DNA of 64,000 nt from the IMG/VR virus record IMGVR_UViG_3300020473_000015, one strand, 5' to 3'. The position numbers and the translations under genes were made by a program. Below the pieces are notes generated by a model. It saw nothing but the letters and a program-made list of their open reading frames with translations, was not told the origin of the DNA and ran no database searches. The DNA is from a virus. How positions within the stretch are numbered: the first letter of the stretch is position 1; each line of letters starts with the position of its first letter. Positions 1-64,000 of this stretch are shown here, piece after piece.

Positions 1-1
1 C

Positions 2-169
2 ATGGAAGAAGTCATTCACAAAATGGCAGATGAAGAAAATTATGACAAAGGTACAAGCTGTTTTATTATTTCAGAAACTCTAGCACTTCAGTTTACTATG
101 TACATGAAGGCGTTGGTAATTTCTAAAGAGAATATTGCTAACAATAATTATTCTATTTCTCTTCATTAG
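2..169 (+). CDS. Hypothetical protein, probably the 3' end of a gene truncated by the window edge
   Basis: Open frame from base 2 (MEEVIHKMADEENYDKG...) to TAG at 167-169; not in the ORF track. Confidence 0.45.
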   Translation: MEEVIHKMADEENYDKGTSCFIISETLALQFTMYMKALVISKENIANNNYSISLH

Positions 170-183
170 AACCTACTTACTTT

Positions 184-654
184 ATGGCAGAAATTATATA
201 TATTTCCTTTTGGTTTCTAATGGCCTATATTTATGGAGGATTGTCTGAATGGGCACTTCATAAATATATTTTACATGGTCTTGGGAAAAGGAAAAAAAGT
301 GTATTTTCTTTTCATTGGCATTCTCACCACAAAACGTGCAGAAAGAACGAAAACAGGGATGCAAACTATACTAAGCGTCCAATGTCAAAGCCCGTTAAGA
401 AAGAGTTATTTTCGTTATTTTTATTGATTTGGGCGCACTCTATATTTTTATTTATTCAGCCGTATTTTTTTCTTGGCCTCGTGCTTTATGTTTGTCGTTA
501 TTTTTATATGCACCGAAAGGCACATATTGATGTTGAGTGGGGTAAAAAGAATATTCCGTGGCACTATGATCACCACATGGGAAGAAATCAAGATGCCAAT
601 TATGGAGTTACCGTTGAGTGGCCCGACAAACTATTTAAAACAAGGAAGAAATAA
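184..654 (+). CDS. Fatty acid hydroxylase / sterol desaturase family membrane protein
   Basis: His boxes EWALHKYILH, HWHSHH, MHRKAH and HYDHH, NYGVT motif, and two hydrophobic segments. Confidence 0.8.
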   Translation: MAEIIYISFWFLMAYIYGGLSEWALHKYILHGLGKRKKSVFSFHWHSHHKTCRKNENRDANYTKRPMSKPVKKELFSLFLLIWAHSIFLFIQPYFFLGLVLYVCRYFYMHRKAHIDVEWGKKNIPWHYDHHMGRNQDANYGVTVEWPDKLFKTRKK

Positions 655-657
655 TTA

Positions 658-903
658 ATGAGATTATTATTGATAGTGGTTTTTACTATATTTTCTTTGA
701 GTGTAAGTGCCGCGCCGCCAAAGAAATCTACTAAATCTAAATTTTATGATTTTGGAGAACAAATGATCGACGGTGAAATCCGAAAGCCAACAGCACTTTA
801 TACAGACGCACGCCAAAAAGCTCAATTCAGTCGGCTCTTGAAGCTAAAGAAATCTTTTTTACCTAAACTTTTTGCAACATCTAAAGAAAAAATCTTCAAA
901 TAG
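658..903 (+). CDS. Secreted small protein resembling adventurous gliding motility protein CglF/GltF
   Basis: Signal peptide followed by YDFGEQMIDGEIRKP...DARQKAQFSRLLKLKKSFLPKL, matching the DF..D.I.GEL.KP....AR....F..LI..R..F pattern recalled for CglF/GltF. Confidence 0.6.
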   Translation: MRLLLIVVFTIFSLSVSAAPPKKSTKSKFYDFGEQMIDGEIRKPTALYTDARQKAQFSRLLKLKKSFLPKLFATSKEKIFK

Positions 904-1024
904 AGTAGATAATTATTCTTTTTTCATCTTCCGAACATATGTATTAATAGAGGTGTGAATTTTTATTCGCACTTTCCCACAAATTATATGTTGTGAAACT
1001 TTATTTTGAAAGTTTGCTAGGGAG

Positions 1025-1720
1025 GTGCATTCTTTGTCAACTAGAATAAAAGCTAAGTATGTTTTTTTAGCCTTTGTGCCATATTTTATCTTTTATTTTT
1101 TAATTCAATCTGCCATCACGACAAGCCATTATGACCTATTAACATTTTTGGATGCTAAAGTCCCATTCATTCCTCAATTTATTTGGATATATCACACGAT
1201 CATACCAGTTACAGTAATCACGAGCTTTGTATTGTTTCAGAAAAGAGAGTTATTTTTATCTTTGACATATGCCAATTTACTTGCTGGGACGATACTTTGC
1301 TTGTTTTATATATTATTTCCATCCTTTTATCCAAGAGAAGGATTTGTTGATACTACTACTATTTCTGGTCTTTTTGTTGAGTTTACGAGAGCCATCGACG
1401 GAGCGCACAATACTTTCCCTTCAGGTCATGTTACATTTTCTTGGTTATTAACTTTTTTTGTTGGATTGTCACAAAAAGGTAGACAATGTTCAATTTTTAG
1501 GGTATTATATTTTTGTTGGGCAATTTTAATTTCAATTTCCACGCTAACTTTGAAACAACATTTTTTAATAGATGTGGTTTGCGGAATCTTATTGGCTCGC
1601 ATTATTTTTCTAATATTTAGAAATATGTTTTCGGCTAGCAGCCAGAGGAATCTAATTACTATAGATGCTGACTTCATACCCCCAAGAACTTCTACAAAAG
1701 AAGTGCCAATTGATTGTTAG
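1025..1720 (+). CDS. PAP2-superfamily membrane phosphatase/phosphotransferase (PAP2_3, AUR1/IPC synthase-like)
   Basis: Multi-TM protein with NTFPSGH and KQHFLIDVVCG catalytic motifs; GTG start after GGAGG. Confidence 0.8.
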   Translation: MHSLSTRIKAKYVFLAFVPYFIFYFLIQSAITTSHYDLLTFLDAKVPFIPQFIWIYHTIIPVTVITSFVLFQKRELFLSLTYANLLAGTILCLFYILFPSFYPREGFVDTTTISGLFVEFTRAIDGAHNTFPSGHVTFSWLLTFFVGLSQKGRQCSIFRVLYFCWAILISISTLTLKQHFLIDVVCGILLARIIFLIFRNMFSASSQRNLITIDADFIPPRTSTKEVPIDC

Positions 1721-2249
1721 GGACACACTAAAGGAAAAGTATGTAAATTTATTTGTTAGAAATTTCACTCTCAGAGAGGGAGAAAAAACTAGCATCTCGT
1801 GCAGTGTTGCATTTTCAAACGAGTGGGATGATATTTTTATTGAAGGCACAGGCGAAGGTGCAGTTGATGCTTTGTTCACTACTATGGTTAGTGCATTTTC
1901 TGAACAATATCGCTCACTTAGCCAAGTAGGTTTTGATGATTTTGTTATGCAAGTTAAATTTAAGACCAATGTGCGTAAGACTGCATCTCCTGTTGAGATC
2001 AAAATGGCACTGAAGAATGCACAAGGAAAAGATATATATTTTTCTTCTGAATCCAATTCAATGGTAAAGGCTACAATATCAGTTGTTGTTTCAGCTTGTG
2101 AATATCTGATAAATGCGGAGAGAGCCATTGTTCAACTGAGAGAAGATATAAAGGGAGCGCGAAAGAGACGAAGAAATGATTTGATTGAAGCCTATATGAA
2201 TCAAATGGTTGATTTAGTTAGCATTACTTCATACGAAGAAATTTCTTAA
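1665..2249 (+). CDS. Stand-alone LeuA (2-isopropylmalate synthase) regulatory/dimerisation domain-like protein
   Basis: EGTGEGAVDALF motif (cf. GNGPVDA), beta-rich pattern and SESNSMVKATISVV; no catalytic TIM barrel. Confidence 0.5.
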   Translation: MLTSYPQELLQKKCQLIVRDTLKEKYVNLFVRNFTLREGEKTSISCSVAFSNEWDDIFIEGTGEGAVDALFTTMVSAFSEQYRSLSQVGFDDFVMQVKFKTNVRKTASPVEIKMALKNAQGKDIYFSSESNSMVKATISVVVSACEYLINAERAIVQLREDIKGARKRRRNDLIEAYMNQMVDLVSITSYEEIS

Positions 2250-2258
2250 TTTTTTTTG

Positions 2259-2287
2259 TTGACAAATACTTTATTTTTGTGTATCAT
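2259..2287 (+). promoter_or_regulatory. Sigma70-type early promoter P1
   Basis: TTGACA-N17-TATCAT with TG extension and upstream T-tract; ATG at 2294. Confidence 0.75.
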
Positions 2288-2293
2288 GTGAAC

Positions 2294-2335
2294 ATGAGTA
2301 AAAATAAACCTATAATGAGTAAAAATAAACCTATA
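2294..2335 (+). repeat. Perfect 21-bp tandem duplication of the start region (MSKNKPI x2)
   Basis: atgagtaaaaataaacctata at 2294-2314 and 2315-2335. Confidence 0.95.
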
Positions 2336-2620
2336 GTTTGCGCCGATGGATTTACGATGAGTGTTCAAGCGAACGCACACGCATATTGTAGCCCTCGTAT
2401 CGATAGCGCGGAAAAATATACAGAAGCTGAAGTGGGATACCCATCAGAAGAAGAGCCGTTGCTCCTGAATTGGGCTGAAAACCCTGAAAGACCGACCAAC
2501 ACGGTTTATCCCTATGTACCATCGGATCGGATAACACTTGTGTGTGCCAAACACGGCGGCATCGTCGAAGGGGATTTGCCCAGCGGTATCGCATACTTAG
2601 CCGCGTCCAATTTAAAATGA
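2294..2620 (+). CDS. Hypothetical phage protein (CADGFTMSVQA motif)
   Basis: ORF track 2279..2620; ATG 2294 sits 7 nt after the -10 box. Confidence 0.7.
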   Translation: MSKNKPIMSKNKPIVCADGFTMSVQANAHAYCSPRIDSAEKYTEAEVGYPSEEEPLLLNWAENPERPTNTVYPYVPSDRITLVCAKHGGIVEGDLPSGIAYLAASNLK

Positions 2621-2793
2621 AAGTGGGCGACCTAGTTCTAGTTGGACCAGCAAATGATGGCACACCTAGTATAATTGTAAGCATGGAGGTGAAAGGCCGC
2701 CGCTTTGCAGGTTCAGTGGTGATCTTTTGTCCTGATATTCAAGATGAGGTGGTGATGGGCAAGCAATGGCTCACAGTCATCTCTTCTGCATAG
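2617..2793 (+). CDS. MxVGDLV SH3/KOW-like mini-protein
   Basis: MKVGDLVLV...LTVISSA; ATGA overlap with the upstream stop. Confidence 0.7.
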   Translation: MKVGDLVLVGPANDGTPSIIVSMEVKGRRFAGSVVIFCPDIQDEVVMGKQWLTVISSA

Positions 2794-2820
2794 TTTTTTT
2801 ATTTTTTTGTTTTTTTTCTC

Positions 2821-2849
2821 TTGACAATTTCATTCTGGTGTGAGATAAT
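2821..2849 (+). promoter_or_regulatory. Early promoter P2
   Basis: TTGACA-N17-GATAAT (tgtgagataat). Confidence 0.8.
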
Positions 2850-2881
2850 TATAAAAGAACGTGGTAGGAGTAAGGAACCAA

Positions 2882-3550
2882 ATGAAACGAGAATTCATCG
2901 AACGAATTAACCAAGTGTTGAGTGTTCATTCAAAACATAGTCTACTTTCTAATTGGGAGGCTGGGTTCTGCGAATCTCTTCTTGACCAAGCAAATCGTGG
3001 TCGCAATTTTTCTGAAAAGCAGTTGTCAGTGCTCAGTCGTTGCGAGGAAAAATGCTCTTCAGAGGGAATTGAAGCCGCTGAGAATTGGGCGAGAGATTAT
3101 GCTGAAAAATATCGTGCAATTGCAATGGTTTGTGCGACCTATTATAACAAATCACAATACTTCCGCAGCTTGTCCTCTCAGGTGCTTCACGACCCTGACT
3201 TCGTACCTACTCAGAATGCGTATAAGAAGATGTGCGAAAACAAGTATGCCAAGAAGGTGTTAGCATCTGTCAACAGTGCGCCTAAATACGCCATAGGCAG
3301 CACAGTGGAGCTTCGTCAGGGCCAAACCCACAACTATATCTATGCACACTTGGCTAATGTGCCATGTCTCGTCCTAGAAACGCTCTCAGAGGTTGTCACT
3401 GCTGCAAAGGGTGGAAAGCAGTATAGAATTCTTCCATATGGGAGAGCAAACACTCTTGTTGTCGAAGAGCGACATATTAAAAACAGCAAACGTAAGAAAA
3501 AGGCTAAAAAGACAGTCTTTTCCGAGACTTCCGAGGATATTCCATTTTAA
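2882..3550 (+). CDS. Hypothetical protein with C-terminal SH3-like segment
   Basis: ORF 2861..3550, ATG 2882 after AAGGA; C-terminal KYAIGSTVELR...LVVEERHIK. Confidence 0.75.
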   Translation: MKREFIERINQVLSVHSKHSLLSNWEAGFCESLLDQANRGRNFSEKQLSVLSRCEEKCSSEGIEAAENWARDYAEKYRAIAMVCATYYNKSQYFRSLSSQVLHDPDFVPTQNAYKKMCENKYAKKVLASVNSAPKYAIGSTVELRQGQTHNYIYAHLANVPCLVLETLSEVVTAAKGGKQYRILPYGRANTLVVEERHIKNSKRKKKAKKTVFSETSEDIPF

Positions 3551-3573
3551 TTCAAAAAAAGTGAAAAAAGTTG

Positions 3574-3602
3574 TTGACATTTCAGAAAAGATGTGAGATA
3601 AT
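3574..3602 (+). promoter_or_regulatory. Early promoter P3
   Basis: TTGACA-N17-GATAAT preceded by aaaaaaagtgaaaaaag UP-like tract. Confidence 0.8.
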
Positions 3603-3649
3603 GTGTCCAAGATAATGAGTTGCCGGGAGGCACAAAGGAGACTTTCAGA

Positions 3650-3898
3650 ATGAGTAGTGATAATGTTGTAGACTTCGCAGACTATCAAAACCGCATTGCA
3701 ATTGCCAACCTTTCAGATGGCGTTGAAGGCTCTTTTGATGATGACCTTTCTCTTACACTATTGAGGATGTATGAGAAGGGATTGATAACAGTGGGATACA
3801 GTGAGGATGGTGAGCTTCTTTTCGAGGCTAGTCCCACCGCAAGCGAAGAAGAATGGAATGATGCGAGAGATGAATTCCTTTCTAATACGCACACTTAG
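3650..3898 (+). CDS. Acidic hypothetical protein
   Basis: ATG 3650 after AAGGAG, in frame with ORF 3620..3898. Confidence 0.7.
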   Translation: MSSDNVVDFADYQNRIAIANLSDGVEGSFDDDLSLTLLRMYEKGLITVGYSEDGELLFEASPTASEEEWNDARDEFLSNTHT

Positions 3899-3928
3899 AA
3901 AAAAAGTGAAAAAAAGAGAAAAAAGTAC

Positions 3929-3957
3929 TTGACTTTTTTCTTTTCGTGTGAGATAAT
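3929..3957 (+). promoter_or_regulatory. Early promoter P4
   Basis: TTGACT-N17-GATAAT, A-tract upstream. Confidence 0.8.
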
Positions 3958-3998
3958 TATATTCAGAAAGGTCGGAAAACAAAGGAGCTTAATTCGAC

Positions 3999-5081
3999 AT
4001 GGCAATTGACTTTAAAACATTTCTCTCTTGCGCCCCTCATGTAGTGGCAGTCCGAAAACCCATCCTACTTCGTGGTCGTCACGGAGTCGGCAAATCCGAG
4101 GTCGTATATCAAGTGGCCGAGAGCATGGGTCTGCCAGTAGTTGAGCGTCGTGCGTCTCAGATGACCGAAGGCGACCTGTTAGGTATGCCTTCGCCTGAGT
4201 TGGTCGAAGTTAACGGCGAACAGGCTTCTGTTTTTCGGCCTTTCTCTTGGCTCATTCAGTCCTGCACAGAGCCTGTGGTATTGTTCCTCGACGAAGTGGA
4301 CAGGGCTACAACCGAAGTCCGTCAGGGCATTTTCGAGCTAACTGATAGCCGAAAGATTGCTGGATGGACTCTACATGAGGACACCATCGTCATCGCCGCT
4401 GTAAACGGTGGTGAGCACGGTTCACAGTATCAAGTGAACGAGATGGACCCTGCGGAGTTGGACCGTTACACAGTTTTCGATGTTGAGCCTTCTGTTGAAG
4501 ACTGGCTTGATTGGGGTAAAAACAATGTTGCTGGCATTGTTTGGGACTTTATTAATCAGAACCGTCAGCACTTGGAGCATACAGACGATTATGAGCCTAA
4601 CAAGGTTTATCCCTCTCGTCGCTCTTGGAAACGACTGAACGACTGCCTTGATAAAGGTGGGTTGCTTGAAGAGGCTTCACCGCTTCTATTCAACCTTGCA
4701 ACTGGCTTTGTTGGCTTCGAGGCTGCTGTTAGTTTCAACGACTTCGTAAAGAATTACGAAAGAGTTGTTACCGTCGAAGATGTTCTTGTGGACGGCAAGA
4801 TTGACGCAACAAGCACTTTCGACATCAATGAGCATTGCGCCTTGATTGAGAAGATGGATGCAAAAGATACCTTCAAGAAGGCACTTTTGGATAATGAAGT
4901 CCAGCACTTGGCAGACTATGCCGTGACGATTCCGTCAGAGGCATTCATGAAGCTATGGCAACTAATTGGAGCAGGTGACGTGTTGGAAAACACCAAACGA
5001 CTTCACATGGCTACTGCTTCCAACGGTGTTCGCGTTTCTTCCTACATCGTTGAAATTCTCACTGGTAACAAAACTGAATAA
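3999..5081 (+). CDS. MoxR-like AAA+ ATPase
   Basis: Walker A GRHGVGKS, Walker B LFLDE, sensor AAVN, MDPAELDRY, SRRSW. Confidence 0.9.
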   Translation: MAIDFKTFLSCAPHVVAVRKPILLRGRHGVGKSEVVYQVAESMGLPVVERRASQMTEGDLLGMPSPELVEVNGEQASVFRPFSWLIQSCTEPVVLFLDEVDRATTEVRQGIFELTDSRKIAGWTLHEDTIVIAAVNGGEHGSQYQVNEMDPAELDRYTVFDVEPSVEDWLDWGKNNVAGIVWDFINQNRQHLEHTDDYEPNKVYPSRRSWKRLNDCLDKGGLLEEASPLLFNLATGFVGFEAAVSFNDFVKNYERVVTVEDVLVDGKIDATSTFDINEHCALIEKMDAKDTFKKALLDNEVQHLADYAVTIPSEAFMKLWQLIGAGDVLENTKRLHMATASNGVRVSSYIVEILTGNKTE

Positions 5082-5087
5082 ACTAAA

Positions 5088-5126
5088 AAGCCCCACCAAA
5101 AAAAGTTGGTGGGGTTTCACTTTTTT
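5088..5126 (+). terminator. Rho-independent terminator
   Basis: Stem ccccaccaa (5091-5099) / ttggtgggg (5106-5114) followed by tttcacttttttcc. Confidence 0.75.
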
Positions 5127-5128
5127 CC

Positions 5129-5157
5129 TTGACAAATCATCACTTCTGTGAGATAAT
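5129..5157 (+). promoter_or_regulatory. Early promoter P5
   Basis: TTGACA-N17-GATAAT; ATG 5164 at +7. Confidence 0.8.
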
Positions 5158-5163
5158 GTATAC

Positions 5164-6408
5164 ATGAATGAGACAAATCAAACGTTTGACTTGAATCGGC
5201 ACACTGCACGACTTTTGATGCAGGAGCCGTTCTTCGCCTCTCTCAGCCGTAGAGTTTCTAAGGCTGCGAGTACTGCCATTCCAACTGCTGGTGTACGTGT
5301 CAATCCTGACACTGCTCGATTCGAGATGGTGTACAATCCCAGTTTTTTCGCGACGTTGACTGACGAAGAGCGCACTGCTGTACTCATTCATGAGTTTTAT
5401 CATCTTATCTTTCAGCATGTTACAGACCGCAAACCGTGGACAGGCCAAGATGTGAAACCAAAAGAGGCTCGCCTCTGGAACATCGCCTGTGATTTGGCAA
5501 TTAACTGTCATATCAATAACTTACCTGAAGCAGCATGCGTACCGGGAGTTGGTCCTTTTGCTGAATACTCTCGCTATCTCTCTGCGGAGGCTTACTTCGA
5601 GATGTTGAAGAAGGGTCAAGAGGATAAAGAACAAGAAGATGATGACAAAGGCGAAGAGGGCGAAGGCAACGGTTCTGGTGATGGGTCTGGCAGTGGTTCT
5701 GAAATGCCTGAAGATTCTTTCGACTGTCATGACGGCTGGGGCGAAGGCGAGTCAACTGCAAATGAGATTGCGAAAGAGCGCGTCAAAGAGTATCTGAAGG
5801 AAGCTGCGAAAGACGCACAGAATTCTGGGCAAGGTTGGGGCAGTGTCACTTCTCAGATGCAAAAAGAGATTCTGGAGCGTCTGACCACAAAGGTTGATTG
5901 GAAGAAGGTTCTTCGTTACTTCGTAAAGACTTCTCGTCGTGCAAGTCAAAGAAGCACTGTCAAACGCCTCAACAAGCGTTACGCATACATTCATGCTGGC
6001 AAGAAGGTTACTCGACGTGCCAACATCGCTATCAGCATCGATCAAAGTGGCTCTGTTAGTGACAATATGTTGGCTGCTTTCTTTAGTGAACTCAACAAGT
6101 TAGCTAAACTAGCAGAGTTTACTGTTATACCCTTTGATGATGAAGTGTTCGAGGAAAAGGTGTACGTTTGGAAGAAAGGCGAGAATAGAAAGTGGGAACG
6201 TGTATTGTGCGGTGGCACCAACTTTGATGCACCGACTGAATATGTCAACAAGCATGGCTTTGATGGTCACATCGTTCTGACTGACTTGATGGCACCAAAA
6301 CCAAAGGCTTCAAAATGTCAACGCATGTGGATGACCACAGAATACTACGCTCGACATCCGTACTTTAAAACTAACGAGCGAGTGCTCGCAATTGACGTTG
6401 AAAATTAA
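5164..6408 (+). CDS. DUF2201-type metallopeptidase-like + VWA-like domain protein (MoxR partner)
   Basis: HEFYH zincin motif, WNIACDLAIN, acidic Gly-rich linker, MIDAS IDQSGS, GGTNF, VLTD. Confidence 0.85.
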   Translation: MNETNQTFDLNRHTARLLMQEPFFASLSRRVSKAASTAIPTAGVRVNPDTARFEMVYNPSFFATLTDEERTAVLIHEFYHLIFQHVTDRKPWTGQDVKPKEARLWNIACDLAINCHINNLPEAACVPGVGPFAEYSRYLSAEAYFEMLKKGQEDKEQEDDDKGEEGEGNGSGDGSGSGSEMPEDSFDCHDGWGEGESTANEIAKERVKEYLKEAAKDAQNSGQGWGSVTSQMQKEILERLTTKVDWKKVLRYFVKTSRRASQRSTVKRLNKRYAYIHAGKKVTRRANIAISIDQSGSVSDNMLAAFFSELNKLAKLAEFTVIPFDDEVFEEKVYVWKKGENRKWERVLCGGTNFDAPTEYVNKHGFDGHIVLTDLMAPKPKASKCQRMWMTTEYYARHPYFKTNERVLAIDVEN

Positions 6409-6420
6409 TCAAAAAAATAC

Positions 6421-6449
6421 TTGACTTTCTCGCGAACTTGTGAGATAAT
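6421..6449 (+). promoter_or_regulatory. Early promoter P6
   Basis: TTGACT-N17-GATAAT. Confidence 0.8.
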
Positions 6450-6482
6450 ATACAAGAACTCGTAGGAAAAGGAGAAAAATAC

Positions 6483-7076
6483 ATGAGTTTTGACGGCACA
6501 GTAAGATGTAGTTGGTGCTACAGCAAAGGCCACAATCGTAATGGGTGCGAAGAAAGAAAGAAGTATATTGCTGATAACCCAGATTCTTATGAAGCAAAAC
6601 GGGAACAAACACGTAAATCTCGAAACCGTCGATGTTCCTACTGTAGTGGAACAGGACACACTCGTCGAACATGCCCTATAATGAAAGAGGACAGAATTAA
6701 AGTTGCAAACGCTTTACAAATCAGTCGTCGTGAGATTAGACACCGCTTGATTGCTGAAGGTCTGGGAATTGGCAGCTTGGTTAGCGTTGTCGATTGGCAC
6801 AACAACCGCGTGGGAATCGTAAAAGAGATTGAGTGGAAAAACATCAACGAGTTGCAGACTTTCAAGTTCACACTCATGAGCGCAACAGATAGAACACGAT
6901 GGTATTGCGTCAATTTAGAGCGAGATAGCCTTAAAGTGCTTGGGCCTGTGTCATCTCACAGTATTGAAAGAGGCATGCCGCAAGAATGGAGAAGCGGCCT
7001 ACTTTACGATGAGAACCACTTCTTTGAAAAGGGTCAACGTCGTAAGCCTTTCCTATGGGGAGAAAACACATGGTAA
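6483..7076 (+). CDS. Protein with two CCHC zinc knuckles and an SH3-like segment
   Basis: CSWCYSKGHNRNGC and CSYCSGTGHTRRTC; LGIGSLVSV...RVGIVKEI. Confidence 0.75.
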   Translation: MSFDGTVRCSWCYSKGHNRNGCEERKKYIADNPDSYEAKREQTRKSRNRRCSYCSGTGHTRRTCPIMKEDRIKVANALQISRREIRHRLIAEGLGIGSLVSVVDWHNNRVGIVKEIEWKNINELQTFKFTLMSATDRTRWYCVNLERDSLKVLGPVSSHSIERGMPQEWRSGLLYDENHFFEKGQRRKPFLWGENTW

Positions 7077-7396
7077 AAACAATTTATCTTGCAGTCCGGG
7101 AACATAAGCACGGTGTTGATAACTCTGCTCACACAACTGAGACTGGTGCAAAAAAGCAACTTGCGGCATGGGCGCGTGAAACGCTTGACGATTGGCATAT
7201 CGACGGCAAACAGTATTCTTCGTTGGACGTTTGTGGTGAAGAGCATCCAACCTTCGAAGATGACGCTCTCATCGAAGCATGGCCCGAATTGACAGGCGAA
7301 ACTGAGTTTCTGCGGGTGGAGATGCTGCATCTGCATCACGACGAGCCGAGCGAGAAAGAAAATTGGACTGCTGACACTTCCCATATTGGAGCTTAA
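7070..7396 (+). CDS. Hypothetical protein
   Basis: ATG 7070 after GGGAG, in frame with ORF 7055..7396. Confidence 0.65.
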   Translation: MVKTIYLAVREHKHGVDNSAHTTETGAKKQLAAWARETLDDWHIDGKQYSSLDVCGEEHPTFEDDALIEAWPELTGETEFLRVEMLHLHHDEPSEKENWTADTSHIGA

Positions 7397-7397
7397 A

Positions 7398-7652
7398 ATG
7401 GCATATCCTGAAAACAATGAAAAGAACAGACTTGAACTAGCATCTAAAATTCTTAGCGGCTGGAGCCGTGAGGACTTGGAAGTATACGTCACCACTCAGT
7501 TTGTCGATGATTATCGGCATGCACCGGACATCTTTGACGAAACATGGGACGACTTCAAAGATTCATTCGAGTGGTCACAGGAACTGCGCGAAAGTGTGAA
7601 AGAAAATTGCCCTAATCCCGGTTGTCATTGCGGCGCATGCGAGGAAGATTAG
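7398..7652 (+). CDS. Hypothetical protein with C-terminal Cys cluster
   Basis: ATG 7398 after GGAG; ends CPNPGCHCGACEED. Confidence 0.65.
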   Translation: MAYPENNEKNRLELASKILSGWSREDLEVYVTTQFVDDYRHAPDIFDETWDDFKDSFEWSQELRESVKENCPNPGCHCGACEED

Positions 7653-7729
7653 TGGAATTATTGGGCTTATTGATACCAGTGGCAGCAATTGTGCTGTTCA
7701 TCTGGAGAGAAGAATCATCAAAAAAATAG
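7652..7729 (+). CDS. Micro membrane peptide (25 aa)
   Basis: GTG overlapping the upstream TAG, GAGG upstream; MELLGLLIPVAAIVLFIWREESSKK. Confidence 0.5.
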   Translation: MELLGLLIPVAAIVLFIWREESSKK

Positions 7730-7734
7730 GAGAA

Positions 7735-7899
7735 ATGATGACTAGAGAAGAAGAATTAAGACAACTTGCTGAATTTGTTAAGAAAAATGGGGTAACAAAG
7801 TTGCCAAAGGATGAGCGTGGACCGGACTTTGTAGCTATCAGTGCATGGGGCAAGCCACGTAGAAAAAAGGCGAAAAAGGCAAAAAAAGCTAAGAAATAA
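7735..7899 (+). CDS. Small basic protein (54 aa)
   Basis: AGGAG SD; MMTREEELRQLAEFVKKNGVTKLP...RRKKAKKAKKAKK. Confidence 0.65.
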   Translation: MMTREEELRQLAEFVKKNGVTKLPKDERGPDFVAISAWGKPRRKKAKKAKKAKK

Positions 7900-7900
7900 C

Positions 7901-7929
7901 TTGACAGATGCAGTGAGGTTTGATATACT
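7901..7929 (+). promoter_or_regulatory. Early promoter P7
   Basis: TTGACA-N17-TATACT; ATG 7936 at +7. Confidence 0.75.
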
Positions 7930-7935
7930 GTACAA

Positions 7936-8091
7936 ATGAGAGTTGGGGATTTAGTAAAATATATAACAGGCTGCACTGCCATAGTCTTATGGGTGAATCA
8001 TGCTGGCGGCACAGTAAAAGTTGTCAATGACAACGGAAGGATAGCTTGGCTAGTCACTTCTGACTGTGAGGTAATCAGTGCAGCAAGGTAA
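7936..8091 (+). CDS. MxVGDLV SH3/KOW-like mini-protein (51 aa)
   Basis: MRVGDLVKYITGCTAIVLWV...CEVISAAR; below the ORF-track cutoff. Confidence 0.7.
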   Translation: MRVGDLVKYITGCTAIVLWVNHAGGTVKVVNDNGRIAWLVTSDCEVISAAR

Positions 8092-8147
8092 ATTAATGGC
8101 TTTGGTCATCTTGGCATGGATGGTGTTATTCCTAATAGCGGAGGTAC

Positions 8148-8354
8148 GTGACAAATGAAACTCATGTGACAATAAAAATATCGAAAAGAAAAGCGGCCAA
8201 GTGGATATATGATCACATAAACAAACCTTCAATGACTCTCTTGAAGGCAACAAATAAAAGGAGTCTGGTAAAGTGGCGCGACGAGGACAGCGGCCCGTTT
8301 TTCTTTTGTATTCAAGATGAAAAAAAAGTTAAACGGCGTGAAAAAAACTCTTGA
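8148..8354 (+). CDS. Hypothetical basic protein
   Basis: GTG after GGAGG; its stop TGA lies inside the next TTGACA box. Confidence 0.55.
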   Translation: MTNETHVTIKISKRKAAKWIYDHINKPSMTLLKATNKRSLVKWRDEDSGPFFFCIQDEKKVKRREKNS

Positions 8355-8379
8355 CAAACCTTGTTTTATATGAGATAAT
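8351..8379 (+). promoter_or_regulatory. Early promoter P8
   Basis: TTGACA-N17-GATAAT followed by leader tagaaacaatcgagaaagg. Confidence 0.8.
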
Positions 8380-8413
8380 ACTTATAGAAACAATCGAGAA
8401 AGGATTCAAGAAC

Positions 8414-8854
8414 ATGACAAACATTCCTACTTTCCCTGCTCCTTCTGCTTCTGTTGTTGAGATGGCGACCGGAAAACGCGCTCGCCTTCGTGCCGCTCGT
8501 CAGTGGATTAATGAGGCTCGCGCTACGTTGGCCGATGGTTCTGTTGTTGCTCCTTCGACTCGCTTGGCTATGAATGTCATGAAGTCAATTGTCGATGGTA
8601 TGCCAGCCGTCGATGTTGCCGTACAAGATGGCGAGTGGCAGTACGCTTTTCGCGTGAATGCTGCTATCGAAGCTGACAAGCTGCGCTCTGAGCGTTTTCA
8701 GGCTTTCATGGCAGAGGACCAGCCTTCAGAGGTTGGAATAGGTGTCTGTGACAGTTGTGGCCTTGTTGGTGCATCGGTGCGTAATCACTATGCACCAGAC
8801 GGAATGGGCTTTCCTACTCTTGTTTTTCAAAATTGCATCGATGGGTGCAAATAA
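8414..8854 (+). CDS. Hypothetical protein with C-terminal CxxC...C
   Basis: ATG 8414 (MTNIPTF) in frame with ORF 8351..8854. Confidence 0.65.
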   Translation: MTNIPTFPAPSASVVEMATGKRARLRAARQWINEARATLADGSVVAPSTRLAMNVMKSIVDGMPAVDVAVQDGEWQYAFRVNAAIEADKLRSERFQAFMAEDQPSEVGIGVCDSCGLVGASVRNHYAPDGMGFPTLVFQNCIDGCK

Positions 8855-8869
8855 ATTTCAAAAAAGTAC

Positions 8870-8898
8870 TTGACAAATCTCATTTAATGTGAGATAAT
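8870..8898 (+). promoter_or_regulatory. Early promoter P9
   Basis: TTGACA-N17-GATAAT followed by leader cagaaacaatcgaaaaaaaagg. Confidence 0.8.
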
Positions 8899-8932
8899 AC
8901 ATTCAGAAACAATCGAAAAAAAAGGAAATAAA

Positions 8933-9010
8933 ATGATTGTAATTGCTCTATCTATGTTCGCCGTCGCTTCAATTCTAACCAGCGTATTTGTCGCTCCAAA
9001 GGGGTGCTAA
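8933..9010 (+). CDS. Micro membrane peptide (25 aa)
   Basis: AAGGA SD, first ORF after P9; MIVIALSMFAVASILTSVFVAPKGC. Confidence 0.55.
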   Translation: MIVIALSMFAVASILTSVFVAPKGC

Positions 9011-9011
9011 T

Positions 9012-9509
9012 ATGAAAGCAGACGATATTTTAATGAAAAAGTGGTGTTTTGGGACTGGTCGAGGTCGAGTGAAGGCTCGTGAAGAGGCAGTGCAGGTAAA
9101 CGGAGAACTCCAAACCTACCGAACCTACCCCAAGTACAGGACGATTATCTTCAAGGTGGAGAAGGCTACCAAGAAGGGTAAACAATGGACTGTCGAGGGA
9201 AAGCAGTATTCTTCTTTGAACGGTAAGCCAAAGACAACTAAACTTGTGTTGAACGAAAAGAATGGTCTGCTCTATGTTCCAAACCAGAAACGCCCGTTTC
9301 TCAAGATTCAGAATCCGGGCCTATTGACAGAAGATGGCTTACCACCTGTTGGAAGTCTCATTACTGTCAACAAGAAGCATGCCATTGTTACGGCAGTGGG
9401 GCGCAATGAGTTGACTGTGTTTGTCAACAACAAAATTCAGACGATCACTTGTCGTCCCGGTACAATCAAGTGGCATTCTGACAAAATTCTAGCAAATGCG
9501 GTGAAATAA
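9012..9509 (+). CDS. Basic beta-rich hypothetical protein with C-terminal SH3-like segment
   Basis: ATG 9012; LPPVGSLITVNKKHAIVTAVG... Confidence 0.65.
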   Translation: MKADDILMKKWCFGTGRGRVKAREEAVQVNGELQTYRTYPKYRTIIFKVEKATKKGKQWTVEGKQYSSLNGKPKTTKLVLNEKNGLLYVPNQKRPFLKIQNPGLLTEDGLPPVGSLITVNKKHAIVTAVGRNELTVFVNNKIQTITCRPGTIKWHSDKILANAVK

Positions 9510-9510
9510 T

Positions 9511-9876
9511 ATGTTTGATTTAGCTTACGACGACTACTCTTTTGATACTGACGAAGAAATGTTCTTTGAGAGTGATGAAGATAAAGTACACGAGATGATT
9601 GAAAAATTCATTTCAGAGGAAACAAAGAAAAAAGAGTCTGTTCGCATCCATCAAAGTGGACGTGGCAGACCAAGAAAACACTTCACCAAGACAGTGACAT
9701 TCGTTGAGATGGAGGCTTCAGGATGGCTTAAAAAGGCTCCCAGAGGCCGCCCAAAGAAAGGCGAGGTAAGAGTCGAGGTAATGGTTCCAATTGGCGTAGA
9801 GATTGCTCCAGAGCGTTTCTACACGTATGAAAATGGTGTTTTGACGGAGACTTGGACAAGCCATGAACAACGCTAA
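9511..9876 (+). CDS. Acidic N-terminus plus two AT-hook motifs (HMGA/CarD-like DNA-binding protein)
   Basis: DDYSFDTDEEMFFESDED, then GRGRPRK and PRGRPKK. Confidence 0.65.
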   Translation: MFDLAYDDYSFDTDEEMFFESDEDKVHEMIEKFISEETKKKESVRIHQSGRGRPRKHFTKTVTFVEMEASGWLKKAPRGRPKKGEVRVEVMVPIGVEIAPERFYTYENGVLTETWTSHEQR

Positions 9877-10348
9877 AAGCTATAATACGGGAAAGCAGAA
9901 CGAAGCAGACTCATGGACAACGATGCGTCAGCATGGTTTTGTTCGCCCAACGTCGCAGCAAAGAAAGAATCTTGTCAAAGCCTACGCACAAGTAGGAAAA
10001 GAAATACGAGCGAAAGGCTTTGATTTGATTAAAGAATCCGATACAGAGACAATTAATAATCCAGACCAATTGGCAGAAGCAGTCGAAAACATTACACTTT
10101 TTGAACTGAAAACTGCTGGTAGGGAAAGGAAGTCGCCTGTAGAGGAGAATTGGTCTGGATTGGGATTCACCTTGACAGGCGCAGAGAAGCACAACGCAGA
10201 AGTGCTGAAAGATAAGTTTAGGTTTATCTTTCTCAATTTGAAGAATGGTGCTTTGCGTGAATGTAGGCTGGATGAATTCTTTTCTTCTGGTGTAGCGAAC
10301 ACTTACCCAACATGGTCAGTTTTTATCACAAAAGGCTTGACAAGCTGA
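9863..10348 (+). CDS. PD-(D/E)XK restriction-endonuclease-like protein (DUF3883-like)
   Basis: GFDLI...LFELKT...FTLTGAE...FRFIFL pattern. Confidence 0.5.
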   Translation: MNNAKSYNTGKQNEADSWTTMRQHGFVRPTSQQRKNLVKAYAQVGKEIRAKGFDLIKESDTETINNPDQLAEAVENITLFELKTAGRERKSPVEENWSGLGFTLTGAEKHNAEVLKDKFRFIFLNLKNGALRECRLDEFFSSGVANTYPTWSVFITKGLTS

Positions 10349-10365
10349 ATTCCACATGGTATAAT
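10337..10365 (+). promoter_or_regulatory. Early promoter P10
   Basis: TTGACA-N17-TATAAT (perfect consensus) with TG extension. Confidence 0.8.
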
Positions 10366-10396
10366 AATGACACCAACAAACGATTCGGAGAACAGT

Positions 10397-10570
10397 ATGG
10401 TTGATAAGATTATTCGTTACGAGAATGGAGAAATGAACACCACAGAAGTGGTTGAATTCTTTCAGGAACTAATTAACAATGGTTTAGCTTGGAGCCTTCA
10501 AGGACACTATGGTCGAACAGCCTCTCAGTTGATCGATCTTGGCCTTTGCGCTCACTCGGAGGAAAAATAA
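10397..10570 (+). CDS. Conserved-looking phage hypothetical protein
   Basis: ATG 10397 after GGAG; IIRYENGEM...LAWSLQGHYGRTA. Confidence 0.7.
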   Translation: MVDKIIRYENGEMNTTEVVEFFQELINNGLAWSLQGHYGRTASQLIDLGLCAHSEEK

Positions 10571-10938
10571 TGGGTTATCGTTCAGAAGTTGCTTTAGCAG
10601 TAAGTAAAGAATTAATGCCACGTTTCTTGACAGTCTTTGCAAAATGTCCAGAGGCTCAGGTGATGGTCTTCAAGGATCATGATAAAATGGATGAGGATTA
10701 TGATGGTGAAGGCACATTTTTTGTTTATTGGAGTGGCATCAAGTGGTACGAGAGCTTTCCAGAGGTAAGCGCTATTGAGAAATTTCTTGCAGAGTGCGAA
10801 CTTGATGACTTTGAGGATTTAGCAAATTCATATGAACATTATCGTTTTGTACGTTTAGGCGAAGAGCACGACGACGTTGAAATAATGGGCGACCTGTGCT
10901 CTTGGGACATTAACTTTAGAAGGGAATTGACGTTTTGA
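10570..10938 (+). CDS. Acidic phage hypothetical protein (MGYRSEV family)
   Basis: TAATG coupling to the upstream stop; MGYRSEVALAV...FVRLGEE. Confidence 0.75.
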   Translation: MGYRSEVALAVSKELMPRFLTVFAKCPEAQVMVFKDHDKMDEDYDGEGTFFVYWSGIKWYESFPEVSAIEKFLAECELDDFEDLANSYEHYRFVRLGEEHDDVEIMGDLCSWDINFRRELTF

Positions 10939-11028
10939 ACAGTGAAGAAATAGGCTATTTTGTCTTGTCGTTTGTATTAATTGCTGTAATTACAATGGTA
11001 CCGACATTCTTTGAGAAAAGAGAATAGA

Positions 11029-11226
11029 ATGAAAATTGGCGACCTAGTAGAACTATCCAGCAAAGGAAGGGGGATTCTTTGGTGTAGGCGATACAGAGAT
11101 AGAACGGGAATTGTAGTGGATGTTGCAGCACAGAACCAAAGGCTTCACACAGTTAAAGTTGTCTTCATGAACGCTGGAAGTGTATGGATTCATCGTAGTT
11201 ACGTCAAAATGGTTGCTAAAGGGTAA
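11029..11226 (+). CDS. MxVGDLV SH3/KOW-like mini-protein
   Basis: MKIGDLVEL...RTGIVVDV. Confidence 0.7.
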   Translation: MKIGDLVELSSKGRGILWCRRYRDRTGIVVDVAAQNQRLHTVKVVFMNAGSVWIHRSYVKMVAKG

Positions 11227-11261
11227 AATGAAGTTTTTTCATGTAGAAACTATATATCTAC

Positions 11262-11429
11262 ATGAAATTAAACGAGATTGTTAGATACAGAGAAAGCAAA
11301 GAATATGGACATCTTACAGGAAGGGTCAAAACAATTCATGGTCGAAAATGGCTCACAGTTGAATGGTCAGATGGTGTCAACGTTCGCGAGCACGTCGATG
11401 ACTTGATGTTCGAGGGCGAGAAAGGGTAA
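11262..11429 (+). CDS. SH3-like mini-protein (55 aa), divergent family member
   Basis: MKLNEIVRY...GRVKT...TVEWSDG...EHVDDL; below the ORF-track cutoff. Confidence 0.55.
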   Translation: MKLNEIVRYRESKEYGHLTGRVKTIHGRKWLTVEWSDGVNVREHVDDLMFEGEKG

Positions 11430-11471
11430 AACTCGTATCGGAAATTTTTTTCCCTTTTATTCAAAATATAC

Positions 11472-11500
11472 TTGACAAACAACACATTTTATGAGATAAT
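11472..11500 (+). promoter_or_regulatory. Early promoter P11
   Basis: TTGACA-N17-GATAAT. Confidence 0.8.
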
Positions 11501-11532
11501 GTATACATCAACAACTGGAAAAGGATTGAAAA

Positions 11533-11739
11533 ATGACCAGAAAAGACTTTAAAATGATTGCAGACATCCTCAAATTGCACACCACTAGCCATACTGCACA
11601 AGCATTGGCCTTAGACTTCGCACAGGCATTTCAAAAGACAAATCCTCGTTTTGATAAGAAACGGTTTCTTGATGCTTGTGGTCTTGAATATGTACGTTTA
11701 GGAAATGGTCGAGAGCTTCACATCATCGAAGGCAAGTAA
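11533..11739 (+). CDS. Phage hypothetical protein (MTRKDF family)
   Basis: AAGGA SD; MTRKDFKMIADIL...NPRFDKKRFLDAC. Confidence 0.75.
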   Translation: MTRKDFKMIADILKLHTTSHTAQALALDFAQAFQKTNPRFDKKRFLDACGLEYVRLGNGRELHIIEGK

Positions 11740-11742
11740 ACC

Positions 11743-11850
11743 ATGCAATATGCGGATTGGGACGCAATATATGCCCTTCTATGGTGGGCAGCAATAGTTA
11801 TACCATTGGGCTTTCTAATTGAATTCATAGAGGAGAAATACTTTGACTAA
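11743..11850 (+). CDS. Micro membrane peptide (35 aa)
   Basis: MQYADWDAIYALLWWAAIVIPLGFLIEFIEEKYFD. Confidence 0.55.
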   Translation: MQYADWDAIYALLWWAAIVIPLGFLIEFIEEKYFD

Positions 11851-12028
11851 ACACCCATTGGAAGCAGGAGCCTTAGTGCAGCGCAGTTTGTATCGTGGAT
11901 ATTATCAAGTGCTTCAAAAATATCGGCACGGAATTGACCACACCGGAGGTTTAAGGCTCGATCTCCTTTGTTTATCCACAGGCAAAATAGTCAGGGCTAT
12001 ACGTCCCAGCCGTGTAAAAGTGGTATAA
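11843..12028 (+). CDS. SH3-like mini-protein, divergent
   Basis: TTG after GAGGAG; LEAGALVQR...RPSRVKVV. Confidence 0.55.
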   Translation: MTKHPLEAGALVQRSLYRGYYQVLQKYRHGIDHTGGLRLDLLCLSTGKIVRAIRPSRVKVV

Positions 12029-12029
12029 A

Positions 12030-12215
12030 ATGAAGGTTGGTGACTTAGTGCGCGTAACAGGTCACGCTCGATATAAAGGACAAATTGGCATCGTAACTCA
12101 TATATTGCCGGGAGCATCGGGAACATATGAATTGTATTGGGTACACACACATAAAGATACATACCCATTTTTAAAAACAGACTTGGAGATAGTTGTTAAT
12201 GAGAATATTGATTAG
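12030..12215 (+). CDS. MxVGDLV SH3/KOW-like mini-protein
   Basis: MKVGDLVRVTG...KGQIGIV...DLEIV. Confidence 0.75.
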   Translation: MKVGDLVRVTGHARYKGQIGIVTHILPGASGTYELYWVHTHKDTYPFLKTDLEIVVNENID

Positions 12216-12426
12216 TCTAGCACTGTTGATGCTTACAGGATGTGCCATAACCGTTCAGGCACCAAAAGAAGAGTTGAGATTCTTTCATGATGAAAACAGA
12301 GGAAATGTTAGGTTTGTTTGTTGGAAAACAAATGATGTAGGATGGCAATGCAATCGCACAGACCTCAATTGGCCAAAAGAATGGTCGAGGGCAAGCAAAA
12401 CAATAAACCCAAAAAATAGCAAATAA
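12199..12426 (+). CDS. Small lipoprotein
   Basis: Lipobox LTGC after a hydrophobic signal; ATG 12199 after GGAG. Confidence 0.65.
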   Translation: MRILISLALLMLTGCAITVQAPKEELRFFHDENRGNVRFVCWKTNDVGWQCNRTDLNWPKEWSRASKTINPKNSK

Positions 12427-12427
12427 C

Positions 12428-12601
12428 ATGAAAAGAGGCGATTTAGTAAAATATACCGGAAGAGATGATACTGTTCATTATGGGGTTGTGATTGAGGTGG
12501 ATGAACGAACTTATGGTCCAGTGTTAGCGATACTTCAGGGCGAAAACTATAGCATGTGGTTTCAACGGCGCAATTTGGAGCTAGTCAATGCAAGTAGGTG
12601 A
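12428..12601 (+). CDS. SH3/KOW-like mini-protein, array member
   Basis: MKRGDLVKY...YGVVIEV...NLELVNASR. Confidence 0.75.
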   Translation: MKRGDLVKYTGRDDTVHYGVVIEVDERTYGPVLAILQGENYSMWFQRRNLELVNASR

Positions 12602-12749
12602 TTTGGTTAGGTATAAACAAGGCTCGTTGGACATGGTGGGCATCATCACAGGACAGAGATGTCATGGCGATTATTGGGTGCAGTTTGTTGACGGCACCAA
12701 ATCCCTTTGTCGCCATCGGTGCTTGGAGGTAATCAATGCAAGTAGGTGA
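12588..12749 (+). CDS. SH3/KOW-like mini-protein, array member
   Basis: MQVGDLVRY...MVGIIT...CLEVINASR. Confidence 0.75.
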   Translation: MQVGDLVRYKQGSLDMVGIITGQRCHGDYWVQFVDGTKSLCRHRCLEVINASR

Positions 12750-12900
12750 TTTAGTGAAATACTCTTACCACAAAAAAGTGGGTACAGGCATAATTGTGGG
12801 CTTTGATGAAGACGATGACCCAATAGTCAGAGACAATCGTAGCGGTGTTATCGCCGCATCATGGCGAAAAAAAGTAGAAATTATTAATAAAAGTTCTTGA
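12736..12900 (+). CDS. SH3/KOW-like mini-protein, array member
   Basis: MQVGDLVKY...GTGIIVG...KVEIINKSS; stop lies inside TTGACA. Confidence 0.75.
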   Translation: MQVGDLVKYSYHKKVGTGIIVGFDEDDDPIVRDNRSGVIAASWRKKVEIINKSS

Positions 12901-12925
12901 CAATTACTTCAATTCATGAGATAAT
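12897..12925 (+). promoter_or_regulatory. Early promoter P12
   Basis: TTGACA-N17-GATAAT followed by leader tagaaacagtcgagaaagg. Confidence 0.8.
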
Positions 12926-12955
12926 ACCTATAGAAACAGTCGAGAAAGGCAAAAC

Positions 12956-13189
12956 ATGCAAGCAACACCAATTCAAAATGCTCTCACAGTGCGTAACGCA
13001 GAAACTTTGCCCGATGGCGCAAAAGTGGTCACAATCGATGTAGCAGACTACATGGATTTTATCCGCACACCGCATGCCATTGAATACGATGGCGAAGTTT
13101 ATGGTCGCACTGGTTGGAATAGCGATAAATTCGTCGCATATTACAGAACAGACAGAAAAGTTGCGAGGGCAATCAGTGCAAGTCGGTGA
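12956..13189 (+). CDS. Hypothetical protein ending in the array junction
   Basis: Not an MxVGDLV protein but ends AISASR via the junction repeat. Confidence 0.7.
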   Translation: MQATPIQNALTVRNAETLPDGAKVVTIDVADYMDFIRTPHAIEYDGEVYGRTGWNSDKFVAYYRTDRKVARAISASR

Positions 13190-13352
13190 TTTGGTACGGA
13201 TTAAAGGCGCTAGTATGGTTCACCTTGTTAAGCGGGTCGAATCTGTCGCTAATTTCTATGAGAGCCTGCCACCTACAACGTGGGTGATCTTGGATGGTCA
13301 ACCTGTGCCGTACAAAGCGAGCAAAGTGGAGGTAATCAGTGCAAGTCGGTGA
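13176..13352 (+). CDS. SH3/KOW-like mini-protein, array member
   Basis: GTG start, MQVGDLVRI...KVEVISASR. Confidence 0.75.
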   Translation: MQVGDLVRIKGASMVHLVKRVESVANFYESLPPTTWVILDGQPVPYKASKVEVISASR

Positions 13353-13503
13353 TTTGGTGAAGGGTAAACTATGGGAAGAGTTGGGCATAGTAGTCTGTGT
13401 ACCTCCAATGCCTTCTATGATAGAAGTTTGCTGGACTGGAGAAAAGCCCAGAAGACAAAAGCATCTTTCGGGGGAACTGGAGGTAATCAGTGAAAGTCGG
13501 TGA
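13339..13503 (+). CDS. SH3/KOW-like mini-protein, array member
   Basis: GTG start, MQVGDLVKG...LGIVV...ELEVISESR. Confidence 0.75.
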   Translation: MQVGDLVKGKLWEELGIVVCVPPMPSMIEVCWTGEKPRRQKHLSGELEVISESR

Positions 13504-13702
13504 TTTAGTACAATTTGATTATGTCAATGGTCACACTAGCGAAGTCAACAACAAGATGGGATTGTACTTAGGTCCAAAGCCTTTGAAGCGCGAGGACGGA
13601 AAAATAATTAACAACTTCATGATTCAGCTTCTTGGAGAAACAACCCCAAGATTGTGTGATGGTTCAATGATGCGTTGGTTGAGGGTAGTAGAATGCAAGT
13701 AG
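13490..13702 (+). CDS. SH3/KOW-like mini-protein, array member
   Basis: MKVGDLVQF...MGLYLG...LRVVECK. Confidence 0.75.
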   Translation: MKVGDLVQFDYVNGHTSEVNNKMGLYLGPKPLKREDGKIINNFMIQLLGETTPRLCDGSMMRWLRVVECK

Positions 13703-13908
13703 GTGATTTAGTAAAGATTAAACGCGCCACTAATGGCGTACCACGTGGCACGTCGGCACTTATTATTAAGGTTCAGACTGCCAAAGACTTGAACAATGAG
13801 CCATTCCCCTTGTATATGGTGTCAATGAGCGTGAAGCCTTGGCGCACTGGACCGTATGAACGACAATATTTAGAAAAGGATTTGGAGGTCATCAGTGCAA
13901 GTAGGTGA
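13693..13908 (+). CDS. SH3/KOW-like mini-protein, array member
   Basis: MQVGDLVKI...DLEVISASR. Confidence 0.75.
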   Translation: MQVGDLVKIKRATNGVPRGTSALIIKVQTAKDLNNEPFPLYMVSMSVKPWRTGPYERQYLEKDLEVISASR

Positions 13909-14059
13909 TTTAGTAAAACACACATTGATTGAACGCCTTGGAATTGTGTTGAGGACACCAGAAGAAACAGGCAATGGTGATCATGAGGTATATTACAGTT
14001 ATGGCATGAAAGGGTATTGGAATAAACGTTGGATGAAATTAGTTCAAGAAAGTACTTGA
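13895..14059 (+). CDS. SH3/KOW-like mini-protein, array member
   Basis: GTG start, MQVGDLVKH...LGIVL...MKLVQEST; stop lies inside TTGACA. Confidence 0.75.
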   Translation: MQVGDLVKHTLIERLGIVLRTPEETGNGDHEVYYSYGMKGYWNKRWMKLVQEST

Positions 14060-14084
14060 CAAATTATAATTTCTATGAGATAAT
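14056..14084 (+). promoter_or_regulatory. Early promoter P13
   Basis: TTGACA-N17-GATAAT. Confidence 0.8.
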
Positions 14085-14107
14085 GTATATAGAAAGGTTG
14101 GAGGAAC

Positions 14108-14266
14108 ATGTACGACTGGAAAAAAGAAATGGATGCGAATTACAAACGTGTTAAAGCCAATTGGTGGCAAACAGGTAATCGCACGTGTCAAACTGCGGTA
14201 AGCGCAAGTTTTCAACTAGGGAAAGGAAAAGATTCGGAGAGCACAAAAGAATATAATGAAAAGTAA
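14108..14266 (+). CDS. Small hypothetical protein (52 aa)
   Basis: GGAGG SD, first ORF after P13; MYDWKKEMDANYKR... Confidence 0.6.
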   Translation: MYDWKKEMDANYKRVKANWWQTGNRTCQTAVSASFQLGKGKDSESTKEYNEK

Positions 14267-14354
14267 TTGGAAACAATTGTTATATTCAGTGCTGTTAGTA
14301 ATAGCAGCATTTCTCTTTGCTCATTGGTATCTCGTAACAGTAGAAGGTTTATAG
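14256..14354 (+). CDS. Micro membrane peptide (32 aa)
   Basis: MKSNWKQLLYSVLLVIAAFLFAHWYLVTVEGL. Confidence 0.5.
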   Translation: MKSNWKQLLYSVLLVIAAFLFAHWYLVTVEGL

Positions 14355-14355
14355 A

Positions 14356-14526
14356 ATGGAATATTTCGTACAAAGAATTAATCATGATCACTGGGTAAAC
14401 ATCTGTGGTCCATTTGGCTCAGAAGGTGAAGCTCGCATGTACGCTAGGAGTTGTACAAACAATTCTGTTTATGGTAAGCGAATTCGTATTGCTACAGGAT
14501 GTGGACGTGTTGTTGATATTCTGTAA
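14356..14526 (+). CDS. Small hypothetical protein (56 aa)
   Basis: MEYFVQR...WVNICGPFGSEGEARMYA... Confidence 0.55.
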   Translation: MEYFVQRINHDHWVNICGPFGSEGEARMYARSCTNNSVYGKRIRIATGCGRVVDIL

Positions 14527-14696
14527 TTATCTTTAGAGGTTGGGAGGTTAGCACAATCAATGTATTTTTAAAGGTACATAAATAAGCTAGGTGTAGAAAG
14601 TGGGATTAGGGTTAGTAGTATAAAGTCTATATATACAACCCTGTCAAGTGAAAACATTCTACACTTAGCTGTGCATTAATTCTACACATATATTTG

Positions 14697-14725
14697 TTGA
14701 CAGTCGCTAGGTGATATGTTATAAT
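14697..14725 (+). promoter_or_regulatory. Early promoter P14
   Basis: TTGACA-N17-TATAAT. Confidence 0.75.
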
Positions 14726-14734
14726 GGAGAAAAA

Positions 14735-14917
14735 ATGTTTCAAACACTAGGTACAATAACGCACGATATGTTGTTGTTAATATTACCTTTTGGTAGCGGT
14801 TACTTGTGCGATGACGAGGGTGAGCCATGCGAAGACTCACTAAAGGTTACGCTAATGTTACAATCAATATTTGTATTGACTAACCCGCATGACGCAAAAA
14901 AGGTAGAAATTAATTAG
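14735..14917 (+). CDS. Small hypothetical protein
   Basis: ATG 14735 after GGAG downstream of P14. Confidence 0.45.
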   Translation: MFQTLGTITHDMLLLILPFGSGYLCDDEGEPCEDSLKVTLMLQSIFVLTNPHDAKKVEIN

Positions 14918-14979
14918 TAATGATTACAACCACTTAGTTTAACTTTCTCTAGGTGGAGATAGAAAAAGATCGGAGAGTA

Positions 14980-15078
14980 ATGAATAATAATAAAGAAACT
15001 ATCGAATTGTTGACAGTACTAAGCGTATTAGTTGCTACAATGATAATAGGAGCATTCGACTTATGTGGCATGATATAA
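14980..15078 (+). CDS. Micro membrane peptide (32 aa)
   Basis: GGAG SD; MNNNKETIELLTVLSVLVATMIIGAFDLCGMI. Confidence 0.45.
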   Translation: MNNNKETIELLTVLSVLVATMIIGAFDLCGMI

Positions 15079-15199
15079 GACATCTATACAGGTACGCTTT
15101 ACATACTGCCTATGGTCAGTAGCGTAGCGCAAGTTGTGTTAGGAATATCTATGGGTATAGTAAGCTGGACATGGCTTAAAGGCTTAGGAGAGAACACAG

Positions 15200-15349
15200 A
15201 TGAATAAGGAACTGATAAAGAAGTTAGCCTCACAGATAGAATCAACGATAGTAGGTATGGACATTGCGCCAACAGTAGTGACAGTGGTAAAAAAAGTAAA
15301 GAAAAAGGCTTGACAAATGAAATAGCTTGTGTTATAATAAAAGCATGAA
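15200..15349 (+). CDS. Small hypothetical protein (49 aa)
   Basis: AGGAG SD; MNKELIKKLASQIE...; runs through promoter P15. Confidence 0.4.
15310..15338 (+). promoter_or_regulatory. Early-type promoter P15 with no ORF behind it
   Basis: TTGACA-N17-TATAAT; the first ATG downstream is ATG AAG TAA. Confidence 0.7.
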
Positions 15350-15507
15350 GTAAGAATAAAGACACCACCACTACCCCACCGGATATACCCGAATGTATGT
15401 CCTAGTAGGAAAATATGCGCGATTTGGGACGACTATATACACATGCATAACGCAGCCCAATTTTCCAGAATTAAAAAAATCCCCACAATAATTTTTGAGA
15501 CTTTACT

Positions 15508-15518
15508 AACTACTTATA
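15508..15518 (+). promoter_or_regulatory. Putative late-promoter motif (AACTACTTATA)
   Basis: Variant of the recurring ACTATTTAT motif at the head of the late gene block. Confidence 0.45.
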
Positions 15519-15555
15519 ATACAGCCGATTAAGGCATATTAAAGGAGAGCACACT

Positions 15556-15636
15556 ATGAAAACACTACACAGACTAGTTAACTGGCTTAACCCGCTACAT
15601 TGCTGTTGCGAATGTGGCTGTTGTAAATGTAAATAA
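15556..15636 (+). CDS. Cys-rich micro-peptide (26 aa), metallothionein-like tail
   Basis: AAAGGAG SD; MKTLHRLVNWLNPLHCCCECGCCKCK. Confidence 0.6.
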   Translation: MKTLHRLVNWLNPLHCCCECGCCKCK

Positions 15637-15650
15637 AGGAATTTATACAA

Positions 15651-15920
15651 ATGAAACTTACTAAATCACAATTAAAACAATTTATTAAAGAAGAATTACT
15701 TAACGAGATTGGAGAAGAAGGCCAATCGGGAGAGTGGGAGGATGAAGGCGAATTTAAAGCGGGAGATTTTGTTGAGGTAGAGATATATGATGATGGGTAT
15801 GAAAAGAATATAGAAAAACTTGAAAACCCAGCCGCATTTACGCCGACTCATGGAAGATACACATCTGAAAAATTCTTAGCTAAAATTGTACAAGTATCTA
15901 AACGAAAGTACGAGGATTAA
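15651..15920 (+). CDS. Leader class A protein (acidic, SH3-like core)
   Basis: Starts MKLTKSQLKQFIKEELLNE; FKAGDFVEV core. Confidence 0.8.
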   Translation: MKLTKSQLKQFIKEELLNEIGEEGQSGEWEDEGEFKAGDFVEVEIYDDGYEKNIEKLENPAAFTPTHGRYTSEKFLAKIVQVSKRKYED

Positions 15921-15922
15921 AT

Positions 15923-16468
15923 ATGAAACTTAAACAATCACAGTTACAAAAAATTATTAGAGAAGAATTTAAGGCAGTACTCAATGAAGCAGAATTCGAT
16001 GCAACAGACGAAATGAAAAAAGATTTCGATGAGGACTTAGACCATATGAGAGAGGCAATGCAAAACGTAGCACTTTCAGTAATTGATCAATACTCAGCTG
16101 ATTCAGAAAAATATGGCGAATTTACAAAAGAGGCAGCGCGGAAAGAAATAACCGAAGTTCTAGAAGCAACGCTAGTTAACTTTCTAGAAGACGCTTTAAC
16201 AATGTCTCCTGGCTTAGAAACCATTCTAGATCAAGAGTTTGATGAAGCTGATGATCCTGCACGTGCAGGCGTCATTAATGAATTTTTTGGTGGCAAATGG
16301 GATAAAAGTTGCCATTATACATTTGATGATGTAAAAGACGAATATTATGATTCTGGCGGTCAACGCGTTGGCGTATGGGTAATTAACGGACAGAAAAAAC
16401 ATTCATCTCAGATGACTGAAGCTGAAATAATGGATAATGAAAAAAGAATTCGTGGGGAATGGTGCTAG
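15923..16468 (+). CDS. Leader class A protein, acidic
   Basis: Starts MKLKQSQLQKIIREEFKAVLNE. Confidence 0.8.
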   Translation: MKLKQSQLQKIIREEFKAVLNEAEFDATDEMKKDFDEDLDHMREAMQNVALSVIDQYSADSEKYGEFTKEAARKEITEVLEATLVNFLEDALTMSPGLETILDQEFDEADDPARAGVINEFFGGKWDKSCHYTFDDVKDEYYDSGGQRVGVWVINGQKKHSSQMTEAEIMDNEKRIRGEWC

Positions 16469-16471
16469 CTA

Positions 16472-17725
16472 GTGCGTCTTTCTAAAACAAAACTTAAGCG
16501 AATCATTAAAGAAGAAATGCGAATTGCTATAGCATTGCATGAGAATGCTGTAGCATTGCATGAGAATGCTGATCTTATGCAAAACGCCACGCTGCTCAAT
16601 ATTAGAGATTTTGGTTATATTCCAGAAGATCCAAATTTTGATCAAAAGGCCGAAGCCGAACCCGCATTTGGGGATATTAAGCGGCATCTTGAAGCTGATG
16701 AAGGCGCAATTGCAATTGCAAAAAGTGGTAGCAAATACGTTTTTATTATGCTTGGCTTAAGCGAGCCGCATGGGCCCAATGAAGTGCGTAGTGTTGGCCA
16801 TGTCGATTCAAGATATACTTCAGCTGAAAAGGCGCTACAGATGTTTAAAGATCATGCGGAAAAATTTGTCGACGATGAGGTTGCAAAGAATGCTGTCATG
16901 AATACCACCTTAGAAGATCTAGATAATTTGCAAAATGAAGATATGCTAGTAGTAAAATCTAAGAAAAAAGTTTCCGATACACTTTCTTGGCTTCAAAGCC
17001 TCTCCGCGCAGCCAGTTGAAAAAAGTAGCTCTAAATCTGAAGATCGATATCATGATGAACCATACCATCATCAACCTGGATTGGTTGGTGGTGCAGCACG
17101 ACATCGAAAAAGAGTTTCTAAATATTATAAAGAAAGCAAGCTAACCAAATCTAATATTAAAGACTTAATCAAAGAAGAGCTTAGATCCGTCATGATTGAA
17201 GAGGGGCTGTGGGATAGTATTAAGAAACGTGCGAAGATAGCGTATAATGCGCCCGGAAGGCTAGCAAATAAAGCTGCCAATAAAATATATGATATGACTG
17301 CATCGAAAGACGTGCCTACCATGACGACTGGACCGGCAGACAAAGTTTCTAAAATGGAACAACCATGGGAATATGAAGAAGCTACACAAGATGAAAAAAC
17401 TAAATTTGATGTAGCCATGGCTATAGCTGGATTGTTAAGCCTAGGTCTTGGCGCTGCAGCTGCAGGTGGTGGCGCAGCGAAAAAGGCTGCAGGGCAAACA
17501 GCACTAAAACAATACCTAACGGATAAAGCTATCGATGCACCTGCAATTGCTGCTAGTACTTATGCTTCCTATCAACTAGCAATGCAAAAAGCTGGAAAAA
17601 AACCTGTTGGCAAGCAGCGCTTCGAAGCGGCCAAAGCGGCTTTAAAAAATATCGCTATAGAGGCAATGCCTGGAAATAAAGCAATTGGTATTGGTGCAAA
17701 AGCTAGCGCGACAGCTGCTGGTTAA
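16472..17725 (+). CDS. Leader class A protein with an internal second leader and Ala/Gly-rich hydrophobic C-terminal region
   Basis: MRLSKTKLKRIIKEE; internal SKLTKSNIKDLIKEEL; VAMAIAGLLSLGLGAAAAGGGAA. Confidence 0.8.
   Translation: MRLSKTKLKRIIKEEMRIAIALHENAVALHENADLMQNATLLNIRDFGYIPEDPNFDQKAEAEPAFGDIKRHLEADEGAIAIAKSGSKYVFIMLGLSEPHGPNEVRSVGHVDSRYTSAEKALQMFKDHAEKFVDDEVAKNAVMNTTLEDLDNLQNEDMLVVKSKKKVSDTLSWLQSLSAQPVEKSSSKSEDRYHDEPYHHQPGLVGGAARHRKRVSKYYKESKLTKSNIKDLIKEELRSVMIEEGLWDSIKKRAKIAYNAPGRLANKAANKIYDMTASKDVPTMTTGPADKVSKMEQPWEYEEATQDEKTKFDVAMAIAGLLSLGLGAAAAGGGAAKKAAGQTALKQYLTDKAIDAPAIAASTYASYQLAMQKAGKKPVGKQRFEAAKAALKNIAIEAMPGNKAIGIGAKASATAAG
16526..16567 (+). repeat. 21-bp tandem duplication (AIALHEN / AVALHEN)
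   Basis: gctatagcattgcatgagaat followed by gctgtagcattgcatgagaat. Confidence 0.9.
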
Positions 17726-17765
17726 CCTGAAAATAATAGTATTTATTAAGGAGAGGTATATACAA

Positions 17766-17978
17766 GTGAAACTAACTAATGTGAAACTTAAACAATTAAT
17801 CAAAGAAACCCTACAAGAAATGTATCTTACAAACACACCTAGTGGTGATAAAGATTTTCTACATAATGAAGATGGCTATGAAATAATAAACAATATTAAG
17901 GCGGCCATGGCAGATTATGATGAAAGCGATCCATGGGCTACTGTCGACGCTATTAAAGAATTACTTACATTTGAGTAA
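17766..17978 (+). CDS. Leader class A small protein
   Basis: GTG 17766 after AAGGAGAGG; MKLTNVKLKQLIKETLQE. Confidence 0.75.
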   Translation: MKLTNVKLKQLIKETLQEMYLTNTPSGDKDFLHNEDGYEIINNIKAAMADYDESDPWATVDAIKELLTFE

Positions 17979-18526
17979 GAGTGTCTTTTTCCATTATAAT
18001 AAGACCCTTTCGCAATATTCTTTGATGCCTCAAGCGGTCTTAAATTCTTTAAACTCCACGCTTCCCTAATTTTTGGATCATCGCCATCACTAATACCATA
18101 ATACGCCAAAGGTATAATATGATCAATATGCCAATACGTACCATAGTTATCCCAATTCATTTCTGGCGTAAATTGCGATTCTAGATGCTCCTGAAGCTGT
18201 CTAGGGTTGAAATCGAAGTACTTACTGCTTGACCGGTCTTTCTGTACACCCTGCGTGTTTAAAAACTCTTTTAATCTTTTCGTACAATTTTTTCGTATTT
18301 TGACATGTGGCAGTTTTCTTCTCCGTCGACGCTGCATTCGCCTGGAAAGTTTACCGGCTGGGGTTTTACGCCACTCTTGTTTTTGTGCATATTTGCAAGG
18401 TTTGCAGATAGCCCTAAAATATTTACAATAGCCGTTTCCGGATTTCCGTTTTTTTCGACGAAGTTCGAAATGTTCGGTAGTTTTCGGTAGTGTGGTGTTG
18501 CAACTAGTGCAAGTTTTTGTTTCCAT
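17915..18526 (-). CDS. Free-standing HNH homing endonuclease with N-terminal Zn ribbon
   Basis: CTSC...CKPC, WHIDHIIPL, NLRPLEASKNIAKG; opposite strand to its neighbours; ATG 18526 at +7 from its own -10. Confidence 0.85.
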   Translation of the reverse strand: METKTCTSCNTTLPKTTEHFELRRKKRKSGNGYCKYFRAICKPCKYAQKQEWRKTPAGKLSRRMQRRRRRKLPHVKIRKNCTKRLKEFLNTQGVQKDRSSSKYFDFNPRQLQEHLESQFTPEMNWDNYGTYWHIDHIIPLAYYGISDGDDPKIREAWSLKNLRPLEASKNIAKGSYYNGKRHSYSNVSNSLIASTVAHGSLSS

Positions 18527-18532
18527 AGATCT

Positions 18533-18561
18533 AGTATACATGAGTTATTTGCGTTTGTAAA
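18533..18561 (-). promoter_or_regulatory. Sigma70-type promoter of the HNH gene
   Basis: Minus strand TTTACA-N17-TATACT with TG extension. Confidence 0.7.
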
Positions 18562-18590
18562 GAATAAAGTGAAAAAAAATTTTGAATATT

Positions 18591-18598
18591 CTATTTAT
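18591..18598 (+). promoter_or_regulatory. Putative late-promoter motif CTATTTAT
   Basis: Upstream of SD GGAGG and ATG 18619. Confidence 0.45.
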
Positions 18599-18618
18599 TA
18601 TTGCTTCTGGAGGCCCAC

Positions 18619-18867
18619 ATGAGCTTAAACATAGCGAACCTTAAAAACATCATCAACGAGGAACTAGACCGCGCAACTAAAGACGTAAATTATACCGGCG
18701 ACATAGATGCCGTACAAGAGTGCATAACTGAAATACAAAATTTCTTAGCCGAATCTAGTGACCTATATATTAATTCATCTTTAGAGTTGAAAAAAAATAT
18801 TTTACTTGATTTACTTTCCTTATTACAGCTTATTGAGAACTATTCTAACAAATGGTCTGACATGTAG
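18619..18867 (+). CDS. Leader class A small protein
   Basis: MSLNIANLKNIINEELD after GGAGG. Confidence 0.7.
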   Translation: MSLNIANLKNIINEELDRATKDVNYTGDIDAVQECITEIQNFLAESSDLYINSSLELKKNILLDLLSLLQLIENYSNKWSDM

Positions 18868-18903
18868 GAAAAAAAATTTTTGGTTTTTGGCCATACTTAT
18901 TAT

Positions 18904-19167
18904 ATGGCCCTCTCGAAAAAAACTAGAATCAAGCAAGAAAAGGTCGTACTGAACAAAAACCAACCTAACAATATTGAAGTCGCCATTGGAGAGGTCCATA
19001 GAATCGAAAATAAAGTATATTACGTCATTAGTTTTGGTGGTGACAAAGAAATTATAATATCAGGACCAGATGAATATGAAAAATTCATAGATTTAATTAT
19101 TAATCTAGACTGGGATCCTGAAGATACTTGGATCAGACCTAAACAAAAGAAGCGACAGTTTGATTAA
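18904..19167 (+). CDS. Hypothetical protein
   Basis: ATG 18904 in frame with ORF 18880..19167. Confidence 0.6.
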   Translation: MALSKKTRIKQEKVVLNKNQPNNIEVAIGEVHRIENKVYYVISFGGDKEIIISGPDEYEKFIDLIINLDWDPEDTWIRPKQKKRQFD

Positions 19168-19605
19168 TTACTTTTTGTGCTTTTTGCCCTTCTTTCCTCT
19201 TCTTTTCTTTTTATTATTATAATAGTGATTGTTTATAACTCTTCTATTTTTAATAACAGTCCTATTTCTTACAATCGGCTTAAGCCTCGGATGTCTTTTT
19301 CTTACAATTGGTCTTTTACGATATATACGATGTTTTTTATGACGATATACTTTTCCTCGATATCTGATTCTATTAATATGTCGACGTCGTATGGTGTGAT
19401 ATCTTACCTCTCTGACTGATGGCCTGAGAGATACTCGATAGCTTGGAATTTGTACTAAATAACCATCCCAGCAATCATCGATGTGTGAAGTATATACAAC
19501 TTCGTGTGGTGTAACCAACCCATCGCCATAAAACAATTGAGGCTGACATTCAAACGTACCAAGCGTTAAACCGCTTGATAATATAAATATTAAACATGTT
19601 CCCAT
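19168..19605 (-). CDS. Secreted/membrane protein with Arg/His/Lys-rich C-terminus
   Basis: Hydrophobic N-terminus, aaaggag SD on the minus strand, highly basic tail. Confidence 0.6.
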   Translation of the reverse strand: MGTCLIFILSSGLTLGTFECQPQLFYGDGLVTPHEVVYTSHIDDCWDGYLVQIPSYRVSLRPSVREVRYHTIRRRHINRIRYRGKVYRHKKHRIYRKRPIVRKRHPRLKPIVRNRTVIKNRRVINNHYYNNKKKRRGKKGKKHKK

Positions 19606-19688
19606 GATTTTCTCCTTTATGTTACTACTTTAAAATGCAAACTACGTGCCAAGTTTTAAAATATACATAATTATGATATAATTATATC

Positions 19689-19883
19689 ATGAAGAATGTG
19701 ATAAGTCTACAAGAAAGTCGAATAAAACGAGATATAAAAAACGCTTATACAAAACTGAAAGAGGTTCGAACTTTAATATCCTATGGAAAGCATGAAATGG
19801 TTGATGAAGCGTATGAATTGGAAAATAGAATATTAGATTTGGAAGAGCAATTATTAGATTTAGTAGAATCGGACTCTTTTTAA
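19689..19883 (+). CDS. Small coiled-coil protein
   Basis: ORF track. Confidence 0.6.
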   Translation: MKNVISLQESRIKRDIKNAYTKLKEVRTLISYGKHEMVDEAYELENRILDLEEQLLDLVESDSF

Positions 19884-19962
19884 ATTTTTATTAAAAATTA
19901 GTGTTTATTATGTTAATATGATCTCAGGCCTTAGTATTATAACGTTATAAGGAGGTGTACAT

Positions 19963-20145
19963 ATGGCTACAAATGCAGAAATCAAAAGAGAAGTTGAAGA
20001 TCTTAAAAATCGTCTTGCAAGCTTACAATCCAGCAATTCTCGACTATTTGATGAGATGGCAGCGCTCAAGAGCAACTATAGTAACTTAGTTGAAGACATG
20101 AATGCTCGTCTTGAGGTAGTACATAACAAAATTTTTCGTAAATAA
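19963..20145 (+). CDS. Small coiled-coil protein
   Basis: AAGGAGG SD; heptad pattern. Confidence 0.7.
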   Translation: MATNAEIKREVEDLKNRLASLQSSNSRLFDEMAALKSNYSNLVEDMNARLEVVHNKIFRK

Positions 20146-20218
20146 AAAAGAACCCTCAAGAATAAGAAAAATCATAGATACAATAAAAATGTTTCTATTA
20201 ATAAAATAAGGAAAAATT

Positions 20219-20425
20219 ATGCAACAACAACAAATGAGCATCGACTTAAAACAAGCGGAAAATGTTGGATGCGAAGAGTGTGGCCATTTATATTTCACCC
20301 CCGTAGCGATGATGAAAAGGCTTTCTGCTCTTGTATCTCCAACCGGACAAGAACTTAAATTTCCAGTTCAATGCTTCCAATGTGTCGAATGTGGTCATGT
20401 TTTAGAGCCACCAACCCCTCAATAA
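20219..20425 (+). CDS. Zinc-ribbon small protein
   Basis: CEECG...F...SALVSPTGQE...F.CVECGH. Confidence 0.75.
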   Translation: MQQQQMSIDLKQAENVGCEECGHLYFTPVAMMKRLSALVSPTGQELKFPVQCFQCVECGHVLEPPTPQ

Positions 20426-20483
20426 AAAATTAATTAATTTTAATACGTTAACGTTAAGTGTGGTGCGCTGGTCTATATATAAT

Positions 20484-20690
20484 ATGCCTTCACCACGCTT
20501 TAACGTTGGCGATTTAGTCCAGTTTGATTCCTTTGGTCATACCATAGGCATTGTAACTGATGTAAAAAACTCTCCTAGCTTTGATCCCCCTGAAAAAATA
20601 GCTGATGTATTGGTATATTGGTCTGATGGCATAGAATTCTGGTGTCTGGACTTTTGTTTAGTGATTGTTTCGAAATATAAAACTAATTAA
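20484..20690 (+). CDS. SH3/KOW-like mini-protein outside the early region
   Basis: RFNVGDLVQF...IGIVTDV...VYWSDG. Confidence 0.65.
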   Translation: MPSPRFNVGDLVQFDSFGHTIGIVTDVKNSPSFDPPEKIADVLVYWSDGIEFWCLDFCLVIVSKYKTN

Positions 20691-20698
20691 TACTAGTG

Positions 20699-20908
20699 AT
20701 GAAACTTGATTTAAAAACAGCAATAATGATAAGCACTTTATTATTCACAGTGTCTGGCTTTTATTATACAACCATAAGTGATATTAATGTGCTATCATTA
20801 AAGATTCAAGCGCTTGAGAGCGAAAATCGCATGCAACAAAAAAGATTAGATTCACTAGATAAAAAAACAAACCGGTTGAATAAACAACTCAAGGATTTGA
20901 AAAAATGA
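20699..20908 (+). CDS. Single-TM plus coiled-coil protein
   Basis: N-terminal TM helix then heptad repeats. Confidence 0.7.
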   Translation: MKLDLKTAIMISTLLFTVSGFYYTTISDINVLSLKIQALESENRMQQKRLDSLDKKTNRLNKQLKDLKK

Positions 20909-21342
20909 AAAAATTATTATTAATGGCGCTCATGCTTTTGCTTGCATCGTGTGCTACAACAAGCGCTAAAAAATATTCCTATCTAACAATGGGTGAGGTT
21001 GAAGATAAGTGTAAACCAGATCAGTCGTGGAATATGAGTATACTGGGACTGAGATCATATGTTGTTCTAAGTCAAGGTTGTCTGAGTTTTGAGAGGCTCT
21101 TTATTATACGAATGGATAACGAATCATACACAGAAGAGATTCGAAATTCCACCATAGAAGTGCTAAAAGCGCATTTTATACATTTTGTTGATAGTAGGGG
21201 CTATTTTGAAGACGTTGAGTTAGGGCCTGGAAAAGTAAAGTGGTATCTTAAAAGACTTAAAACAGAGATAGATAAAGGTGTTATTACTCACTTTTTTGAC
21301 CTAACTTATAAGAAAGCAGATCCCCAAAAGGGACAAAAATAA
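20905..21342 (+). CDS. Lipoprotein
   Basis: MKKLLLMALMLLLASC lipobox; ATGA overlap. Confidence 0.75.
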   Translation: MKKLLLMALMLLLASCATTSAKKYSYLTMGEVEDKCKPDQSWNMSILGLRSYVVLSQGCLSFERLFIIRMDNESYTEEIRNSTIEVLKAHFIHFVDSRGYFEDVELGPGKVKWYLKRLKTEIDKGVITHFFDLTYKKADPQKGQK

Positions 21343-21366
21343 ATAAAATTAAAGTGAGGATAAACA

Positions 21367-21987
21367 ATGAAACTACTATTTGAAAATTGGCGAGAATTCT
21401 TAAAAGAAGAAAATGAAATTGTGAAGACAAATAACGCGGTGGTTATTTTTTCTGATTGGGCGAAGGGTCATATTGAAAAGGGACACAAAGAGCCGGGAAA
21501 GGGTTCAATATTTGCAGACTTTGATCTTTCTTTGGTTAATTCTGCTCTAGAACAAATTGAAATAAATCCAAACAAAGCAGTATATACCATTAGTGTTCCA
21601 AGTGTCGGTTATAACCTAGTTCTTCCAGACAACGAGGCATCACAATTGGAAGGTGCTCAAAAAACAGAAGTAGAAAAGGAAGAAAGACAGGGACCAATCA
21701 CAGTTAATGCATATACGACTTCTCAACCACTAGAGAGCTTTAAAACGGATGAATTATCTGTTGTTATTAGACCAACAAGTGAATTACAATATGTTCCAGA
21801 GGATCTTCAACAAGATCCAGCGGTTACACAGGCGCTTGATCAAGGAAATTTATATTCCGTTCTTTCTGCATGGCCAGGAAGAGGAGATGTACCACCGGCC
21901 TCTCAATGGGGCGATGATTGGGCTGTTATTATTCCAGATCGAGCTATAGAGAGCGATGGGGAAGTTGTCGATGAAACTCCTATTTGA
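21367..21987 (+). CDS. Leader class B protein, unknown cargo
   Basis: Starts MKLLFENWREFLKEE. Confidence 0.8.
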   Translation: MKLLFENWREFLKEENEIVKTNNAVVIFSDWAKGHIEKGHKEPGKGSIFADFDLSLVNSALEQIEINPNKAVYTISVPSVGYNLVLPDNEASQLEGAQKTEVEKEERQGPITVNAYTTSQPLESFKTDELSVVIRPTSELQYVPEDLQQDPAVTQALDQGNLYSVLSAWPGRGDVPPASQWGDDWAVIIPDRAIESDGEVVDETPI

Positions 21988-22405
21988 AAATTGGCGAGAA
22001 TATTTGAAAGAAACTATAGAGAATCTTCTATGCCCTGCAGCAACTCAGGATCTGGAGCTTAATACTAGAAACAGAGACGCTGCAGTTCAAGCAGAGCACA
22101 TTCAGTATGGACCTCTAAACGTTGATGAGCCTGGAGACTATTGGCAAAAAATTGCCGAGGCATGGAACACCTCAGAAAAGGCTGCGCAAAAGTCTTTGTG
22201 TGGTAATTGTGTCGCTTTTGATATTTCTCCTCGCATGAAAGATTGTATGCCCGGAGAAACCTCAGACAAAGATGGGGAACTTGGATATTGTTGGATGCAC
22301 CACTTTAAGTGTCATTCTGCTAGATCATGCAGAACGTGGGCCAAAGGTGGTCCGATCACTGAAGATATTAAATCTGCAGAATGGCAGGAAAAAAATGAAC
22401 GATGA
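21971..22405 (+). CDS. Leader class B protein with HiPIP-like Cys domain
   Basis: MKLLFENWREYLKE; CGNCVAF...GYCWMHHFKCHSARSCRTW. Confidence 0.75.
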   Translation: MKLLFENWREYLKETIENLLCPAATQDLELNTRNRDAAVQAEHIQYGPLNVDEPGDYWQKIAEAWNTSEKAAQKSLCGNCVAFDISPRMKDCMPGETSDKDGELGYCWMHHFKCHSARSCRTWAKGGPITEDIKSAEWQEKNER

Positions 22406-22656
22406 AACTCCTACTTGAAAAATGGCGAAAGATTATAAATGAAGAAGTTGTTGATTTTCCAAGTGAAATTACAGCCGTCGAGCGCTATGCTAATTATATA
22501 GAGTATATAAATTTAGCAATTGAACAAATAATCTCTCTAGAAGAGATTTTTGAGAGACAAGGTTCAACCACAGAAGATTTAGTTGAGATTAAAGAAAATC
22601 TTATACAGTTGCGAGATGACGAAACGCTAAAATACGATATGGAGGGTTACGAATGA
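22402..22656 (+). CDS. Leader class B small helical protein
   Basis: MKLLLEKWRKIINEE. Confidence 0.75.
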   Translation: MKLLLEKWRKIINEEVVDFPSEITAVERYANYIEYINLAIEQIISLEEIFERQGSTTEDLVEIKENLIQLRDDETLKYDMEGYE

Positions 22657-23294
22657 GATTACTATTTGAAAATTGGCGAAAATTCTTATTAACAGAAAAG
22701 CTAATGCTTAAGCCTGGGCCTGATGGGTGGGACAAGTATAAAGAATTAGTAGCAAAAGCTTATGATGAGGCTCCTATATTTGATGAGGGCGCCGTAGGCG
22801 CATTTGAAGCAATAGAGCCATTTGTGCATAAAATGTTTGATCGTATAATTGGTTTTGGAATTGATATTGATTTTGTTGATGATAATCCTTATGAGAGTTC
22901 CGAAGAGATGTGTAGAGATGTGTCTGAAAACAAGATATTAAGAATATGGAAAGGAGGCACAGATCATCAAATATTTGACGCGAAAACAAATTTAAAATTA
23001 CGGGCTGTGCATGATTATATGACACATTGTCAGGGTGGAACTAGTTTTGACCTGCAGGGCGAAATTGCCTCTTATAATCGGCATATGAAGACCGTTCCTC
23101 CTTCAGCAGCAGGAGCTTTATTTACAGAAGTTGTAGGTCAGGCAGCATTTTTCCTTGATAGAGGATATTTCCCTCCACAAAAAATAGCTATTTTACCGGG
23201 GTTTGATTTTTTCAACGTTGGTGAAGTAGATCCAGAAATTACAGGATATAAATTAGATGCAGAAAGGAAGGAACTAGTTAAAGTAGGAGAATAA
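22653..23294 (+). CDS. Leader class B protein with an RAVHDxxxH putative metal-binding domain
   Basis: MRLLFENWRKFLLTE; KLRAVHDYMTH...GEIASYNRH...LFTEVVGQ. Confidence 0.75.
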   Translation: MRLLFENWRKFLLTEKLMLKPGPDGWDKYKELVAKAYDEAPIFDEGAVGAFEAIEPFVHKMFDRIIGFGIDIDFVDDNPYESSEEMCRDVSENKILRIWKGGTDHQIFDAKTNLKLRAVHDYMTHCQGGTSFDLQGEIASYNRHMKTVPPSAAGALFTEVVGQAAFFLDRGYFPPQKIAILPGFDFFNVGEVDPEITGYKLDAERKELVKVGE

Positions 23295-23299
23295 GAATA

Positions 23300-23509
23300 G
23301 TGAAACATCTTGAGGAAAACAATGAAACGTATATAAGCCACTTTTTGTTTGCTGGAAAGATTGGAATTACTTTAATGTTTCGTGGTGCTATTTTTTTATT
23401 GCATGCTGTTTTTCCAATATGCAAAATTCCTGCGCGGTTTAATCTTGAAAATACTGTCGACAAACTATATGATTGGTATGTACACACAATAAAGAGGAAA
23501 AGAAAATGA
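23300..23509 (+). CDS. Small membrane protein (DUF6356-like)
   Basis: HLEENNETYISHF...LLHAVFP pattern. Confidence 0.55.
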   Translation: MKHLEENNETYISHFLFAGKIGITLMFRGAIFLLHAVFPICKIPARFNLENTVDKLYDWYVHTIKRKRK

Positions 23510-23952
23510 GACGCTTAACTATAATAATGTTAAGTGTGTTTTTTATTGGGTGTGGGCCTCAATATGCAAAAGACCCGAATGCTAATGTATTAGTTACAAT
23601 TCAATACGAAGATGGGCCTGAGAGAATTAGGCTCGACGATGATTGTAAGCCTCAGTTAGATTGTACAGGGAAATCAGAGGCAGAATGTGCTGTTGCACTA
23701 TATCACGATTCTGAGCGTTTTGTGAAGGAAGGTGAAAAATTAATTGCTAAAAAGCTATACTTATCTGCAAGGGTTGAATTTATGCAAGCTCTCACAAGAC
23801 TTTCTGAAGCGGAAATAAGAATTGAAAGAGCTAAGTTAAACAACTATGAAGATTATAAAATTGTTATGCAATTTAAATTAGACCATAAAGTAAAACAAAG
23901 AATCATGTTCTGTGAAAGGTTAATACGTTTTACTCAGTGGCAACAGGGATAA
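23506..23952 (+). CDS. Lipoprotein with helical (TPR-like) C-terminus
   Basis: MRRLTIIMLSVFFIGC lipobox; ATGA overlap. Confidence 0.7.
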   Translation: MRRLTIIMLSVFFIGCGPQYAKDPNANVLVTIQYEDGPERIRLDDDCKPQLDCTGKSEAECAVALYHDSERFVKEGEKLIAKKLYLSARVEFMQALTRLSEAEIRIERAKLNNYEDYKIVMQFKLDHKVKQRIMFCERLIRFTQWQQG

Positions 23953-23955
23953 AAA

Positions 23956-24900
23956 ATGAAATTATTATTTGAAAATTGGAGGAAATACTTGAAAGAGGAA
24001 GAAATTCTTTACGAGAGGATTAATTTACTCTCTAGTAATAAAAGATTTGTTAACGATACCTTAGAAGAAATTGCATCAGAAGATCCTAGACGCCAATTTC
24101 CACTTTCAGACGAAGAACTAGAAAAAATAAAAAGTGTTGCGGGCCTTGATGGAGATCCAGATTTTTTAGGATCCGGCTCAAGAGGATCTGCATGGCAATT
24201 TGGTGATAAGGTTTTAAAAATCACAGCGGACAGTTCTGAAGCGCGTGCTGCTAATTTATTAATTGACAAAGAGCATCCAAATGTATATAAAATATTTTTA
24301 GTTGTGCAAAGAGACCCAAAGCACCTTGAAACGTTAAGGCATGCGCCATATATTGTTGTTTATGAATTATTAGATTATCCAAACAACGCCATGGTAGATA
24401 CTACAAATAATTTATATCACAAGCTTAAAACAAATAATATTTTTTATAATTGGGATGAAAATTATTTAGAGAAAGCAAAAGGTTCGATGAGTGCTTTGTT
24501 GCAATATATTAACAAACATCCAGAATCTTTAGAACGCGAAGAGAAAAAAGGATCCGACATAAGACCTACTCTTGAAAATTTAGCTGCTCAGATTGGATTA
24601 GATAAACTTGAGACAAAATTATTAATCACTTTGTGGATTTTTAGCCGCGGTGCATACAACGATACTTTAGATAGCCCACTTAAAGCGTTGGAACATGTAA
24701 GAGAAATATTTGGAAGCGTTAAAACTAATTATTTAAACCAATTAGCTTTAGGTTTGACCTGGTTAAATAAGAATGGTATTAAATTTCCTGATTTAAAAAC
24801 TTCCAATGTAATGGAAAAAGATGGTCAAATAGCTATCATTGACATTGGTTATTCACAGGTAAGAGAGAAGAAAAATATTCCAACGATTGGGGAACTATAA
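23956..24900 (+). CDS. Leader class B protein kinase-like enzyme
   Basis: MKLLFENWRKYLKEEE; LGSGSRG, VLKIT, DLKTSN, IIDIG. Confidence 0.8.
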   Translation: MKLLFENWRKYLKEEEILYERINLLSSNKRFVNDTLEEIASEDPRRQFPLSDEELEKIKSVAGLDGDPDFLGSGSRGSAWQFGDKVLKITADSSEARAANLLIDKEHPNVYKIFLVVQRDPKHLETLRHAPYIVVYELLDYPNNAMVDTTNNLYHKLKTNNIFYNWDENYLEKAKGSMSALLQYINKHPESLEREEKKGSDIRPTLENLAAQIGLDKLETKLLITLWIFSRGAYNDTLDSPLKALEHVREIFGSVKTNYLNQLALGLTWLNKNGIKFPDLKTSNVMEKDGQIAIIDIGYSQVREKKNIPTIGEL

Positions 24901-25449
24901 ATGAAATTATTATTTGAAAATTGGCGACAGTATTTAACTGAAAATCAAGAAGAGAACAAGGCAACAAAATTTCCAGCAATTGTCACCTTCGATTTTGATG
25001 ACACTTTGTCATTATCTCACTGGGGTGAAGAAGAAGATGATTGGGTCTACGACGGGCCTCATCAAGAAATGATGGATATACTAATGGATTATCACAGGAA
25101 AGGCTCTAAAATATTTATTGTTACCTCAAGACACAAAGAACTTCAAGACGAGGAGGGGAAATGGTTTAAACATCTTCCAAACACCAATCCCCCTAGAAAG
25201 TACTTTGAAGAATTCCAAATGCCAGTTTGGAAATTTGTTAAAAAACATGGATTGCCAATTCAAGATGTCATATTTACTAACGGAGAGGTAAAAGCAAAAG
25301 CTGAAGATGGCTTAATTGAAATAGGTTCGGATGTACATCATGATGATGATCCAGAGGAAATAAGAGCAGCTGAAGAGGCTGGAATTAAAGCTATTGTCTC
25401 CGATCCATATGGAGATTATAAAAGACTTGAAAAGGGTTTTGTAAAATGA
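24901..25449 (+). CDS. Leader class B HAD-superfamily phosphatase
   Basis: MKLLFENWRQYLTE; DFDDTL, VTSR, K, HHDDD motifs. Confidence 0.85.
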   Translation: MKLLFENWRQYLTENQEENKATKFPAIVTFDFDDTLSLSHWGEEEDDWVYDGPHQEMMDILMDYHRKGSKIFIVTSRHKELQDEEGKWFKHLPNTNPPRKYFEEFQMPVWKFVKKHGLPIQDVIFTNGEVKAKAEDGLIEIGSDVHHDDDPEEIRAAEEAGIKAIVSDPYGDYKRLEKGFVK

Positions 25450-26249
25450 AATGGAAAGATTATTTAGAGGAAAATATTGATCCGGATGACGTAGATATTA
25501 AAAATGTCGCGGTCAAAGATAATTTAGATCCTGTAATATGGGATGATCGATTAAATTTAAAGAATTATCTTGCGGAACATTTATATAAAATAGCCAAAGA
25601 TTTTTTTAAAACATTGGATTTAGATTGGAACTTAGTTGAAGATGTAACTCTAACTGGATCTCTAGCAAACTACAATTGGTCTAAATATTCTGATGTGGAT
25701 TTACATTTGATCGTTGATTATGCAGAAGTAGATGAAAATGAAAAGCTTGTTAAAGATTTTTTCAGAAACGCTAGCGCAATGTGGAATCGTACTCATAAAA
25801 TAACAGTGAAGGGTCATGATGTGGAATTGTATGTCCAGGACTCAAAAGAGCCACACCATTCAACAGGAGTGTATTCTATAAAGTATGATAGATGGAATAA
25901 CACTCCAACAAAATATGATCCACAAATAGATAAAGAATCATTAAAGAAGAAGTCTGCAAAATGGATGAACGATATTGATGAGGTATATGAACTGCTTGCA
26001 GTAAAAGATTATAAAACCGCAAATGAACAATCTGAGCGTCTTATGAAAAAATTAAAAAAATATAGACAAGGTGGATTAGAAAAAGGTGGAGAGCATTCAA
26101 TTGAAAATTTAGTTTTTAAAGTTCTAAGACGTAATGACTATTTACAGAGACTCTCTAATTTAAGAATTGTATCGTATGATAATATGATGACTGTCAATGG
26201 AGGAATAGGAAGTGAAATTATCAAAATCAGTCTTAATGAAACTAATTAA
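25446..26249 (+). CDS. Pol-beta superfamily nucleotidyltransferase with shortened class B leader
   Basis: MKWKDYLEE; GSLANYNWSKYSDVDLHL, DVELYVQD, ENLVFKVLRR. Confidence 0.8.
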   Translation: MKWKDYLEENIDPDDVDIKNVAVKDNLDPVIWDDRLNLKNYLAEHLYKIAKDFFKTLDLDWNLVEDVTLTGSLANYNWSKYSDVDLHLIVDYAEVDENEKLVKDFFRNASAMWNRTHKITVKGHDVELYVQDSKEPHHSTGVYSIKYDRWNNTPTKYDPQIDKESLKKKSAKWMNDIDEVYELLAVKDYKTANEQSERLMKKLKKYRQGGLEKGGEHSIENLVFKVLRRNDYLQRLSNLRIVSYDNMMTVNGGIGSEIIKISLNETN

Positions 26250-26277
26250 AGAAGAGCTTGCAACTCTTTATGAATGA
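26212..26277 (+). CDS. Leader-only class A peptide (21 aa); the frame continues after TGA to 26358
   Basis: GTG 26212 after GGAGGA; MKLSKSVLMKLIKEELATLYE* then in-frame PENPLGSPEESVVMIAEDEDEDEEEV*. Confidence 0.6.
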   Translation: MKLSKSVLMKLIKEELATLYE

Positions 26278-26360
26278 CCTGAAAATCCTTTGGGGTCTCC
26301 AGAGGAAAGTGTTGTTATGATTGCCGAAGATGAAGACGAAGACGAAGAAGAGGTATAACT

Positions 26361-26615
26361 ATGTGTTTAGTTTGTATTGAATATGAAAAGGGCAAATTAA
26401 AAATTAATGAGGCCCTCAGAAACATAGAAGAAATGAAAGAAGTTGTTGGTCAAGAACATTATGATGAAACTATGGCATTTCTCACTCAAGAATTGTTAAA
26501 AGAACAATGGAGTGAATATGATTTCGGTCGTGACATCGAAGATAGTCTCTTTGAATATGATTTTCATAGTGGCGATGATGACGACCCATGGGAAGAAACA
26601 GGGTTCGGGGACTAA
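26361..26615 (+). CDS. Acidic small protein (MCLVC start)
   Basis: GAGG SD; ORF track. Confidence 0.7.
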   Translation: MCLVCIEYEKGKLKINEALRNIEEMKEVVGQEHYDETMAFLTQELLKEQWSEYDFGRDIEDSLFEYDFHSGDDDDPWEETGFGD

Positions 26616-28720
26616 TGAAGTTTTTTGAAGGTTGGAATCGGTTCTTAAATGAGTCCGAAGATGTAGACGTTTATGCAAAAACCAAACTACAAAAGCCCAA
26701 AGGTCAGGAAATAGAAACTGATGAGTATGATGCGCCCTATGAATATGATGATTCACCCGAAAAATCAGCAGAAACATATTTTGGCAAAAGTCCTGACAAT
26801 CTTCCGTGCGTAAGAGATCTTAGAGATCAATCAAAAGATGTTTTTCCTCCAGATTTTTATAAATGTATGGAGGCTGCAGGCTATACTAAACTTGGAGCAG
26901 GCTCTTTTAGAGCAACTTTCGATGTTCCAGAAAATCCTGAGCTAGTTTTAAAGATTGTCGGCCCTGCAAATAGCTATCCAGAACAAATAAGAAGCAGAGA
27001 GATGAACAAAGAGGAGGCTAAAGCCTCTTATCAAACCGCGTCTGAATTAATTCCTAAAGTTTACAATAGTGCTAAAGATTATTTTTGGATTATATCCGAA
27101 AAAGTGACTCCAATAGAGGATTGGAAGGCGATGCAGGAGTTTTTCCCCATATGGAAAGAGGAGCCTCTTGAAGAATTTCAATATTGGTTCCAAAAATTAA
27201 TTGATTCTAGAACAATACCTAAAATTGCTGCGGAGCGAATAAATAAACGAGCAGAATATACAGTAAGTTATGGCGACGGTGAAGAATTGGTCAACGATCC
27301 TCTCATATTAAACATTCGTGACCTTCTAGCACAATTTGATTTACCTGCATGGGACATTAGACCACATAATGTTGGTTATGCTGTTAGAAATGGTCAAAAA
27401 CAGTTTGTTATATTAGACCCAGGCTTTGAATTGGGGAAAGATGTCGGCACTATTAAAGGCCAAGCTGTGGATCCAGGAAGGGGAATATCAGCTATCTTTG
27501 ACGATGATAAGAAATATGTTAAGACCTGGAGTCCAGAAGCTCGTAAGACCACAGTCGTAAAAGAGAATTTAAATAAAAATTGGCAACTTTTCTTAGAAAA
27601 TGAAGAAAATGAAGAAAATGAAGAAAATGTAAAGGGTCCGGACGACTTTTTCTACGATATTTCGAAATCTCCGAACAAAATCACTATTAATGTGCTTGAT
27701 ATGGATAAAAACCCCGTTGATAGCAAGAAAAAAGACACAAAATCCTTTATTTCAATGGAAAAACGCACAGATGTGCCAAATTGGGAAGTTTCCTGGTCAT
27801 CTTCGCCCGAAAACAGCAAAGAAGTGGGCAAAACCATGTATTTAATGGCTCTAGAGCTAGCTGAAGAGGGATTAGCGCCCGATTCTTACGAAACTAGCCC
27901 AGATGCACTTAAAATTTGGCACATATTCATGAAAAACAATGAATTTGGGGTTGAAAAGCAGTTAAAAGACGGTCATGAGGGTCAAGATGAGTCAGATCCC
28001 TTCAATTTTGTGTTTTTTAAGCCAAAAAGTGGCATTTTAGGCCAATATCAGCACCAAATTAACGAAAAAGAGGCAAAAAGTGACGAAAAAGCGGGTTTTG
28101 ACCCCGAAAAAGAGGAAAAAGTCGAATATTTCGACCCAGAACAGTTTAATTGGGAAGATTTAGACGATATTGACGAACTATATGAGCGCTTAACCAGAGA
28201 TAATGACACAGATATGGTCTCAAAGGTGATTATTGCCGATGATAGCGGCAAAATATTGATTTTAAAGCGCTCAGATAAGGGAAATATGTGGGATTTGCCC
28301 GGAGGACACCTAAAAAAAGGTGAAAATCCGCTTGATGGGGCCCACAGAGAGACAAAAGAAGAGACAAATCTTGATATTTCGGATTTAAGTGCCTTAAATA
28401 CGCATGAAAACGTTCATTTTTTCAAATGTGGAGCACCAAAAGGAGATATATCACTCCAACCAGAGGAGCATACTGACTTTATGTGGGTAAATCCGAAGGA
28501 AATTGACCAATACGACATGAAAAACCACCAAAAAGAAGCTATTTTAGGTGCATTTGAGCCTTTAGAGGAACAAAATGAGCCATATCAGAGGTTTTCTAGG
28601 GGTACATACAAGAAATTTATAACAAAATTGGCCAAACAAGGCCCAAATAAGTATAGTATAGGTGGGAAAATGAAAAAAGCAGCTGCAAAACACCTCAAAA
28701 GTGGCCCACCGGGAGGCTAA
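26615..28720 (+). CDS. Leader class B multidomain protein: kinase-like + GNAT-like + Nudix hydrolase
   Basis: MKFFEGWNRFLNE; LGAGSFR/VLKI/DIRPHN/LDPG; VGKTMYLMALELA; Nudix box GGHLKKGENPLDGAHRETKEETNL; internal NWQLFLE. Confidence 0.8.
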   Translation: MKFFEGWNRFLNESEDVDVYAKTKLQKPKGQEIETDEYDAPYEYDDSPEKSAETYFGKSPDNLPCVRDLRDQSKDVFPPDFYKCMEAAGYTKLGAGSFRATFDVPENPELVLKIVGPANSYPEQIRSREMNKEEAKASYQTASELIPKVYNSAKDYFWIISEKVTPIEDWKAMQEFFPIWKEEPLEEFQYWFQKLIDSRTIPKIAAERINKRAEYTVSYGDGEELVNDPLILNIRDLLAQFDLPAWDIRPHNVGYAVRNGQKQFVILDPGFELGKDVGTIKGQAVDPGRGISAIFDDDKKYVKTWSPEARKTTVVKENLNKNWQLFLENEENEENEENVKGPDDFFYDISKSPNKITINVLDMDKNPVDSKKKDTKSFISMEKRTDVPNWEVSWSSSPENSKEVGKTMYLMALELAEEGLAPDSYETSPDALKIWHIFMKNNEFGVEKQLKDGHEGQDESDPFNFVFFKPKSGILGQYQHQINEKEAKSDEKAGFDPEKEEKVEYFDPEQFNWEDLDDIDELYERLTRDNDTDMVSKVIIADDSGKILILKRSDKGNMWDLPGGHLKKGENPLDGAHRETKEETNLDISDLSALNTHENVHFFKCGAPKGDISLQPEEHTDFMWVNPKEIDQYDMKNHQKEAILGAFEPLEEQNEPYQRFSRGTYKKFITKLAKQGPNKYSIGGKMKKAAAKHLKSGPPGG

Positions 28721-28752
28721 ACACTAGTTATTTAGGAGAGGAGAAGCTTAAA

Positions 28753-28956
28753 TTGCCATTTCTAACCGATATTCCCCCAGAATTGATCGATTTTTTGATT
28801 GAAAAAGAGAAAAAAGAGCAAGAAAAGGGCCATGAAATGCCTTTTTTACAGCTTCCAGTGCCATATATGCCCGAAATTGAGGGCCAAAATAGCCAAAAAA
28901 ACCCCCAAAATGACCAAAATGACGATAATCAAGGGGCTATAATTATAGATTTATAG
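28753..28956 (+). CDS. Small hypothetical protein
   Basis: TTG after AGGAGAGGAG; ends AIIIDL. Confidence 0.55.
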   Translation: MPFLTDIPPELIDFLIEKEKKEQEKGHEMPFLQLPVPYMPEIEGQNSQKNPQNDQNDDNQGAIIIDL

Positions 28957-28977
28957 TGTGTGTTTTAAGAATTTTAA

Positions 28978-28987
28978 GACTATTTAT
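28978..28987 (+). promoter_or_regulatory. Putative late-promoter motif GACTATTTAT
   Basis: Upstream of AAGGAG and ATG 29011. Confidence 0.55.
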
Positions 28988-29010
28988 GAGGTAAAAAGGA
29001 GACATTTCAT

Positions 29011-30117
29011 ATGCGCGTCACAAAAACTGAACTTAAAAGGCTCATTAAGGAAGAATTAGAAGCAGTTTTAAAAGAAAAGGTGGGCGACGATCTCGACTCA
29101 GATCTGCAGCATGCGGAGCATTGGTATGAGCATTGGAAAAATATACATAATAATACCAGTGATAAAAACGGCCAGATGTGGGATGACTCCAGAATGCAGA
29201 TGCAGCACTATTTGGCACAAATTACAAATATTAAAGCCGCGAAGAAGGCCGCAGCTGCGAAGAAGAAAGCTGCCGCGAAGGAAGCGATGAAGGCTCGTCG
29301 ACAAGATGCTCTATCAACCATGGACACGCCACAAGAGGCAATGGAATATTGGTGTGGGAAAGATTGTCCTCCAGACACTCCAGTGCCGGAAGATTGGAAA
29401 GAGAGGACAAAGGCGGCACTATTGAAACAATTTTCTGGTGGCGACTGGAAAGAGGGCAAAGTTGAGGAGGGGGACATCGAAGTAGACTGGATGCCCGAAC
29501 CTAATGATTGGGTTGGTTCTGGATATAGAGAAGTTGCTAGCGCAGTTAAAAACATTACTGGCTTAAAATCTCTAAAGGGGGGCTGGTGGAGAAAGCCGCT
29601 ACCAGAAGGCAAATGTAATGATCCAGAATTTTGTTATACAGAAGGTCGTAGAGCGGGTAGAATGAAACGCAATCACCCTGTTCGAGTTGCATTCCGAAAA
29701 TATTATAATGCAAGAAAAGGAAAGAAAAGAAAGCCAAAAAAAGAAGGCCCAATGAAATTTTATACAAAAGGTAATCAGGCTTCAGCTGGTGCAATTGAGG
29801 CAATTAAAAAAGGCGAAGAGGCAGTATTGGTGGTTGATGATAACCAAAAAGAAGTGAGTCGAATTAAAGACATTGATGAAGCCATTGGTATAGTAATGGG
29901 AAATATTAATGCTTCTGATGATAAAGGCGACAGAAAGGCGAGTCGAGCGGCTAGAAAAGAACTTAGAAGGCTTAAAGTCACGAAGCGCGCTCTAGCTAAA
30001 AAAGCAAATAAAAAAGCTGGCTTGGGAGATCTCTATAAAAGAGCAGGAAAGAGAAAACGCGTTCCCTCATCACAACTAACCAAAAAACAACAAAATTTAC
30101 AAACCAAGGCTAAATAA
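29011..30117 (+). CDS. Leader class A protein with GGWWR domain and very basic C-terminus
   Basis: MRVTKTELKRLIKEELEAVLKE; WVG...GGWWR...HPVRVAFR. Confidence 0.8.
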   Translation: MRVTKTELKRLIKEELEAVLKEKVGDDLDSDLQHAEHWYEHWKNIHNNTSDKNGQMWDDSRMQMQHYLAQITNIKAAKKAAAAKKKAAAKEAMKARRQDALSTMDTPQEAMEYWCGKDCPPDTPVPEDWKERTKAALLKQFSGGDWKEGKVEEGDIEVDWMPEPNDWVGSGYREVASAVKNITGLKSLKGGWWRKPLPEGKCNDPEFCYTEGRRAGRMKRNHPVRVAFRKYYNARKGKKRKPKKEGPMKFYTKGNQASAGAIEAIKKGEEAVLVVDDNQKEVSRIKDIDEAIGIVMGNINASDDKGDRKASRAARKELRRLKVTKRALAKKANKKAGLGDLYKRAGKRKRVPSSQLTKKQQNLQTKAK

Positions 30118-30119
30118 CA

Positions 30120-30734
30120 GTGTTTATTACAAAAAATAAACTCCGCACAATTATTCAAGAAGAATTGGAGAATGTTGTTGATGATTTACAAAACATTTGG
30201 AAAATGTTGGGGGCAAAAGACAAGGCTGCGTTTGCTAGTAACGTTAAAAAAGTAAAAAATACAATACAAAGAAAACGCACATCGTCTTCGCGCAACAAGT
30301 GCCCAGAAGGAGAAGAACAAGTAGGTACATTGGAAGGCGGCGAAGTTGTATGTTGGCCTATAGGTTGGGAACCTCCAGAACCAAAAAAATTAACACAAAG
30401 ACAACTTAACATGCCCAGAACGAGTACAAAAAAAAGTAAAACAGTGGCACACAAGCCTGCTCCTGAAGAATTGCCAATAAATATTGATGGGGATGAAGAT
30501 TCAGCGCTTTGGACGGTTTTAACACACAAAGGACAAAACGCATCAAAAGAGGAAAACGCTAGAAATATTCAAATATTTAAAAAAGTATTCGGGGACGGAG
30601 ATTATGATGAAGAAGATATTGCACTTGTTAATAAATTATTAGATTCTCCCGAATTCGCTTGGACAAAAAAAGCTAGATACAACCCAAGAAGAAAGTGGGC
30701 TGTAAAGATGCTGCGGCAGGGTGGAAAAAAATAA
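30120..30734 (+). CDS. Leader class A protein
   Basis: MFITKNKLRTIIQEELE. Confidence 0.75.
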   Translation: MFITKNKLRTIIQEELENVVDDLQNIWKMLGAKDKAAFASNVKKVKNTIQRKRTSSSRNKCPEGEEQVGTLEGGEVVCWPIGWEPPEPKKLTQRQLNMPRTSTKKSKTVAHKPAPEELPINIDGDEDSALWTVLTHKGQNASKEENARNIQIFKKVFGDGDYDEEDIALVNKLLDSPEFAWTKKARYNPRRKWAVKMLRQGGKK

Positions 30735-30736
30735 AT

Positions 30737-31081
30737 ATGAAGCCAATTCTTGAAAATTTTAGAAAATATCTAAAAGAAATTAAAAATAGGTGGGAATTTG
30801 ATGTCCTAGTGCGCTTAGATAAGGACGCAAACCTTTATGCAGATATTTTTGAGAAAATTCGCGCTATTCCTGGTGTAACAATTGTTAAAACCGAAGAAAA
30901 ACAAAGAAATATTTCTCAAACTCAAAAAGCAGCTGTATTAGAGATTAAATGTATTGTTGGTGATACTGGAATGGGGAACTATGCACTGTTTTTAAAGAAA
31001 CAACTAGCCAAAATAAAAGATGAAGAAGGTGATAGAATTTTAGGCGTACAATTCACTACACCTCCAGAAGATATATCATAA
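30737..31081 (+). CDS. Leader class B small alpha/beta protein
   Basis: MKPILENFRKYLKE; IRAIPGVTIV. Confidence 0.75.
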   Translation: MKPILENFRKYLKEIKNRWEFDVLVRLDKDANLYADIFEKIRAIPGVTIVKTEEKQRNISQTQKAAVLEIKCIVGDTGMGNYALFLKKQLAKIKDEEGDRILGVQFTTPPEDIS

Positions 31082-31137
31082 AAATAAAAAACATTTGCTT
31101 TTTATTGTATTCTATTAATAGTTACTTATAGGAGGTA

Positions 31138-33270
31138 ATGTATGTGTCGTTATTACGACCTATAATCCCATTAGTATTATTAATAGCACTTTTATCAGCA
31201 TGTGGTGATGATAAACAAGGGAATTCTTTACCTCAAAATAATATTACCTATCCAGATATAATTTCAGATACACAAGATACGAGTAACACAGAAGATGTCG
31301 AAGACACTAAAGAAATAGAAGAAGATACGTATTCTATTTGGACAGATCCGTGTGTTGAATGCGCATGGTATTTTTGTGCAAATTTAGATGTAATGTATCA
31401 AAAACAAATTTGTGTTAATAATTGCGAAGATCCAGCGACAGTAGTTTATGAAAGTGAGTGCAAAGAGCACCTTGAATGTAATCCCGCTCAACAACTATTA
31501 GAAACAGCAATTCCATGTACAACAGAAGATGGATATCCAGGATTTAAAGACAAAATATGCAATAAAGGTCAAATACAATATACAAATTGTAAATCAGACT
31601 GTTCAGAAGAGGTGTGTGACCTCGTAGACAACGATTGCGATGGTGAGATCGATGAAGGCGTTATAAACGCCTGTGGACAGTGTGGAGACGTTCCTGAAGA
31701 GGTTTGTGACTATATAGACAACGATTGTGATGGTGTAATTGACAATGGCGTTGCAAATGCATGTGGAGGCTGTGGAAAAGTACCAGAAGAAGTTTGTAAT
31801 GGTATTGACGATGACTGCGATGGTGAAGTCGATGAGGGTCAATTAAATGCGTGTGGAGAATGTGGTCCACTAGAAGATGAAATTTGCGATGGTATTGATA
31901 ACGATTGTAATGGATTAATCGATGAAGACTTGGTGGGAGAATGTTCTACAGACTGTGAAAAAAATCTACAATATTGTGTTGGTGGACAGTGGATATGTAC
32001 TGCTAAACAACCTAAAGAAGAAATATGTAATGGTTTAGATGATGACTGTGATGGGAAAGCTGATGAAGGATTAGATTGCCTCTGTACAAAACAAGATATT
32101 GGCACTTTATTTAAATGTCAAGAAAGTCCTTTAGTTTGCGGAGCAGGATATAAAACATGTGAATGTGCAGATCCAAGCGATCCAACATGTTCAGAGTTAC
32201 AATTAACTGAATGTTTGGCAACTTGCCATTGGTTCCCAGAAACAGTTCCGGCTGGTTCAACTTGTGATAAATATCTTGGAGAAATTAAACCGGAAGAGTG
32301 TAATAACCATGATGATAACTGTAACCAACTAGTTGATGAAGATTTGTTTGCAAATTGTTATAGTGGCCCTCCGGAAACAATGCTAGTAGGTATATGTTTA
32401 CCGGGGGTTATGACATGTTTAGAAGGATCGTGGGGAAATTATGATGATAATAATGATTTTATTAAGAAGCTCTGCTTAGGTGAAGTAGTGCCACAACCTG
32501 AAGATATATGCAATGGTACAGATACAAACTGTGATGGTAAAATTGATGAAGATAAGGAATTAGAGCCAACAGACATTCTTTTTATTATTGATTTATCAGG
32601 CTCTATGCAAGAAGAAATTAATGCTGTCACAACTGCTTTAAATAAATTTGCAACTCACTATAGCGATTCCGATGTTATAAAATGGGGCCTCGTATTTACC
32701 GCATCAGCGACACCTCTTGGCGAGCGTGTTGTGCTAGCAACAGATTTAGTAGATTTTCAAACGTTTATGTCTATTTTTGAAAATTATGGATTCTCATTAA
32801 TGGGTGGTGAAGAGCAAAACTACGATGCCATATATATGGCAATTCATAATTTGATCGGACCACAGGATTTGCCATACGCGTTGTCTGATTTAGAGTGGAA
32901 AGGGCCTTACTCATGGTCAAATAGTCCCATAGATTCGTCACCTCCTAAAGATACTTGGAAAATAAGCTGGAGAAATGATGCAAAGCATGTGATAATTCTT
33001 TTTTCAGATGAAGAAGGGCAAACTTATCTAGAGCCAAAAATTACAGAAAATATTTTAGTCAATATGATTAATGCTGCTGATGAATTAGCTATATATGCCT
33101 TTACTCAAGATTGGCTGATAGATAGCGGAGCTTCAGACAATTATGTAGTTTTAACTCAAGCTGGAATGAAAGGTAAAGCCTATTACCTCACAATGAAGGC
33201 AATAGAGATGTACAACAATCTTCTTGAAATTCTTGATGAAACTGCTTGTGGCGGGAAAACGAATCCATGA
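31138..33270 (+). CDS. Lipoprotein with MopE-related Cys/Asp repeats and C-terminal VWA domain
   Basis: Lipobox LSAC; repeated EVCDxxDNDCDGxIDEG units; DILFIIDLSGSM MIDAS; GGAGG SD. Confidence 0.85.
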   Translation: MYVSLLRPIIPLVLLIALLSACGDDKQGNSLPQNNITYPDIISDTQDTSNTEDVEDTKEIEEDTYSIWTDPCVECAWYFCANLDVMYQKQICVNNCEDPATVVYESECKEHLECNPAQQLLETAIPCTTEDGYPGFKDKICNKGQIQYTNCKSDCSEEVCDLVDNDCDGEIDEGVINACGQCGDVPEEVCDYIDNDCDGVIDNGVANACGGCGKVPEEVCNGIDDDCDGEVDEGQLNACGECGPLEDEICDGIDNDCNGLIDEDLVGECSTDCEKNLQYCVGGQWICTAKQPKEEICNGLDDDCDGKADEGLDCLCTKQDIGTLFKCQESPLVCGAGYKTCECADPSDPTCSELQLTECLATCHWFPETVPAGSTCDKYLGEIKPEECNNHDDNCNQLVDEDLFANCYSGPPETMLVGICLPGVMTCLEGSWGNYDDNNDFIKKLCLGEVVPQPEDICNGTDTNCDGKIDEDKELEPTDILFIIDLSGSMQEEINAVTTALNKFATHYSDSDVIKWGLVFTASATPLGERVVLATDLVDFQTFMSIFENYGFSLMGGEEQNYDAIYMAIHNLIGPQDLPYALSDLEWKGPYSWSNSPIDSSPPKDTWKISWRNDAKHVIILFSDEEGQTYLEPKITENILVNMINAADELAIYAFTQDWLIDSGASDNYVVLTQAGMKGKAYYLTMKAIEMYNNLLEILDETACGGKTNP

Positions 33271-33491
33271 GATACATCACCATCGCTAGTTTTTTAGTTG
33301 GTGTGATGATTTTAGGGTGTGAAATTGAAGATAAAATAGAAAAGGCTGCTGATAGATGTGAAGATAAAGTTGCAAAAGCATTAGAAAACATTGAAGATGC
33401 ATGTTTAACTAAAGAAGAAATTATAGAGCTTCTCTACTCTCTTAGAGATAATCCTAATACTGGTACTGATGGGGGAATATGTGATAATTGA
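33267..33491 (+). CDS. Small lipoprotein
   Basis: MRYITIASFLVGVMILGC; ATGA overlap. Confidence 0.65.
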   Translation: MRYITIASFLVGVMILGCEIEDKIEKAADRCEDKVAKALENIEDACLTKEEIIELLYSLRDNPNTGTDGGICDN

Positions 33492-33520
33492 TTGACAAAC
33501 ATGTTTATATTTGATATTAT
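33492..33520 (+). promoter_or_regulatory. Sigma70-type promoter
   Basis: TTGACA-N17-TATTAT; ATG 33527 at +7. Confidence 0.65.
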
Positions 33521-33526
33521 ATTTAT

Positions 33527-33832
33527 ATGATAACTAATATTCTCAACACTTTGTTAATTTTTTCTCTAGTAATTTTCAGTCTCTCTGACTGTGCTACAAC
33601 AATGTACCTTGTATATGGAGAACATGCACGAGAAATTAATCCAATCCTAAAGCACGCTCTAGATATTGGCCCGTGGGCTTTTATTTTTGCAAAAATTGTT
33701 TTTACTACAATTTCTACTGTTATATTTTGGGCCTTGAAAGAGGAAAAAATAACTACCCCACTATTATTATTGTTAAATTACATTTATTTAACAGAAGTGC
33801 TTTATCAATATAAAATAATTTGTAACATCTAA
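33527..33832 (+). CDS. Membrane protein (DUF5658-like)
   Basis: SLSDCATT...EINP...F.KI pattern, three TM segments. Confidence 0.65.
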   Translation: MITNILNTLLIFSLVIFSLSDCATTMYLVYGEHAREINPILKHALDIGPWAFIFAKIVFTTISTVIFWALKEEKITTPLLLLLNYIYLTEVLYQYKIICNI

Positions 33833-33840
33833 TATAAGCT

Positions 33841-33850
33841 AACTATTTAT
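33841..33850 (+). promoter_or_regulatory. Putative late-promoter motif AACTATTTAT
   Basis: Four bases before ATG 33855, no SD. Confidence 0.55.
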
Positions 33851-33854
33851 ATGC

Positions 33855-35552
33855 ATGAAGCATTTATTTGAGAATTGGCGCCAATATGTTAACGAGGATG
33901 TTGTAGATTTAGCCTCTCGCCGCAAAAAATCCGAAAAAGAATTTGTTTTTACAGACGCAGAACTTAATAGCCTTAATGACGCAATTGCTAGAGTTATTGA
34001 TGGCGCTAAAAAAGTTCTTGGCGCTGATGGTGAAACTCCATTCTTAAGTCCAGATTCATTAGAAAAAATTGAACTTGCACAACCAATGAGAATGGTCGCA
34101 GAGCAAACAGATGAAGAGCTTGGAATAACCCCATTTCAATCTTCACAAGCCTCTCCAGAACAAATGGCCCTTAGAAAACAATATTATGGACCAGAAGGAG
34201 AATTGACCAAAGGTGGACCTAAAGCAGTCAGAGGCTTAGAAAAAGGTTTAGGTCAAATGTCAGCAGAGGAATTTGAAGAAGCGGGATATGTTATTAAAGT
34301 TCCTCAAAGTGTTTTAAATGATTTTGGACAATTGGTTGAAAGCACAAAAGAAACCGCAGGTTTGTTTGAAGAAGCTAGAGATTGGTATCACAACATACGT
34401 GGATTGCTCGATAGAGAGACAGAGAACGACCGTGACAGCGCTTTATTAGGTCTTTTGATTGCTACCTACTCTCCACGCGCTAAGTTCGCTCTAAACCTCG
34501 CTGAAGCCGTCTTTATGTACAAAGCTGTACAAAGAGATGCACAGAATAATCCAGAAGGCTTAAGACAATATCTAGAAACATTTCCTGGATCTGAAAAAAG
34601 AGAACCAGGATCTTTTAGGGGTTTTACGGGTGCGCACAAAGTACCAAATTTCGCCCTTAATCTAGTTGCACCAAACTTAGCTGGTGAAAAAAGCGAGTTT
34701 GGAGATATTGTTTATAATGATCTCTATGAGTGGAATTCTACAATTGATACTTGGATGATAGACGCTTTTTATCCTTCGCTAAGAAAAGCATCAACAGCAA
34801 AAGAATGGGAAGGCATAAAAGGTAAATTAATGTCTAATGTAGTTTCTTATCGATATATGGCTAGATTAGTTGCAAAAGAAGCAAAAAATTTAAATTTATT
34901 GCCACATGAACTTCAAGCTTTAATTTGGGTTGCATCTCAAATTAGACAAACCGGTGAAGCAGGTTTAGGAGTGACTACACAATTTGCTTTTGATCAAATT
35001 AGAGAAGCAATAACGAACATTGCTGAGATTAATAATGATCTGCGCGCCCTTAAAGATCTAGAAGAGAAAGATTGGCTAGGTACAATTATTAGTACAATTG
35101 ATGTTGATGGTTTTGAAGAAGCAGCGAAATATCTTTTAGGAATTAAAGATGAGAAAGGGAAAATAACTACTCCCGGAATTAGGAGTATTACTGCCAGTGG
35201 AAAGAAAGGCTCAATGTTTGACTATTTCCCTGCCCCAGAGAAAGTGGAAAAACCAAAAGGGCCCAAAAAGGCTAAAAAGGCTAGCGCTCCGAAAGAAAAA
35301 GTAATGAAGCCATATGAAAATCCTGAATATGGGGATTTAAATGCGCACTATGTAATGAATAGTGTTATTCAGATGCCAACTGGTAAATTTAATAACCTAT
35401 ATGACTCCATAACTCTTTATTTGGATCCTGAATTTTCTACAGATAAAGCTGTAGAGCATATTTTAGGAAGGTTTGATCCCGAAGCGAAAGCTTCGAAAGA
35501 TTATTTTAAAGAAAATAAAATAAGAGTATTTATCCGTAAACGTTTATTATAG
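33855..35552 (+). CDS. Leader class B protein with putative DNA-glycosylase-like helical domain
   Basis: MKHLFENWRQYVNE; DWY...ATYSPR...HKVPNF...IDTWM...ELQALIW pattern. Confidence 0.7.
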   Translation: MKHLFENWRQYVNEDVVDLASRRKKSEKEFVFTDAELNSLNDAIARVIDGAKKVLGADGETPFLSPDSLEKIELAQPMRMVAEQTDEELGITPFQSSQASPEQMALRKQYYGPEGELTKGGPKAVRGLEKGLGQMSAEEFEEAGYVIKVPQSVLNDFGQLVESTKETAGLFEEARDWYHNIRGLLDRETENDRDSALLGLLIATYSPRAKFALNLAEAVFMYKAVQRDAQNNPEGLRQYLETFPGSEKREPGSFRGFTGAHKVPNFALNLVAPNLAGEKSEFGDIVYNDLYEWNSTIDTWMIDAFYPSLRKASTAKEWEGIKGKLMSNVVSYRYMARLVAKEAKNLNLLPHELQALIWVASQIRQTGEAGLGVTTQFAFDQIREAITNIAEINNDLRALKDLEEKDWLGTIISTIDVDGFEEAAKYLLGIKDEKGKITTPGIRSITASGKKGSMFDYFPAPEKVEKPKGPKKAKKASAPKEKVMKPYENPEYGDLNAHYVMNSVIQMPTGKFNNLYDSITLYLDPEFSTDKAVEHILGRFDPEAKASKDYFKENKIRVFIRKRLL

Positions 35553-35593
35553 AGTATGTTATTATGTAAGCATTAGATTTCTTTGGAGGGAAA

Positions 35594-36589
35594 ATGTTTG
35601 CAGATATTATTGTTGACTTACAATATGGAGATTGCGGAAAAGGAAAAGTAACACACGCTCTGTGTAAGAGGGGAAACTACACACATGTTATTAGATACAA
35701 TGGGGGATGTAATGCTGGTCATACAATCTTCCACAATGGGCATAAGTTCGTTACTCACCATATCCCTGCAGGAGTTTTTTTCAATATTAAGTCCATTATT
35801 GGCTCTGGCTGTGTACTCAATGTTAGCCAGTTTTTTAAAGAAATAAAAGAATTAGAAGATGGTGGAATTAAGACAGAAGGTCTTATTTATGTTGCAAAAA
35901 ATGCTCATATTATTACACAAGATCACCTTGATGAAGACGGGAAAGATACAGCGATTGGGACAACTAAGAGAGGAAATGGACCAGCTTATCGCGATAAGTA
36001 TGATAGAAAAGGCTTGAGAGCAAAAGACATTCCAGAACTTCGACCATATTTAATTGATCTATATGAAGAACTTCATATAAAAAATAAAGACTCAATAGTA
36101 TTATTTGAAGGCGCTCAAGGTTTTGGATTAGATATTGATTGGGGTGATTATCCTTACGTAACTTCTTCCAATTGTATTTCCGCTGCAGCATGTATGAATG
36201 CAGTTCCTCCACGAAATATTCGTCATATTTGGGGGGTGGCTAAGGCATATGAAACATATGTTGGAGCAAAAGAGTTTCAACCAAAGGGCGAAATATTTAA
36301 TAAAATCCAAGAAGTTGGTGAAGAATATGGAGCAACTACGGGCAGAAAACGTCAAGTTAATTGGATGGATATAAATTTTTTAAAAAAAGCAATTCAAATA
36401 AATGGTGTAACACATTTAGTTTTTAATAAGATGGATGTATTAACAGAAATAGAAAGTTGGTCATTGGTTGAAAATGACACGATGAAACGCTTTGATTCTG
36501 AAAAAGGCTTTACAGAATTTATTTTAAAATATCTCGTCCCCCAGAGATTACATCAAGTTCATTTTTCCCGCCATAAAGATAAGATCTAA
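35594..36589 (+). CDS. purA: Adenylosuccinate synthetase, short form
   Basis: QYGDCGKGK, GGCNAGHT, GTTKRGNGPAY, FEGAQG, DYPYVTSS, GATTGRKR, NKMDVL. Confidence 0.95.
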   Translation: MFADIIVDLQYGDCGKGKVTHALCKRGNYTHVIRYNGGCNAGHTIFHNGHKFVTHHIPAGVFFNIKSIIGSGCVLNVSQFFKEIKELEDGGIKTEGLIYVAKNAHIITQDHLDEDGKDTAIGTTKRGNGPAYRDKYDRKGLRAKDIPELRPYLIDLYEELHIKNKDSIVLFEGAQGFGLDIDWGDYPYVTSSNCISAAACMNAVPPRNIRHIWGVAKAYETYVGAKEFQPKGEIFNKIQEVGEEYGATTGRKRQVNWMDINFLKKAIQINGVTHLVFNKMDVLTEIESWSLVENDTMKRFDSEKGFTEFILKYLVPQRLHQVHFSRHKDKI

Positions 36590-36597
36590 CTATTTAT
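36588..36597 (+). promoter_or_regulatory. Putative late-promoter motif AACTATTTAT
   Basis: Five bases before ATG 36603. Confidence 0.55.
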
Positions 36598-36602
36598 TGC
36601 GT

Positions 36603-39305
36603 ATGAATTACGTAATAAATAATAATACTTCTTACGACCTTCAAAAATTAGAACAACTAGCAAGAGAATTTCTCCCCTTCGCTCAAAAAAGAATGGGGTT
36701 TAATAGACCTCCTGTAATTAATTTTGATTCGGATGAAGAAAACTCTTTAAACCCTCTAGGCAAAACTGGATATTATAGCCCTTCAGAAATGGCTATTACT
36801 ATAATGGTCGACAACCGACATATTAAAGATATTTTAAGATCTTTATCTCATGAATTAGTACACCACAATCAAAACTGTCGTGGAGACTTTAATAGAGAAT
36901 TTTCTACTAATCCTGGTTATGCTCAAAATAACGAATTTTTAAGAGGAATGGAAGACGAGGCTTACAGAGAGGGAAACTTTTGTTTGCGAGATTGGGAAGA
37001 TGGTATTAAATTGTCTGAAACAAAGAAGAATCAGCTTAATGAGACTATTTATAAACGTACCTTCATAAAAGGAGAGGTTAGCATGTCAACAAAACAATGG
37101 AAAGACAAAGAACTAAACAGCTTATTAATGGAAAAATGGGGATACAAACTCCCAGAAGCAGAAGAAAAATTAGAAGAAGATCTTCAACCTGCAATGAATC
37201 TTAGAGATTATAGTACTGCAGAAAAAGTTTTAGGCGAAAACGACGAAGAAGATTCCGACGAAGAAGTGACAGTAGAAGAAAGCACTAACCCTCTAAGCGT
37301 TGAAAATCGCACAAAAAACAATAAACCCGTCAAAGAATCAAAAAAAAAAAGTCTAAATAAAACAACGCTCTCCTATAGTGAAAAAATCCTACAAGAAAAA
37401 TTAAACAATAGAGATCCATTCTTTCTCTTTAACAATTGGAAATCCAATGAACCAAGTCTTTTAAAGGAATCTGGTGCTGTTGGAAAAGTTGCTAGCGAGG
37501 CTTTCGAGTGGGCCATGAAAAAGTCTGGAGGGGTTTCTGATATTGTTCCAGGTCTTGGGAAGGTTGGGAGAACCCAGTTGACGAAAGTGGACAATGCGCG
37601 AATTGATAAAATTGTTGGAGAAGGATTTGACGAGGCCCTAAAAAAAGGCAATTTAGATAAGATCAGAAATATGTGGGATAGCACTAAAAGACAATTGACT
37701 GATGATGCTCTAAAAAGTGGGGCTGGTAAAGAATTGGTAGATGACATTGTGGAGGCCTTGTCAAAAGATGCCAATGAAGTTTTTAAGAAAGCAGTAAAAA
37801 CCGACGCATTTAAAGAGATAATGGCAAAAAGTATTGCCCAAAGGGCCGATGATATCGCCACTAACAAAGAACTGTTTGAGGTGGCCGCAAACAAAATTAA
37901 AAAAAGCAATATTAAGCTCTCAAACTTAGATGAGGCAGATAGAATAGCAGCAATAAGAGGAAAACTGGGTGATGACGCGGCCGATGCCCTTGGGGACGAT
38001 GGCTTAAAGGCACTTGCAAAATCTGCAGATGACGTTGCTGATGCTGCCGATGATGCTGCTAAGGCTGCCGATGATGCTGCTAAGGCTGCCGATGATGCTG
38101 CAGAAGAAGTTGGAGGGGCCGCTGGAAAAACAGATGAGATTGCAGATGCAGGGAAGGCGGCCCAAAAAGCCGCCGATGATATGATGGATCGCGCAATGAA
38201 GTCAGCGGACGAGGTTCTTAAAAAGGGTAGAGTAAGAGCAAGATTAGATGAAAAAATTAAGGGTTGGGCAAAAGATACAGGAACCAGTAAAAAGAATTTA
38301 CGTTGGAACACTGAAGAATTTTTAAAAGGAAATCCAGGTCTTCAAAGAATTAAAGAACTTAATAAGTTTACAGATGATCAGTGGGATGAATTCATTGAAC
38401 AATTAGCCAAAAAGGAAACAAGAGGAGTCATTACTCGGTTCAGACATATTCTTAGCCAATGTAAGGGGCTTGCGAGAACTCCAGCATGCCTTACCGCTGC
38501 CAGCGTCTTGGGGGTGTTTGGTGTAGGTGCTACTGATACGTTAACGAGTGGTGAGGGAGATATTGGTGGAGGCTCTGGTGGAGGTTCTGGTGGAGGTTCT
38601 GGTGGAGGTTCTGGTGGAGGTTCTGGTGGAGGTTCTGGTGGAGGCGTTGCACCGACAGAAAAACAAAAACTAAATGACCTTTGGAGCAGGTGCCAACAAT
38701 CTAGTGGATGGGACTCAGAAGCTTGTCGAATATATCTTAGAGCTAAAAGTAATTTTGACAATAATATTGAAATAAGGGAACCATGGCCAAGTAGTGGATC
38801 TGATCGTCGGGCTGGTCGACCAACGCCGCGTGGCAAATTACCAAAAGCTGGAGATGCAGTACCGGGAATTCCCGGTGAAGTCTGGCCACATAAAAATGAG
38901 TGGGTCGGCTGGAGTTCGATGAAAGTTATAAGAAGACTCAGAGAACTTGGATTTGAATATGATAGTAGTAAAACTGCTGGTGGTTGGTGGAGAGCTTTAC
39001 CTCGTATGCACCCTGCAAGAGTGGCATATAGAACGTTCTGGAAAAAGGGCGCGGGGGCAAGAAGAAGAAAGAAGAGAAGAGACCCTCAAGAGATTGCAGC
39101 AGAGATGGACTCCAGACCTGATGCATATTGGGCCTCCGGGAAGGCAAAACACATTGTACCAAGCGAGCTAAACCCCCGAGAAAGGGCGTTAGTTCAAAAC
39201 TATACAGGAAAAACTTTCCCTGCAGGACAATCTGTAAGAAGAAGTGACTGGGCTGAAGAATTGAAAGCTGCAAAAGCAGAACATAAGAGATTTAACCCCA
39301 AATAA
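36603..39305 (+). CDS. Large protein: N-terminal zincin-like domain (HELVH), Ala/Asp-rich helical body, TM-like segment, GGGS linker, GGWWR domain
   Basis: ORF 36597..39305; LSHELVHHNQ; AADDAAK repeats; CLTAASVLGVFGVG; (GGGS)6. Confidence 0.8.
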   Translation: MNYVINNNTSYDLQKLEQLAREFLPFAQKRMGFNRPPVINFDSDEENSLNPLGKTGYYSPSEMAITIMVDNRHIKDILRSLSHELVHHNQNCRGDFNREFSTNPGYAQNNEFLRGMEDEAYREGNFCLRDWEDGIKLSETKKNQLNETIYKRTFIKGEVSMSTKQWKDKELNSLLMEKWGYKLPEAEEKLEEDLQPAMNLRDYSTAEKVLGENDEEDSDEEVTVEESTNPLSVENRTKNNKPVKESKKKSLNKTTLSYSEKILQEKLNNRDPFFLFNNWKSNEPSLLKESGAVGKVASEAFEWAMKKSGGVSDIVPGLGKVGRTQLTKVDNARIDKIVGEGFDEALKKGNLDKIRNMWDSTKRQLTDDALKSGAGKELVDDIVEALSKDANEVFKKAVKTDAFKEIMAKSIAQRADDIATNKELFEVAANKIKKSNIKLSNLDEADRIAAIRGKLGDDAADALGDDGLKALAKSADDVADAADDAAKAADDAAKAADDAAEEVGGAAGKTDEIADAGKAAQKAADDMMDRAMKSADEVLKKGRVRARLDEKIKGWAKDTGTSKKNLRWNTEEFLKGNPGLQRIKELNKFTDDQWDEFIEQLAKKETRGVITRFRHILSQCKGLARTPACLTAASVLGVFGVGATDTLTSGEGDIGGGSGGGSGGGSGGGSGGGSGGGSGGGVAPTEKQKLNDLWSRCQQSSGWDSEACRIYLRAKSNFDNNIEIREPWPSSGSDRRAGRPTPRGKLPKAGDAVPGIPGEVWPHKNEWVGWSSMKVIRRLRELGFEYDSSKTAGGWWRALPRMHPARVAYRTFWKKGAGARRRKKRRDPQEIAAEMDSRPDAYWASGKAKHIVPSELNPRERALVQNYTGKTFPAGQSVRRSDWAEELKAAKAEHKRFNPK
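37043..37052 (+). promoter_or_regulatory. Late-promoter motif inside the ORF, followed by SD and in-frame ATG 37083
   Basis: GACTATTTAT, AAAGGAGAGG at 37068-37077, ATG 37083. Confidence 0.55.
38043..38101 (+). repeat. 21-bp coding tandem repeat (AADDAAK) x about 3
   Basis: gctgccgatgatgctgctaag repeated. Confidence 0.9.
38565..38645 (+). repeat. 12-bp coding tandem repeat (GGGS)6
   Basis: One ggtggaggctct plus five ggtggaggttct, then ggtggaggc. Confidence 0.95.
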
Positions 39306-39317
39306 GGATAATAGACA

Positions 39318-40541
39318 ATGAAAAATTCCAAAGATCAACTAACGGAACAAGAGATAAAAAAAATAATCAAAGAAGTTCTTTTAGAAAATCCTGAATTGTT
39401 AGAAGAGTGGGGCATGCCGTCTTGGAAGGATGTTAAGCGCACCTTTAAAAGAGCACAAAATGCGCCGCGATATTGGGCTGGAAGAGCCGCCAATAAAGTC
39501 TATGACTTGACTCAGGGCCCTGCGCCCGACTCAGTATTACAAAGAGGTGGTGGAAAGGTAGATATACCAGCGAGCAAAAAAGAACAAGAAGCTCGAAGAA
39601 AATATAAACTTGCGGACAAAAAATGCGCACAGACGGGCGATCCGAAAGATTGCGCAGAAGCGAAAAAGTTGTTAAAGAAAGCACACGCCATCGCTCAAGG
39701 CGATACGCGTAAAGGCGGGTTCGAGAGAACAGAATGGCACGGCAATTGGAAAGATATAGACATTGCAGGTGGAAAGGGGATAGGATGGCGCACTAGTGGT
39801 GGGTTTACCTCAAAGGACAGATATAAGGACGAGACAGAAGACACGCTACAGACCGCTAAAGCTGCAACTGCAATTGCTGCACTTGGAGGCGCAGGGATGG
39901 TTGCTAAACTTGCCCCGGGCATGCTAGCAAAAGGGCCAACCGTTGGAAAGATAATGTCTATTAATCCCATGCAACATGTATTTAGAAAAATGGGTATGAA
40001 TGAAAAATTTGCATCTATTGCAACACTTTTGTTTGATGCTGGTATTGGATTTTCTGAACAGTGGTTTTGCGGATTGAACATTAAAGGAGTTAGAATATAT
40101 GACGATATTTTAAAACATGTAGATCCAGTGCACTATCTTGCCATAATTCCATTGCAGAGGGCATGGCCTGGAGGCAACACAGGGCAATTATTCAGTAGAG
40201 ATATAAAATTTGGCGGGAATGTACCAATTGACTGGACTAATGAAAAGCAAGTGAATTCATTATATGACCATATCAATCAATCAATGATGAATGATGAAGA
40301 TCGAGAAGCTGCTAGAAACCTCAGAGACGATATTACACAGAAAGTTGCACAGTTAAATCGCCTTGCACAAGAAGAAAATATGTGCCCAAAGGCTTATGAA
40401 AAATTGATGCAAATTAAAGGCGCGCAAGAAGAATTAGCAAAAATTATTGGAAAGAATATAGAAAAAGAGACAGAAAAAAATCAGAAAGATTTAGATAAAA
40501 GAAAAAATATTCTGAAAAGACTGAAGGGCAATAACCAATAA
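39318..40541 (+). CDS. Leader class A variant protein with Ala/Gly-rich hydrophobic segments
   Basis: EIKKIIKEVLLENPELLEE; AATAIAALGGAGMVAKLA. Confidence 0.75.
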   Translation: MKNSKDQLTEQEIKKIIKEVLLENPELLEEWGMPSWKDVKRTFKRAQNAPRYWAGRAANKVYDLTQGPAPDSVLQRGGGKVDIPASKKEQEARRKYKLADKKCAQTGDPKDCAEAKKLLKKAHAIAQGDTRKGGFERTEWHGNWKDIDIAGGKGIGWRTSGGFTSKDRYKDETEDTLQTAKAATAIAALGGAGMVAKLAPGMLAKGPTVGKIMSINPMQHVFRKMGMNEKFASIATLLFDAGIGFSEQWFCGLNIKGVRIYDDILKHVDPVHYLAIIPLQRAWPGGNTGQLFSRDIKFGGNVPIDWTNEKQVNSLYDHINQSMMNDEDREAARNLRDDITQKVAQLNRLAQEENMCPKAYEKLMQIKGAQEELAKIIGKNIEKETEKNQKDLDKRKNILKRLKGNNQ

Positions 40542-40550
40542 GAGGATAAA

Positions 40551-43334
40551 ATGGGCACATCAGGACACATGCAACACCCTTTTGACATTCCAAGTGTCAA
40601 AACAGGACAAGACTTAATAAATTATTTCGAGAGAATTGTAGAACATCTTTCTGCAAATCCCGGAAGTGTTAAATTCGATGGCATTAATGTAAGCTTTAAA
40701 TTAGTTGATGATGAATCCACTCCAACTGGAAAAGACTTCAGAATGGATCGTGGAACTTCCGCACCAGAATCAGTTATAGGAATGACGGCAGCAGATGCAT
40801 ATAAAAAGTGGCCTGAAGGTCATGGAATGCCCCCAGCAATAGATGAACTCTTAAAAATATTTAATGAAGCGCTGCCACTAATTGAGCCAGAATTAAAAGC
40901 TTTAGGAATGTGGGATGATCCTACAAAATATTTCAATACCGAATATATGAAGAAGGGCAGAACAAACGTTGTTGAATACGGTGAAAAAATATTAGCTCTT
41001 CATGGTGTAAATCAGTTTTATGAAAAGAAAGCACAAGCCCATAGAATTAAAAAAGGCATTGGAATGGATCGCCCAGGTTTAGAAAGACCAATTGATCCAG
41101 AAACTGGAAAGCCAACAAAACATGGAAGCACAGAAGTTCCTTATGATAGCGGAGTTTTACAATCTATTATTGAAAAAGTAAAACCAATTGCAGAACAACA
41201 TGAAGTTAGTTTAGTTGGAGATGTATCAACTGAGATATCTGCAGAAGTTGATTTTTCTGAAACGTTAAGTAAGCCATTTACGATAAATATGACAGACACA
41301 GAAAGCGAAACTCACTCTTTAGGCGAGTGGCTTTCTTCTGCTGTTAATCCTTTTGATGCTAAAGTACAAAAGCGTGATGGTAAACAAGCATGGGCAATAA
41401 GTAAAGAGATTTATTTTGCTGTTTTAAATGGTGTTCCCCTCATGGAAATGTTGGAGACTCCAGAAGACGTTAAAACGGCCATTAACGGCGCTCTTTTCAA
41501 TCATGCGACCCATGAGTTGGGTATGGACGTTAAACGCGCTTCAACAAGCTCTAAAGGCGGTTTAGAGGGTCATGAAGGTATTGTGATTAGAGGCATCGAT
41601 GATAGACCTGTGAAAGTCACTGGAGATTTTATTGTAAAAGGCGCTGGTGGAGCAATAAAGGATAAAATTAAAGCCTCCAAAGAAAAAGAGACTCTTGCTG
41701 AAATTGCAGATGAGCCGATAGATTTAGAATTTGAGATAGGAGATAATTTCGAAGAAGAGCCTGTTGAAAGAAAAATGGTCGCAATTTATCCTGGTAGATT
41801 TCAGCCTATGGGAAGACATCATGCTGAAGTCTATAAAGCTTTGCTAAATGATGAAAGATTTGATGATGTTTTCATATCGACGTCAGATAAAGTTGAGATG
41901 CCGAAGTCTCCATTCAATTTTAAAGAAAAGCAAGAAATTGCTGCTGGGCATGATATAGACCCATCTAAAATTGTACAAACTAAAAATCCCTACAATGCAG
42001 TTGAAATAACTAACAGTCTCGATCCTGAAACTGTTGTTGTTTATTTTGTGGGATGTAAAGATATGGATGCTGATCCAAACGTTTGTGATGGTACAAAACC
42101 AAGATTCCCTAGAGAAAGCTTGGGAGGAATGACTAAAAAAGGCACACCAAGATATTTTAGAGCTTTTGAGGATGAAGAAGATTTTAAAGGAGTGAAAGAT
42201 CATGCTTATATAGCTGTTGCTCCTCACATAGAAATTGAAATTCCAGAGCTTGGTGAGATGTCTGGTACGACAATAAGACAAGCGCTTCAAACAGCAGAGC
42301 CTGAAAAATTTGAAAGCATTATGGGATTCTATGATCCTGTTGTATATGATATGATTAAATCAAAGTTAAACTCTGAGCAAGAAGAATTACAGGAGGTTTC
42401 CCAGTTGCCTCTGGGTATCTTTCTTGGGTTAATTGAAGAAGTATTAAATGAAGTTGATCCAGTTGCGATGTATGGAGCGAATATTGCTAATGTTCCGGAA
42501 GTAGCATATAAATCTTATGGCACCAAGCAAGAACTAAATGAGATATACAGTGAAGATTATTCAGAAAAAGAATCTAGAGAAAATTTATTTGATGAACAAT
42601 ATCAAGAAGCTGTTGATGAAAGTGAATATAAACAAAAATATTATGATTTATTTATATCACAGCAAGATGCTAAGAAAATGTTGGATACATTAAATAATTC
42701 CTTCCCCGATTGGAAAGATCAAGAAGTATTACCTAGTGAATTTGACGATATCGAAGAAAAACTACATAAAGATGATTTGTGGAATGTTATCAAAGACACA
42801 AAATTATCAGATGGGGATATAACTTATAAAGAAATTTTGAATAAAAATGCTTTTGCCAACGCAACTAGGGAAAATGCACGATGGATTCAAGGCCCTAGAG
42901 AAATGCTACAAGACGAAGAAAAGATATATGGTGGGCGTGATCGAAATGCTCAAACTTATCCTTCTGAAAAAAGGGCTGTCTGGGCATGGAGCGTCGAAGG
43001 AAGAGGAAATTATTTAGGCTTTTCTCCAAAAGATATGGTAAAGGCCTCCAAAAGATACATTTATCCATATGCCAAATATTATATAAAATATTTTATGGAA
43101 GAATTATTTGAAGTTGTTGATGACACTATCAAAAATATGGATGCATATGCTAGCTTCCTATCTGATATATGGCATAAAATGAGTGATACCCCAATTGAGC
43201 AAAAAGAAGATTTAGAGGAAATATCTGCCATGGGAGCAGGAGCAGTAGAAGGTGGTGGCAGAACAGATGAACAAGAGGGGTTAATTAGAGAGGTTGAAGA
43301 CTATTTATATAAGCTATTAGGAGTCACAGAATGA
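40551..43334 (+). CDS. Large protein containing a cytidyltransferase-like (HIGH-type nucleotidyltransferase) domain
   Basis: AIYPGRFQPMGRHH, SPFNFKEK, MSGTTIR; N-terminal HMQHPFD/KFDG/EGIVIR region. Confidence 0.75.
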   Translation: MGTSGHMQHPFDIPSVKTGQDLINYFERIVEHLSANPGSVKFDGINVSFKLVDDESTPTGKDFRMDRGTSAPESVIGMTAADAYKKWPEGHGMPPAIDELLKIFNEALPLIEPELKALGMWDDPTKYFNTEYMKKGRTNVVEYGEKILALHGVNQFYEKKAQAHRIKKGIGMDRPGLERPIDPETGKPTKHGSTEVPYDSGVLQSIIEKVKPIAEQHEVSLVGDVSTEISAEVDFSETLSKPFTINMTDTESETHSLGEWLSSAVNPFDAKVQKRDGKQAWAISKEIYFAVLNGVPLMEMLETPEDVKTAINGALFNHATHELGMDVKRASTSSKGGLEGHEGIVIRGIDDRPVKVTGDFIVKGAGGAIKDKIKASKEKETLAEIADEPIDLEFEIGDNFEEEPVERKMVAIYPGRFQPMGRHHAEVYKALLNDERFDDVFISTSDKVEMPKSPFNFKEKQEIAAGHDIDPSKIVQTKNPYNAVEITNSLDPETVVVYFVGCKDMDADPNVCDGTKPRFPRESLGGMTKKGTPRYFRAFEDEEDFKGVKDHAYIAVAPHIEIEIPELGEMSGTTIRQALQTAEPEKFESIMGFYDPVVYDMIKSKLNSEQEELQEVSQLPLGIFLGLIEEVLNEVDPVAMYGANIANVPEVAYKSYGTKQELNEIYSEDYSEKESRENLFDEQYQEAVDESEYKQKYYDLFISQQDAKKMLDTLNNSFPDWKDQEVLPSEFDDIEEKLHKDDLWNVIKDTKLSDGDITYKEILNKNAFANATRENARWIQGPREMLQDEEKIYGGRDRNAQTYPSEKRAVWAWSVEGRGNYLGFSPKDMVKASKRYIYPYAKYYIKYFMEELFEVVDDTIKNMDAYASFLSDIWHKMSDTPIEQKEDLEEISAMGAGAVEGGGRTDEQEGLIREVEDYLYKLLGVTE
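43299..43308 (+). promoter_or_regulatory. Putative late-promoter motif GACTATTTAT
   Basis: Inside the 3' end of the upstream ORF, before AGGAG and ATG 43331. Confidence 0.5.
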
Positions 43335-44101
43335 ACCCACAAGAACAACAGTTAAGATTATTAATCCGTGAAGGCATGCGTATTGTTAAAAATAAAAGAG
43401 ATGCGCAGCTTTTAGAAGAGCAAAGATTGAGAAAAATTATTAGAGGCCTTATTTCTGAAGTATCTAAGAAAACTGCAGTTGCTGATAAAGTTGTTCATAA
43501 AAATACTGGTATAAATAAATTAGATGCACTTCTTAAACGCATCATTACTCAAATTGAAGATGCATACACTAATTTGTCTTCTAGTGAAGAAGAGAGAAAA
43601 TCATTTAGATACCACTTCTTAGTTAATTTTAAAAATCTGTTAGCTCCGGTCGATGCAAATAGAGATGCACCTAATAGAGAAAAGATGGCACTAGCAGAAC
43701 AAGATTTTAAAGTAGGTGTTGAACAGGATGATGTGACTAGCGAACCAGATCCAGATAAATTTCTACCCTCAAGACCTCAAGATATTGAAGCAGCAAAGGC
43801 TGAAGAGGAGGAGGAAGGAAAAACGTTTGAAAAATTAGACTCTTCCGACCCTTATGTTAGACAAGGCGCCGAAGCAGCAGAGACCGCTCTAAACGATGTA
43901 GAGACTCAAATTGTTAATTCATACGAGGGACTTATCGTACCAGAGGACGCAGCTGCATTCAAAGATTGGGGCTTAACTAATCTTAAATTGTACTTTGATA
44001 TGTTTGAAGATGAAATGACTAGTGATGTTGGAGAGGAACCAGAAAGTCCTGATTATCCTGCTGGAGATGATACTTTAAAAGAAGTAATATATGATATATA
44101 A
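43331..44101 (+). CDS. Acidic protein with duplicated class A-like leader
   Basis: QLRLLIREGM...EEQRLRKIIRGLISE. Confidence 0.75.
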   Translation: MNPQEQQLRLLIREGMRIVKNKRDAQLLEEQRLRKIIRGLISEVSKKTAVADKVVHKNTGINKLDALLKRIITQIEDAYTNLSSSEEERKSFRYHFLVNFKNLLAPVDANRDAPNREKMALAEQDFKVGVEQDDVTSEPDPDKFLPSRPQDIEAAKAEEEEEGKTFEKLDSSDPYVRQGAEAAETALNDVETQIVNSYEGLIVPEDAAAFKDWGLTNLKLYFDMFEDEMTSDVGEEPESPDYPAGDDTLKEVIYDI

Positions 44102-44197
44102 TATATAAGTATTTTTTATTAATTAATTTATTAATATTATTAGTAAGTTATAATTAACTATAAAAATATTATATCATATTCAATAATTAAATTTAAG

Positions 44198-44560
44198 ATG
44201 GCTTGGAAAAAGAAAAGAAGACTTTCTGGTAAAAACGCTCACTATAGCGTATCTAAAGTTTTAAGAAAAAAACAATTATCCTCAGAAGAATTTGAACTGA
44301 TGTTGAATTCACTCTCCTTAGAAGATGTCATCGCACTCAAACTGGAATTATCTACAAAACCATTTGGTGGAAAATGTTTTGGTATACCTATTTGGCATTC
44401 CACCAGAGAGATCGTACAAGATGCCATGTTAAAAATGGCCCTTTCTACCACTAGATCTAAAAGAGAAGGGGCAAGATTTTTAGGTTTACTTCCTAATGAT
44501 TTCAGACATTTATTAAAAAAATATAATACAGAAAACTTTTTTGAAGAAAGCGATGAATAA
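44198..44560 (+). CDS. Protein with C-terminal Fis-like helix-turn-helix
   Basis: ALSTTRSKREGARFLGLLPNDFRHLLKKY matches the Fis/NtrC HTH pattern. Confidence 0.6.
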   Translation: MAWKKKRRLSGKNAHYSVSKVLRKKQLSSEEFELMLNSLSLEDVIALKLELSTKPFGGKCFGIPIWHSTREIVQDAMLKMALSTTRSKREGARFLGLLPNDFRHLLKKYNTENFFEESDE

Positions 44561-44563
44561 TTA

Positions 44564-44592
44564 TTGCATATTGTTGTAATATATAATATAAT
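44564..44592 (+). promoter_or_regulatory. Sigma70-type promoter for the tmRNA
   Basis: TTGCAT-N17-TATAAT just upstream of the mature 5' end. Confidence 0.6.
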
Positions 44593-44610
44593 AATGCAGT
44601 ACTTTGACAT

Positions 44611-44990
44611 GGGGGTGAAACGGTTTCGACAGAGAGTTGAGATATTGGCGTGCAAGACTGTGTAAGTAGCACAGTAAAAATACTTAAATTTTATAAATGC
44701 CAACGATAATGTTGAATTTGATTATGCACTAGCTGCTTAATCGGAAGTTTTTAGTAACTTTCTTAAGAAATACTAAACGTTTCCAGTTTTAAGAAAAACT
44801 GGTGGTACGCGTAGCGGGAATTAGATTATATAGGAAACTATATATTTTTTGGTAGCCAACACCTTAAGATTGGTAAATGGATACCCTGATTCGATCAGGT
44901 GGCTGATACTTGGGCGGTTAAGTGTCTATTCTTGTGAACGACGGCAATGTTAATGCTTTTTGGACTCGGGTTCGACTCCCGACACCTCCA
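44611..44990 (+). ncRNA. ssrA: tmRNA; tag ANDNVEFDYALAA at 44699-44740
   Basis: 5' GGGGGTGAAACGGTTTCGAC; T-arm GGGTTCGACTCCC; acceptor GGGGGTG/CACCTCC with G3:U; discriminator A; CCA not encoded; tag ends ALAA-TAA. Confidence 0.95.
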
Positions 44991-45011
44991 CTAAATTAAA
45001 AAGGAAATAAT

Positions 45012-45284
45012 ATGTCGACAGAAACAACTACTAAAACATGGAAAACAATTGCGCAATTTGACACCTATAATCAAGCTGATGATTATAGAAATAATATCAT
45101 GAGTGATCATGAGCTTGTAAAAGTCAAACGTGGCAAAGATACATATAGAGTTAAAATATGGAATCCCCCAGTTATAAAAGAAGAAACTAAAAAGGTTAAA
45201 AATAAATTCAAAAAAGGTGATAATAATAACCGGAGGAGAAAAAATGACAACAAAAAGATTCGCAATGGATCGGAACAACAATAA
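45012..45284 (+). CDS. Small basic hypothetical protein
   Basis: AAGGA SD; ORF track. Confidence 0.65.
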   Translation: MSTETTTKTWKTIAQFDTYNQADDYRNNIMSDHELVKVKRGKDTYRVKIWNPPVIKEETKKVKNKFKKGDNNNRRRKNDNKKIRNGSEQQ

Positions 45285-45456
45285 ATTATTTATTGGAAGT
45301 ACAGTCAAATACAAGTCAAATTTATTTTTAGTTGAAGATATAGATTATTTATCGTGGAATACAAACCAATACTTAACACTGTCTTCTGTAAAAAATAAAA
45401 ACAAGAAATTACAATTTATTTCTCCAAATGAAGTGAGGGTTATTTATAAACTATGA
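45244..45456 (+). CDS. SH3/KOW-like small protein
   Basis: GGAGG SD; DRNNNKLFIGSTVKY. Confidence 0.65.
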   Translation: MTTKRFAMDRNNNKLFIGSTVKYKSNLFLVEDIDYLSWNTNQYLTLSSVKNKNKKLQFISPNEVRVIYKL

Positions 45457-46538
45457 AAAAGAATGTTTTAATAATTGGTACAGGTACAATTGGTGAGCCA
45501 TTAATTGGTTTGTTAGCGGATCTCAAAGATGAGTTTAATATTAATGTATTTTTTCACAAAAGAACACCATTAGTAGATGAATATGCAAAAGTGGAAAGCT
45601 TATGTGATAGGGGAGCTAAATTAACCGTTGATCAAGAAAAGTGGAATGAATTTTTACAACTCAGACATAAACCAAATTTTAATTTTGAGAGGGCGCTTAG
45701 TATTGCAAATGTGGTGATTGATTGTACTCCATCTGGAAACGATAATAAAGAAAGAAATTATCTACCTATTGTTAAAGAAGAAGAGAATTTTGGTTGTGGA
45801 AAAAGAAAAAGAATATTTATTGCACAAGGAAGCGAAAAAGGTTTTGGACTGCCATATGCATATGGAATTAACGATTCTGCTTTAGTTAGATCTACACCAA
45901 ATTTTGTACAAGTTGTAAGTTGTAATACTCATAATATATGCAGTATATTAAAGAGTCTTTCTCCAGAATTAGATACAATTATTGATTCTGATTTCACTTG
46001 CATAAGAAGGGCGAATGATATTAGTCAAAATGGTAGTTTCATTGCTTCCCCGCAGGTTGGAGGCCATCCGGATAATACTTTTGGTACTCATCATGCTAGA
46101 GACGCATCGAGAGTCTTAGAAACAATGTATTATAATTTACCAATCTATTCAAGTGCTATGAAGATCAACTCACAATATATGCACACAATTAGATTTAATG
46201 TTACATTAGCTGGACATCATGATAAACAAAGCGTCGAGCATATGTTTAGAGAAAACCCATTTATTGCGCTAACATACAAAAACCTAGCTAATAAAGTATT
46301 TTCTTTTGGTAGGGATCATGGATATTATGGAAGAATATTTAATCAGGCCGTGATATCACTACCCTCTTTGGGGGTAACTAGTTTGGGTGGGACAACCAAA
46401 GTAACAGGCTTTTGTTTTACCCCTCAAGACGGAAACTCTTTATTAAGTAGTATTGCTGCAGCCTTATATGGATTGTATGGTAAAGACTATGAAGAAAAGA
46501 TGAAAGTACTCAACAAACATCTTTTTTCGGAGATTTAG
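45453..46538 (+). CDS. Archaeal-type (class II) glyceraldehyde-3-phosphate dehydrogenase-like protein
   Basis: IIGTGTIG Rossmann motif, VVIDCTP, FIAQGSEK, catalytic VVSCNTH, RRAND, HH. Confidence 0.75.
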   Translation: MKKNVLIIGTGTIGEPLIGLLADLKDEFNINVFFHKRTPLVDEYAKVESLCDRGAKLTVDQEKWNEFLQLRHKPNFNFERALSIANVVIDCTPSGNDNKERNYLPIVKEEENFGCGKRKRIFIAQGSEKGFGLPYAYGINDSALVRSTPNFVQVVSCNTHNICSILKSLSPELDTIIDSDFTCIRRANDISQNGSFIASPQVGGHPDNTFGTHHARDASRVLETMYYNLPIYSSAMKINSQYMHTIRFNVTLAGHHDKQSVEHMFRENPFIALTYKNLANKVFSFGRDHGYYGRIFNQAVISLPSLGVTSLGGTTKVTGFCFTPQDGNSLLSSIAAALYGLYGKDYEEKMKVLNKHLFSEI

Positions 46539-46539
46539 G

Positions 46540-46866
46540 GTGAAGTATTCATATGATTACATATGTGAACCACGAAGAATAACAATACAAGCTAAAAGTA
46601 CGCCTCACAATAGTAAAGGAATTACTATTACTTTTTTTGTCGATGATAAAGAAGCACATACAATATATTCACAACTTAGCACTTACTCTCCCACACAAAG
46701 CGATATTAGTGAACATGTTGCCAAATATTGCAGCAGAATAAAGAGATTAACAGAAGAGAAAATTCAAAATGAGTGCGATGAAGATAATATCATGCGTATG
46801 CTTTATGTTAAAAGGTTCTTAACAAAGGTTCAAAAGAAATCTGGTACAACTATATGGAAACTATAA
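46540..46866 (+). CDS. Hypothetical protein
   Basis: ORF track, GTG start. Confidence 0.55.
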   Translation: MKYSYDYICEPRRITIQAKSTPHNSKGITITFFVDDKEAHTIYSQLSTYSPTQSDISEHVAKYCSRIKRLTEEKIQNECDEDNIMRMLYVKRFLTKVQKKSGTTIWKL

Positions 46867-47613
46867 ATCAGAGTACTTCTTTATACCTTCTCTTATAAAT
46901 TTACTTAAAACTTTAAATCGTGGACCTAATGTTACTGTTGGAAATCTTATATGTAAAGAGTGAATTATCCCAACCAATTCAAAATTGTTATTCAGCACCA
47001 TTGATCCTGATGAACCACCAGCAGCTGGAATAGAATACATTGCACACCCATGAAAAGAAACACCATTATAGCGACCTTCCAAAATGGGCACCATACCTTC
47101 ATTAAATATACCTGCAGGGGCAGCAATATTAAAAAGCTTTGCGCCTGGAAGTGGTTTATTGAGGGCTAATTTTACGGGAGGTTTTTTTAAGTTTTCTGCA
47201 TAAAGCATGCATATATCATTTTGCCTTAAACTGTCTCTTTTTACTATTTTTGCTTCAAATTCCTCTCCAGTTAGTGTTGTTAAAATTAATTTTTGTTTTG
47301 TTCTGGGGCTTGATGGCCTACAGACATGATCTGCTGTTATAACTAAGCTTCCATTTACAGTATTATAGACTACGAATGCGGATCCGCTCGATGCTCCACC
47401 GCTATTAATAATAACACACTCTTCCTTTTCATCGGTTGTGTAGCAGTATTCATAATACTCTTTTGCTAAAATGTGTAGAAATGAATCTCTTGGTAAATAT
47501 TTTACAGTCCTTTCTGTATTATAGTTGTAGCCTATGGGTGTAGAATTAATACTAAGTGAGCATGTGGACATCATTAGCGAAATCATAAACAATGATATTA
47601 TTTTTAATTTCAT
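46861..47613 (-). CDS. Secreted trypsin-like serine protease
   Basis: Signal peptide; TADHVC (His), NDICML (Asp), GGSSGS (Ser). Confidence 0.85.
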   Translation of the reverse strand: MKLKIISLFMISLMMSTCSLSINSTPIGYNYNTERTVKYLPRDSFLHILAKEYYEYCYTTDEKEECVIINSGGASSGSAFVVYNTVNGSLVITADHVCRPSSPRTKQKLILTTLTGEEFEAKIVKRDSLRQNDICMLYAENLKKPPVKLALNKPLPGAKLFNIAAPAGIFNEGMVPILEGRYNGVSFHGCAMYSIPAAGGSSGSMVLNNNFELVGIIHSLHIRFPTVTLGPRFKVLSKFIREGIKKYSDL

Positions 47614-48080
47614 TTTTTGTTCTCCACTTCTTTTAGTCTTAATCTATACTCTACGACAGTTTTTTTATCAACTATCTTTTCTTTGTATTCCGCTAAGACT
47701 TTATATCCAGTAATTGTTAGCCTCGCTAGTGTATTTTCTGCATTATGCACTGTTCTTCCGGACACTACATCCACAATAAAGCCTATTGCGCTATTCACTA
47801 GTCTGGCTCTGTCATCTTTTTTAAAATCTTTTAGTTTATATGATTTATCTTCTTTGTGTTTATTCTCCATCCAAACAATTGTTTCTGCGACTAATGGTAG
47901 GAATGTTTTATTTGTTTTTTTGTCTTGCTGTTCGGTTATTTCGTATAATAAGCCTTTAATTGTTGCTAAGTGATCATCTTTTAGCTTAAAACATTCATTC
48001 TCGCAATATACAATCTCTGCTTTGGAAGTTGTTGAAAAAACTAAGGAAAGTAAGATAGCCATCAATGCTGATGTTCTCAT
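47610..48080 (-). CDS. Secreted hypothetical protein
   Basis: Signal peptide MRTSALMAILLSLVFSTTSKA; ggagg SD; coupled to the protease gene. Confidence 0.7.
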   Translation of the reverse strand: MRTSALMAILLSLVFSTTSKAEIVYCENECFKLKDDHLATIKGLLYEITEQQDKKTNKTFLPLVAETIVWMENKHKEDKSYKLKDFKKDDRARLVNSAIGFIVDVVSGRTVHNAENTLARLTITGYKVLAEYKEKIVDKKTVVEYRLRLKEVENKK

Positions 48081-48155
48081 GTTTTTAAAACCTCCATTAA
48101 TAACTATGAATCAGGATAACAAAACAGAAGTTCTTTTTCATATTAACTTGGTAAG

Positions 48156-48165
48156 GACTATTTAT
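48156..48165 (+). promoter_or_regulatory. Putative late-promoter motif GACTATTTAT
   Basis: Upstream of GGAG and ATG 48195. Confidence 0.5.
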
Positions 48166-48194
48166 TATGTGTGTAATAAGAGAATCGGAGTTAC

Positions 48195-49505
48195 ATGGCA
48201 AAAAAAACTTATATACTAGATACTAGTGTTTATCTAACAGATGCAAATGCATTAACATCTTTCCAAAACAATGATATTGTTATTCCATTTAAAGTTTTGG
48301 AAGAGGTGGACAATCATAAAAAAAGACAAGACGGCGTTGGAACAAACGCTAGAAGCTTTATACGAAAGCTAGACTCTTTACGCGATAAGGGCTCACTTCA
48401 TACGGGCGTTCGAATAGAGAAGGGCAAGGGAATACTTTTTGTAAAGTCTCCCGAAACGAGCCCATTAGATATGACCGTTGCTGATAATGAAATCATTGTC
48501 ACCGCTCTTGAAGAAAAAAATAATAATCCTAAGAGAAAAGTAATTGTTGTGTCGAGAGACATAAATATGAGAGTTAAATGTGATGCTCTCGGCTTGATGA
48601 CAGAGGATTACATTGTTGGGCAGGTTGTAAAAGATACACAGCAGCTTTATGGTGGATTCAAAACACATTTAGTGGACGATCAAATAATCGATCAATTCTA
48701 CGCCGGAGAAAAAATATATTTAGAAAAAGAAGATATCACACTCTTTCCAAATCATTATATTCTGCTTGTCTCTAGTTCAAATGATAAAAAGACTGCATTA
48801 GCAAGGTTTTATGATTATTCTAAACCTCTTAAAAGAATTAACGGAGAATTTAAAAAAGGAGTTTGGGGAGTTAAGCCAAGAAACAAAGAGCAAAACTTCT
48901 CTTTAGACTTACTAATGGATCCAGATGTACAAATTGTTACATTAGTGGGCAAAGCTGGAAGTGGAAAAACTCTTTTGGCAATTGCCGCAGGATTGGCTCA
49001 AGTGGTTGAAAACGATAAAATAACGCAATACAAGAGGCTCATAGTATCTAGACCAATTCAGCCATTAGGAAAGGACATTGGATATCTTCCAGGTACGATG
49101 GAAGAGAAGATGACACCATGGCTAGCACCAATTCAAGACAACTTACGACACTTAATGGGCAACGACAAAGAAACCCTCAGAATGTATACACAGCAGGGCA
49201 CAATAGAGATCGAAGCACTAACATATATAAGAGGTCGCTCCATATCAAATGCTTTTATTATAATTGATGAGGCTCAGAACTTGACAGCACATGAATTAAA
49301 GACTATAATTACAAGAGTAGGAGAAAACACAAAAGTGGTTTTAACCGGAGATATTGATCAGATCGATAATGTATATGTTGATGAAACATCGAATGGATTA
49401 GCATATGCTGTAGAAAAATTTAAAGTTCATGATGTCTCTGGCCACGTCACTCTAGTAAAAGGCGAGCGATCAAAGGTCGCAACACTAGCAGCAAAAATTC
49501 TTTAA
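48195..49505 (+). CDS. phoH: PIN domain + PhoH-family ATPase (PhoH2/YlaK type)
   Basis: ILDTSV PIN motif; GKAGSGKT, RPIQPLGKDIGYLPG, RGRS, DEAQN, GDIDQID, ERS. Confidence 0.95.
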   Translation: MAKKTYILDTSVYLTDANALTSFQNNDIVIPFKVLEEVDNHKKRQDGVGTNARSFIRKLDSLRDKGSLHTGVRIEKGKGILFVKSPETSPLDMTVADNEIIVTALEEKNNNPKRKVIVVSRDINMRVKCDALGLMTEDYIVGQVVKDTQQLYGGFKTHLVDDQIIDQFYAGEKIYLEKEDITLFPNHYILLVSSSNDKKTALARFYDYSKPLKRINGEFKKGVWGVKPRNKEQNFSLDLLMDPDVQIVTLVGKAGSGKTLLAIAAGLAQVVENDKITQYKRLIVSRPIQPLGKDIGYLPGTMEEKMTPWLAPIQDNLRHLMGNDKETLRMYTQQGTIEIEALTYIRGRSISNAFIIIDEAQNLTAHELKTIITRVGENTKVVLTGDIDQIDNVYVDETSNGLAYAVEKFKVHDVSGHVTLVKGERSKVATLAAKIL

Positions 49506-49512
49506 AAAAATA

Positions 49513-49541
49513 TTGACAAATAAAATATAATAGTATATTAT
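49513..49541 (+). promoter_or_regulatory. Sigma70-type promoter
   Basis: TTGACA-N17-TATTAT before AAAGGAG and ATG 49560. Confidence 0.6.
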
Positions 49542-49559
49542 TGAAAAGGAGAATATAAT

Positions 49560-49964
49560 ATGAGTATTAATTTATTCAAAATTTTAAGCAACGTAAAGGA
49601 GAATGCCACTAGATATTGTCTAGGGTTAATTTTTCTTGTTTTTGGGTTGAACGGGTTTTTTAACTTTTTTTCAACATCAACACCACCGCAAGATGCACAT
49701 GCATTTTTGGGTGGCTTGGCCGCAGCGCCGTATTTCTTTCCCCTTCTGAAAGGCTTAGAGGCGCTCTGCGGCTTAGGTTTATTGTTGGGTCGACATGTCA
49801 AGCTAGCCCTCGTTGCGTTGGCACCAATTGTCGTTAATGTGGTGTTATTTCATGCATTTTTTGATCTAAGTGTTAATTCTGTAGTTGTACCTGCAGTTGT
49901 AGTATTGCTTTATGTACAACTTCTATGGAAGCACAAAGAAGATCTAAAGGTATTGGTGGACTAA
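49560..49964 (+). CDS. DoxX-family membrane protein
   Basis: RYCLGLIFLVFGLNGF...YFFPLLKGLE...LAPIVVN. Confidence 0.85.
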   Translation: MSINLFKILSNVKENATRYCLGLIFLVFGLNGFFNFFSTSTPPQDAHAFLGGLAAAPYFFPLLKGLEALCGLGLLLGRHVKLALVALAPIVVNVVLFHAFFDLSVNSVVVPAVVVLLYVQLLWKHKEDLKVLVD

Positions 49965-49965
49965 T

Positions 49966-50229
49966 ATGGACATTAATGATAATCCCGATCTTCTTAAACC
50001 AGTGGAAAAGTCTAATGAGCTAAAAGAGTGGCTAGTTGATTATGTTGGAAATACAGTTGATCCTGAAAATGGAGAAGTTAACGTAGAAATGATTATAAAA
50101 GTGGTTGCGGAACAGTTTCCAGAATTCCTTTTAGCTGTCGCTGAAGAAAATTTTATTCGAGGCTATCAGCAAGCGATATATGATTTTGATGAAGGAGAAA
50201 AGCTAATGAAAAAGGATGGCATTATTTAG
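49966..50229 (+). CDS. Hypothetical protein
   Basis: EFPEFLLAVAEENFIRGY-type motif. Confidence 0.7.
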   Translation: MDINDNPDLLKPVEKSNELKEWLVDYVGNTVDPENGEVNVEMIIKVVAEQFPEFLLAVAEENFIRGYQQAIYDFDEGEKLMKKDGII

Positions 50230-50922
50230 ATGAGAGATTACATTATTGAAAGTAGTAATCAAGCAAAAAGAAATAGTCGAGAACGACATATTTATGGGGA
50301 TAAGCTGGTCTTCTTAAAGGACCAGCTTCCCTATAATTTTGATCTTCAACATGTTTTAGATACAATTGAGGAGCTTATTCCTAAAAGTTTTTTCGAAAAT
50401 ATCGATGCGATATACGTAGGAAACTTTAGAGATCTAGATAGTGGCGATACACCTTTTAATGCAAAATATAAAGATGGTGCCTTATATATAACAAACAATC
50501 AAGAAAATGAGAATGATATGGTAGATGATATTATTCATGAAGTTGCTCACGCTGTTGAAGAACGTTATAATGAAGCCATCTATTCTGATAATGAATTAAA
50601 AAGAGAATTTCTTTCGAAACGAAAATTTCTTTATGATATTCTAGAACAAGAAGGATATGAACCAGATCCAGCCAAATTTAATGATACTGAATATAATAAA
50701 TATTTTGATTATTATTTATACAACATCGTTGAATATCCGACTTTAGAGAGTTTCATCGTTGGTTTATTTTATTCTCCGTATGCTGTAACAAGCATTAACG
50801 AGTACTTTGCTAATGGTTTTGAGAATTATTTTCTTAGAGATGTGAACTATTTAAAGAGTATAAGTCCTGTATTATATAATAAAATTAATAATATAGTAGA
50901 AGATTTAGAATATGAAAATTAA
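50230..50922 (+). CDS. Zincin-like metallopeptidase domain protein
   Basis: IIHEVAHAVE and distal EYFANGFE. Confidence 0.7.
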   Translation: MRDYIIESSNQAKRNSRERHIYGDKLVFLKDQLPYNFDLQHVLDTIEELIPKSFFENIDAIYVGNFRDLDSGDTPFNAKYKDGALYITNNQENENDMVDDIIHEVAHAVEERYNEAIYSDNELKREFLSKRKFLYDILEQEGYEPDPAKFNDTEYNKYFDYYLYNIVEYPTLESFIVGLFYSPYAVTSINEYFANGFENYFLRDVNYLKSISPVLYNKINNIVEDLEYEN

Positions 50923-50933
50923 GGAGAAACAAA

Positions 50934-51308
50934 GTGCAAATTAAATTTTTAGATGATACAACTGTTACAGTCACAGTAAAACTAGCTTGGGAAGATAAAC
51001 GCCCTGCAAATCCTGTAGTTGTGAGAAAAGAATCTGTTGTTGCTGATTTTTCTGCAGAAAATCCCTTATATATCGTTAAAGATATCAAAGGCCCCAGTAA
51101 AATTTGTAATTTTAGAAGAGAGGAAGATTCTCGCGGGGAGTGGACTTTAAGAGTTGAAAAGAAAAGAAAAACAACAGCTAAGAAAACAACAGCTAAGAAA
51201 ACAACAGCAACAGCTAAGAAAACAACAGCAACGGCTAAGAAAACAACAGCTAAAAAGGCTGCTATAGCTAAACCCGTATCCGCAGAAGCTAACAAGAAAG
51301 AGGTATAG
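50934..51308 (+). CDS. Protein with histone-H1-like K/A/T-rich tail
   Basis: TTAKK / TTATAKK repeats at 51171-51255; AAGGAG SD. Confidence 0.75.
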   Translation: MQIKFLDDTTVTVTVKLAWEDKRPANPVVVRKESVVADFSAENPLYIVKDIKGPSKICNFRREEDSRGEWTLRVEKKRKTTAKKTTAKKTTATAKKTTATAKKTTAKKAAIAKPVSAEANKKEV

Positions 51309-52085
51309 ATGCCACACATTTCCTTTTCAGAATTAAAAATATGGAATGATTGCCCTTGGAAACACAAATTAGTCTATTTGGATAAGATTGCTGGCTTTAA
51401 AGGAAATGAACATACCGCTTTTGGTACTGCAATGCACTCCACGTGTGAACAATTGGTGGAAAATAATATCTCTAATGCAAAGGACTATTTTCAAAAAGAG
51501 TTCCTAAAAGAATTAAAAAATCTACCAGAAGACTTAGAACTAAATAAAAAATTAGTTAGTGATATGCGCACTCAAGGGGTAACGTTGGTTGATCACGTGC
51601 TTCCTGCAATAAAAGAATATTTTGGCAAATATACTCTTGTTTCTGTTGAAGAAAAACTGTTCGAACCAATTGAAGATTTTGAAGGATACAACTTTAAAGG
51701 ATTTGTGGATTTAGTTGTTAAAACTTCGGATGGAAAGAGTCATATTATAGATTGGAAAACCTGTTCTTGGGGATGGGACACCAGAAGAAAATCTGAAAAA
51801 ATGACAACTTACCAATTAACACTCTATAAACACTTCTTTGGATTAAAACACAATATAGATCCTAAAAACCTAGAGACTCATTTTGCGCTTTTGAAAAGAA
51901 CTGCAAAGAAAAATAATGTTGAATTTTTTAGAGTTACAAGTGGAAATAAAAAAACTGAAAATGCACTTAAATTATTGAATAAAGCCCTCTATAATGTAGA
52001 TAATAAGAAGCATATTAAAAATCGCCTTTCTTGCCATGGCAAATTTGGCGCATGCGAATTTTATAATACACAACATTGTAGATAA
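51309..52085 (+). CDS. PD-(D/E)XK exonuclease, Cas4/RecB-like
   Basis: CPW, GTAMH, GFVDLV, IIDWKT, QLTLY, C-terminal C..C..C. Confidence 0.85.
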   Translation: MPHISFSELKIWNDCPWKHKLVYLDKIAGFKGNEHTAFGTAMHSTCEQLVENNISNAKDYFQKEFLKELKNLPEDLELNKKLVSDMRTQGVTLVDHVLPAIKEYFGKYTLVSVEEKLFEPIEDFEGYNFKGFVDLVVKTSDGKSHIIDWKTCSWGWDTRRKSEKMTTYQLTLYKHFFGLKHNIDPKNLETHFALLKRTAKKNNVEFFRVTSGNKKTENALKLLNKALYNVDNKKHIKNRLSCHGKFGACEFYNTQHCR

Positions 52086-52094
52086 GGGGAAACC

Positions 52095-53363
52095 TTGGAA
52101 AATCAAAAGAAGATCAAAGTCCTAACACTTAGTGACATGCCTTTTGCTCCATCCGGAGTGGGAACACAAACAAAATATATGATTGAGGCTATGCTAAAAA
52201 CTGGAAAATATAAATTTTTTAGTTTAGGCGGTGCAATAAAACATGAAAACTACCAGCCAATAAAAACTGAAGAATGGGGTGACGATTGGATCACGATGCC
52301 AGTTAAAGGCTATGGAAATCCTGATTTAATTCGTTCTATTATTAGACAAGAGAAACCTGATATTCTTTGGTTTATGACTGATCCTAGATTTTGGGGATGG
52401 TTGTGGGAAATGGAAAACGAGATTAGACCATTAATACCTATGGTTTACTACCATGTTTGGGATAACAAACCCTATCCCACATATAATAAAAAATGGTATG
52501 ATTCTAATGATTTTATTGCATGCATTTCTAAAGTGACGCATGATGTTGTAAAAAATGTCACTCCAGATGTTAAGTCTATTTATTTACCGCACGCAGTTGA
52601 TTCTAAAGTGTTTACAAAGCATGACGAAGAAGATGTTATAGAGTTTACCAAAAGTTCTTTTGGTGATAAATATGATGAGAATAAATTTATCTTTTTCTGG
52701 AACAATAGGAATGCAAGAAGAAAACAAAGTGGAAGTTTATTGTTTTGGTTTAAGACGTTCTTGGATAAAGTTGGGCACGATAAAGCTACTTTAATAATGC
52801 ATACCGAAGTGCACGACCCTCATGGCCAAGATCTAGAGGCTATAGTCGAGAATTTGGGCTTGACAAACAAAGAAGTGCTTTTTTCACGCACTAAAGTCGA
52901 CCCTACAGTATTATCATTAATGTATAATATGGCAGACTGTACAATTAACATTTCTGATGCTGAAGGTTTTGGATTAGCAACTTTAGAATCTCTATCATGC
53001 GAAACTCCAATTCTTGTAAATATGACCGGTGGCTTACAAGAACAAGTGACAGACGGAAAAGAATGGTTTGGAGTTGGCTTAGAACCAACGTCAAAAGCTA
53101 TTATAGGTTCACAAGAAATTCCATTTATTTATGAAGATCGCTTATCTGAGGAAGCTGTTGTTGGTGCAATGTTAAAAATATATAACATGACAAAAGAAGA
53201 GAGAAAAGAGCTAGGAAGAAAGGGCAGAGAGCATGTCATGAAAAATTATAATTTTGAAAACTTCTGTGAATCATGGGATAAAACACTTACGATGATACAT
53301 GAAGAGATGGGCTCGTGGGGCAACAGGCGAGGATATAAAACTTGGGAGTTGAAGGAATTATAA
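52095..53363 (+). CDS. GT-B (GT4-like) glycosyltransferase
   Basis: SGVGTQ, NNRNARRKQ, EGFGLATLESLSCETP. Confidence 0.9.
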   Translation: MENQKKIKVLTLSDMPFAPSGVGTQTKYMIEAMLKTGKYKFFSLGGAIKHENYQPIKTEEWGDDWITMPVKGYGNPDLIRSIIRQEKPDILWFMTDPRFWGWLWEMENEIRPLIPMVYYHVWDNKPYPTYNKKWYDSNDFIACISKVTHDVVKNVTPDVKSIYLPHAVDSKVFTKHDEEDVIEFTKSSFGDKYDENKFIFFWNNRNARRKQSGSLLFWFKTFLDKVGHDKATLIMHTEVHDPHGQDLEAIVENLGLTNKEVLFSRTKVDPTVLSLMYNMADCTINISDAEGFGLATLESLSCETPILVNMTGGLQEQVTDGKEWFGVGLEPTSKAIIGSQEIPFIYEDRLSEEAVVGAMLKIYNMTKEERKELGRKGREHVMKNYNFENFCESWDKTLTMIHEEMGSWGNRRGYKTWELKEL

Positions 53364-54622
53364 TGAAGAAAAAAGTAATAGTCAGGGGACCAGTTTTAAC
53401 GCGGTCAGGTTATGGCGAACATGCAAGATTTGTTTTGAGATCTTTGAGACAAGTAGAAGATCAGTTAGATATTTATATTCACCCTGTTCCATGGGGAAAA
53501 ACCGGATGGATTTATGAGGACAATGAAGAAAGAAGGTGGTTTGACGATTTAATTAAAAAAACTGCAATCTACCAAAATCAATCTCAAGGAAAACCTCATT
53601 TTGATATGAGCATACAAGTGACAATACCTAATGAGTGGCAAAAGATGGCCCCTGTCAACATTGGCGTAACTGCAGGTATTGAAACTAATAGAGTGGCTCC
53701 TGTGTGGCTTGAGAAGGCCAACATGATGGATAAGGTTATAACTATCTCTGAACACTCAAAATATTCTTTTATGAATACAGTTTATGAAGGAATTGATAAA
53801 CATACAGGCCTAAAAGCAGTACTGAAATGCCGCAAGGAGATTGAAATTGTACATTACCCAGTTAAAAACTTCGAAGAAGTTGATCTAAATTTAAATTTAA
53901 GCACTGATTTTAATTTTTTAGCGGTTGCTCAATGGGGCCCAAGAAAAAATTTAGAGAATACTATTAAATGGTTTGTTGAAGAATTTATCGACAACCCAAA
54001 TGTTGGACTAGTAGTCAAAGCCTTTATGCAAGGCAACTCTATTAGAGATAGGCATGAATTAACAAAAAGATTTACAAATTTTTTAAAGCAGTATGAAAAT
54101 AGAAAATGCAAGATTTATCTTCTCCATGGAGACATGAAAGATCAAGAAATGCACTCTCTTTATAAACACCCCAAGATTAAAGCGCTGGTTTCTTTGACTC
54201 ACGGTGAAGGCTTTGGTTTACCCCTTTTTGAGGCTGCTTATTCTGGACTTCCAGTACTGGCTCCTGAGTGGAGTGGTCACATAGATTTTCTTTGTGCACC
54301 AAAAAAGAATAAAAAAACTGGTAACGAAAAACTTAAGCCTCATTTTGCTAGAATTGACTACGATTTATCTCCTATTCCAGAACATGCAGTTTGGGAGGGA
54401 GTTTTAGAAAAGGGATCTTTATGGTGCTATCCAAAACAAGGTTCATATAAAATGAAGCTTCGAGAGGTTTATAAAGAGTATGGCAGATTTAAGAAGCAAG
54501 CAAAAGACCTACAGAAGTGGGTGGCAGAAAATTTTGAAGAGAAAAAACAATATGAGAAGTTTTTCTCTTTTATAAATCCTGGGGGTGAGAGTGACGTCTC
54601 AAGCGACATTATTATATTATAA
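53363..54622 (+). CDS. GT-B (GT4-like) glycosyltransferase
   Basis: RSGYGEH, GPRKN, GEGFGLPLFEAAYSGLPV; ATG 53363. Confidence 0.9.
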   Translation: MKKKVIVRGPVLTRSGYGEHARFVLRSLRQVEDQLDIYIHPVPWGKTGWIYEDNEERRWFDDLIKKTAIYQNQSQGKPHFDMSIQVTIPNEWQKMAPVNIGVTAGIETNRVAPVWLEKANMMDKVITISEHSKYSFMNTVYEGIDKHTGLKAVLKCRKEIEIVHYPVKNFEEVDLNLNLSTDFNFLAVAQWGPRKNLENTIKWFVEEFIDNPNVGLVVKAFMQGNSIRDRHELTKRFTNFLKQYENRKCKIYLLHGDMKDQEMHSLYKHPKIKALVSLTHGEGFGLPLFEAAYSGLPVLAPEWSGHIDFLCAPKKNKKTGNEKLKPHFARIDYDLSPIPEHAVWEGVLEKGSLWCYPKQGSYKMKLREVYKEYGRFKKQAKDLQKWVAENFEEKKQYEKFFSFINPGGESDVSSDIIIL

Positions 54623-55661
54623 TTGCAACTTGTTTGAAAATGAAGATTTTGTTATAACAAATAAATTTTTTGTCGAACAAGAAGAATTATTATGTAAAAA
54701 TTACACACCAACAGAATCTGTTTTTAAAAAAATATCTGTTAAATATAGCTGTGAATGGATTCAGAGCGACATGTGGGATGTTAATTTATCGGCGGTTTTA
54801 ATACCTATTAAAGATAATAAAGAATTAATAAAATTTACTATTTCCAATTTGAAAGAAAACGATATACATAAAAATTCTAATATTATAATAATTGACGACC
54901 GGTCCGAAGAAAATATTAAATCAATTGCCCTTGAAAATAACTTATCGTATTTAAGAGTTGATAATGACAAAGGATTTAATTTTTCTATGTTAAATAACAT
55001 AGCAGCAAAAATTTGTTATGAACTTGGCGTTAAAGATATTATTCTTTGGAACTCTGATCTGTGGTGTGTTAAGAAAGAATGGTTTTTGTTGCTTTTAGAG
55101 AAGCATAGAAATGAGCACTCCACAATATCTGGATCAAAACTAGTTTACCCTCCTTCTGAAATGTCTTTAAATGAAGAAGAAGATACAGAAAACATCAGAT
55201 CGTTCTTCCCTAACATGATTAATGGCAGATGGAGGGAAACAATACAATTTGGTGGATCTGGGTGGTTCACCATGGAGCCACGCACAAGTCCGGTATCCAT
55301 TTCTCCAATACATTGTTTTAGATTTTGTGATATCACAGACAATAGAGTTAATTGTGATAAAGGAGAAAGTTTTGTGACAGGAGCTTTACAAGTTATAGAT
55401 TTAAAATGGTTTATAGATGCGGGCGGCTTAAATCCAAGTTTATCAAAAAATTTTCAAGACGTTGATATATGCTTAAAGGCCATAAAAAACAATAAGAAGA
55501 TATTTTATTTTGGAAAAAACATGTATTTTTATCACGATGAATCAGCCTCTTTAGCCAAGGGGGGCAAACATGATGATCAGCTTTTTTCTGATCATGTTTT
55601 ATTTGGTAAGATATGGAATAAACATATATACAAATTAGTTTTGGGTATTGATAAATTTTAG
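54585..55661 (+). CDS. GT-A (GT2-like) glycosyltransferase
   Basis: IIIIDDRS, GFNFSMLNN, LWNSD, FQDVDICL, YHDESAS. Confidence 0.8.
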   Translation: MRVTSQATLLYYNCNLFENEDFVITNKFFVEQEELLCKNYTPTESVFKKISVKYSCEWIQSDMWDVNLSAVLIPIKDNKELIKFTISNLKENDIHKNSNIIIIDDRSEENIKSIALENNLSYLRVDNDKGFNFSMLNNIAAKICYELGVKDIILWNSDLWCVKKEWFLLLLEKHRNEHSTISGSKLVYPPSEMSLNEEEDTENIRSFFPNMINGRWRETIQFGGSGWFTMEPRTSPVSISPIHCFRFCDITDNRVNCDKGESFVTGALQVIDLKWFIDAGGLNPSLSKNFQDVDICLKAIKNNKKIFYFGKNMYFYHDESASLAKGGKHDDQLFSDHVLFGKIWNKHIYKLVLGIDKF

Positions 55662-55691
55662 TTTTATAATAAAAAAGAAAAGAAAAAAGTT

Positions 55692-56264
55692 GTGGAATGG
55701 GAATATTGCTGGGATAATTTTTTAATTATGGATTTGTCACATTATAAGCTTTTTAAATTAAATAAATTTTTTGATCATCGTGGTTATTTCTTCGAAAATT
55801 TTTCAAAGAATCTTTACGAAGTCTTTAAAGAGGAGAATATTTCTTTTGTACAAGACAACACCTCCTTCTCCAAAAAAGGAACTATTCGTGGACTACATTA
55901 TCAGTGGGACGACCCAATGGGTAAATTAATTCAAGTACTCAAGGGAGAGATAGTTGATTATATAGTGGACATTAGAGCAAATTCCTCTCAATTTGGCAAA
56001 GTTTATGACTTTAGATTAACAGAAGAAGACGAATATATACTCTGGGTACCTCCTGGCTATGCACACGGTTTTGAGGCAAAAAAAGATTCCATTGTTCAAT
56101 ATAAATGCTCATCTTTCTATAATCCATATGGCGAAGGGGGGATTAACTTCTTTGATAAAGATTTAAACATTTCAAGAAAAGGTGATAAAATAATACCAAT
56201 AATGTCGGAAAAAGATACAAAAGCGCAAACGTTTGCTGAATACAAATCAAATCCGAAGTTTTAA
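55692..56264 (+). CDS. rmlC: dTDP-4-dehydrorhamnose 3,5-epimerase (start may be 55728)
   Basis: DHRGYF, VQDNTS, RGLHYQ, VDIR, WVPPGYAHGF. Confidence 0.92.
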   Translation: MEWEYCWDNFLIMDLSHYKLFKLNKFFDHRGYFFENFSKNLYEVFKEENISFVQDNTSFSKKGTIRGLHYQWDDPMGKLIQVLKGEIVDYIVDIRANSSQFGKVYDFRLTEEDEYILWVPPGYAHGFEAKKDSIVQYKCSSFYNPYGEGGINFFDKDLNISRKGDKIIPIMSEKDTKAQTFAEYKSNPKF

Positions 56265-56284
56265 TTTATCTTATCGAGGTCTTA

Positions 56285-57172
56285 ATGAAAATTCTTGTTA
56301 CAGGTGGTCGCGGCTTTATTGGAAGCCACTTTGTTGAAATGGCTTTAGAAAAAGGTCACACTGTCATAGATTATGACAAAATGGGTTACGCCTCAAATAA
56401 ACATTTACCTTGGGACAATCACGAGAGATATTCTTTTGAAAAAGTTGATATATCAGAAGTGGAGTATATTCCATCCTGTGATATCATTGTAAACTTTGCC
56501 GCAGAAAGTCACGTAGACAATTCTATCAAAAGTTCCGAGGTTTTTGTTAAAAGTAATATTCTTGGGGTTTATAACCTTCTTGAACTTGTTAAAGGTAAAC
56601 CCTCCTATGACCGTCCTTTGTTTTTTCATATTAGTACTGATGAGGTTTATGGAGATACTTTAGATGGCTCTTTCACTGAAAAGGATATTTTAAAGCCATC
56701 AAACCCCTATTCAGCAACAAAAGCCTCTGCAGAGATGTTAGTTTTGTCTTATGCAAGAACTTATGATATCGAATACATGATTACTAGAAGTAGCAACAAC
56801 TATGGTGAAAGGCAATTCGAAGAAAAACTAATTCCCAAATGTATCTCTTCTATCCAAAGTGGCAAATCAATTCCAATTCATGGCGATGGTAGCTATGTTA
56901 GAGATTGGACTTATGTTAGAGATAATGTAAGCGCTATTTTTGCTCTTATTGAAAGTGGATGCAAAAATGATATTTTCAATATTGCAGCGGAAAATCATAT
57001 GACCAACTTACAAGTCGCAGAGCAAGTGATTGATTGGCTTGGTGAAGGTAAATATGAGTTTGTTGAAAATCGTTGGGGCCAAGACCTTCGCTATTCAGTT
57101 TCATCTGCAAAGTTGAGAGAGAAAACAGGATGGAAACCTGTTTATGAGAGCGGCCTACACAAGTGGTTTTAA
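56285..57172 (+). CDS. rmlB: dTDP-glucose 4,6-dehydratase
   Basis: VTGGRGFIG, AAESHVDNSI, STDEVYG, YSATK, NNYG, EKLIP, DLRYS. Confidence 0.93.
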   Translation: MKILVTGGRGFIGSHFVEMALEKGHTVIDYDKMGYASNKHLPWDNHERYSFEKVDISEVEYIPSCDIIVNFAAESHVDNSIKSSEVFVKSNILGVYNLLELVKGKPSYDRPLFFHISTDEVYGDTLDGSFTEKDILKPSNPYSATKASAEMLVLSYARTYDIEYMITRSSNNYGERQFEEKLIPKCISSIQSGKSIPIHGDGSYVRDWTYVRDNVSAIFALIESGCKNDIFNIAAENHMTNLQVAEQVIDWLGEGKYEFVENRWGQDLRYSVSSAKLREKTGWKPVYESGLHKWF

Positions 57173-57864
57173 AAGATAAAAGTTTTTTTATCACTGGCGG
57201 CAGTGGAACTCTTGGCAGGGAATTACAAGAAGTCCTCACAGAAAGAAATCTTCCCTTTAAAGCACCATCTTCAAGAGAGTGTGATATATTAGATAAAGAT
57301 AGGCTTGAATCATTTATCAACAATTTCGAGGAGGTGGTACATTGTGCCGCAGCCACAAATGTCAGAGAAATAGAAAAAAATCCCAACAATGCATATAAAA
57401 CAAATGTAATTGGTACAATAAACGTTATAGAGGTTTGCAAAAAACTCAATAAAAAATTAATTTTTATTTCAACTGATTATGTATTTGATGGCAATAAAGG
57501 CAATTATTCTATTAATGATTTAATAAACCCTTTAAGTAAATACGCCAAAACAAAAGCCGCCGCCGAACTCTTGGTTAGAACTTATGACAACTCTCTCGTC
57601 ATCAGAACTAGTTTTTTTGGACATTATTTTCCATATGAAAAGGCCTTCACTGATCAATGGAGTTCAAAAGATTATGTTGATATAATAGCGCCAAAAATAG
57701 TTGATACTATTATGTTAAATGAACTTGGCATTGCACACGTTGGTTCTCGCAGAAGAAGTATATTTGAAATTGCTAGCGAAAGAAACGAACTTGTTAAACC
57801 GGCTGAGAGAATAGAGGTGAATATTTTAATTCCAAGAGATACAAGTTTAAATTGTAAAAAGTAA
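57163..57864 (+). CDS. rmlD: dTDP-4-dehydrorhamnose reductase
   Basis: TGGSGTLG, HCAAAT, ISTDYVFDG, YAKTK. Confidence 0.88.
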   Translation: MVLKDKSFFITGGSGTLGRELQEVLTERNLPFKAPSSRECDILDKDRLESFINNFEEVVHCAAATNVREIEKNPNNAYKTNVIGTINVIEVCKKLNKKLIFISTDYVFDGNKGNYSINDLINPLSKYAKTKAAAELLVRTYDNSLVIRTSFFGHYFPYEKAFTDQWSSKDYVDIIAPKIVDTIMLNELGIAHVGSRRRSIFEIASERNELVKPAERIEVNILIPRDTSLNCKK

Positions 57865-57868
57865 AACG

Positions 57869-58513
57869 ATGAATATGAAAAAAACAACAATTTTAATACC
57901 CGCTAGAAGAAACTCAAAAGGTCTTCCATTTAAGAATAGAAAACTGTTCCACTTCACTTTGAATTCAATTCCAGAAACTTATCTTGATAATGTTTTAGTA
58001 TCTACTGATGATGAATGGATCATCCAAGAGTGTGAAAATAATAATATAAAATATCACATAAGAAAATCTGAAACCTCTGGTGATCTTGCAAGCACTAAAT
58101 TTGTTATAGAGGAAATGATTGAACAATTGAGAGAAAGAGTAATTATGCTTTATCTGACCTATCCGGAAAGAACTTGGAAAAACGTTTTAGATTGCTTATC
58201 TTTCTATGAAGAGAATAATGGCAGAAGTCTATTGTGCAAAAAACAATTAAAAACATCGCCTTTCCTTATGATGTATGATTATGGGATTAAAGGAAAGCAA
58301 ATAATAGAACACGACCTCTACAGACGCCAGGATTACCCAGAATGCTTTGAAATAAGCCATTTTATTAGCATTTTTAGTAAAAAAGAACTAAAGAATTTGA
58401 ATAATAACTTGTATAATAAAGATACTATTTTTTATTCAATTAACGATGTTGTTGATATTGACCTAATTCAAGATCTAGATGAGTATAATAAAAAAAACAA
58501 AAATAATCGCTGA
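57869..58513 (+). CDS. Acylneuraminate cytidylyltransferase (NeuA/PseF-like)
   Basis: IPARRNSKGLPFKN, VSTDD, RRQD, DID. Confidence 0.8.
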   Translation: MNMKKTTILIPARRNSKGLPFKNRKLFHFTLNSIPETYLDNVLVSTDDEWIIQECENNNIKYHIRKSETSGDLASTKFVIEEMIEQLRERVIMLYLTYPERTWKNVLDCLSFYEENNGRSLLCKKQLKTSPFLMMYDYGIKGKQIIEHDLYRRQDYPECFEISHFISIFSKKELKNLNNNLYNKDTIFYSINDVVDIDLIQDLDEYNKKNKNNR

Positions 58514-59309
58514 AATAGGCATCAATCACAATGGTGATACAGAATTAGCAAAACGATTAATCGACGCTGCGATATTATCAGGATGTGATTATGCTAAATT
58601 TCAAAAGCGAACCCCAGACATTTGCGTACCAGAAGCGCAAAAGAATAAACTAAGAGAAACGCCATGGGGAAAAATTAAATACATAGATTACAAAAAAAAG
58701 ATAGAATTTGAGAAACAAGAATATGATGAGTTGTTTGATTACGTCAAAGACAAACCAATTGAGATTTTCTCATCAGTTTGGGATAAACCATCTGTCGATT
58801 TTATGAAAAACTATGGTGGCCCTATGAAGATAGGATCTGCGCTCATTACTGATTTGGAGCTTTGTAAACATGCAAGAAACAACACCGATCTTCTGATTAT
58901 AAGCACAGGTATGAGTACCGAAAAAGAGATAGAAGACTGTATTAATGCTTGTAATCCAGATGTCGTAATGCATACAAACTCAACTTATCCGACACCGGTC
59001 GAAGAAATCAATTTAAGTTACATCAATTGGCTTCAAAACAAATGGACAAATAAGGAGATTGGATATTCTGGACATGAGTATGGTCTAGTTACAACCTTTG
59101 CGTCCGTGGCCATGGGATGTACTTGGGTTGAAAGACATTTGACATTAGATAGGACAATGTGGGGATCTGATCACCTAGCCTCTGTTGAGCCACAAGGTTT
59201 TATGAAACTTGTTAAAGGTATCAGAGACATAGAAAAGTCTATGGGGCAGAGTGGACCTAGAGTTTGCCGCGGCAGCGAATTAAGCAAGCGAGAAAGTTTG
59301 AGAAAATGA
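58479..59309 (+). CDS. neuB: N-acetylneuraminate synthase family (NeuB/PseI/LegI-like), no SAF domain
   Basis: IIAEIGINHNG, AKFQKR, ISTGM, YP, GYSGHE, ERHLTLD. Confidence 0.88.
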   Translation: MSIIKKTKIIAEIGINHNGDTELAKRLIDAAILSGCDYAKFQKRTPDICVPEAQKNKLRETPWGKIKYIDYKKKIEFEKQEYDELFDYVKDKPIEIFSSVWDKPSVDFMKNYGGPMKIGSALITDLELCKHARNNTDLLIISTGMSTEKEIEDCINACNPDVVMHTNSTYPTPVEEINLSYINWLQNKWTNKEIGYSGHEYGLVTTFASVAMGCTWVERHLTLDRTMWGSDHLASVEPQGFMKLVKGIRDIEKSMGQSGPRVCRGSELSKRESLRK

Positions 59310-59965
59310 ACTTAGAGTTAAAAGAAAACGGGTTCATAGTAATCCCAGGCGTATTTCAGTCCGAGCAAATTAAAGAAATGAGATCTTTATGCTATCAGTA
59401 CTTTAGTGACGGGGGCGGCTTTAAAAATGCTGGTGGACACGCAAAGCCGGATTGGATTAAAGAATCTAATTTAAAAAAAGTACTTGACCTTTATCAAGTT
59501 GAAAACATAAGAAATATTATAACTGAAAATGTTGGCGAAGAAGTTCATTTTATAGGACACAACGATCTTCATTTAAATAGAAGTGTAGGGTGGCACAAGG
59601 ATCGTTTAAACGGCGAAACTAGAAAATTTGAAGTCAACTCACCATGGGAAAAAGTAGATGGTGAAACAATGAAGATTTATAAAGTTAATTTATATCTTCA
59701 GGATCATAGTAACAACAACGATGGCTTTACAGTAAGGGTTGGTAGCCACTCATCTCCAAATATGAATGAAGGCCATATCAAACAGATTTATCCAAATCTT
59801 GGAGATATTATCCTATTCGACCAGAGAATTACACATATGGCTAAATGGTCTGGTGGTTATAATCGCTTTTTAATTTGTATGGGGTTCGGTGTTAAAAACT
59901 GTTTTTTTGAACAGTTCAAAAAAGGAACAGAGTTCAGACAAAATAAACAAAATGGAATTTTATAA
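59306..59965 (+). CDS. PhyH-like 2OG-Fe(II) dioxygenase
   Basis: GWHKD (HxD), GSH, GDIILFDQRITH. Confidence 0.75.
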   Translation: MNLELKENGFIVIPGVFQSEQIKEMRSLCYQYFSDGGGFKNAGGHAKPDWIKESNLKKVLDLYQVENIRNIITENVGEEVHFIGHNDLHLNRSVGWHKDRLNGETRKFEVNSPWEKVDGETMKIYKVNLYLQDHSNNNDGFTVRVGSHSSPNMNEGHIKQIYPNLGDIILFDQRITHMAKWSGGYNRFLICMGFGVKNCFFEQFKKGTEFRQNKQNGIL

Positions 59966-60964
59966 ATGAAGAAGGCTTTGCACATATATGCAGTGAATGG
60001 AAAAGCAAATTCTGGTGATTTTTTTCTGGGACCGGCAACAAAATTTAGATTTGAAAAGATAGTAGGAGAATCTATTACTTGGTCAAATTTTGACGTAAGG
60101 ATCAAAGTCACGGAAAAGGAAATTTCACATTTTAATAAATTTGATTACATTGTCCTCGGCGGTGGAGGCTTATTTTTACCAGACACAAATCCAAATATGA
60201 CTTCATGTTGGCAATGGGCATGCCCCGCCGAAATTATGAAGAAAATAACTACAGAAGTCCACATAGTCAGTGTTGGGTGGAACCATTTTTATGGTCAAGA
60301 TATCACAATGCCAGATAGAGGCAGCAACAAAAGCAACCCTAAAAGATTACAAATTTTCAAAAATAACATAGAAACTTTACTACAAATTAGCCAAAGTTTT
60401 ACTATGAGACATAAAGGTGATGTTGAAGAGTTGAAGAAGATAATCGACCCAGAATTACATGATAAAGTTCAATTTGCTTTTTGTCCTGTTGTGGAGTTCA
60501 TTGAGTCTAAATACAAAAAAGATTTTAAATCTGGAGAGTTAATCGCTTTTGAAATAAAAGATGATAGACCAAATAGGCGTTATTATAAGAAAAGTAGAAA
60601 GGAATTTTACTTAGAATTACTTCAGTTTATAAAGCATTTAATTGATTCTGGAGAGAAAATAGCTGTAATGTCTCACGACGGCAGTGCTTCTTTCGCAAGG
60701 TTTTTACAGAGTCAGAAAATTCCATTTGCTTATTTAAATAATACAGTTGCCAATCAGGATAAAATAATAGAAAATTATTCAAAGGTTAAAAAACTGTTCT
60801 GCACGGCCGGTCACAGTCAGATGACTGCTTATGCTTTAGGGTTGAATTTCTATAGTTTGATAACTCATGATAAATTAAAGTTTTTTCTTGAAGATAATAA
60901 TATGCTGTTGGAGAATAATTTTTGCTTAGTAAATGAGCAAAAATTAACTGAAAAATATAAATGA
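59966..60964 (+). CDS. Polysaccharide pyruvyltransferase-like protein
   Basis: NSGD, VLGGGGLF, SVG, MR motifs. Confidence 0.6.
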   Translation: MKKALHIYAVNGKANSGDFFLGPATKFRFEKIVGESITWSNFDVRIKVTEKEISHFNKFDYIVLGGGGLFLPDTNPNMTSCWQWACPAEIMKKITTEVHIVSVGWNHFYGQDITMPDRGSNKSNPKRLQIFKNNIETLLQISQSFTMRHKGDVEELKKIIDPELHDKVQFAFCPVVEFIESKYKKDFKSGELIAFEIKDDRPNRRYYKKSRKEFYLELLQFIKHLIDSGEKIAVMSHDGSASFARFLQSQKIPFAYLNNTVANQDKIIENYSKVKKLFCTAGHSQMTAYALGLNFYSLITHDKLKFFLEDNNMLLENNFCLVNEQKLTEKYK

Positions 60965-61995
60965 TAAATTACGTTCAAAATAAAAGAATTGATTCCGATT
61001 TGTTTTCTAAGTTTCTATTTGACAGCCACAAGACAAATCAATTTACGAATAATGGTCCTGCTAAATTTATTTTAGAGAAGAAGCTAGAAGAGATTCTAGA
61101 AATAGATGACGATAGGGCTGTTTTATGTACAACCAATGGGACGCTAGCATGGCATGCCATTTATCTTTTTTTGCGGAAACAAAATCATGAATATAGAATG
61201 GTTACGCCATCTTTTACTTTTCCTTCTTGTGCTAGCACTCTTAATAAAATTAAAATCTTAGATATTGATGAAAAAACATACACTTTGCCACTAACAGAAA
61301 AAAATTTGATTGAAAATGATGTTTTTGTTATTACAAATTTATTTGGAACTTATCCAAAGAATCTTGAAGATTGGATTGGTTCTTGTAAAAAAATGAACAA
61401 AGTTTTAATCTTTGATAACGCCTCTTCTCCCATGACAAAGGTTGATGGTGTTAATATATGTAACTTTGGTGATTTTTCTTTTGGTTCGCTACATCATACA
61501 AAATTTTTAGGATTTGGTGAAGGGGGTTTTATTGTTCTAAAAAAGGATCTCTATCAAGAGTTTGAAAAAATTCTTGGTTTTGGGTTTTCAAAAACCGCTA
61601 TAAAAAGAAAATATGATAAGTTTAGTTCAAATTTAAAAATGTCTGATATCTCTGCCGCAGCAATATTACAACATATTGAAAGATACAAAATTGAAGATTA
61701 TAAACGAGTTCAAAGTCGACTTGTTAAGGGTGTTGAAAATTTAAACAATGTCGAGATTTTTAATTTTTCCGAAGGTGTCGTTTATGGAAACTTACCTATA
61801 ATTTATAATGACAAGTTTGATATTGATTTTTTCAGGATTAATGGTGTTGAGGCACAAAAATACTACTATCCCTTGAGAGAGCATAAGAATTCTTTAAACC
61901 TTTTTGATAGAATGATAAACATTCCACTACATTCAGATCTGAATGAGTGTCAGATTGATAAAATTGTAAATCTGGTTAAGAGATCAATAAAATGA
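60961..61995 (+). CDS. DegT/DnrJ/EryC1/StrS PLP-dependent sugar aminotransferase
   Basis: NGTLA, PSFTF, DNAS, SLHHTKFLGFGEGG, KMSDISAA, YYP, IPLHS. Confidence 0.88.
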   Translation: MINYVQNKRIDSDLFSKFLFDSHKTNQFTNNGPAKFILEKKLEEILEIDDDRAVLCTTNGTLAWHAIYLFLRKQNHEYRMVTPSFTFPSCASTLNKIKILDIDEKTYTLPLTEKNLIENDVFVITNLFGTYPKNLEDWIGSCKKMNKVLIFDNASSPMTKVDGVNICNFGDFSFGSLHHTKFLGFGEGGFIVLKKDLYQEFEKILGFGFSKTAIKRKYDKFSSNLKMSDISAAAILQHIERYKIEDYKRVQSRLVKGVENLNNVEIFNFSEGVVYGNLPIIYNDKFDIDFFRINGVEAQKYYYPLREHKNSLNLFDRMINIPLHSDLNECQIDKIVNLVKRSIK

Positions 61996-62657
61996 AAACA
62001 ATTGCCGTATGTCAGCCTTATTTTGCGCCACACCTTGCCTACTTTCAGTTAATAAACGCTGTTGATGTTTTTGTTTCATATGATGATGTTAATTATATCA
62101 CTAGAGGGTGGATAAACAGAAACAAATTAACTATAAACAAGAAAGAGAAGATATTTACGATTCCTGTCAAAAAACAAAGCTCGTTTAGTAAAATTAATCA
62201 AATTGAAGTAGATTGGGAAAATAGAGAAATAAATAAATTATTAAAAACTGTAAATATGTCATATAGTAAAAGCAAGTATAGAGAACAGATTTTTAATTTA
62301 TTGGAAGAGATATTTTATGAAAAACCAAGATTTATATCTGATCTTTCTCTTAAATCACTAAAGGTATTTTCTGATTACTTAGAGATACAAACTTGCTTTA
62401 AAGTTTCGTCTCATGAGAATTATGTGAAGACGGGAGACAGAGTTAAAAACTTGATAAATATATGCCATGCAGAAAAAGCTAGCAGCTATATAAATTCAAT
62501 AGGTGGGACAAGTTTATACAGAAAAGAAGAATTTGCTGAACATGGGTTGAATCTAGGATTTCTGAGTGGTTTGAGCGGCCTGTCGATAATTGATGTCTGT
62601 ATGAATAACAGTATCGAAGAAATAAAAAAACAACTTCAACAATACACATTGGTCTAA
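61992..62657 (+). CDS. WbqC-like protein
   Basis: QPYFAPHLAYFQLI...FVSYDDVNYITRGWINRN, YINSIGG, SIID. Confidence 0.88.
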   Translation: MKTIAVCQPYFAPHLAYFQLINAVDVFVSYDDVNYITRGWINRNKLTINKKEKIFTIPVKKQSSFSKINQIEVDWENREINKLLKTVNMSYSKSKYREQIFNLLEEIFYEKPRFISDLSLKSLKVFSDYLEIQTCFKVSSHENYVKTGDRVKNLINICHAEKASSYINSIGGTSLYRKEEFAEHGLNLGFLSGLSGLSIIDVCMNNSIEEIKKQLQQYTLV

Positions 62658-62659
62658 AA

Positions 62660-63421
62660 ATGAAAAAATATATTCGCCCTTTGGATATGAAAAACTTAAA
62701 AGAAAACGATTTGATTCAAAAAGTCAAAAGCGCTTGGGGAGATTGTTATACAATCTATTATATTTTTAACGTTTCTAAAGAAATAGATTGGGTTTTGATG
62801 TACGAAAATCTTGCTAGCACTCTTGGAGAGATAAGAACTTGCCACCCAGTAAACAACAAGGAAACAAAGTTTTCAAAATCAAGAGATATAAAATATGAAG
62901 CGGGGGTAAATCATTATTTTGCTTCTAACATTAGACAACCTTTGCATAATGATTATGCATATTATGAAAGTAGCCAAGCCCCAGATTGGTTAATGTTGTA
63001 TTGTCTTGAGAAACCAGACTTTGGCGGCAAGACACACATTCTGTCTCTCAAAACTTTAGTTAAAATTTTGAATAGTTATAACCCTGAGTTGCTAGAAAAA
63101 ATAAAGATTGATGTCACTTGGAAATACAACGGACAAGATGGAGATAAGATTCATAAAAAGCCCATCTACAATGGTCAGTTCATAAATTGGAATTACTGGC
63201 AAATAAATCACAATCTAAATGATAAAGCTGTTGTGGAAGTTAAAGAAGAGTTCTTTAGTTTTCTTGAAAATGTTATAGTTGGAGGTTCAATGTATGATCA
63301 CTCAGTAGATTGGGCTGAAGGTGATTGTATTATTTTTAATGATAAGGTGAATTTACACTGCAGAGACGCATTTTTGGGCAACAGATGGTTAAAAGATCAT
63401 GCCTTTTTTGGCCAAACATAA
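62660..63421 (+). CDS. TauD/TfdA-family 2OG-Fe(II) dioxygenase
   Basis: LHND, LYCL...GGKT, GDCIIFND...LHCR...RWL. Confidence 0.8.
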   Translation: MKKYIRPLDMKNLKENDLIQKVKSAWGDCYTIYYIFNVSKEIDWVLMYENLASTLGEIRTCHPVNNKETKFSKSRDIKYEAGVNHYFASNIRQPLHNDYAYYESSQAPDWLMLYCLEKPDFGGKTHILSLKTLVKILNSYNPELLEKIKIDVTWKYNGQDGDKIHKKPIYNGQFINWNYWQINHNLNDKAVVEVKEEFFSFLENVIVGGSMYDHSVDWAEGDCIIFNDKVNLHCRDAFLGNRWLKDHAFFGQT

Positions 63422-63442
63422 ATGAATAAGGAATTTTAAATT

Positions 63443-64000
63443 ATGAAAATAGATAAAAATGGACTCAAACGGACATTTGAAATTAGTGTAAATACCTCTA
63501 AAGCGATGTTGGGAAGTGATGATCCTAATTTTAAAAGAATACATCATAATAACCATCATGTTCTTTTGTATATAAAAGATTATATTATGAAAGATAAATG
63601 CAAATCTTATTTTGAAATAGGGACACATTTTGGACATAGCTTATGTAGCCTTTTGCAAAGCAAGTACAAAAGTAAATTTGTTAGTTGTGACTTGTTCCTT
63701 AAGGGCTATTCAATTGCCAATGATTGTAAAGTGGAAAATGTTGAATCACTAGCTATAAACAATTCAAAACAATTTAATAAAAACGACTATGAATGCATTA
63801 TTTTAAAAGGTAATTCTCACTCACCAGAAATGTTAAATAGAGTCTCTGCAGAGTTTCCCAATGGTATAGATCTGTTATTTATAGATGGAGACCATAGAAA
63901 AAAACCAGTTATAGCAGATTTTGAAATGTATTTTCCTCTTGTCAACTCAGGAGGATATGTTGTTTTTGATGATTATTTGCCATTCGAATGGAATGGTAGA
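63443..64000 (+). CDS. Class I SAM methyltransferase (Methyltransf_24-like), truncated at the window edge
   Basis: ATG 63443; YFEIGTHFGHS, DLLFIDGDH, GGYVVFDDY; frame open to 64000. Confidence 0.85.
   Translation, partial: MKIDKNGLKRTFEISVNTSKAMLGSDDPNFKRIHHNNHHVLLYIKDYIMKDKCKSYFEIGTHFGHSLCSLLQSKYKSKFVSCDLFLKGYSIANDCKVENVESLAINNSKQFNKNDYECIILKGNSHSPEMLNRVSAEFPNGIDLLFIDGDHRKKPVIADFEMYFPLVNSGGYVVFDDYLPFEWNGR

Follow-up and report, generated by a model that had tools for sequence, protein, structure and literature searches.

We find that about 20 otherwise unrelated proteins encoded in a 64,000-nucleotide stretch of viral DNA (IMG/VR record IMGVR_UViG_3300020473_000015; hereafter the window) begin with one of two short leaders, class A and class B, which are probably capsid-targeting propeptides of the kind used by T4. 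The source is an uncultured marine T4-type phage. Because the tags end in a head-maturation protease site, these proteins are most likely packed in the head and trimmed there. In T4, the capsid-targeting sequence (CTS) is carried by IPI, IPII and IPIII, all internal proteins, together with Alt, and is removed by gp21 (Mullaney and Black 1996, reviewed in PMC9026906). T-even phages possess at least 10 such internal proteins, and all three from T4 block specific restriction systems (PMC12373910); both the principle and the finding of internal proteins by their signal are already known for these phages (PMC12373910, PMC9026906). The features of the window are as follows, all on the plus strand.

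15509..15517, +: late-promoter-like motif ahead of the first tagged cluster (more copies at 20682, 28979, 33842, 36589, 37044 and 43300)
15651..15920, +: class A tagged gene, 89 aa, cargo without assignment
15923..16468, +: gene with a class A tag; acidic product of 181 aa, cargo without assignment
16472..17725, +: gene with a class A tag and GTG start; product of 417 aa with a further class A motif (about 17138-17182) and a single hydrophobic segment
17766..17978, +: class A tagged gene, GTG start, 70 aa
18619..18867, +: class A variant, 82 aa
21367..21987, +: gene with a class B tag; product of 206 aa, cargo without assignment
21971..22405, +: Cys-rich protein of 144 aa with a class B tag; five or more tags among homologues
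22402..22656, +: class B variant, 84 aa
22653..23294, +: gene with a class B tag; product of 213 aa (phrog_3170)
23956..24900, +: kinase-like protein of 314 aa with a class B tag (Pkinase E 9e-6, short of the cut-off)
24901..25449, +: HAD-like phosphatase of 182 aa with a class B tag (weak matches)
25446..26249, +: nucleotidyltransferase of 267 aa; short tag resembling the T4 CTS
26212..26358, +: class A tagged small gene, GTG start, in-frame TGA (26275-26277) directly after L-x-E; 48 codons if read through
26286..26306, +: SECIS-like hairpin, apical-loop GU at 26294-26298
26615..28720, +: kinase-like / GNAT-like / Nudix fusion of 701 aa with a class B tag
29011..30117, +: basic protein of 368 aa with a class A tag
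30120..30734, +: class A tagged gene, GTG start, 204 aa
30737..31081, +: class B tagged gene, 114 aa, kept in relatives
33855..35552, +: DUF7178 protein of 565 aa with a class B tag; C-terminal beta-type tag after an x-x-E site
37083..39305, +: probable internal start in the 36603 ORF, B-like N-terminus, own RBS and promoter motif (37044); separate gene in relatives
39318..40541, +: class A variant, 407 aa
43331..44101, +: conserved protein, 256 aa, two N-terminal A-like helices

The first-pass annotation had assigned a leader to 20 ORFs, and the described N-termini were present on all of them. Scanning with leader profiles built mostly from relatives' sequences, 17 of the 39 genes on the plus strand from 15.5 to 44.2 kb scored (about 0.02 expected), compared to none of 27 genes at 1-15.5 kb and none of 24 at 44.2-64 kb; within-protein shuffles gave a mean of 0.017 scoring genes and a maximum of 2 in 300. 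As had been claimed, the leaders were absent from early and glycan genes (0 of 51 scoring). The short T4-type form at 25446 and the double-helix variant at 43331 fell below the profile threshold, while an additional class A motif was located within the 16472 gene and an additional B-like start at 37083. Lipoproteins and membrane proteins encoded within the tagged operons carry no tag. Tagged genes occur in tandem arrays in which many starts overlap the preceding stop codon, and four class A genes use a GTG start codon. Such arrays would be consistent with an expression or gene-capture cassette, in which the common start would serve translation initiation or recombination, with the peptide as a by-product. 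However, synonymous positions have reached saturation and the amino acids are retained (pS 0.72/0.73 vs pN 0.35/0.20), confirming the suggested amino-acid-level conservation, and the upstream DNA is not shared (33% identity across the 30 nt 5' of tagged starts). Moreover, motifs in relatives are at times internal or C-terminal, and we consider a cassette very improbable.

Exact tag patterns were identified in 71 (one pattern) and at least 120 (the other) IMG/VR stretches, and neither occurred in 185,579 cellular genomes (GTDB). BLAST searches of deposited phages returned no match to the tags or the 43331 protein, no solved structure matched either tag, and the portions scanned of Mel-JY01 (50 kb) and RM378 (35 kb) contained neither A nor B tags. 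A literature search, with few subscription papers in reach, retrieved no description of the tags and no virion proteomics for the clade.

Since the head genes of this phage lie outside the window, we infer its head module from relatives. Each of the 11 long relatives that we searched (160-205 kb) encodes a gp21-type S77 protease: the 190.6-kb relative G001, which has gp23 as well, and 10 of 10 other long tagged genomes. Capsid, scaffold and protease of the clade display a conserved L-x-E at their expected propeptide ends, and the capsid is <60% identical to that of any deposited phage. Among class A families, 192 of 260 (74%) possess a second L/I/V-x-E at positions 17-27, a stretch outside the search profile, compared to 15% in control windows. 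For class B, L/I-x-E terminates the peptide in 89% versus 9%, at a position inside the profile and so partly built in. L/I-x-E is itself a weak motif. Targeting by the T4 CTS needs residues 4 and 7, and processing residues 8 and 10 (PMC9026906); class B residues W8, Y/F11, L12 and E14 reproduce this spacing shifted by four residues, and the G001 nucleotidyltransferase carries the exact T4 register. Class A shows neither the aromatic pair nor any sequence likeness to the T4 CTS, and the class A and class B profiles did not align with one another.

Comparison of relatives revealed extensive exchange of both tags and cargo. The 617 tagged proteins yielded 596 cargoes corresponding to 364 families at approximately 270 loci, upholding the view that the proteins are unrelated past the leader, with 12-30 tagged genes per genome and 281 of 306 and 199 of 211 unbiased hits positioned at the start codon. 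Five direct A/B swaps were identified on homologous cargo, with homology beginning after the protease site; this interchange suggests that class A may work like class B. One cargo carries A, B, beta-type, Bacteroidota-phage and T4-like tags in different relatives. Overall, besides A and B, three or more further tags are exchanged at the protease site among homologous cargoes, and the original count of two tags was too low: at least five kinds exist, and C-terminal use occurs too. The beta-type tag often lacks a protease site. The cargo set changes quickly between relatives, 63 of 77 families being found in one of six genomes, which could arise if, as we propose, any gene gaining a tag gets loaded.

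Amphipathic helices bind many partners, and the hydrophobic moments of the two leaders (0.38 and 0.56) would also suit tags that dock onto another late structure or factor, such as a membrane, assembly site, phage chaperonin or modifying enzyme, rather than the capsid interior; by eye, G001 has a GroEL look-alike. Docking of this kind would nevertheless leave unexplained the junction L-x-E, the T4 spacing and the exchange with a T4-like tag, and no enzyme was seen consistently linked to tagged genes, making it quite unlikely.

The cargo identities proposed from the window were only partly sustained. Kinase, nucleotidyltransferase and Nudix assignments have Pfam support and the HAD match is weak; GNAT and glycosylase serve as leads only, and the HiPIP-like assignment was without support. 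As for membrane-inserting proteins, a clearly hydrophobic segment is present in the 16472 product only. The description of a toolkit of enzymes was overstated, as most cargo lacks a family match, and a PADLOC search returned generic kinase and Nudix matches only. In the model of the 33855 protein, both termini have pLDDT <50 and the core is confident. Its predicted fold weakly resembles an HhH glycosylase; a Foldseek search gave no match, and the Z of 7.3 to an 8-oxoguanine glycosylase in a wider structure search lies within the range of unrelated helical proteins.

The conserved gene adjoining gp21 starts with a helix related to class A, the top-ranking match among 175 non-leader proteins (hhalign probability 80%). 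Along with the small size (median 120 aa) and acidity of most class A cargo, and a weak match of the 39318 variant to the ScsC oligomerisation helix (E 9e-4), this would agree with the leaders being self- or co-associating helices of head-core assembly modules without injection, which build the proteins into the prohead core as filler or size determinants like T4 gp67/gp68, with most cargo degraded or retained in the capsid. Given its small, acidic character, part of the class A cargo may indeed be core filler rather than effector. Class B cargo, by contrast, includes enzymes with recognisable domains, and the turnover of families is more in keeping with an arms race than with a structural part. 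We therefore regard an exclusively structural function as unlikely, albeit partly compatible with capsid targeting. Mimicry of the scaffold by class A was not supported. Visual inspection made class B look like an imitation of the scaffold or of the capsid propeptide, but this was not supported either (capsid rank 31 and scaffold rank 32 of 185).

The 26212 ORF ends after 21 codons at a TGA and so is not a normal gene; from its sequence it probably encodes a selenoprotein by UGA readthrough, and we dropped a 21-residue bare tag as its product. The in-frame UGA is kept in seven sequences at codon 22/23 with coding sequence on both sides, and one homologue crosses two such UGAs into a conserved domain. 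Using SECIS criteria of a loop G at position 1-2, 16-37 nt after the UGA and MFE <= -7.5, the window hairpin (-11.9 kcal/mol) qualifies. Of 21 candidate UGA sites, themselves partly picked by protein context, 18 have G-T at +18 to +20, and the stems differ yet pair. These features mirror bacterial in-ORF SECIS selenoprotein genes (PMC13188914), which share the in-frame UGA, a small-loop G-U hairpin 16-20 nt downstream and differing paired stems. Unlike those genes, 26212 is phage-borne, its UGA follows a predicted protease site, and no Cys-containing homologue was found for that UGA; for the second UGA of the family, a single distant alignment shows Cys and a single paralogue has Gly. Trp in database homologues arises from TGA called as W. 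ARAGORN detected no phage tRNA-Sec in the window, G001 or another relative, G005, and the same literature search found no phage selenoprotein.

A promoter-like motif precedes 79 of 607 tagged genes, compared to 2.3 when shuffled, and in G001 it accompanies 7 of 22 tagged and 7 of 44 structural genes but 0 of 23 early and 0 of 29 glycan genes, suggesting that tagged genes may be expressed late, with structural genes. T4-type head genes in relatives, CTS spacing, the junction site, tag swapping, the late-type motif and the lack of cellular copies indirectly support the annotated role in head loading, from which we infer packaging, cleavage and injection. Under capsid targeting, proteins made from late promoters would bind the prohead scaffolding core through their amphipathic N-terminal helix, by analogy with T4; once the shell closes, the gp21-type protease would cut after L/I/V-x-E at the tag-cargo junction. 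Freed cargo would stay with the DNA, and part of it would enter the next host by ejection. Once there, enzymes of the kinase, nucleotidyltransferase, Nudix and tRNA-repair types may serve in counter-defence or takeover; a portion of the small acidic or basic cargo may do no more than fill the core.

As in T4, short conserved N-termini occur on unrelated proteins with L/I-x-E at the junction, class B retains the aromatic-x-x-aromatic-aliphatic-x-E spacing, and the clade has gp21, gp23 and portal homologues, with 33855 as an Alt-like double-ended case. Unlike T4, this uncultured marine clade employs several interchangeable tag classes, including one dissimilar to the CTS, on 12-30 genes per genome, with large multi-domain enzymes as cargo and tags that are also internal or C-terminal. 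We counted against the CTS reading that each head would hold 12-30 types of cargo, with sizes of 500-900 aa for some, far above T4's four, as well as the internal and C-terminal tag copies, the beta-type tags that lack a site, the weakness of the L/I-x-E motif and the unlikeness of class A. Ejection-protein propeptides of phiKZ/SPN3US similarly involve many inner-head proteins, cut after Glu at several sites, with conserved N-termini on diverged proteins, but are mostly >100 aa with S/A-x-E specificity (PMC5694885), in contrast to short portable tags with a T4-type head module. For phage P1 DarB, an N-terminal peptide likewise suffices to load a large protein into the head, although Dar proteins lack a common consensus (PMC9024508) and no likeness to the window tags was found.

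Relative to T4's three internal proteins, capsid targeting here most likely operates on a larger and faster-changing scale. More tentatively, a large marine T4-type group might possess a multi-tag address code, in which at least five interchangeable tags at either protein end dock on different prohead parts (with class A copied from the N-terminus of a core protein) and load 12-30 fast-replaced proteins for injection, including selenoproteins with Sec as the new N-terminus after cutting. Class A tags were also found, via the capsid, on the cultured Flavobacterium phage immuto_2-6A (NC_055915), which makes the idea testable, and cheaply. Tag swaps provide natural experiments on what a capsid-targeting signal binds. 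Phage-injected proteins act before any phage gene expression; if the tags work as proposed, a simple profile would list hundreds of candidate injected counter-defence proteins (364 families) from an abundant uncultured clade, and if the multi-tag code is true, the tags would constitute a catalogue of hundreds of injected effector families.

The leaders that a first-pass annotation had placed at 20 gene starts were present as described at 20/20, and a leader profile scored 17 of 39 genes within 15.5-44.2 kb of the window as against 0/51 genes outside that interval (background from shuffled proteins, 0.017), bearing out the accompanying claim that early and glycan genes are free of them. Within the same stretch, the profile found no tag on lipoproteins, membrane proteins or adenylosuccinate synthetase. 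Divergence among tag copies was 0.72-0.73 for synonymous sites versus 0.35 (class A) and 0.20 (class B) for non-synonymous sites, and the flanking DNA showed no relatedness between copies. This indicates that the conserved unit is the peptide, not the DNA, in agreement with the earlier description of amino-acid conservation with varied codons.

The exact class A pattern was identified in at least 120 IMG/VR stretches and the exact class B pattern in 71, and neither matched any of 185,579 GTDB genomes (0/185,579). Among fetched loci, matches outside the search patterns fell at a start codon in 281/306 cases for class A and 199/211 for class B, start codons making up 5% of codons. The profile scan of relatives that had been proposed as a check yielded 617 distinct tagged proteins; 596 cargoes formed 364 families, 290 of them single, and 63 of the 77 cargo families in a six-genome comparison were confined to one genome.

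Five cargo pairs carry class A in one phage and class B in another, with homology beginning directly past L-x-E. The Cys-rich cargo of gene 21971 (genes are named by start coordinate) has 2,311 homologue clusters, and its tag differs between relatives: class B, class A, beta-type (alternating Lys/Ile), the tag of the Flavobacterium phage or T4-like. Members of the 33855 family possess a second, C-terminal tag past an x-x-E site, beta-type in the window and A-like in relatives, recalling T4 Alt, which is processed at both ends (PMC5694885). In the 642-kb phage LR756502 (L299), peptides resembling the T4 capsid targeting sequence (CTS) begin many genes. The scaffold's conserved C-terminal motif R-M-x-x-L-A-G-I also reappears N-terminally on other proteins in the related genome G001, L208 and the cultured Flavobacterium phage immuto_2-6A, and is possibly a further tag copied from the scaffold.

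Scaffold-motif sites (R-M-x-x-L-A-G-I)
L020:8442-9716
G001 116070-117110
L298:11675

Marine metagenome contigs, the longest of 180 kb, carry letter-for-letter copies of the 33855 protein. The G001 genome, which is 190.6 kb long and rated complete, shares the gene order of the window, encodes a 43331 protein 70% identical, and possesses both gp23 and a protease of the type of T4 prohead protease gp21 (S77); gp21-type proteases were also encoded in 10/10 further long tagged genomes. The clade's capsid is <60% identical to that of any deposited phage, the top cultured match being immuto.

T4 gp21 cleaves after L/I-x-E, and in the T4 IPIII signal targeting needs residues 4 and 7 and processing residues 8 and 10 (PMC9026906). 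Class B residues W8, Y/F11, L12 and E14 reproduce the T4 CTS spacing one turn later, and the G001 nucleotidyltransferase has the exact T4 register. In class A, I-x-E stands at position 14, and 74% of families have a further site at 17-27, versus 15% in control windows; the test is not circular because this further site lay outside the search profile. L-x-E is kept at the expected propeptide ends of the clade's capsid, scaffold and protease. Directly after gp21, a conserved 147-aa gene begins with a class-A-related helix (predicted, pLDDT about 90) and, of the 175 G001 proteins that lack a tag, was the top match to class A (probability 80%). A likeness of class B to the capsid propeptide failed the same ranking. 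An S21-like ribosomal-protein gene (L020:12525-12758), annotated likewise in Mel-JY01, lies within the G001 head module.

The tags resemble the T4 CTS system in their apparent working; by sequence class B groups with it, and class A falls outside it yet is interchangeable with class B. Docking of the tags on another target is improbable. Drawing on directly observed tags, sites, swaps, promoter motif and the protease of relatives, we consider capsid targeting and trimming probable. By analogy with T4, the tag would bind the core of the assembling head and the protein would be cleaved; the cargo would then be retained alongside DNA, ejected, and might act in counter-defence. That cargo serves as core filler, with no injection, is unlikely.

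ACTATTTA was the commonest 8-mer upstream of tagged genes, its motif class preceding 79/607 versus 2.3 when shuffled; in G001 it stands before structural genes and before no early or glycan gene, and we read it as a putative late promoter. A second enriched word, ATGAATGGATTAGC, upstream of about 28 tagged genes in IMG/VR loci and found before no window gene, probably marks where an upstream gene common to these loci ends. That the tags are merely an expression cassette is very improbable.

Among the cargo enzymes previously named for the window, kinase, nucleotidyltransferase and Nudix were matched, the HAD match and glycosylase-like fold were weak, and GNAT is a lead. Class B families of relatives (n=93) include tRNA nucleotidyltransferase, polynucleotide kinase, exonuclease, deoxyribonucleotidase, guanylate kinase and a DnaJ domain; larger class A families (n=73) matched ten Pfam families, one protein each. 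Median cargo length was 120 aa (A) and 210 aa (B). As the bulk of cargo matches no known family, the proposed enzyme toolkit fits part of class B only.

Neighbouring window genes
658-903: CglF-like gliding-motility protein downstream of a late-type promoter motif (E 6e-9, below cut-off)
2617-13908: array of small early genes with a separate repeated N-terminus, M-[KQ]-V-G-D-L-V (KOW/SH3-like)
3999-6408: MoxR-like AAA ATPase and vWA/metallopeptidase partner, early region
17915-18541, minus strand: gene for an HNH-like endonuclease (read by eye), inserted within the first tagged cluster
31138-33270: lipoprotein, kept in G001, whose repeats are Cys-rich and of MopE type and whose C-terminus is vWA-like
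36603-39305: single 900-aa ORF, split into two genes in G001 and in another strain; promoter motif within the ORF at 37044, probable internal start at 37083, N-terminal zinc-peptidase-type likeness
44611-44991: tmRNA gene (ARAGORN prediction), identical tag peptide in relative G005

The CglF-like gene may point to Myxococcota or Bdellovibrionota as hosts.

Gene 26212 meets a TGA stop directly past L-x-E, its frame remaining open for 26 further acidic codons. Six relatives retain the TGA-Pro at codon 22/23, one homologue's frame runs past another TGA and on into a domain that is conserved, and database Trp at these positions was TGA in 3/3 contigs checked. Elsewhere TGA is a plain stop, as in 245/617 tagged genes, where it mostly overlaps the start of the following gene. 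A hairpin with G-T at +18 to +20 follows 18 of 21 candidate sites, with stems that vary yet remain paired, matching the layout of the bacterial SECIS model after an in-frame TGA (PMC13188914). From sequence we lean towards selenocysteine as the likeliest reading; no Cys orthologue was found for the 26212 position.

Class A genes with conserved in-frame TGA and SECIS-like hairpin
Window 26275-26306
L093:8171 and 8279
L079:10367
L086:11013
L097:8883
L354:364 and 532
L126:1620
L041:8295
L161:4821
L048:112

Fourteen tagged genes end in TGA then a Pro codon, mostly with the same hairpin; UGA recoding may therefore be common in this clade.

Internal proteins of T-even phages have already been found via their signal (PMC12373910); as far as the literature was searched, what is new is the tag families themselves, the way they replace one another, tagging at both ends and the scale. 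In cultured immuto_2-6A, gp095, gp094 and gp080 bear class A tags, so a direct test is possible. Of the proposal of T4-like tagging on a much larger scale, the extent stands, at about 12-30 tagged genes per whole genome, and head loading with injection would follow by extension from T4. The tag system is real, probably ordinary in principle, and unusual in extent.
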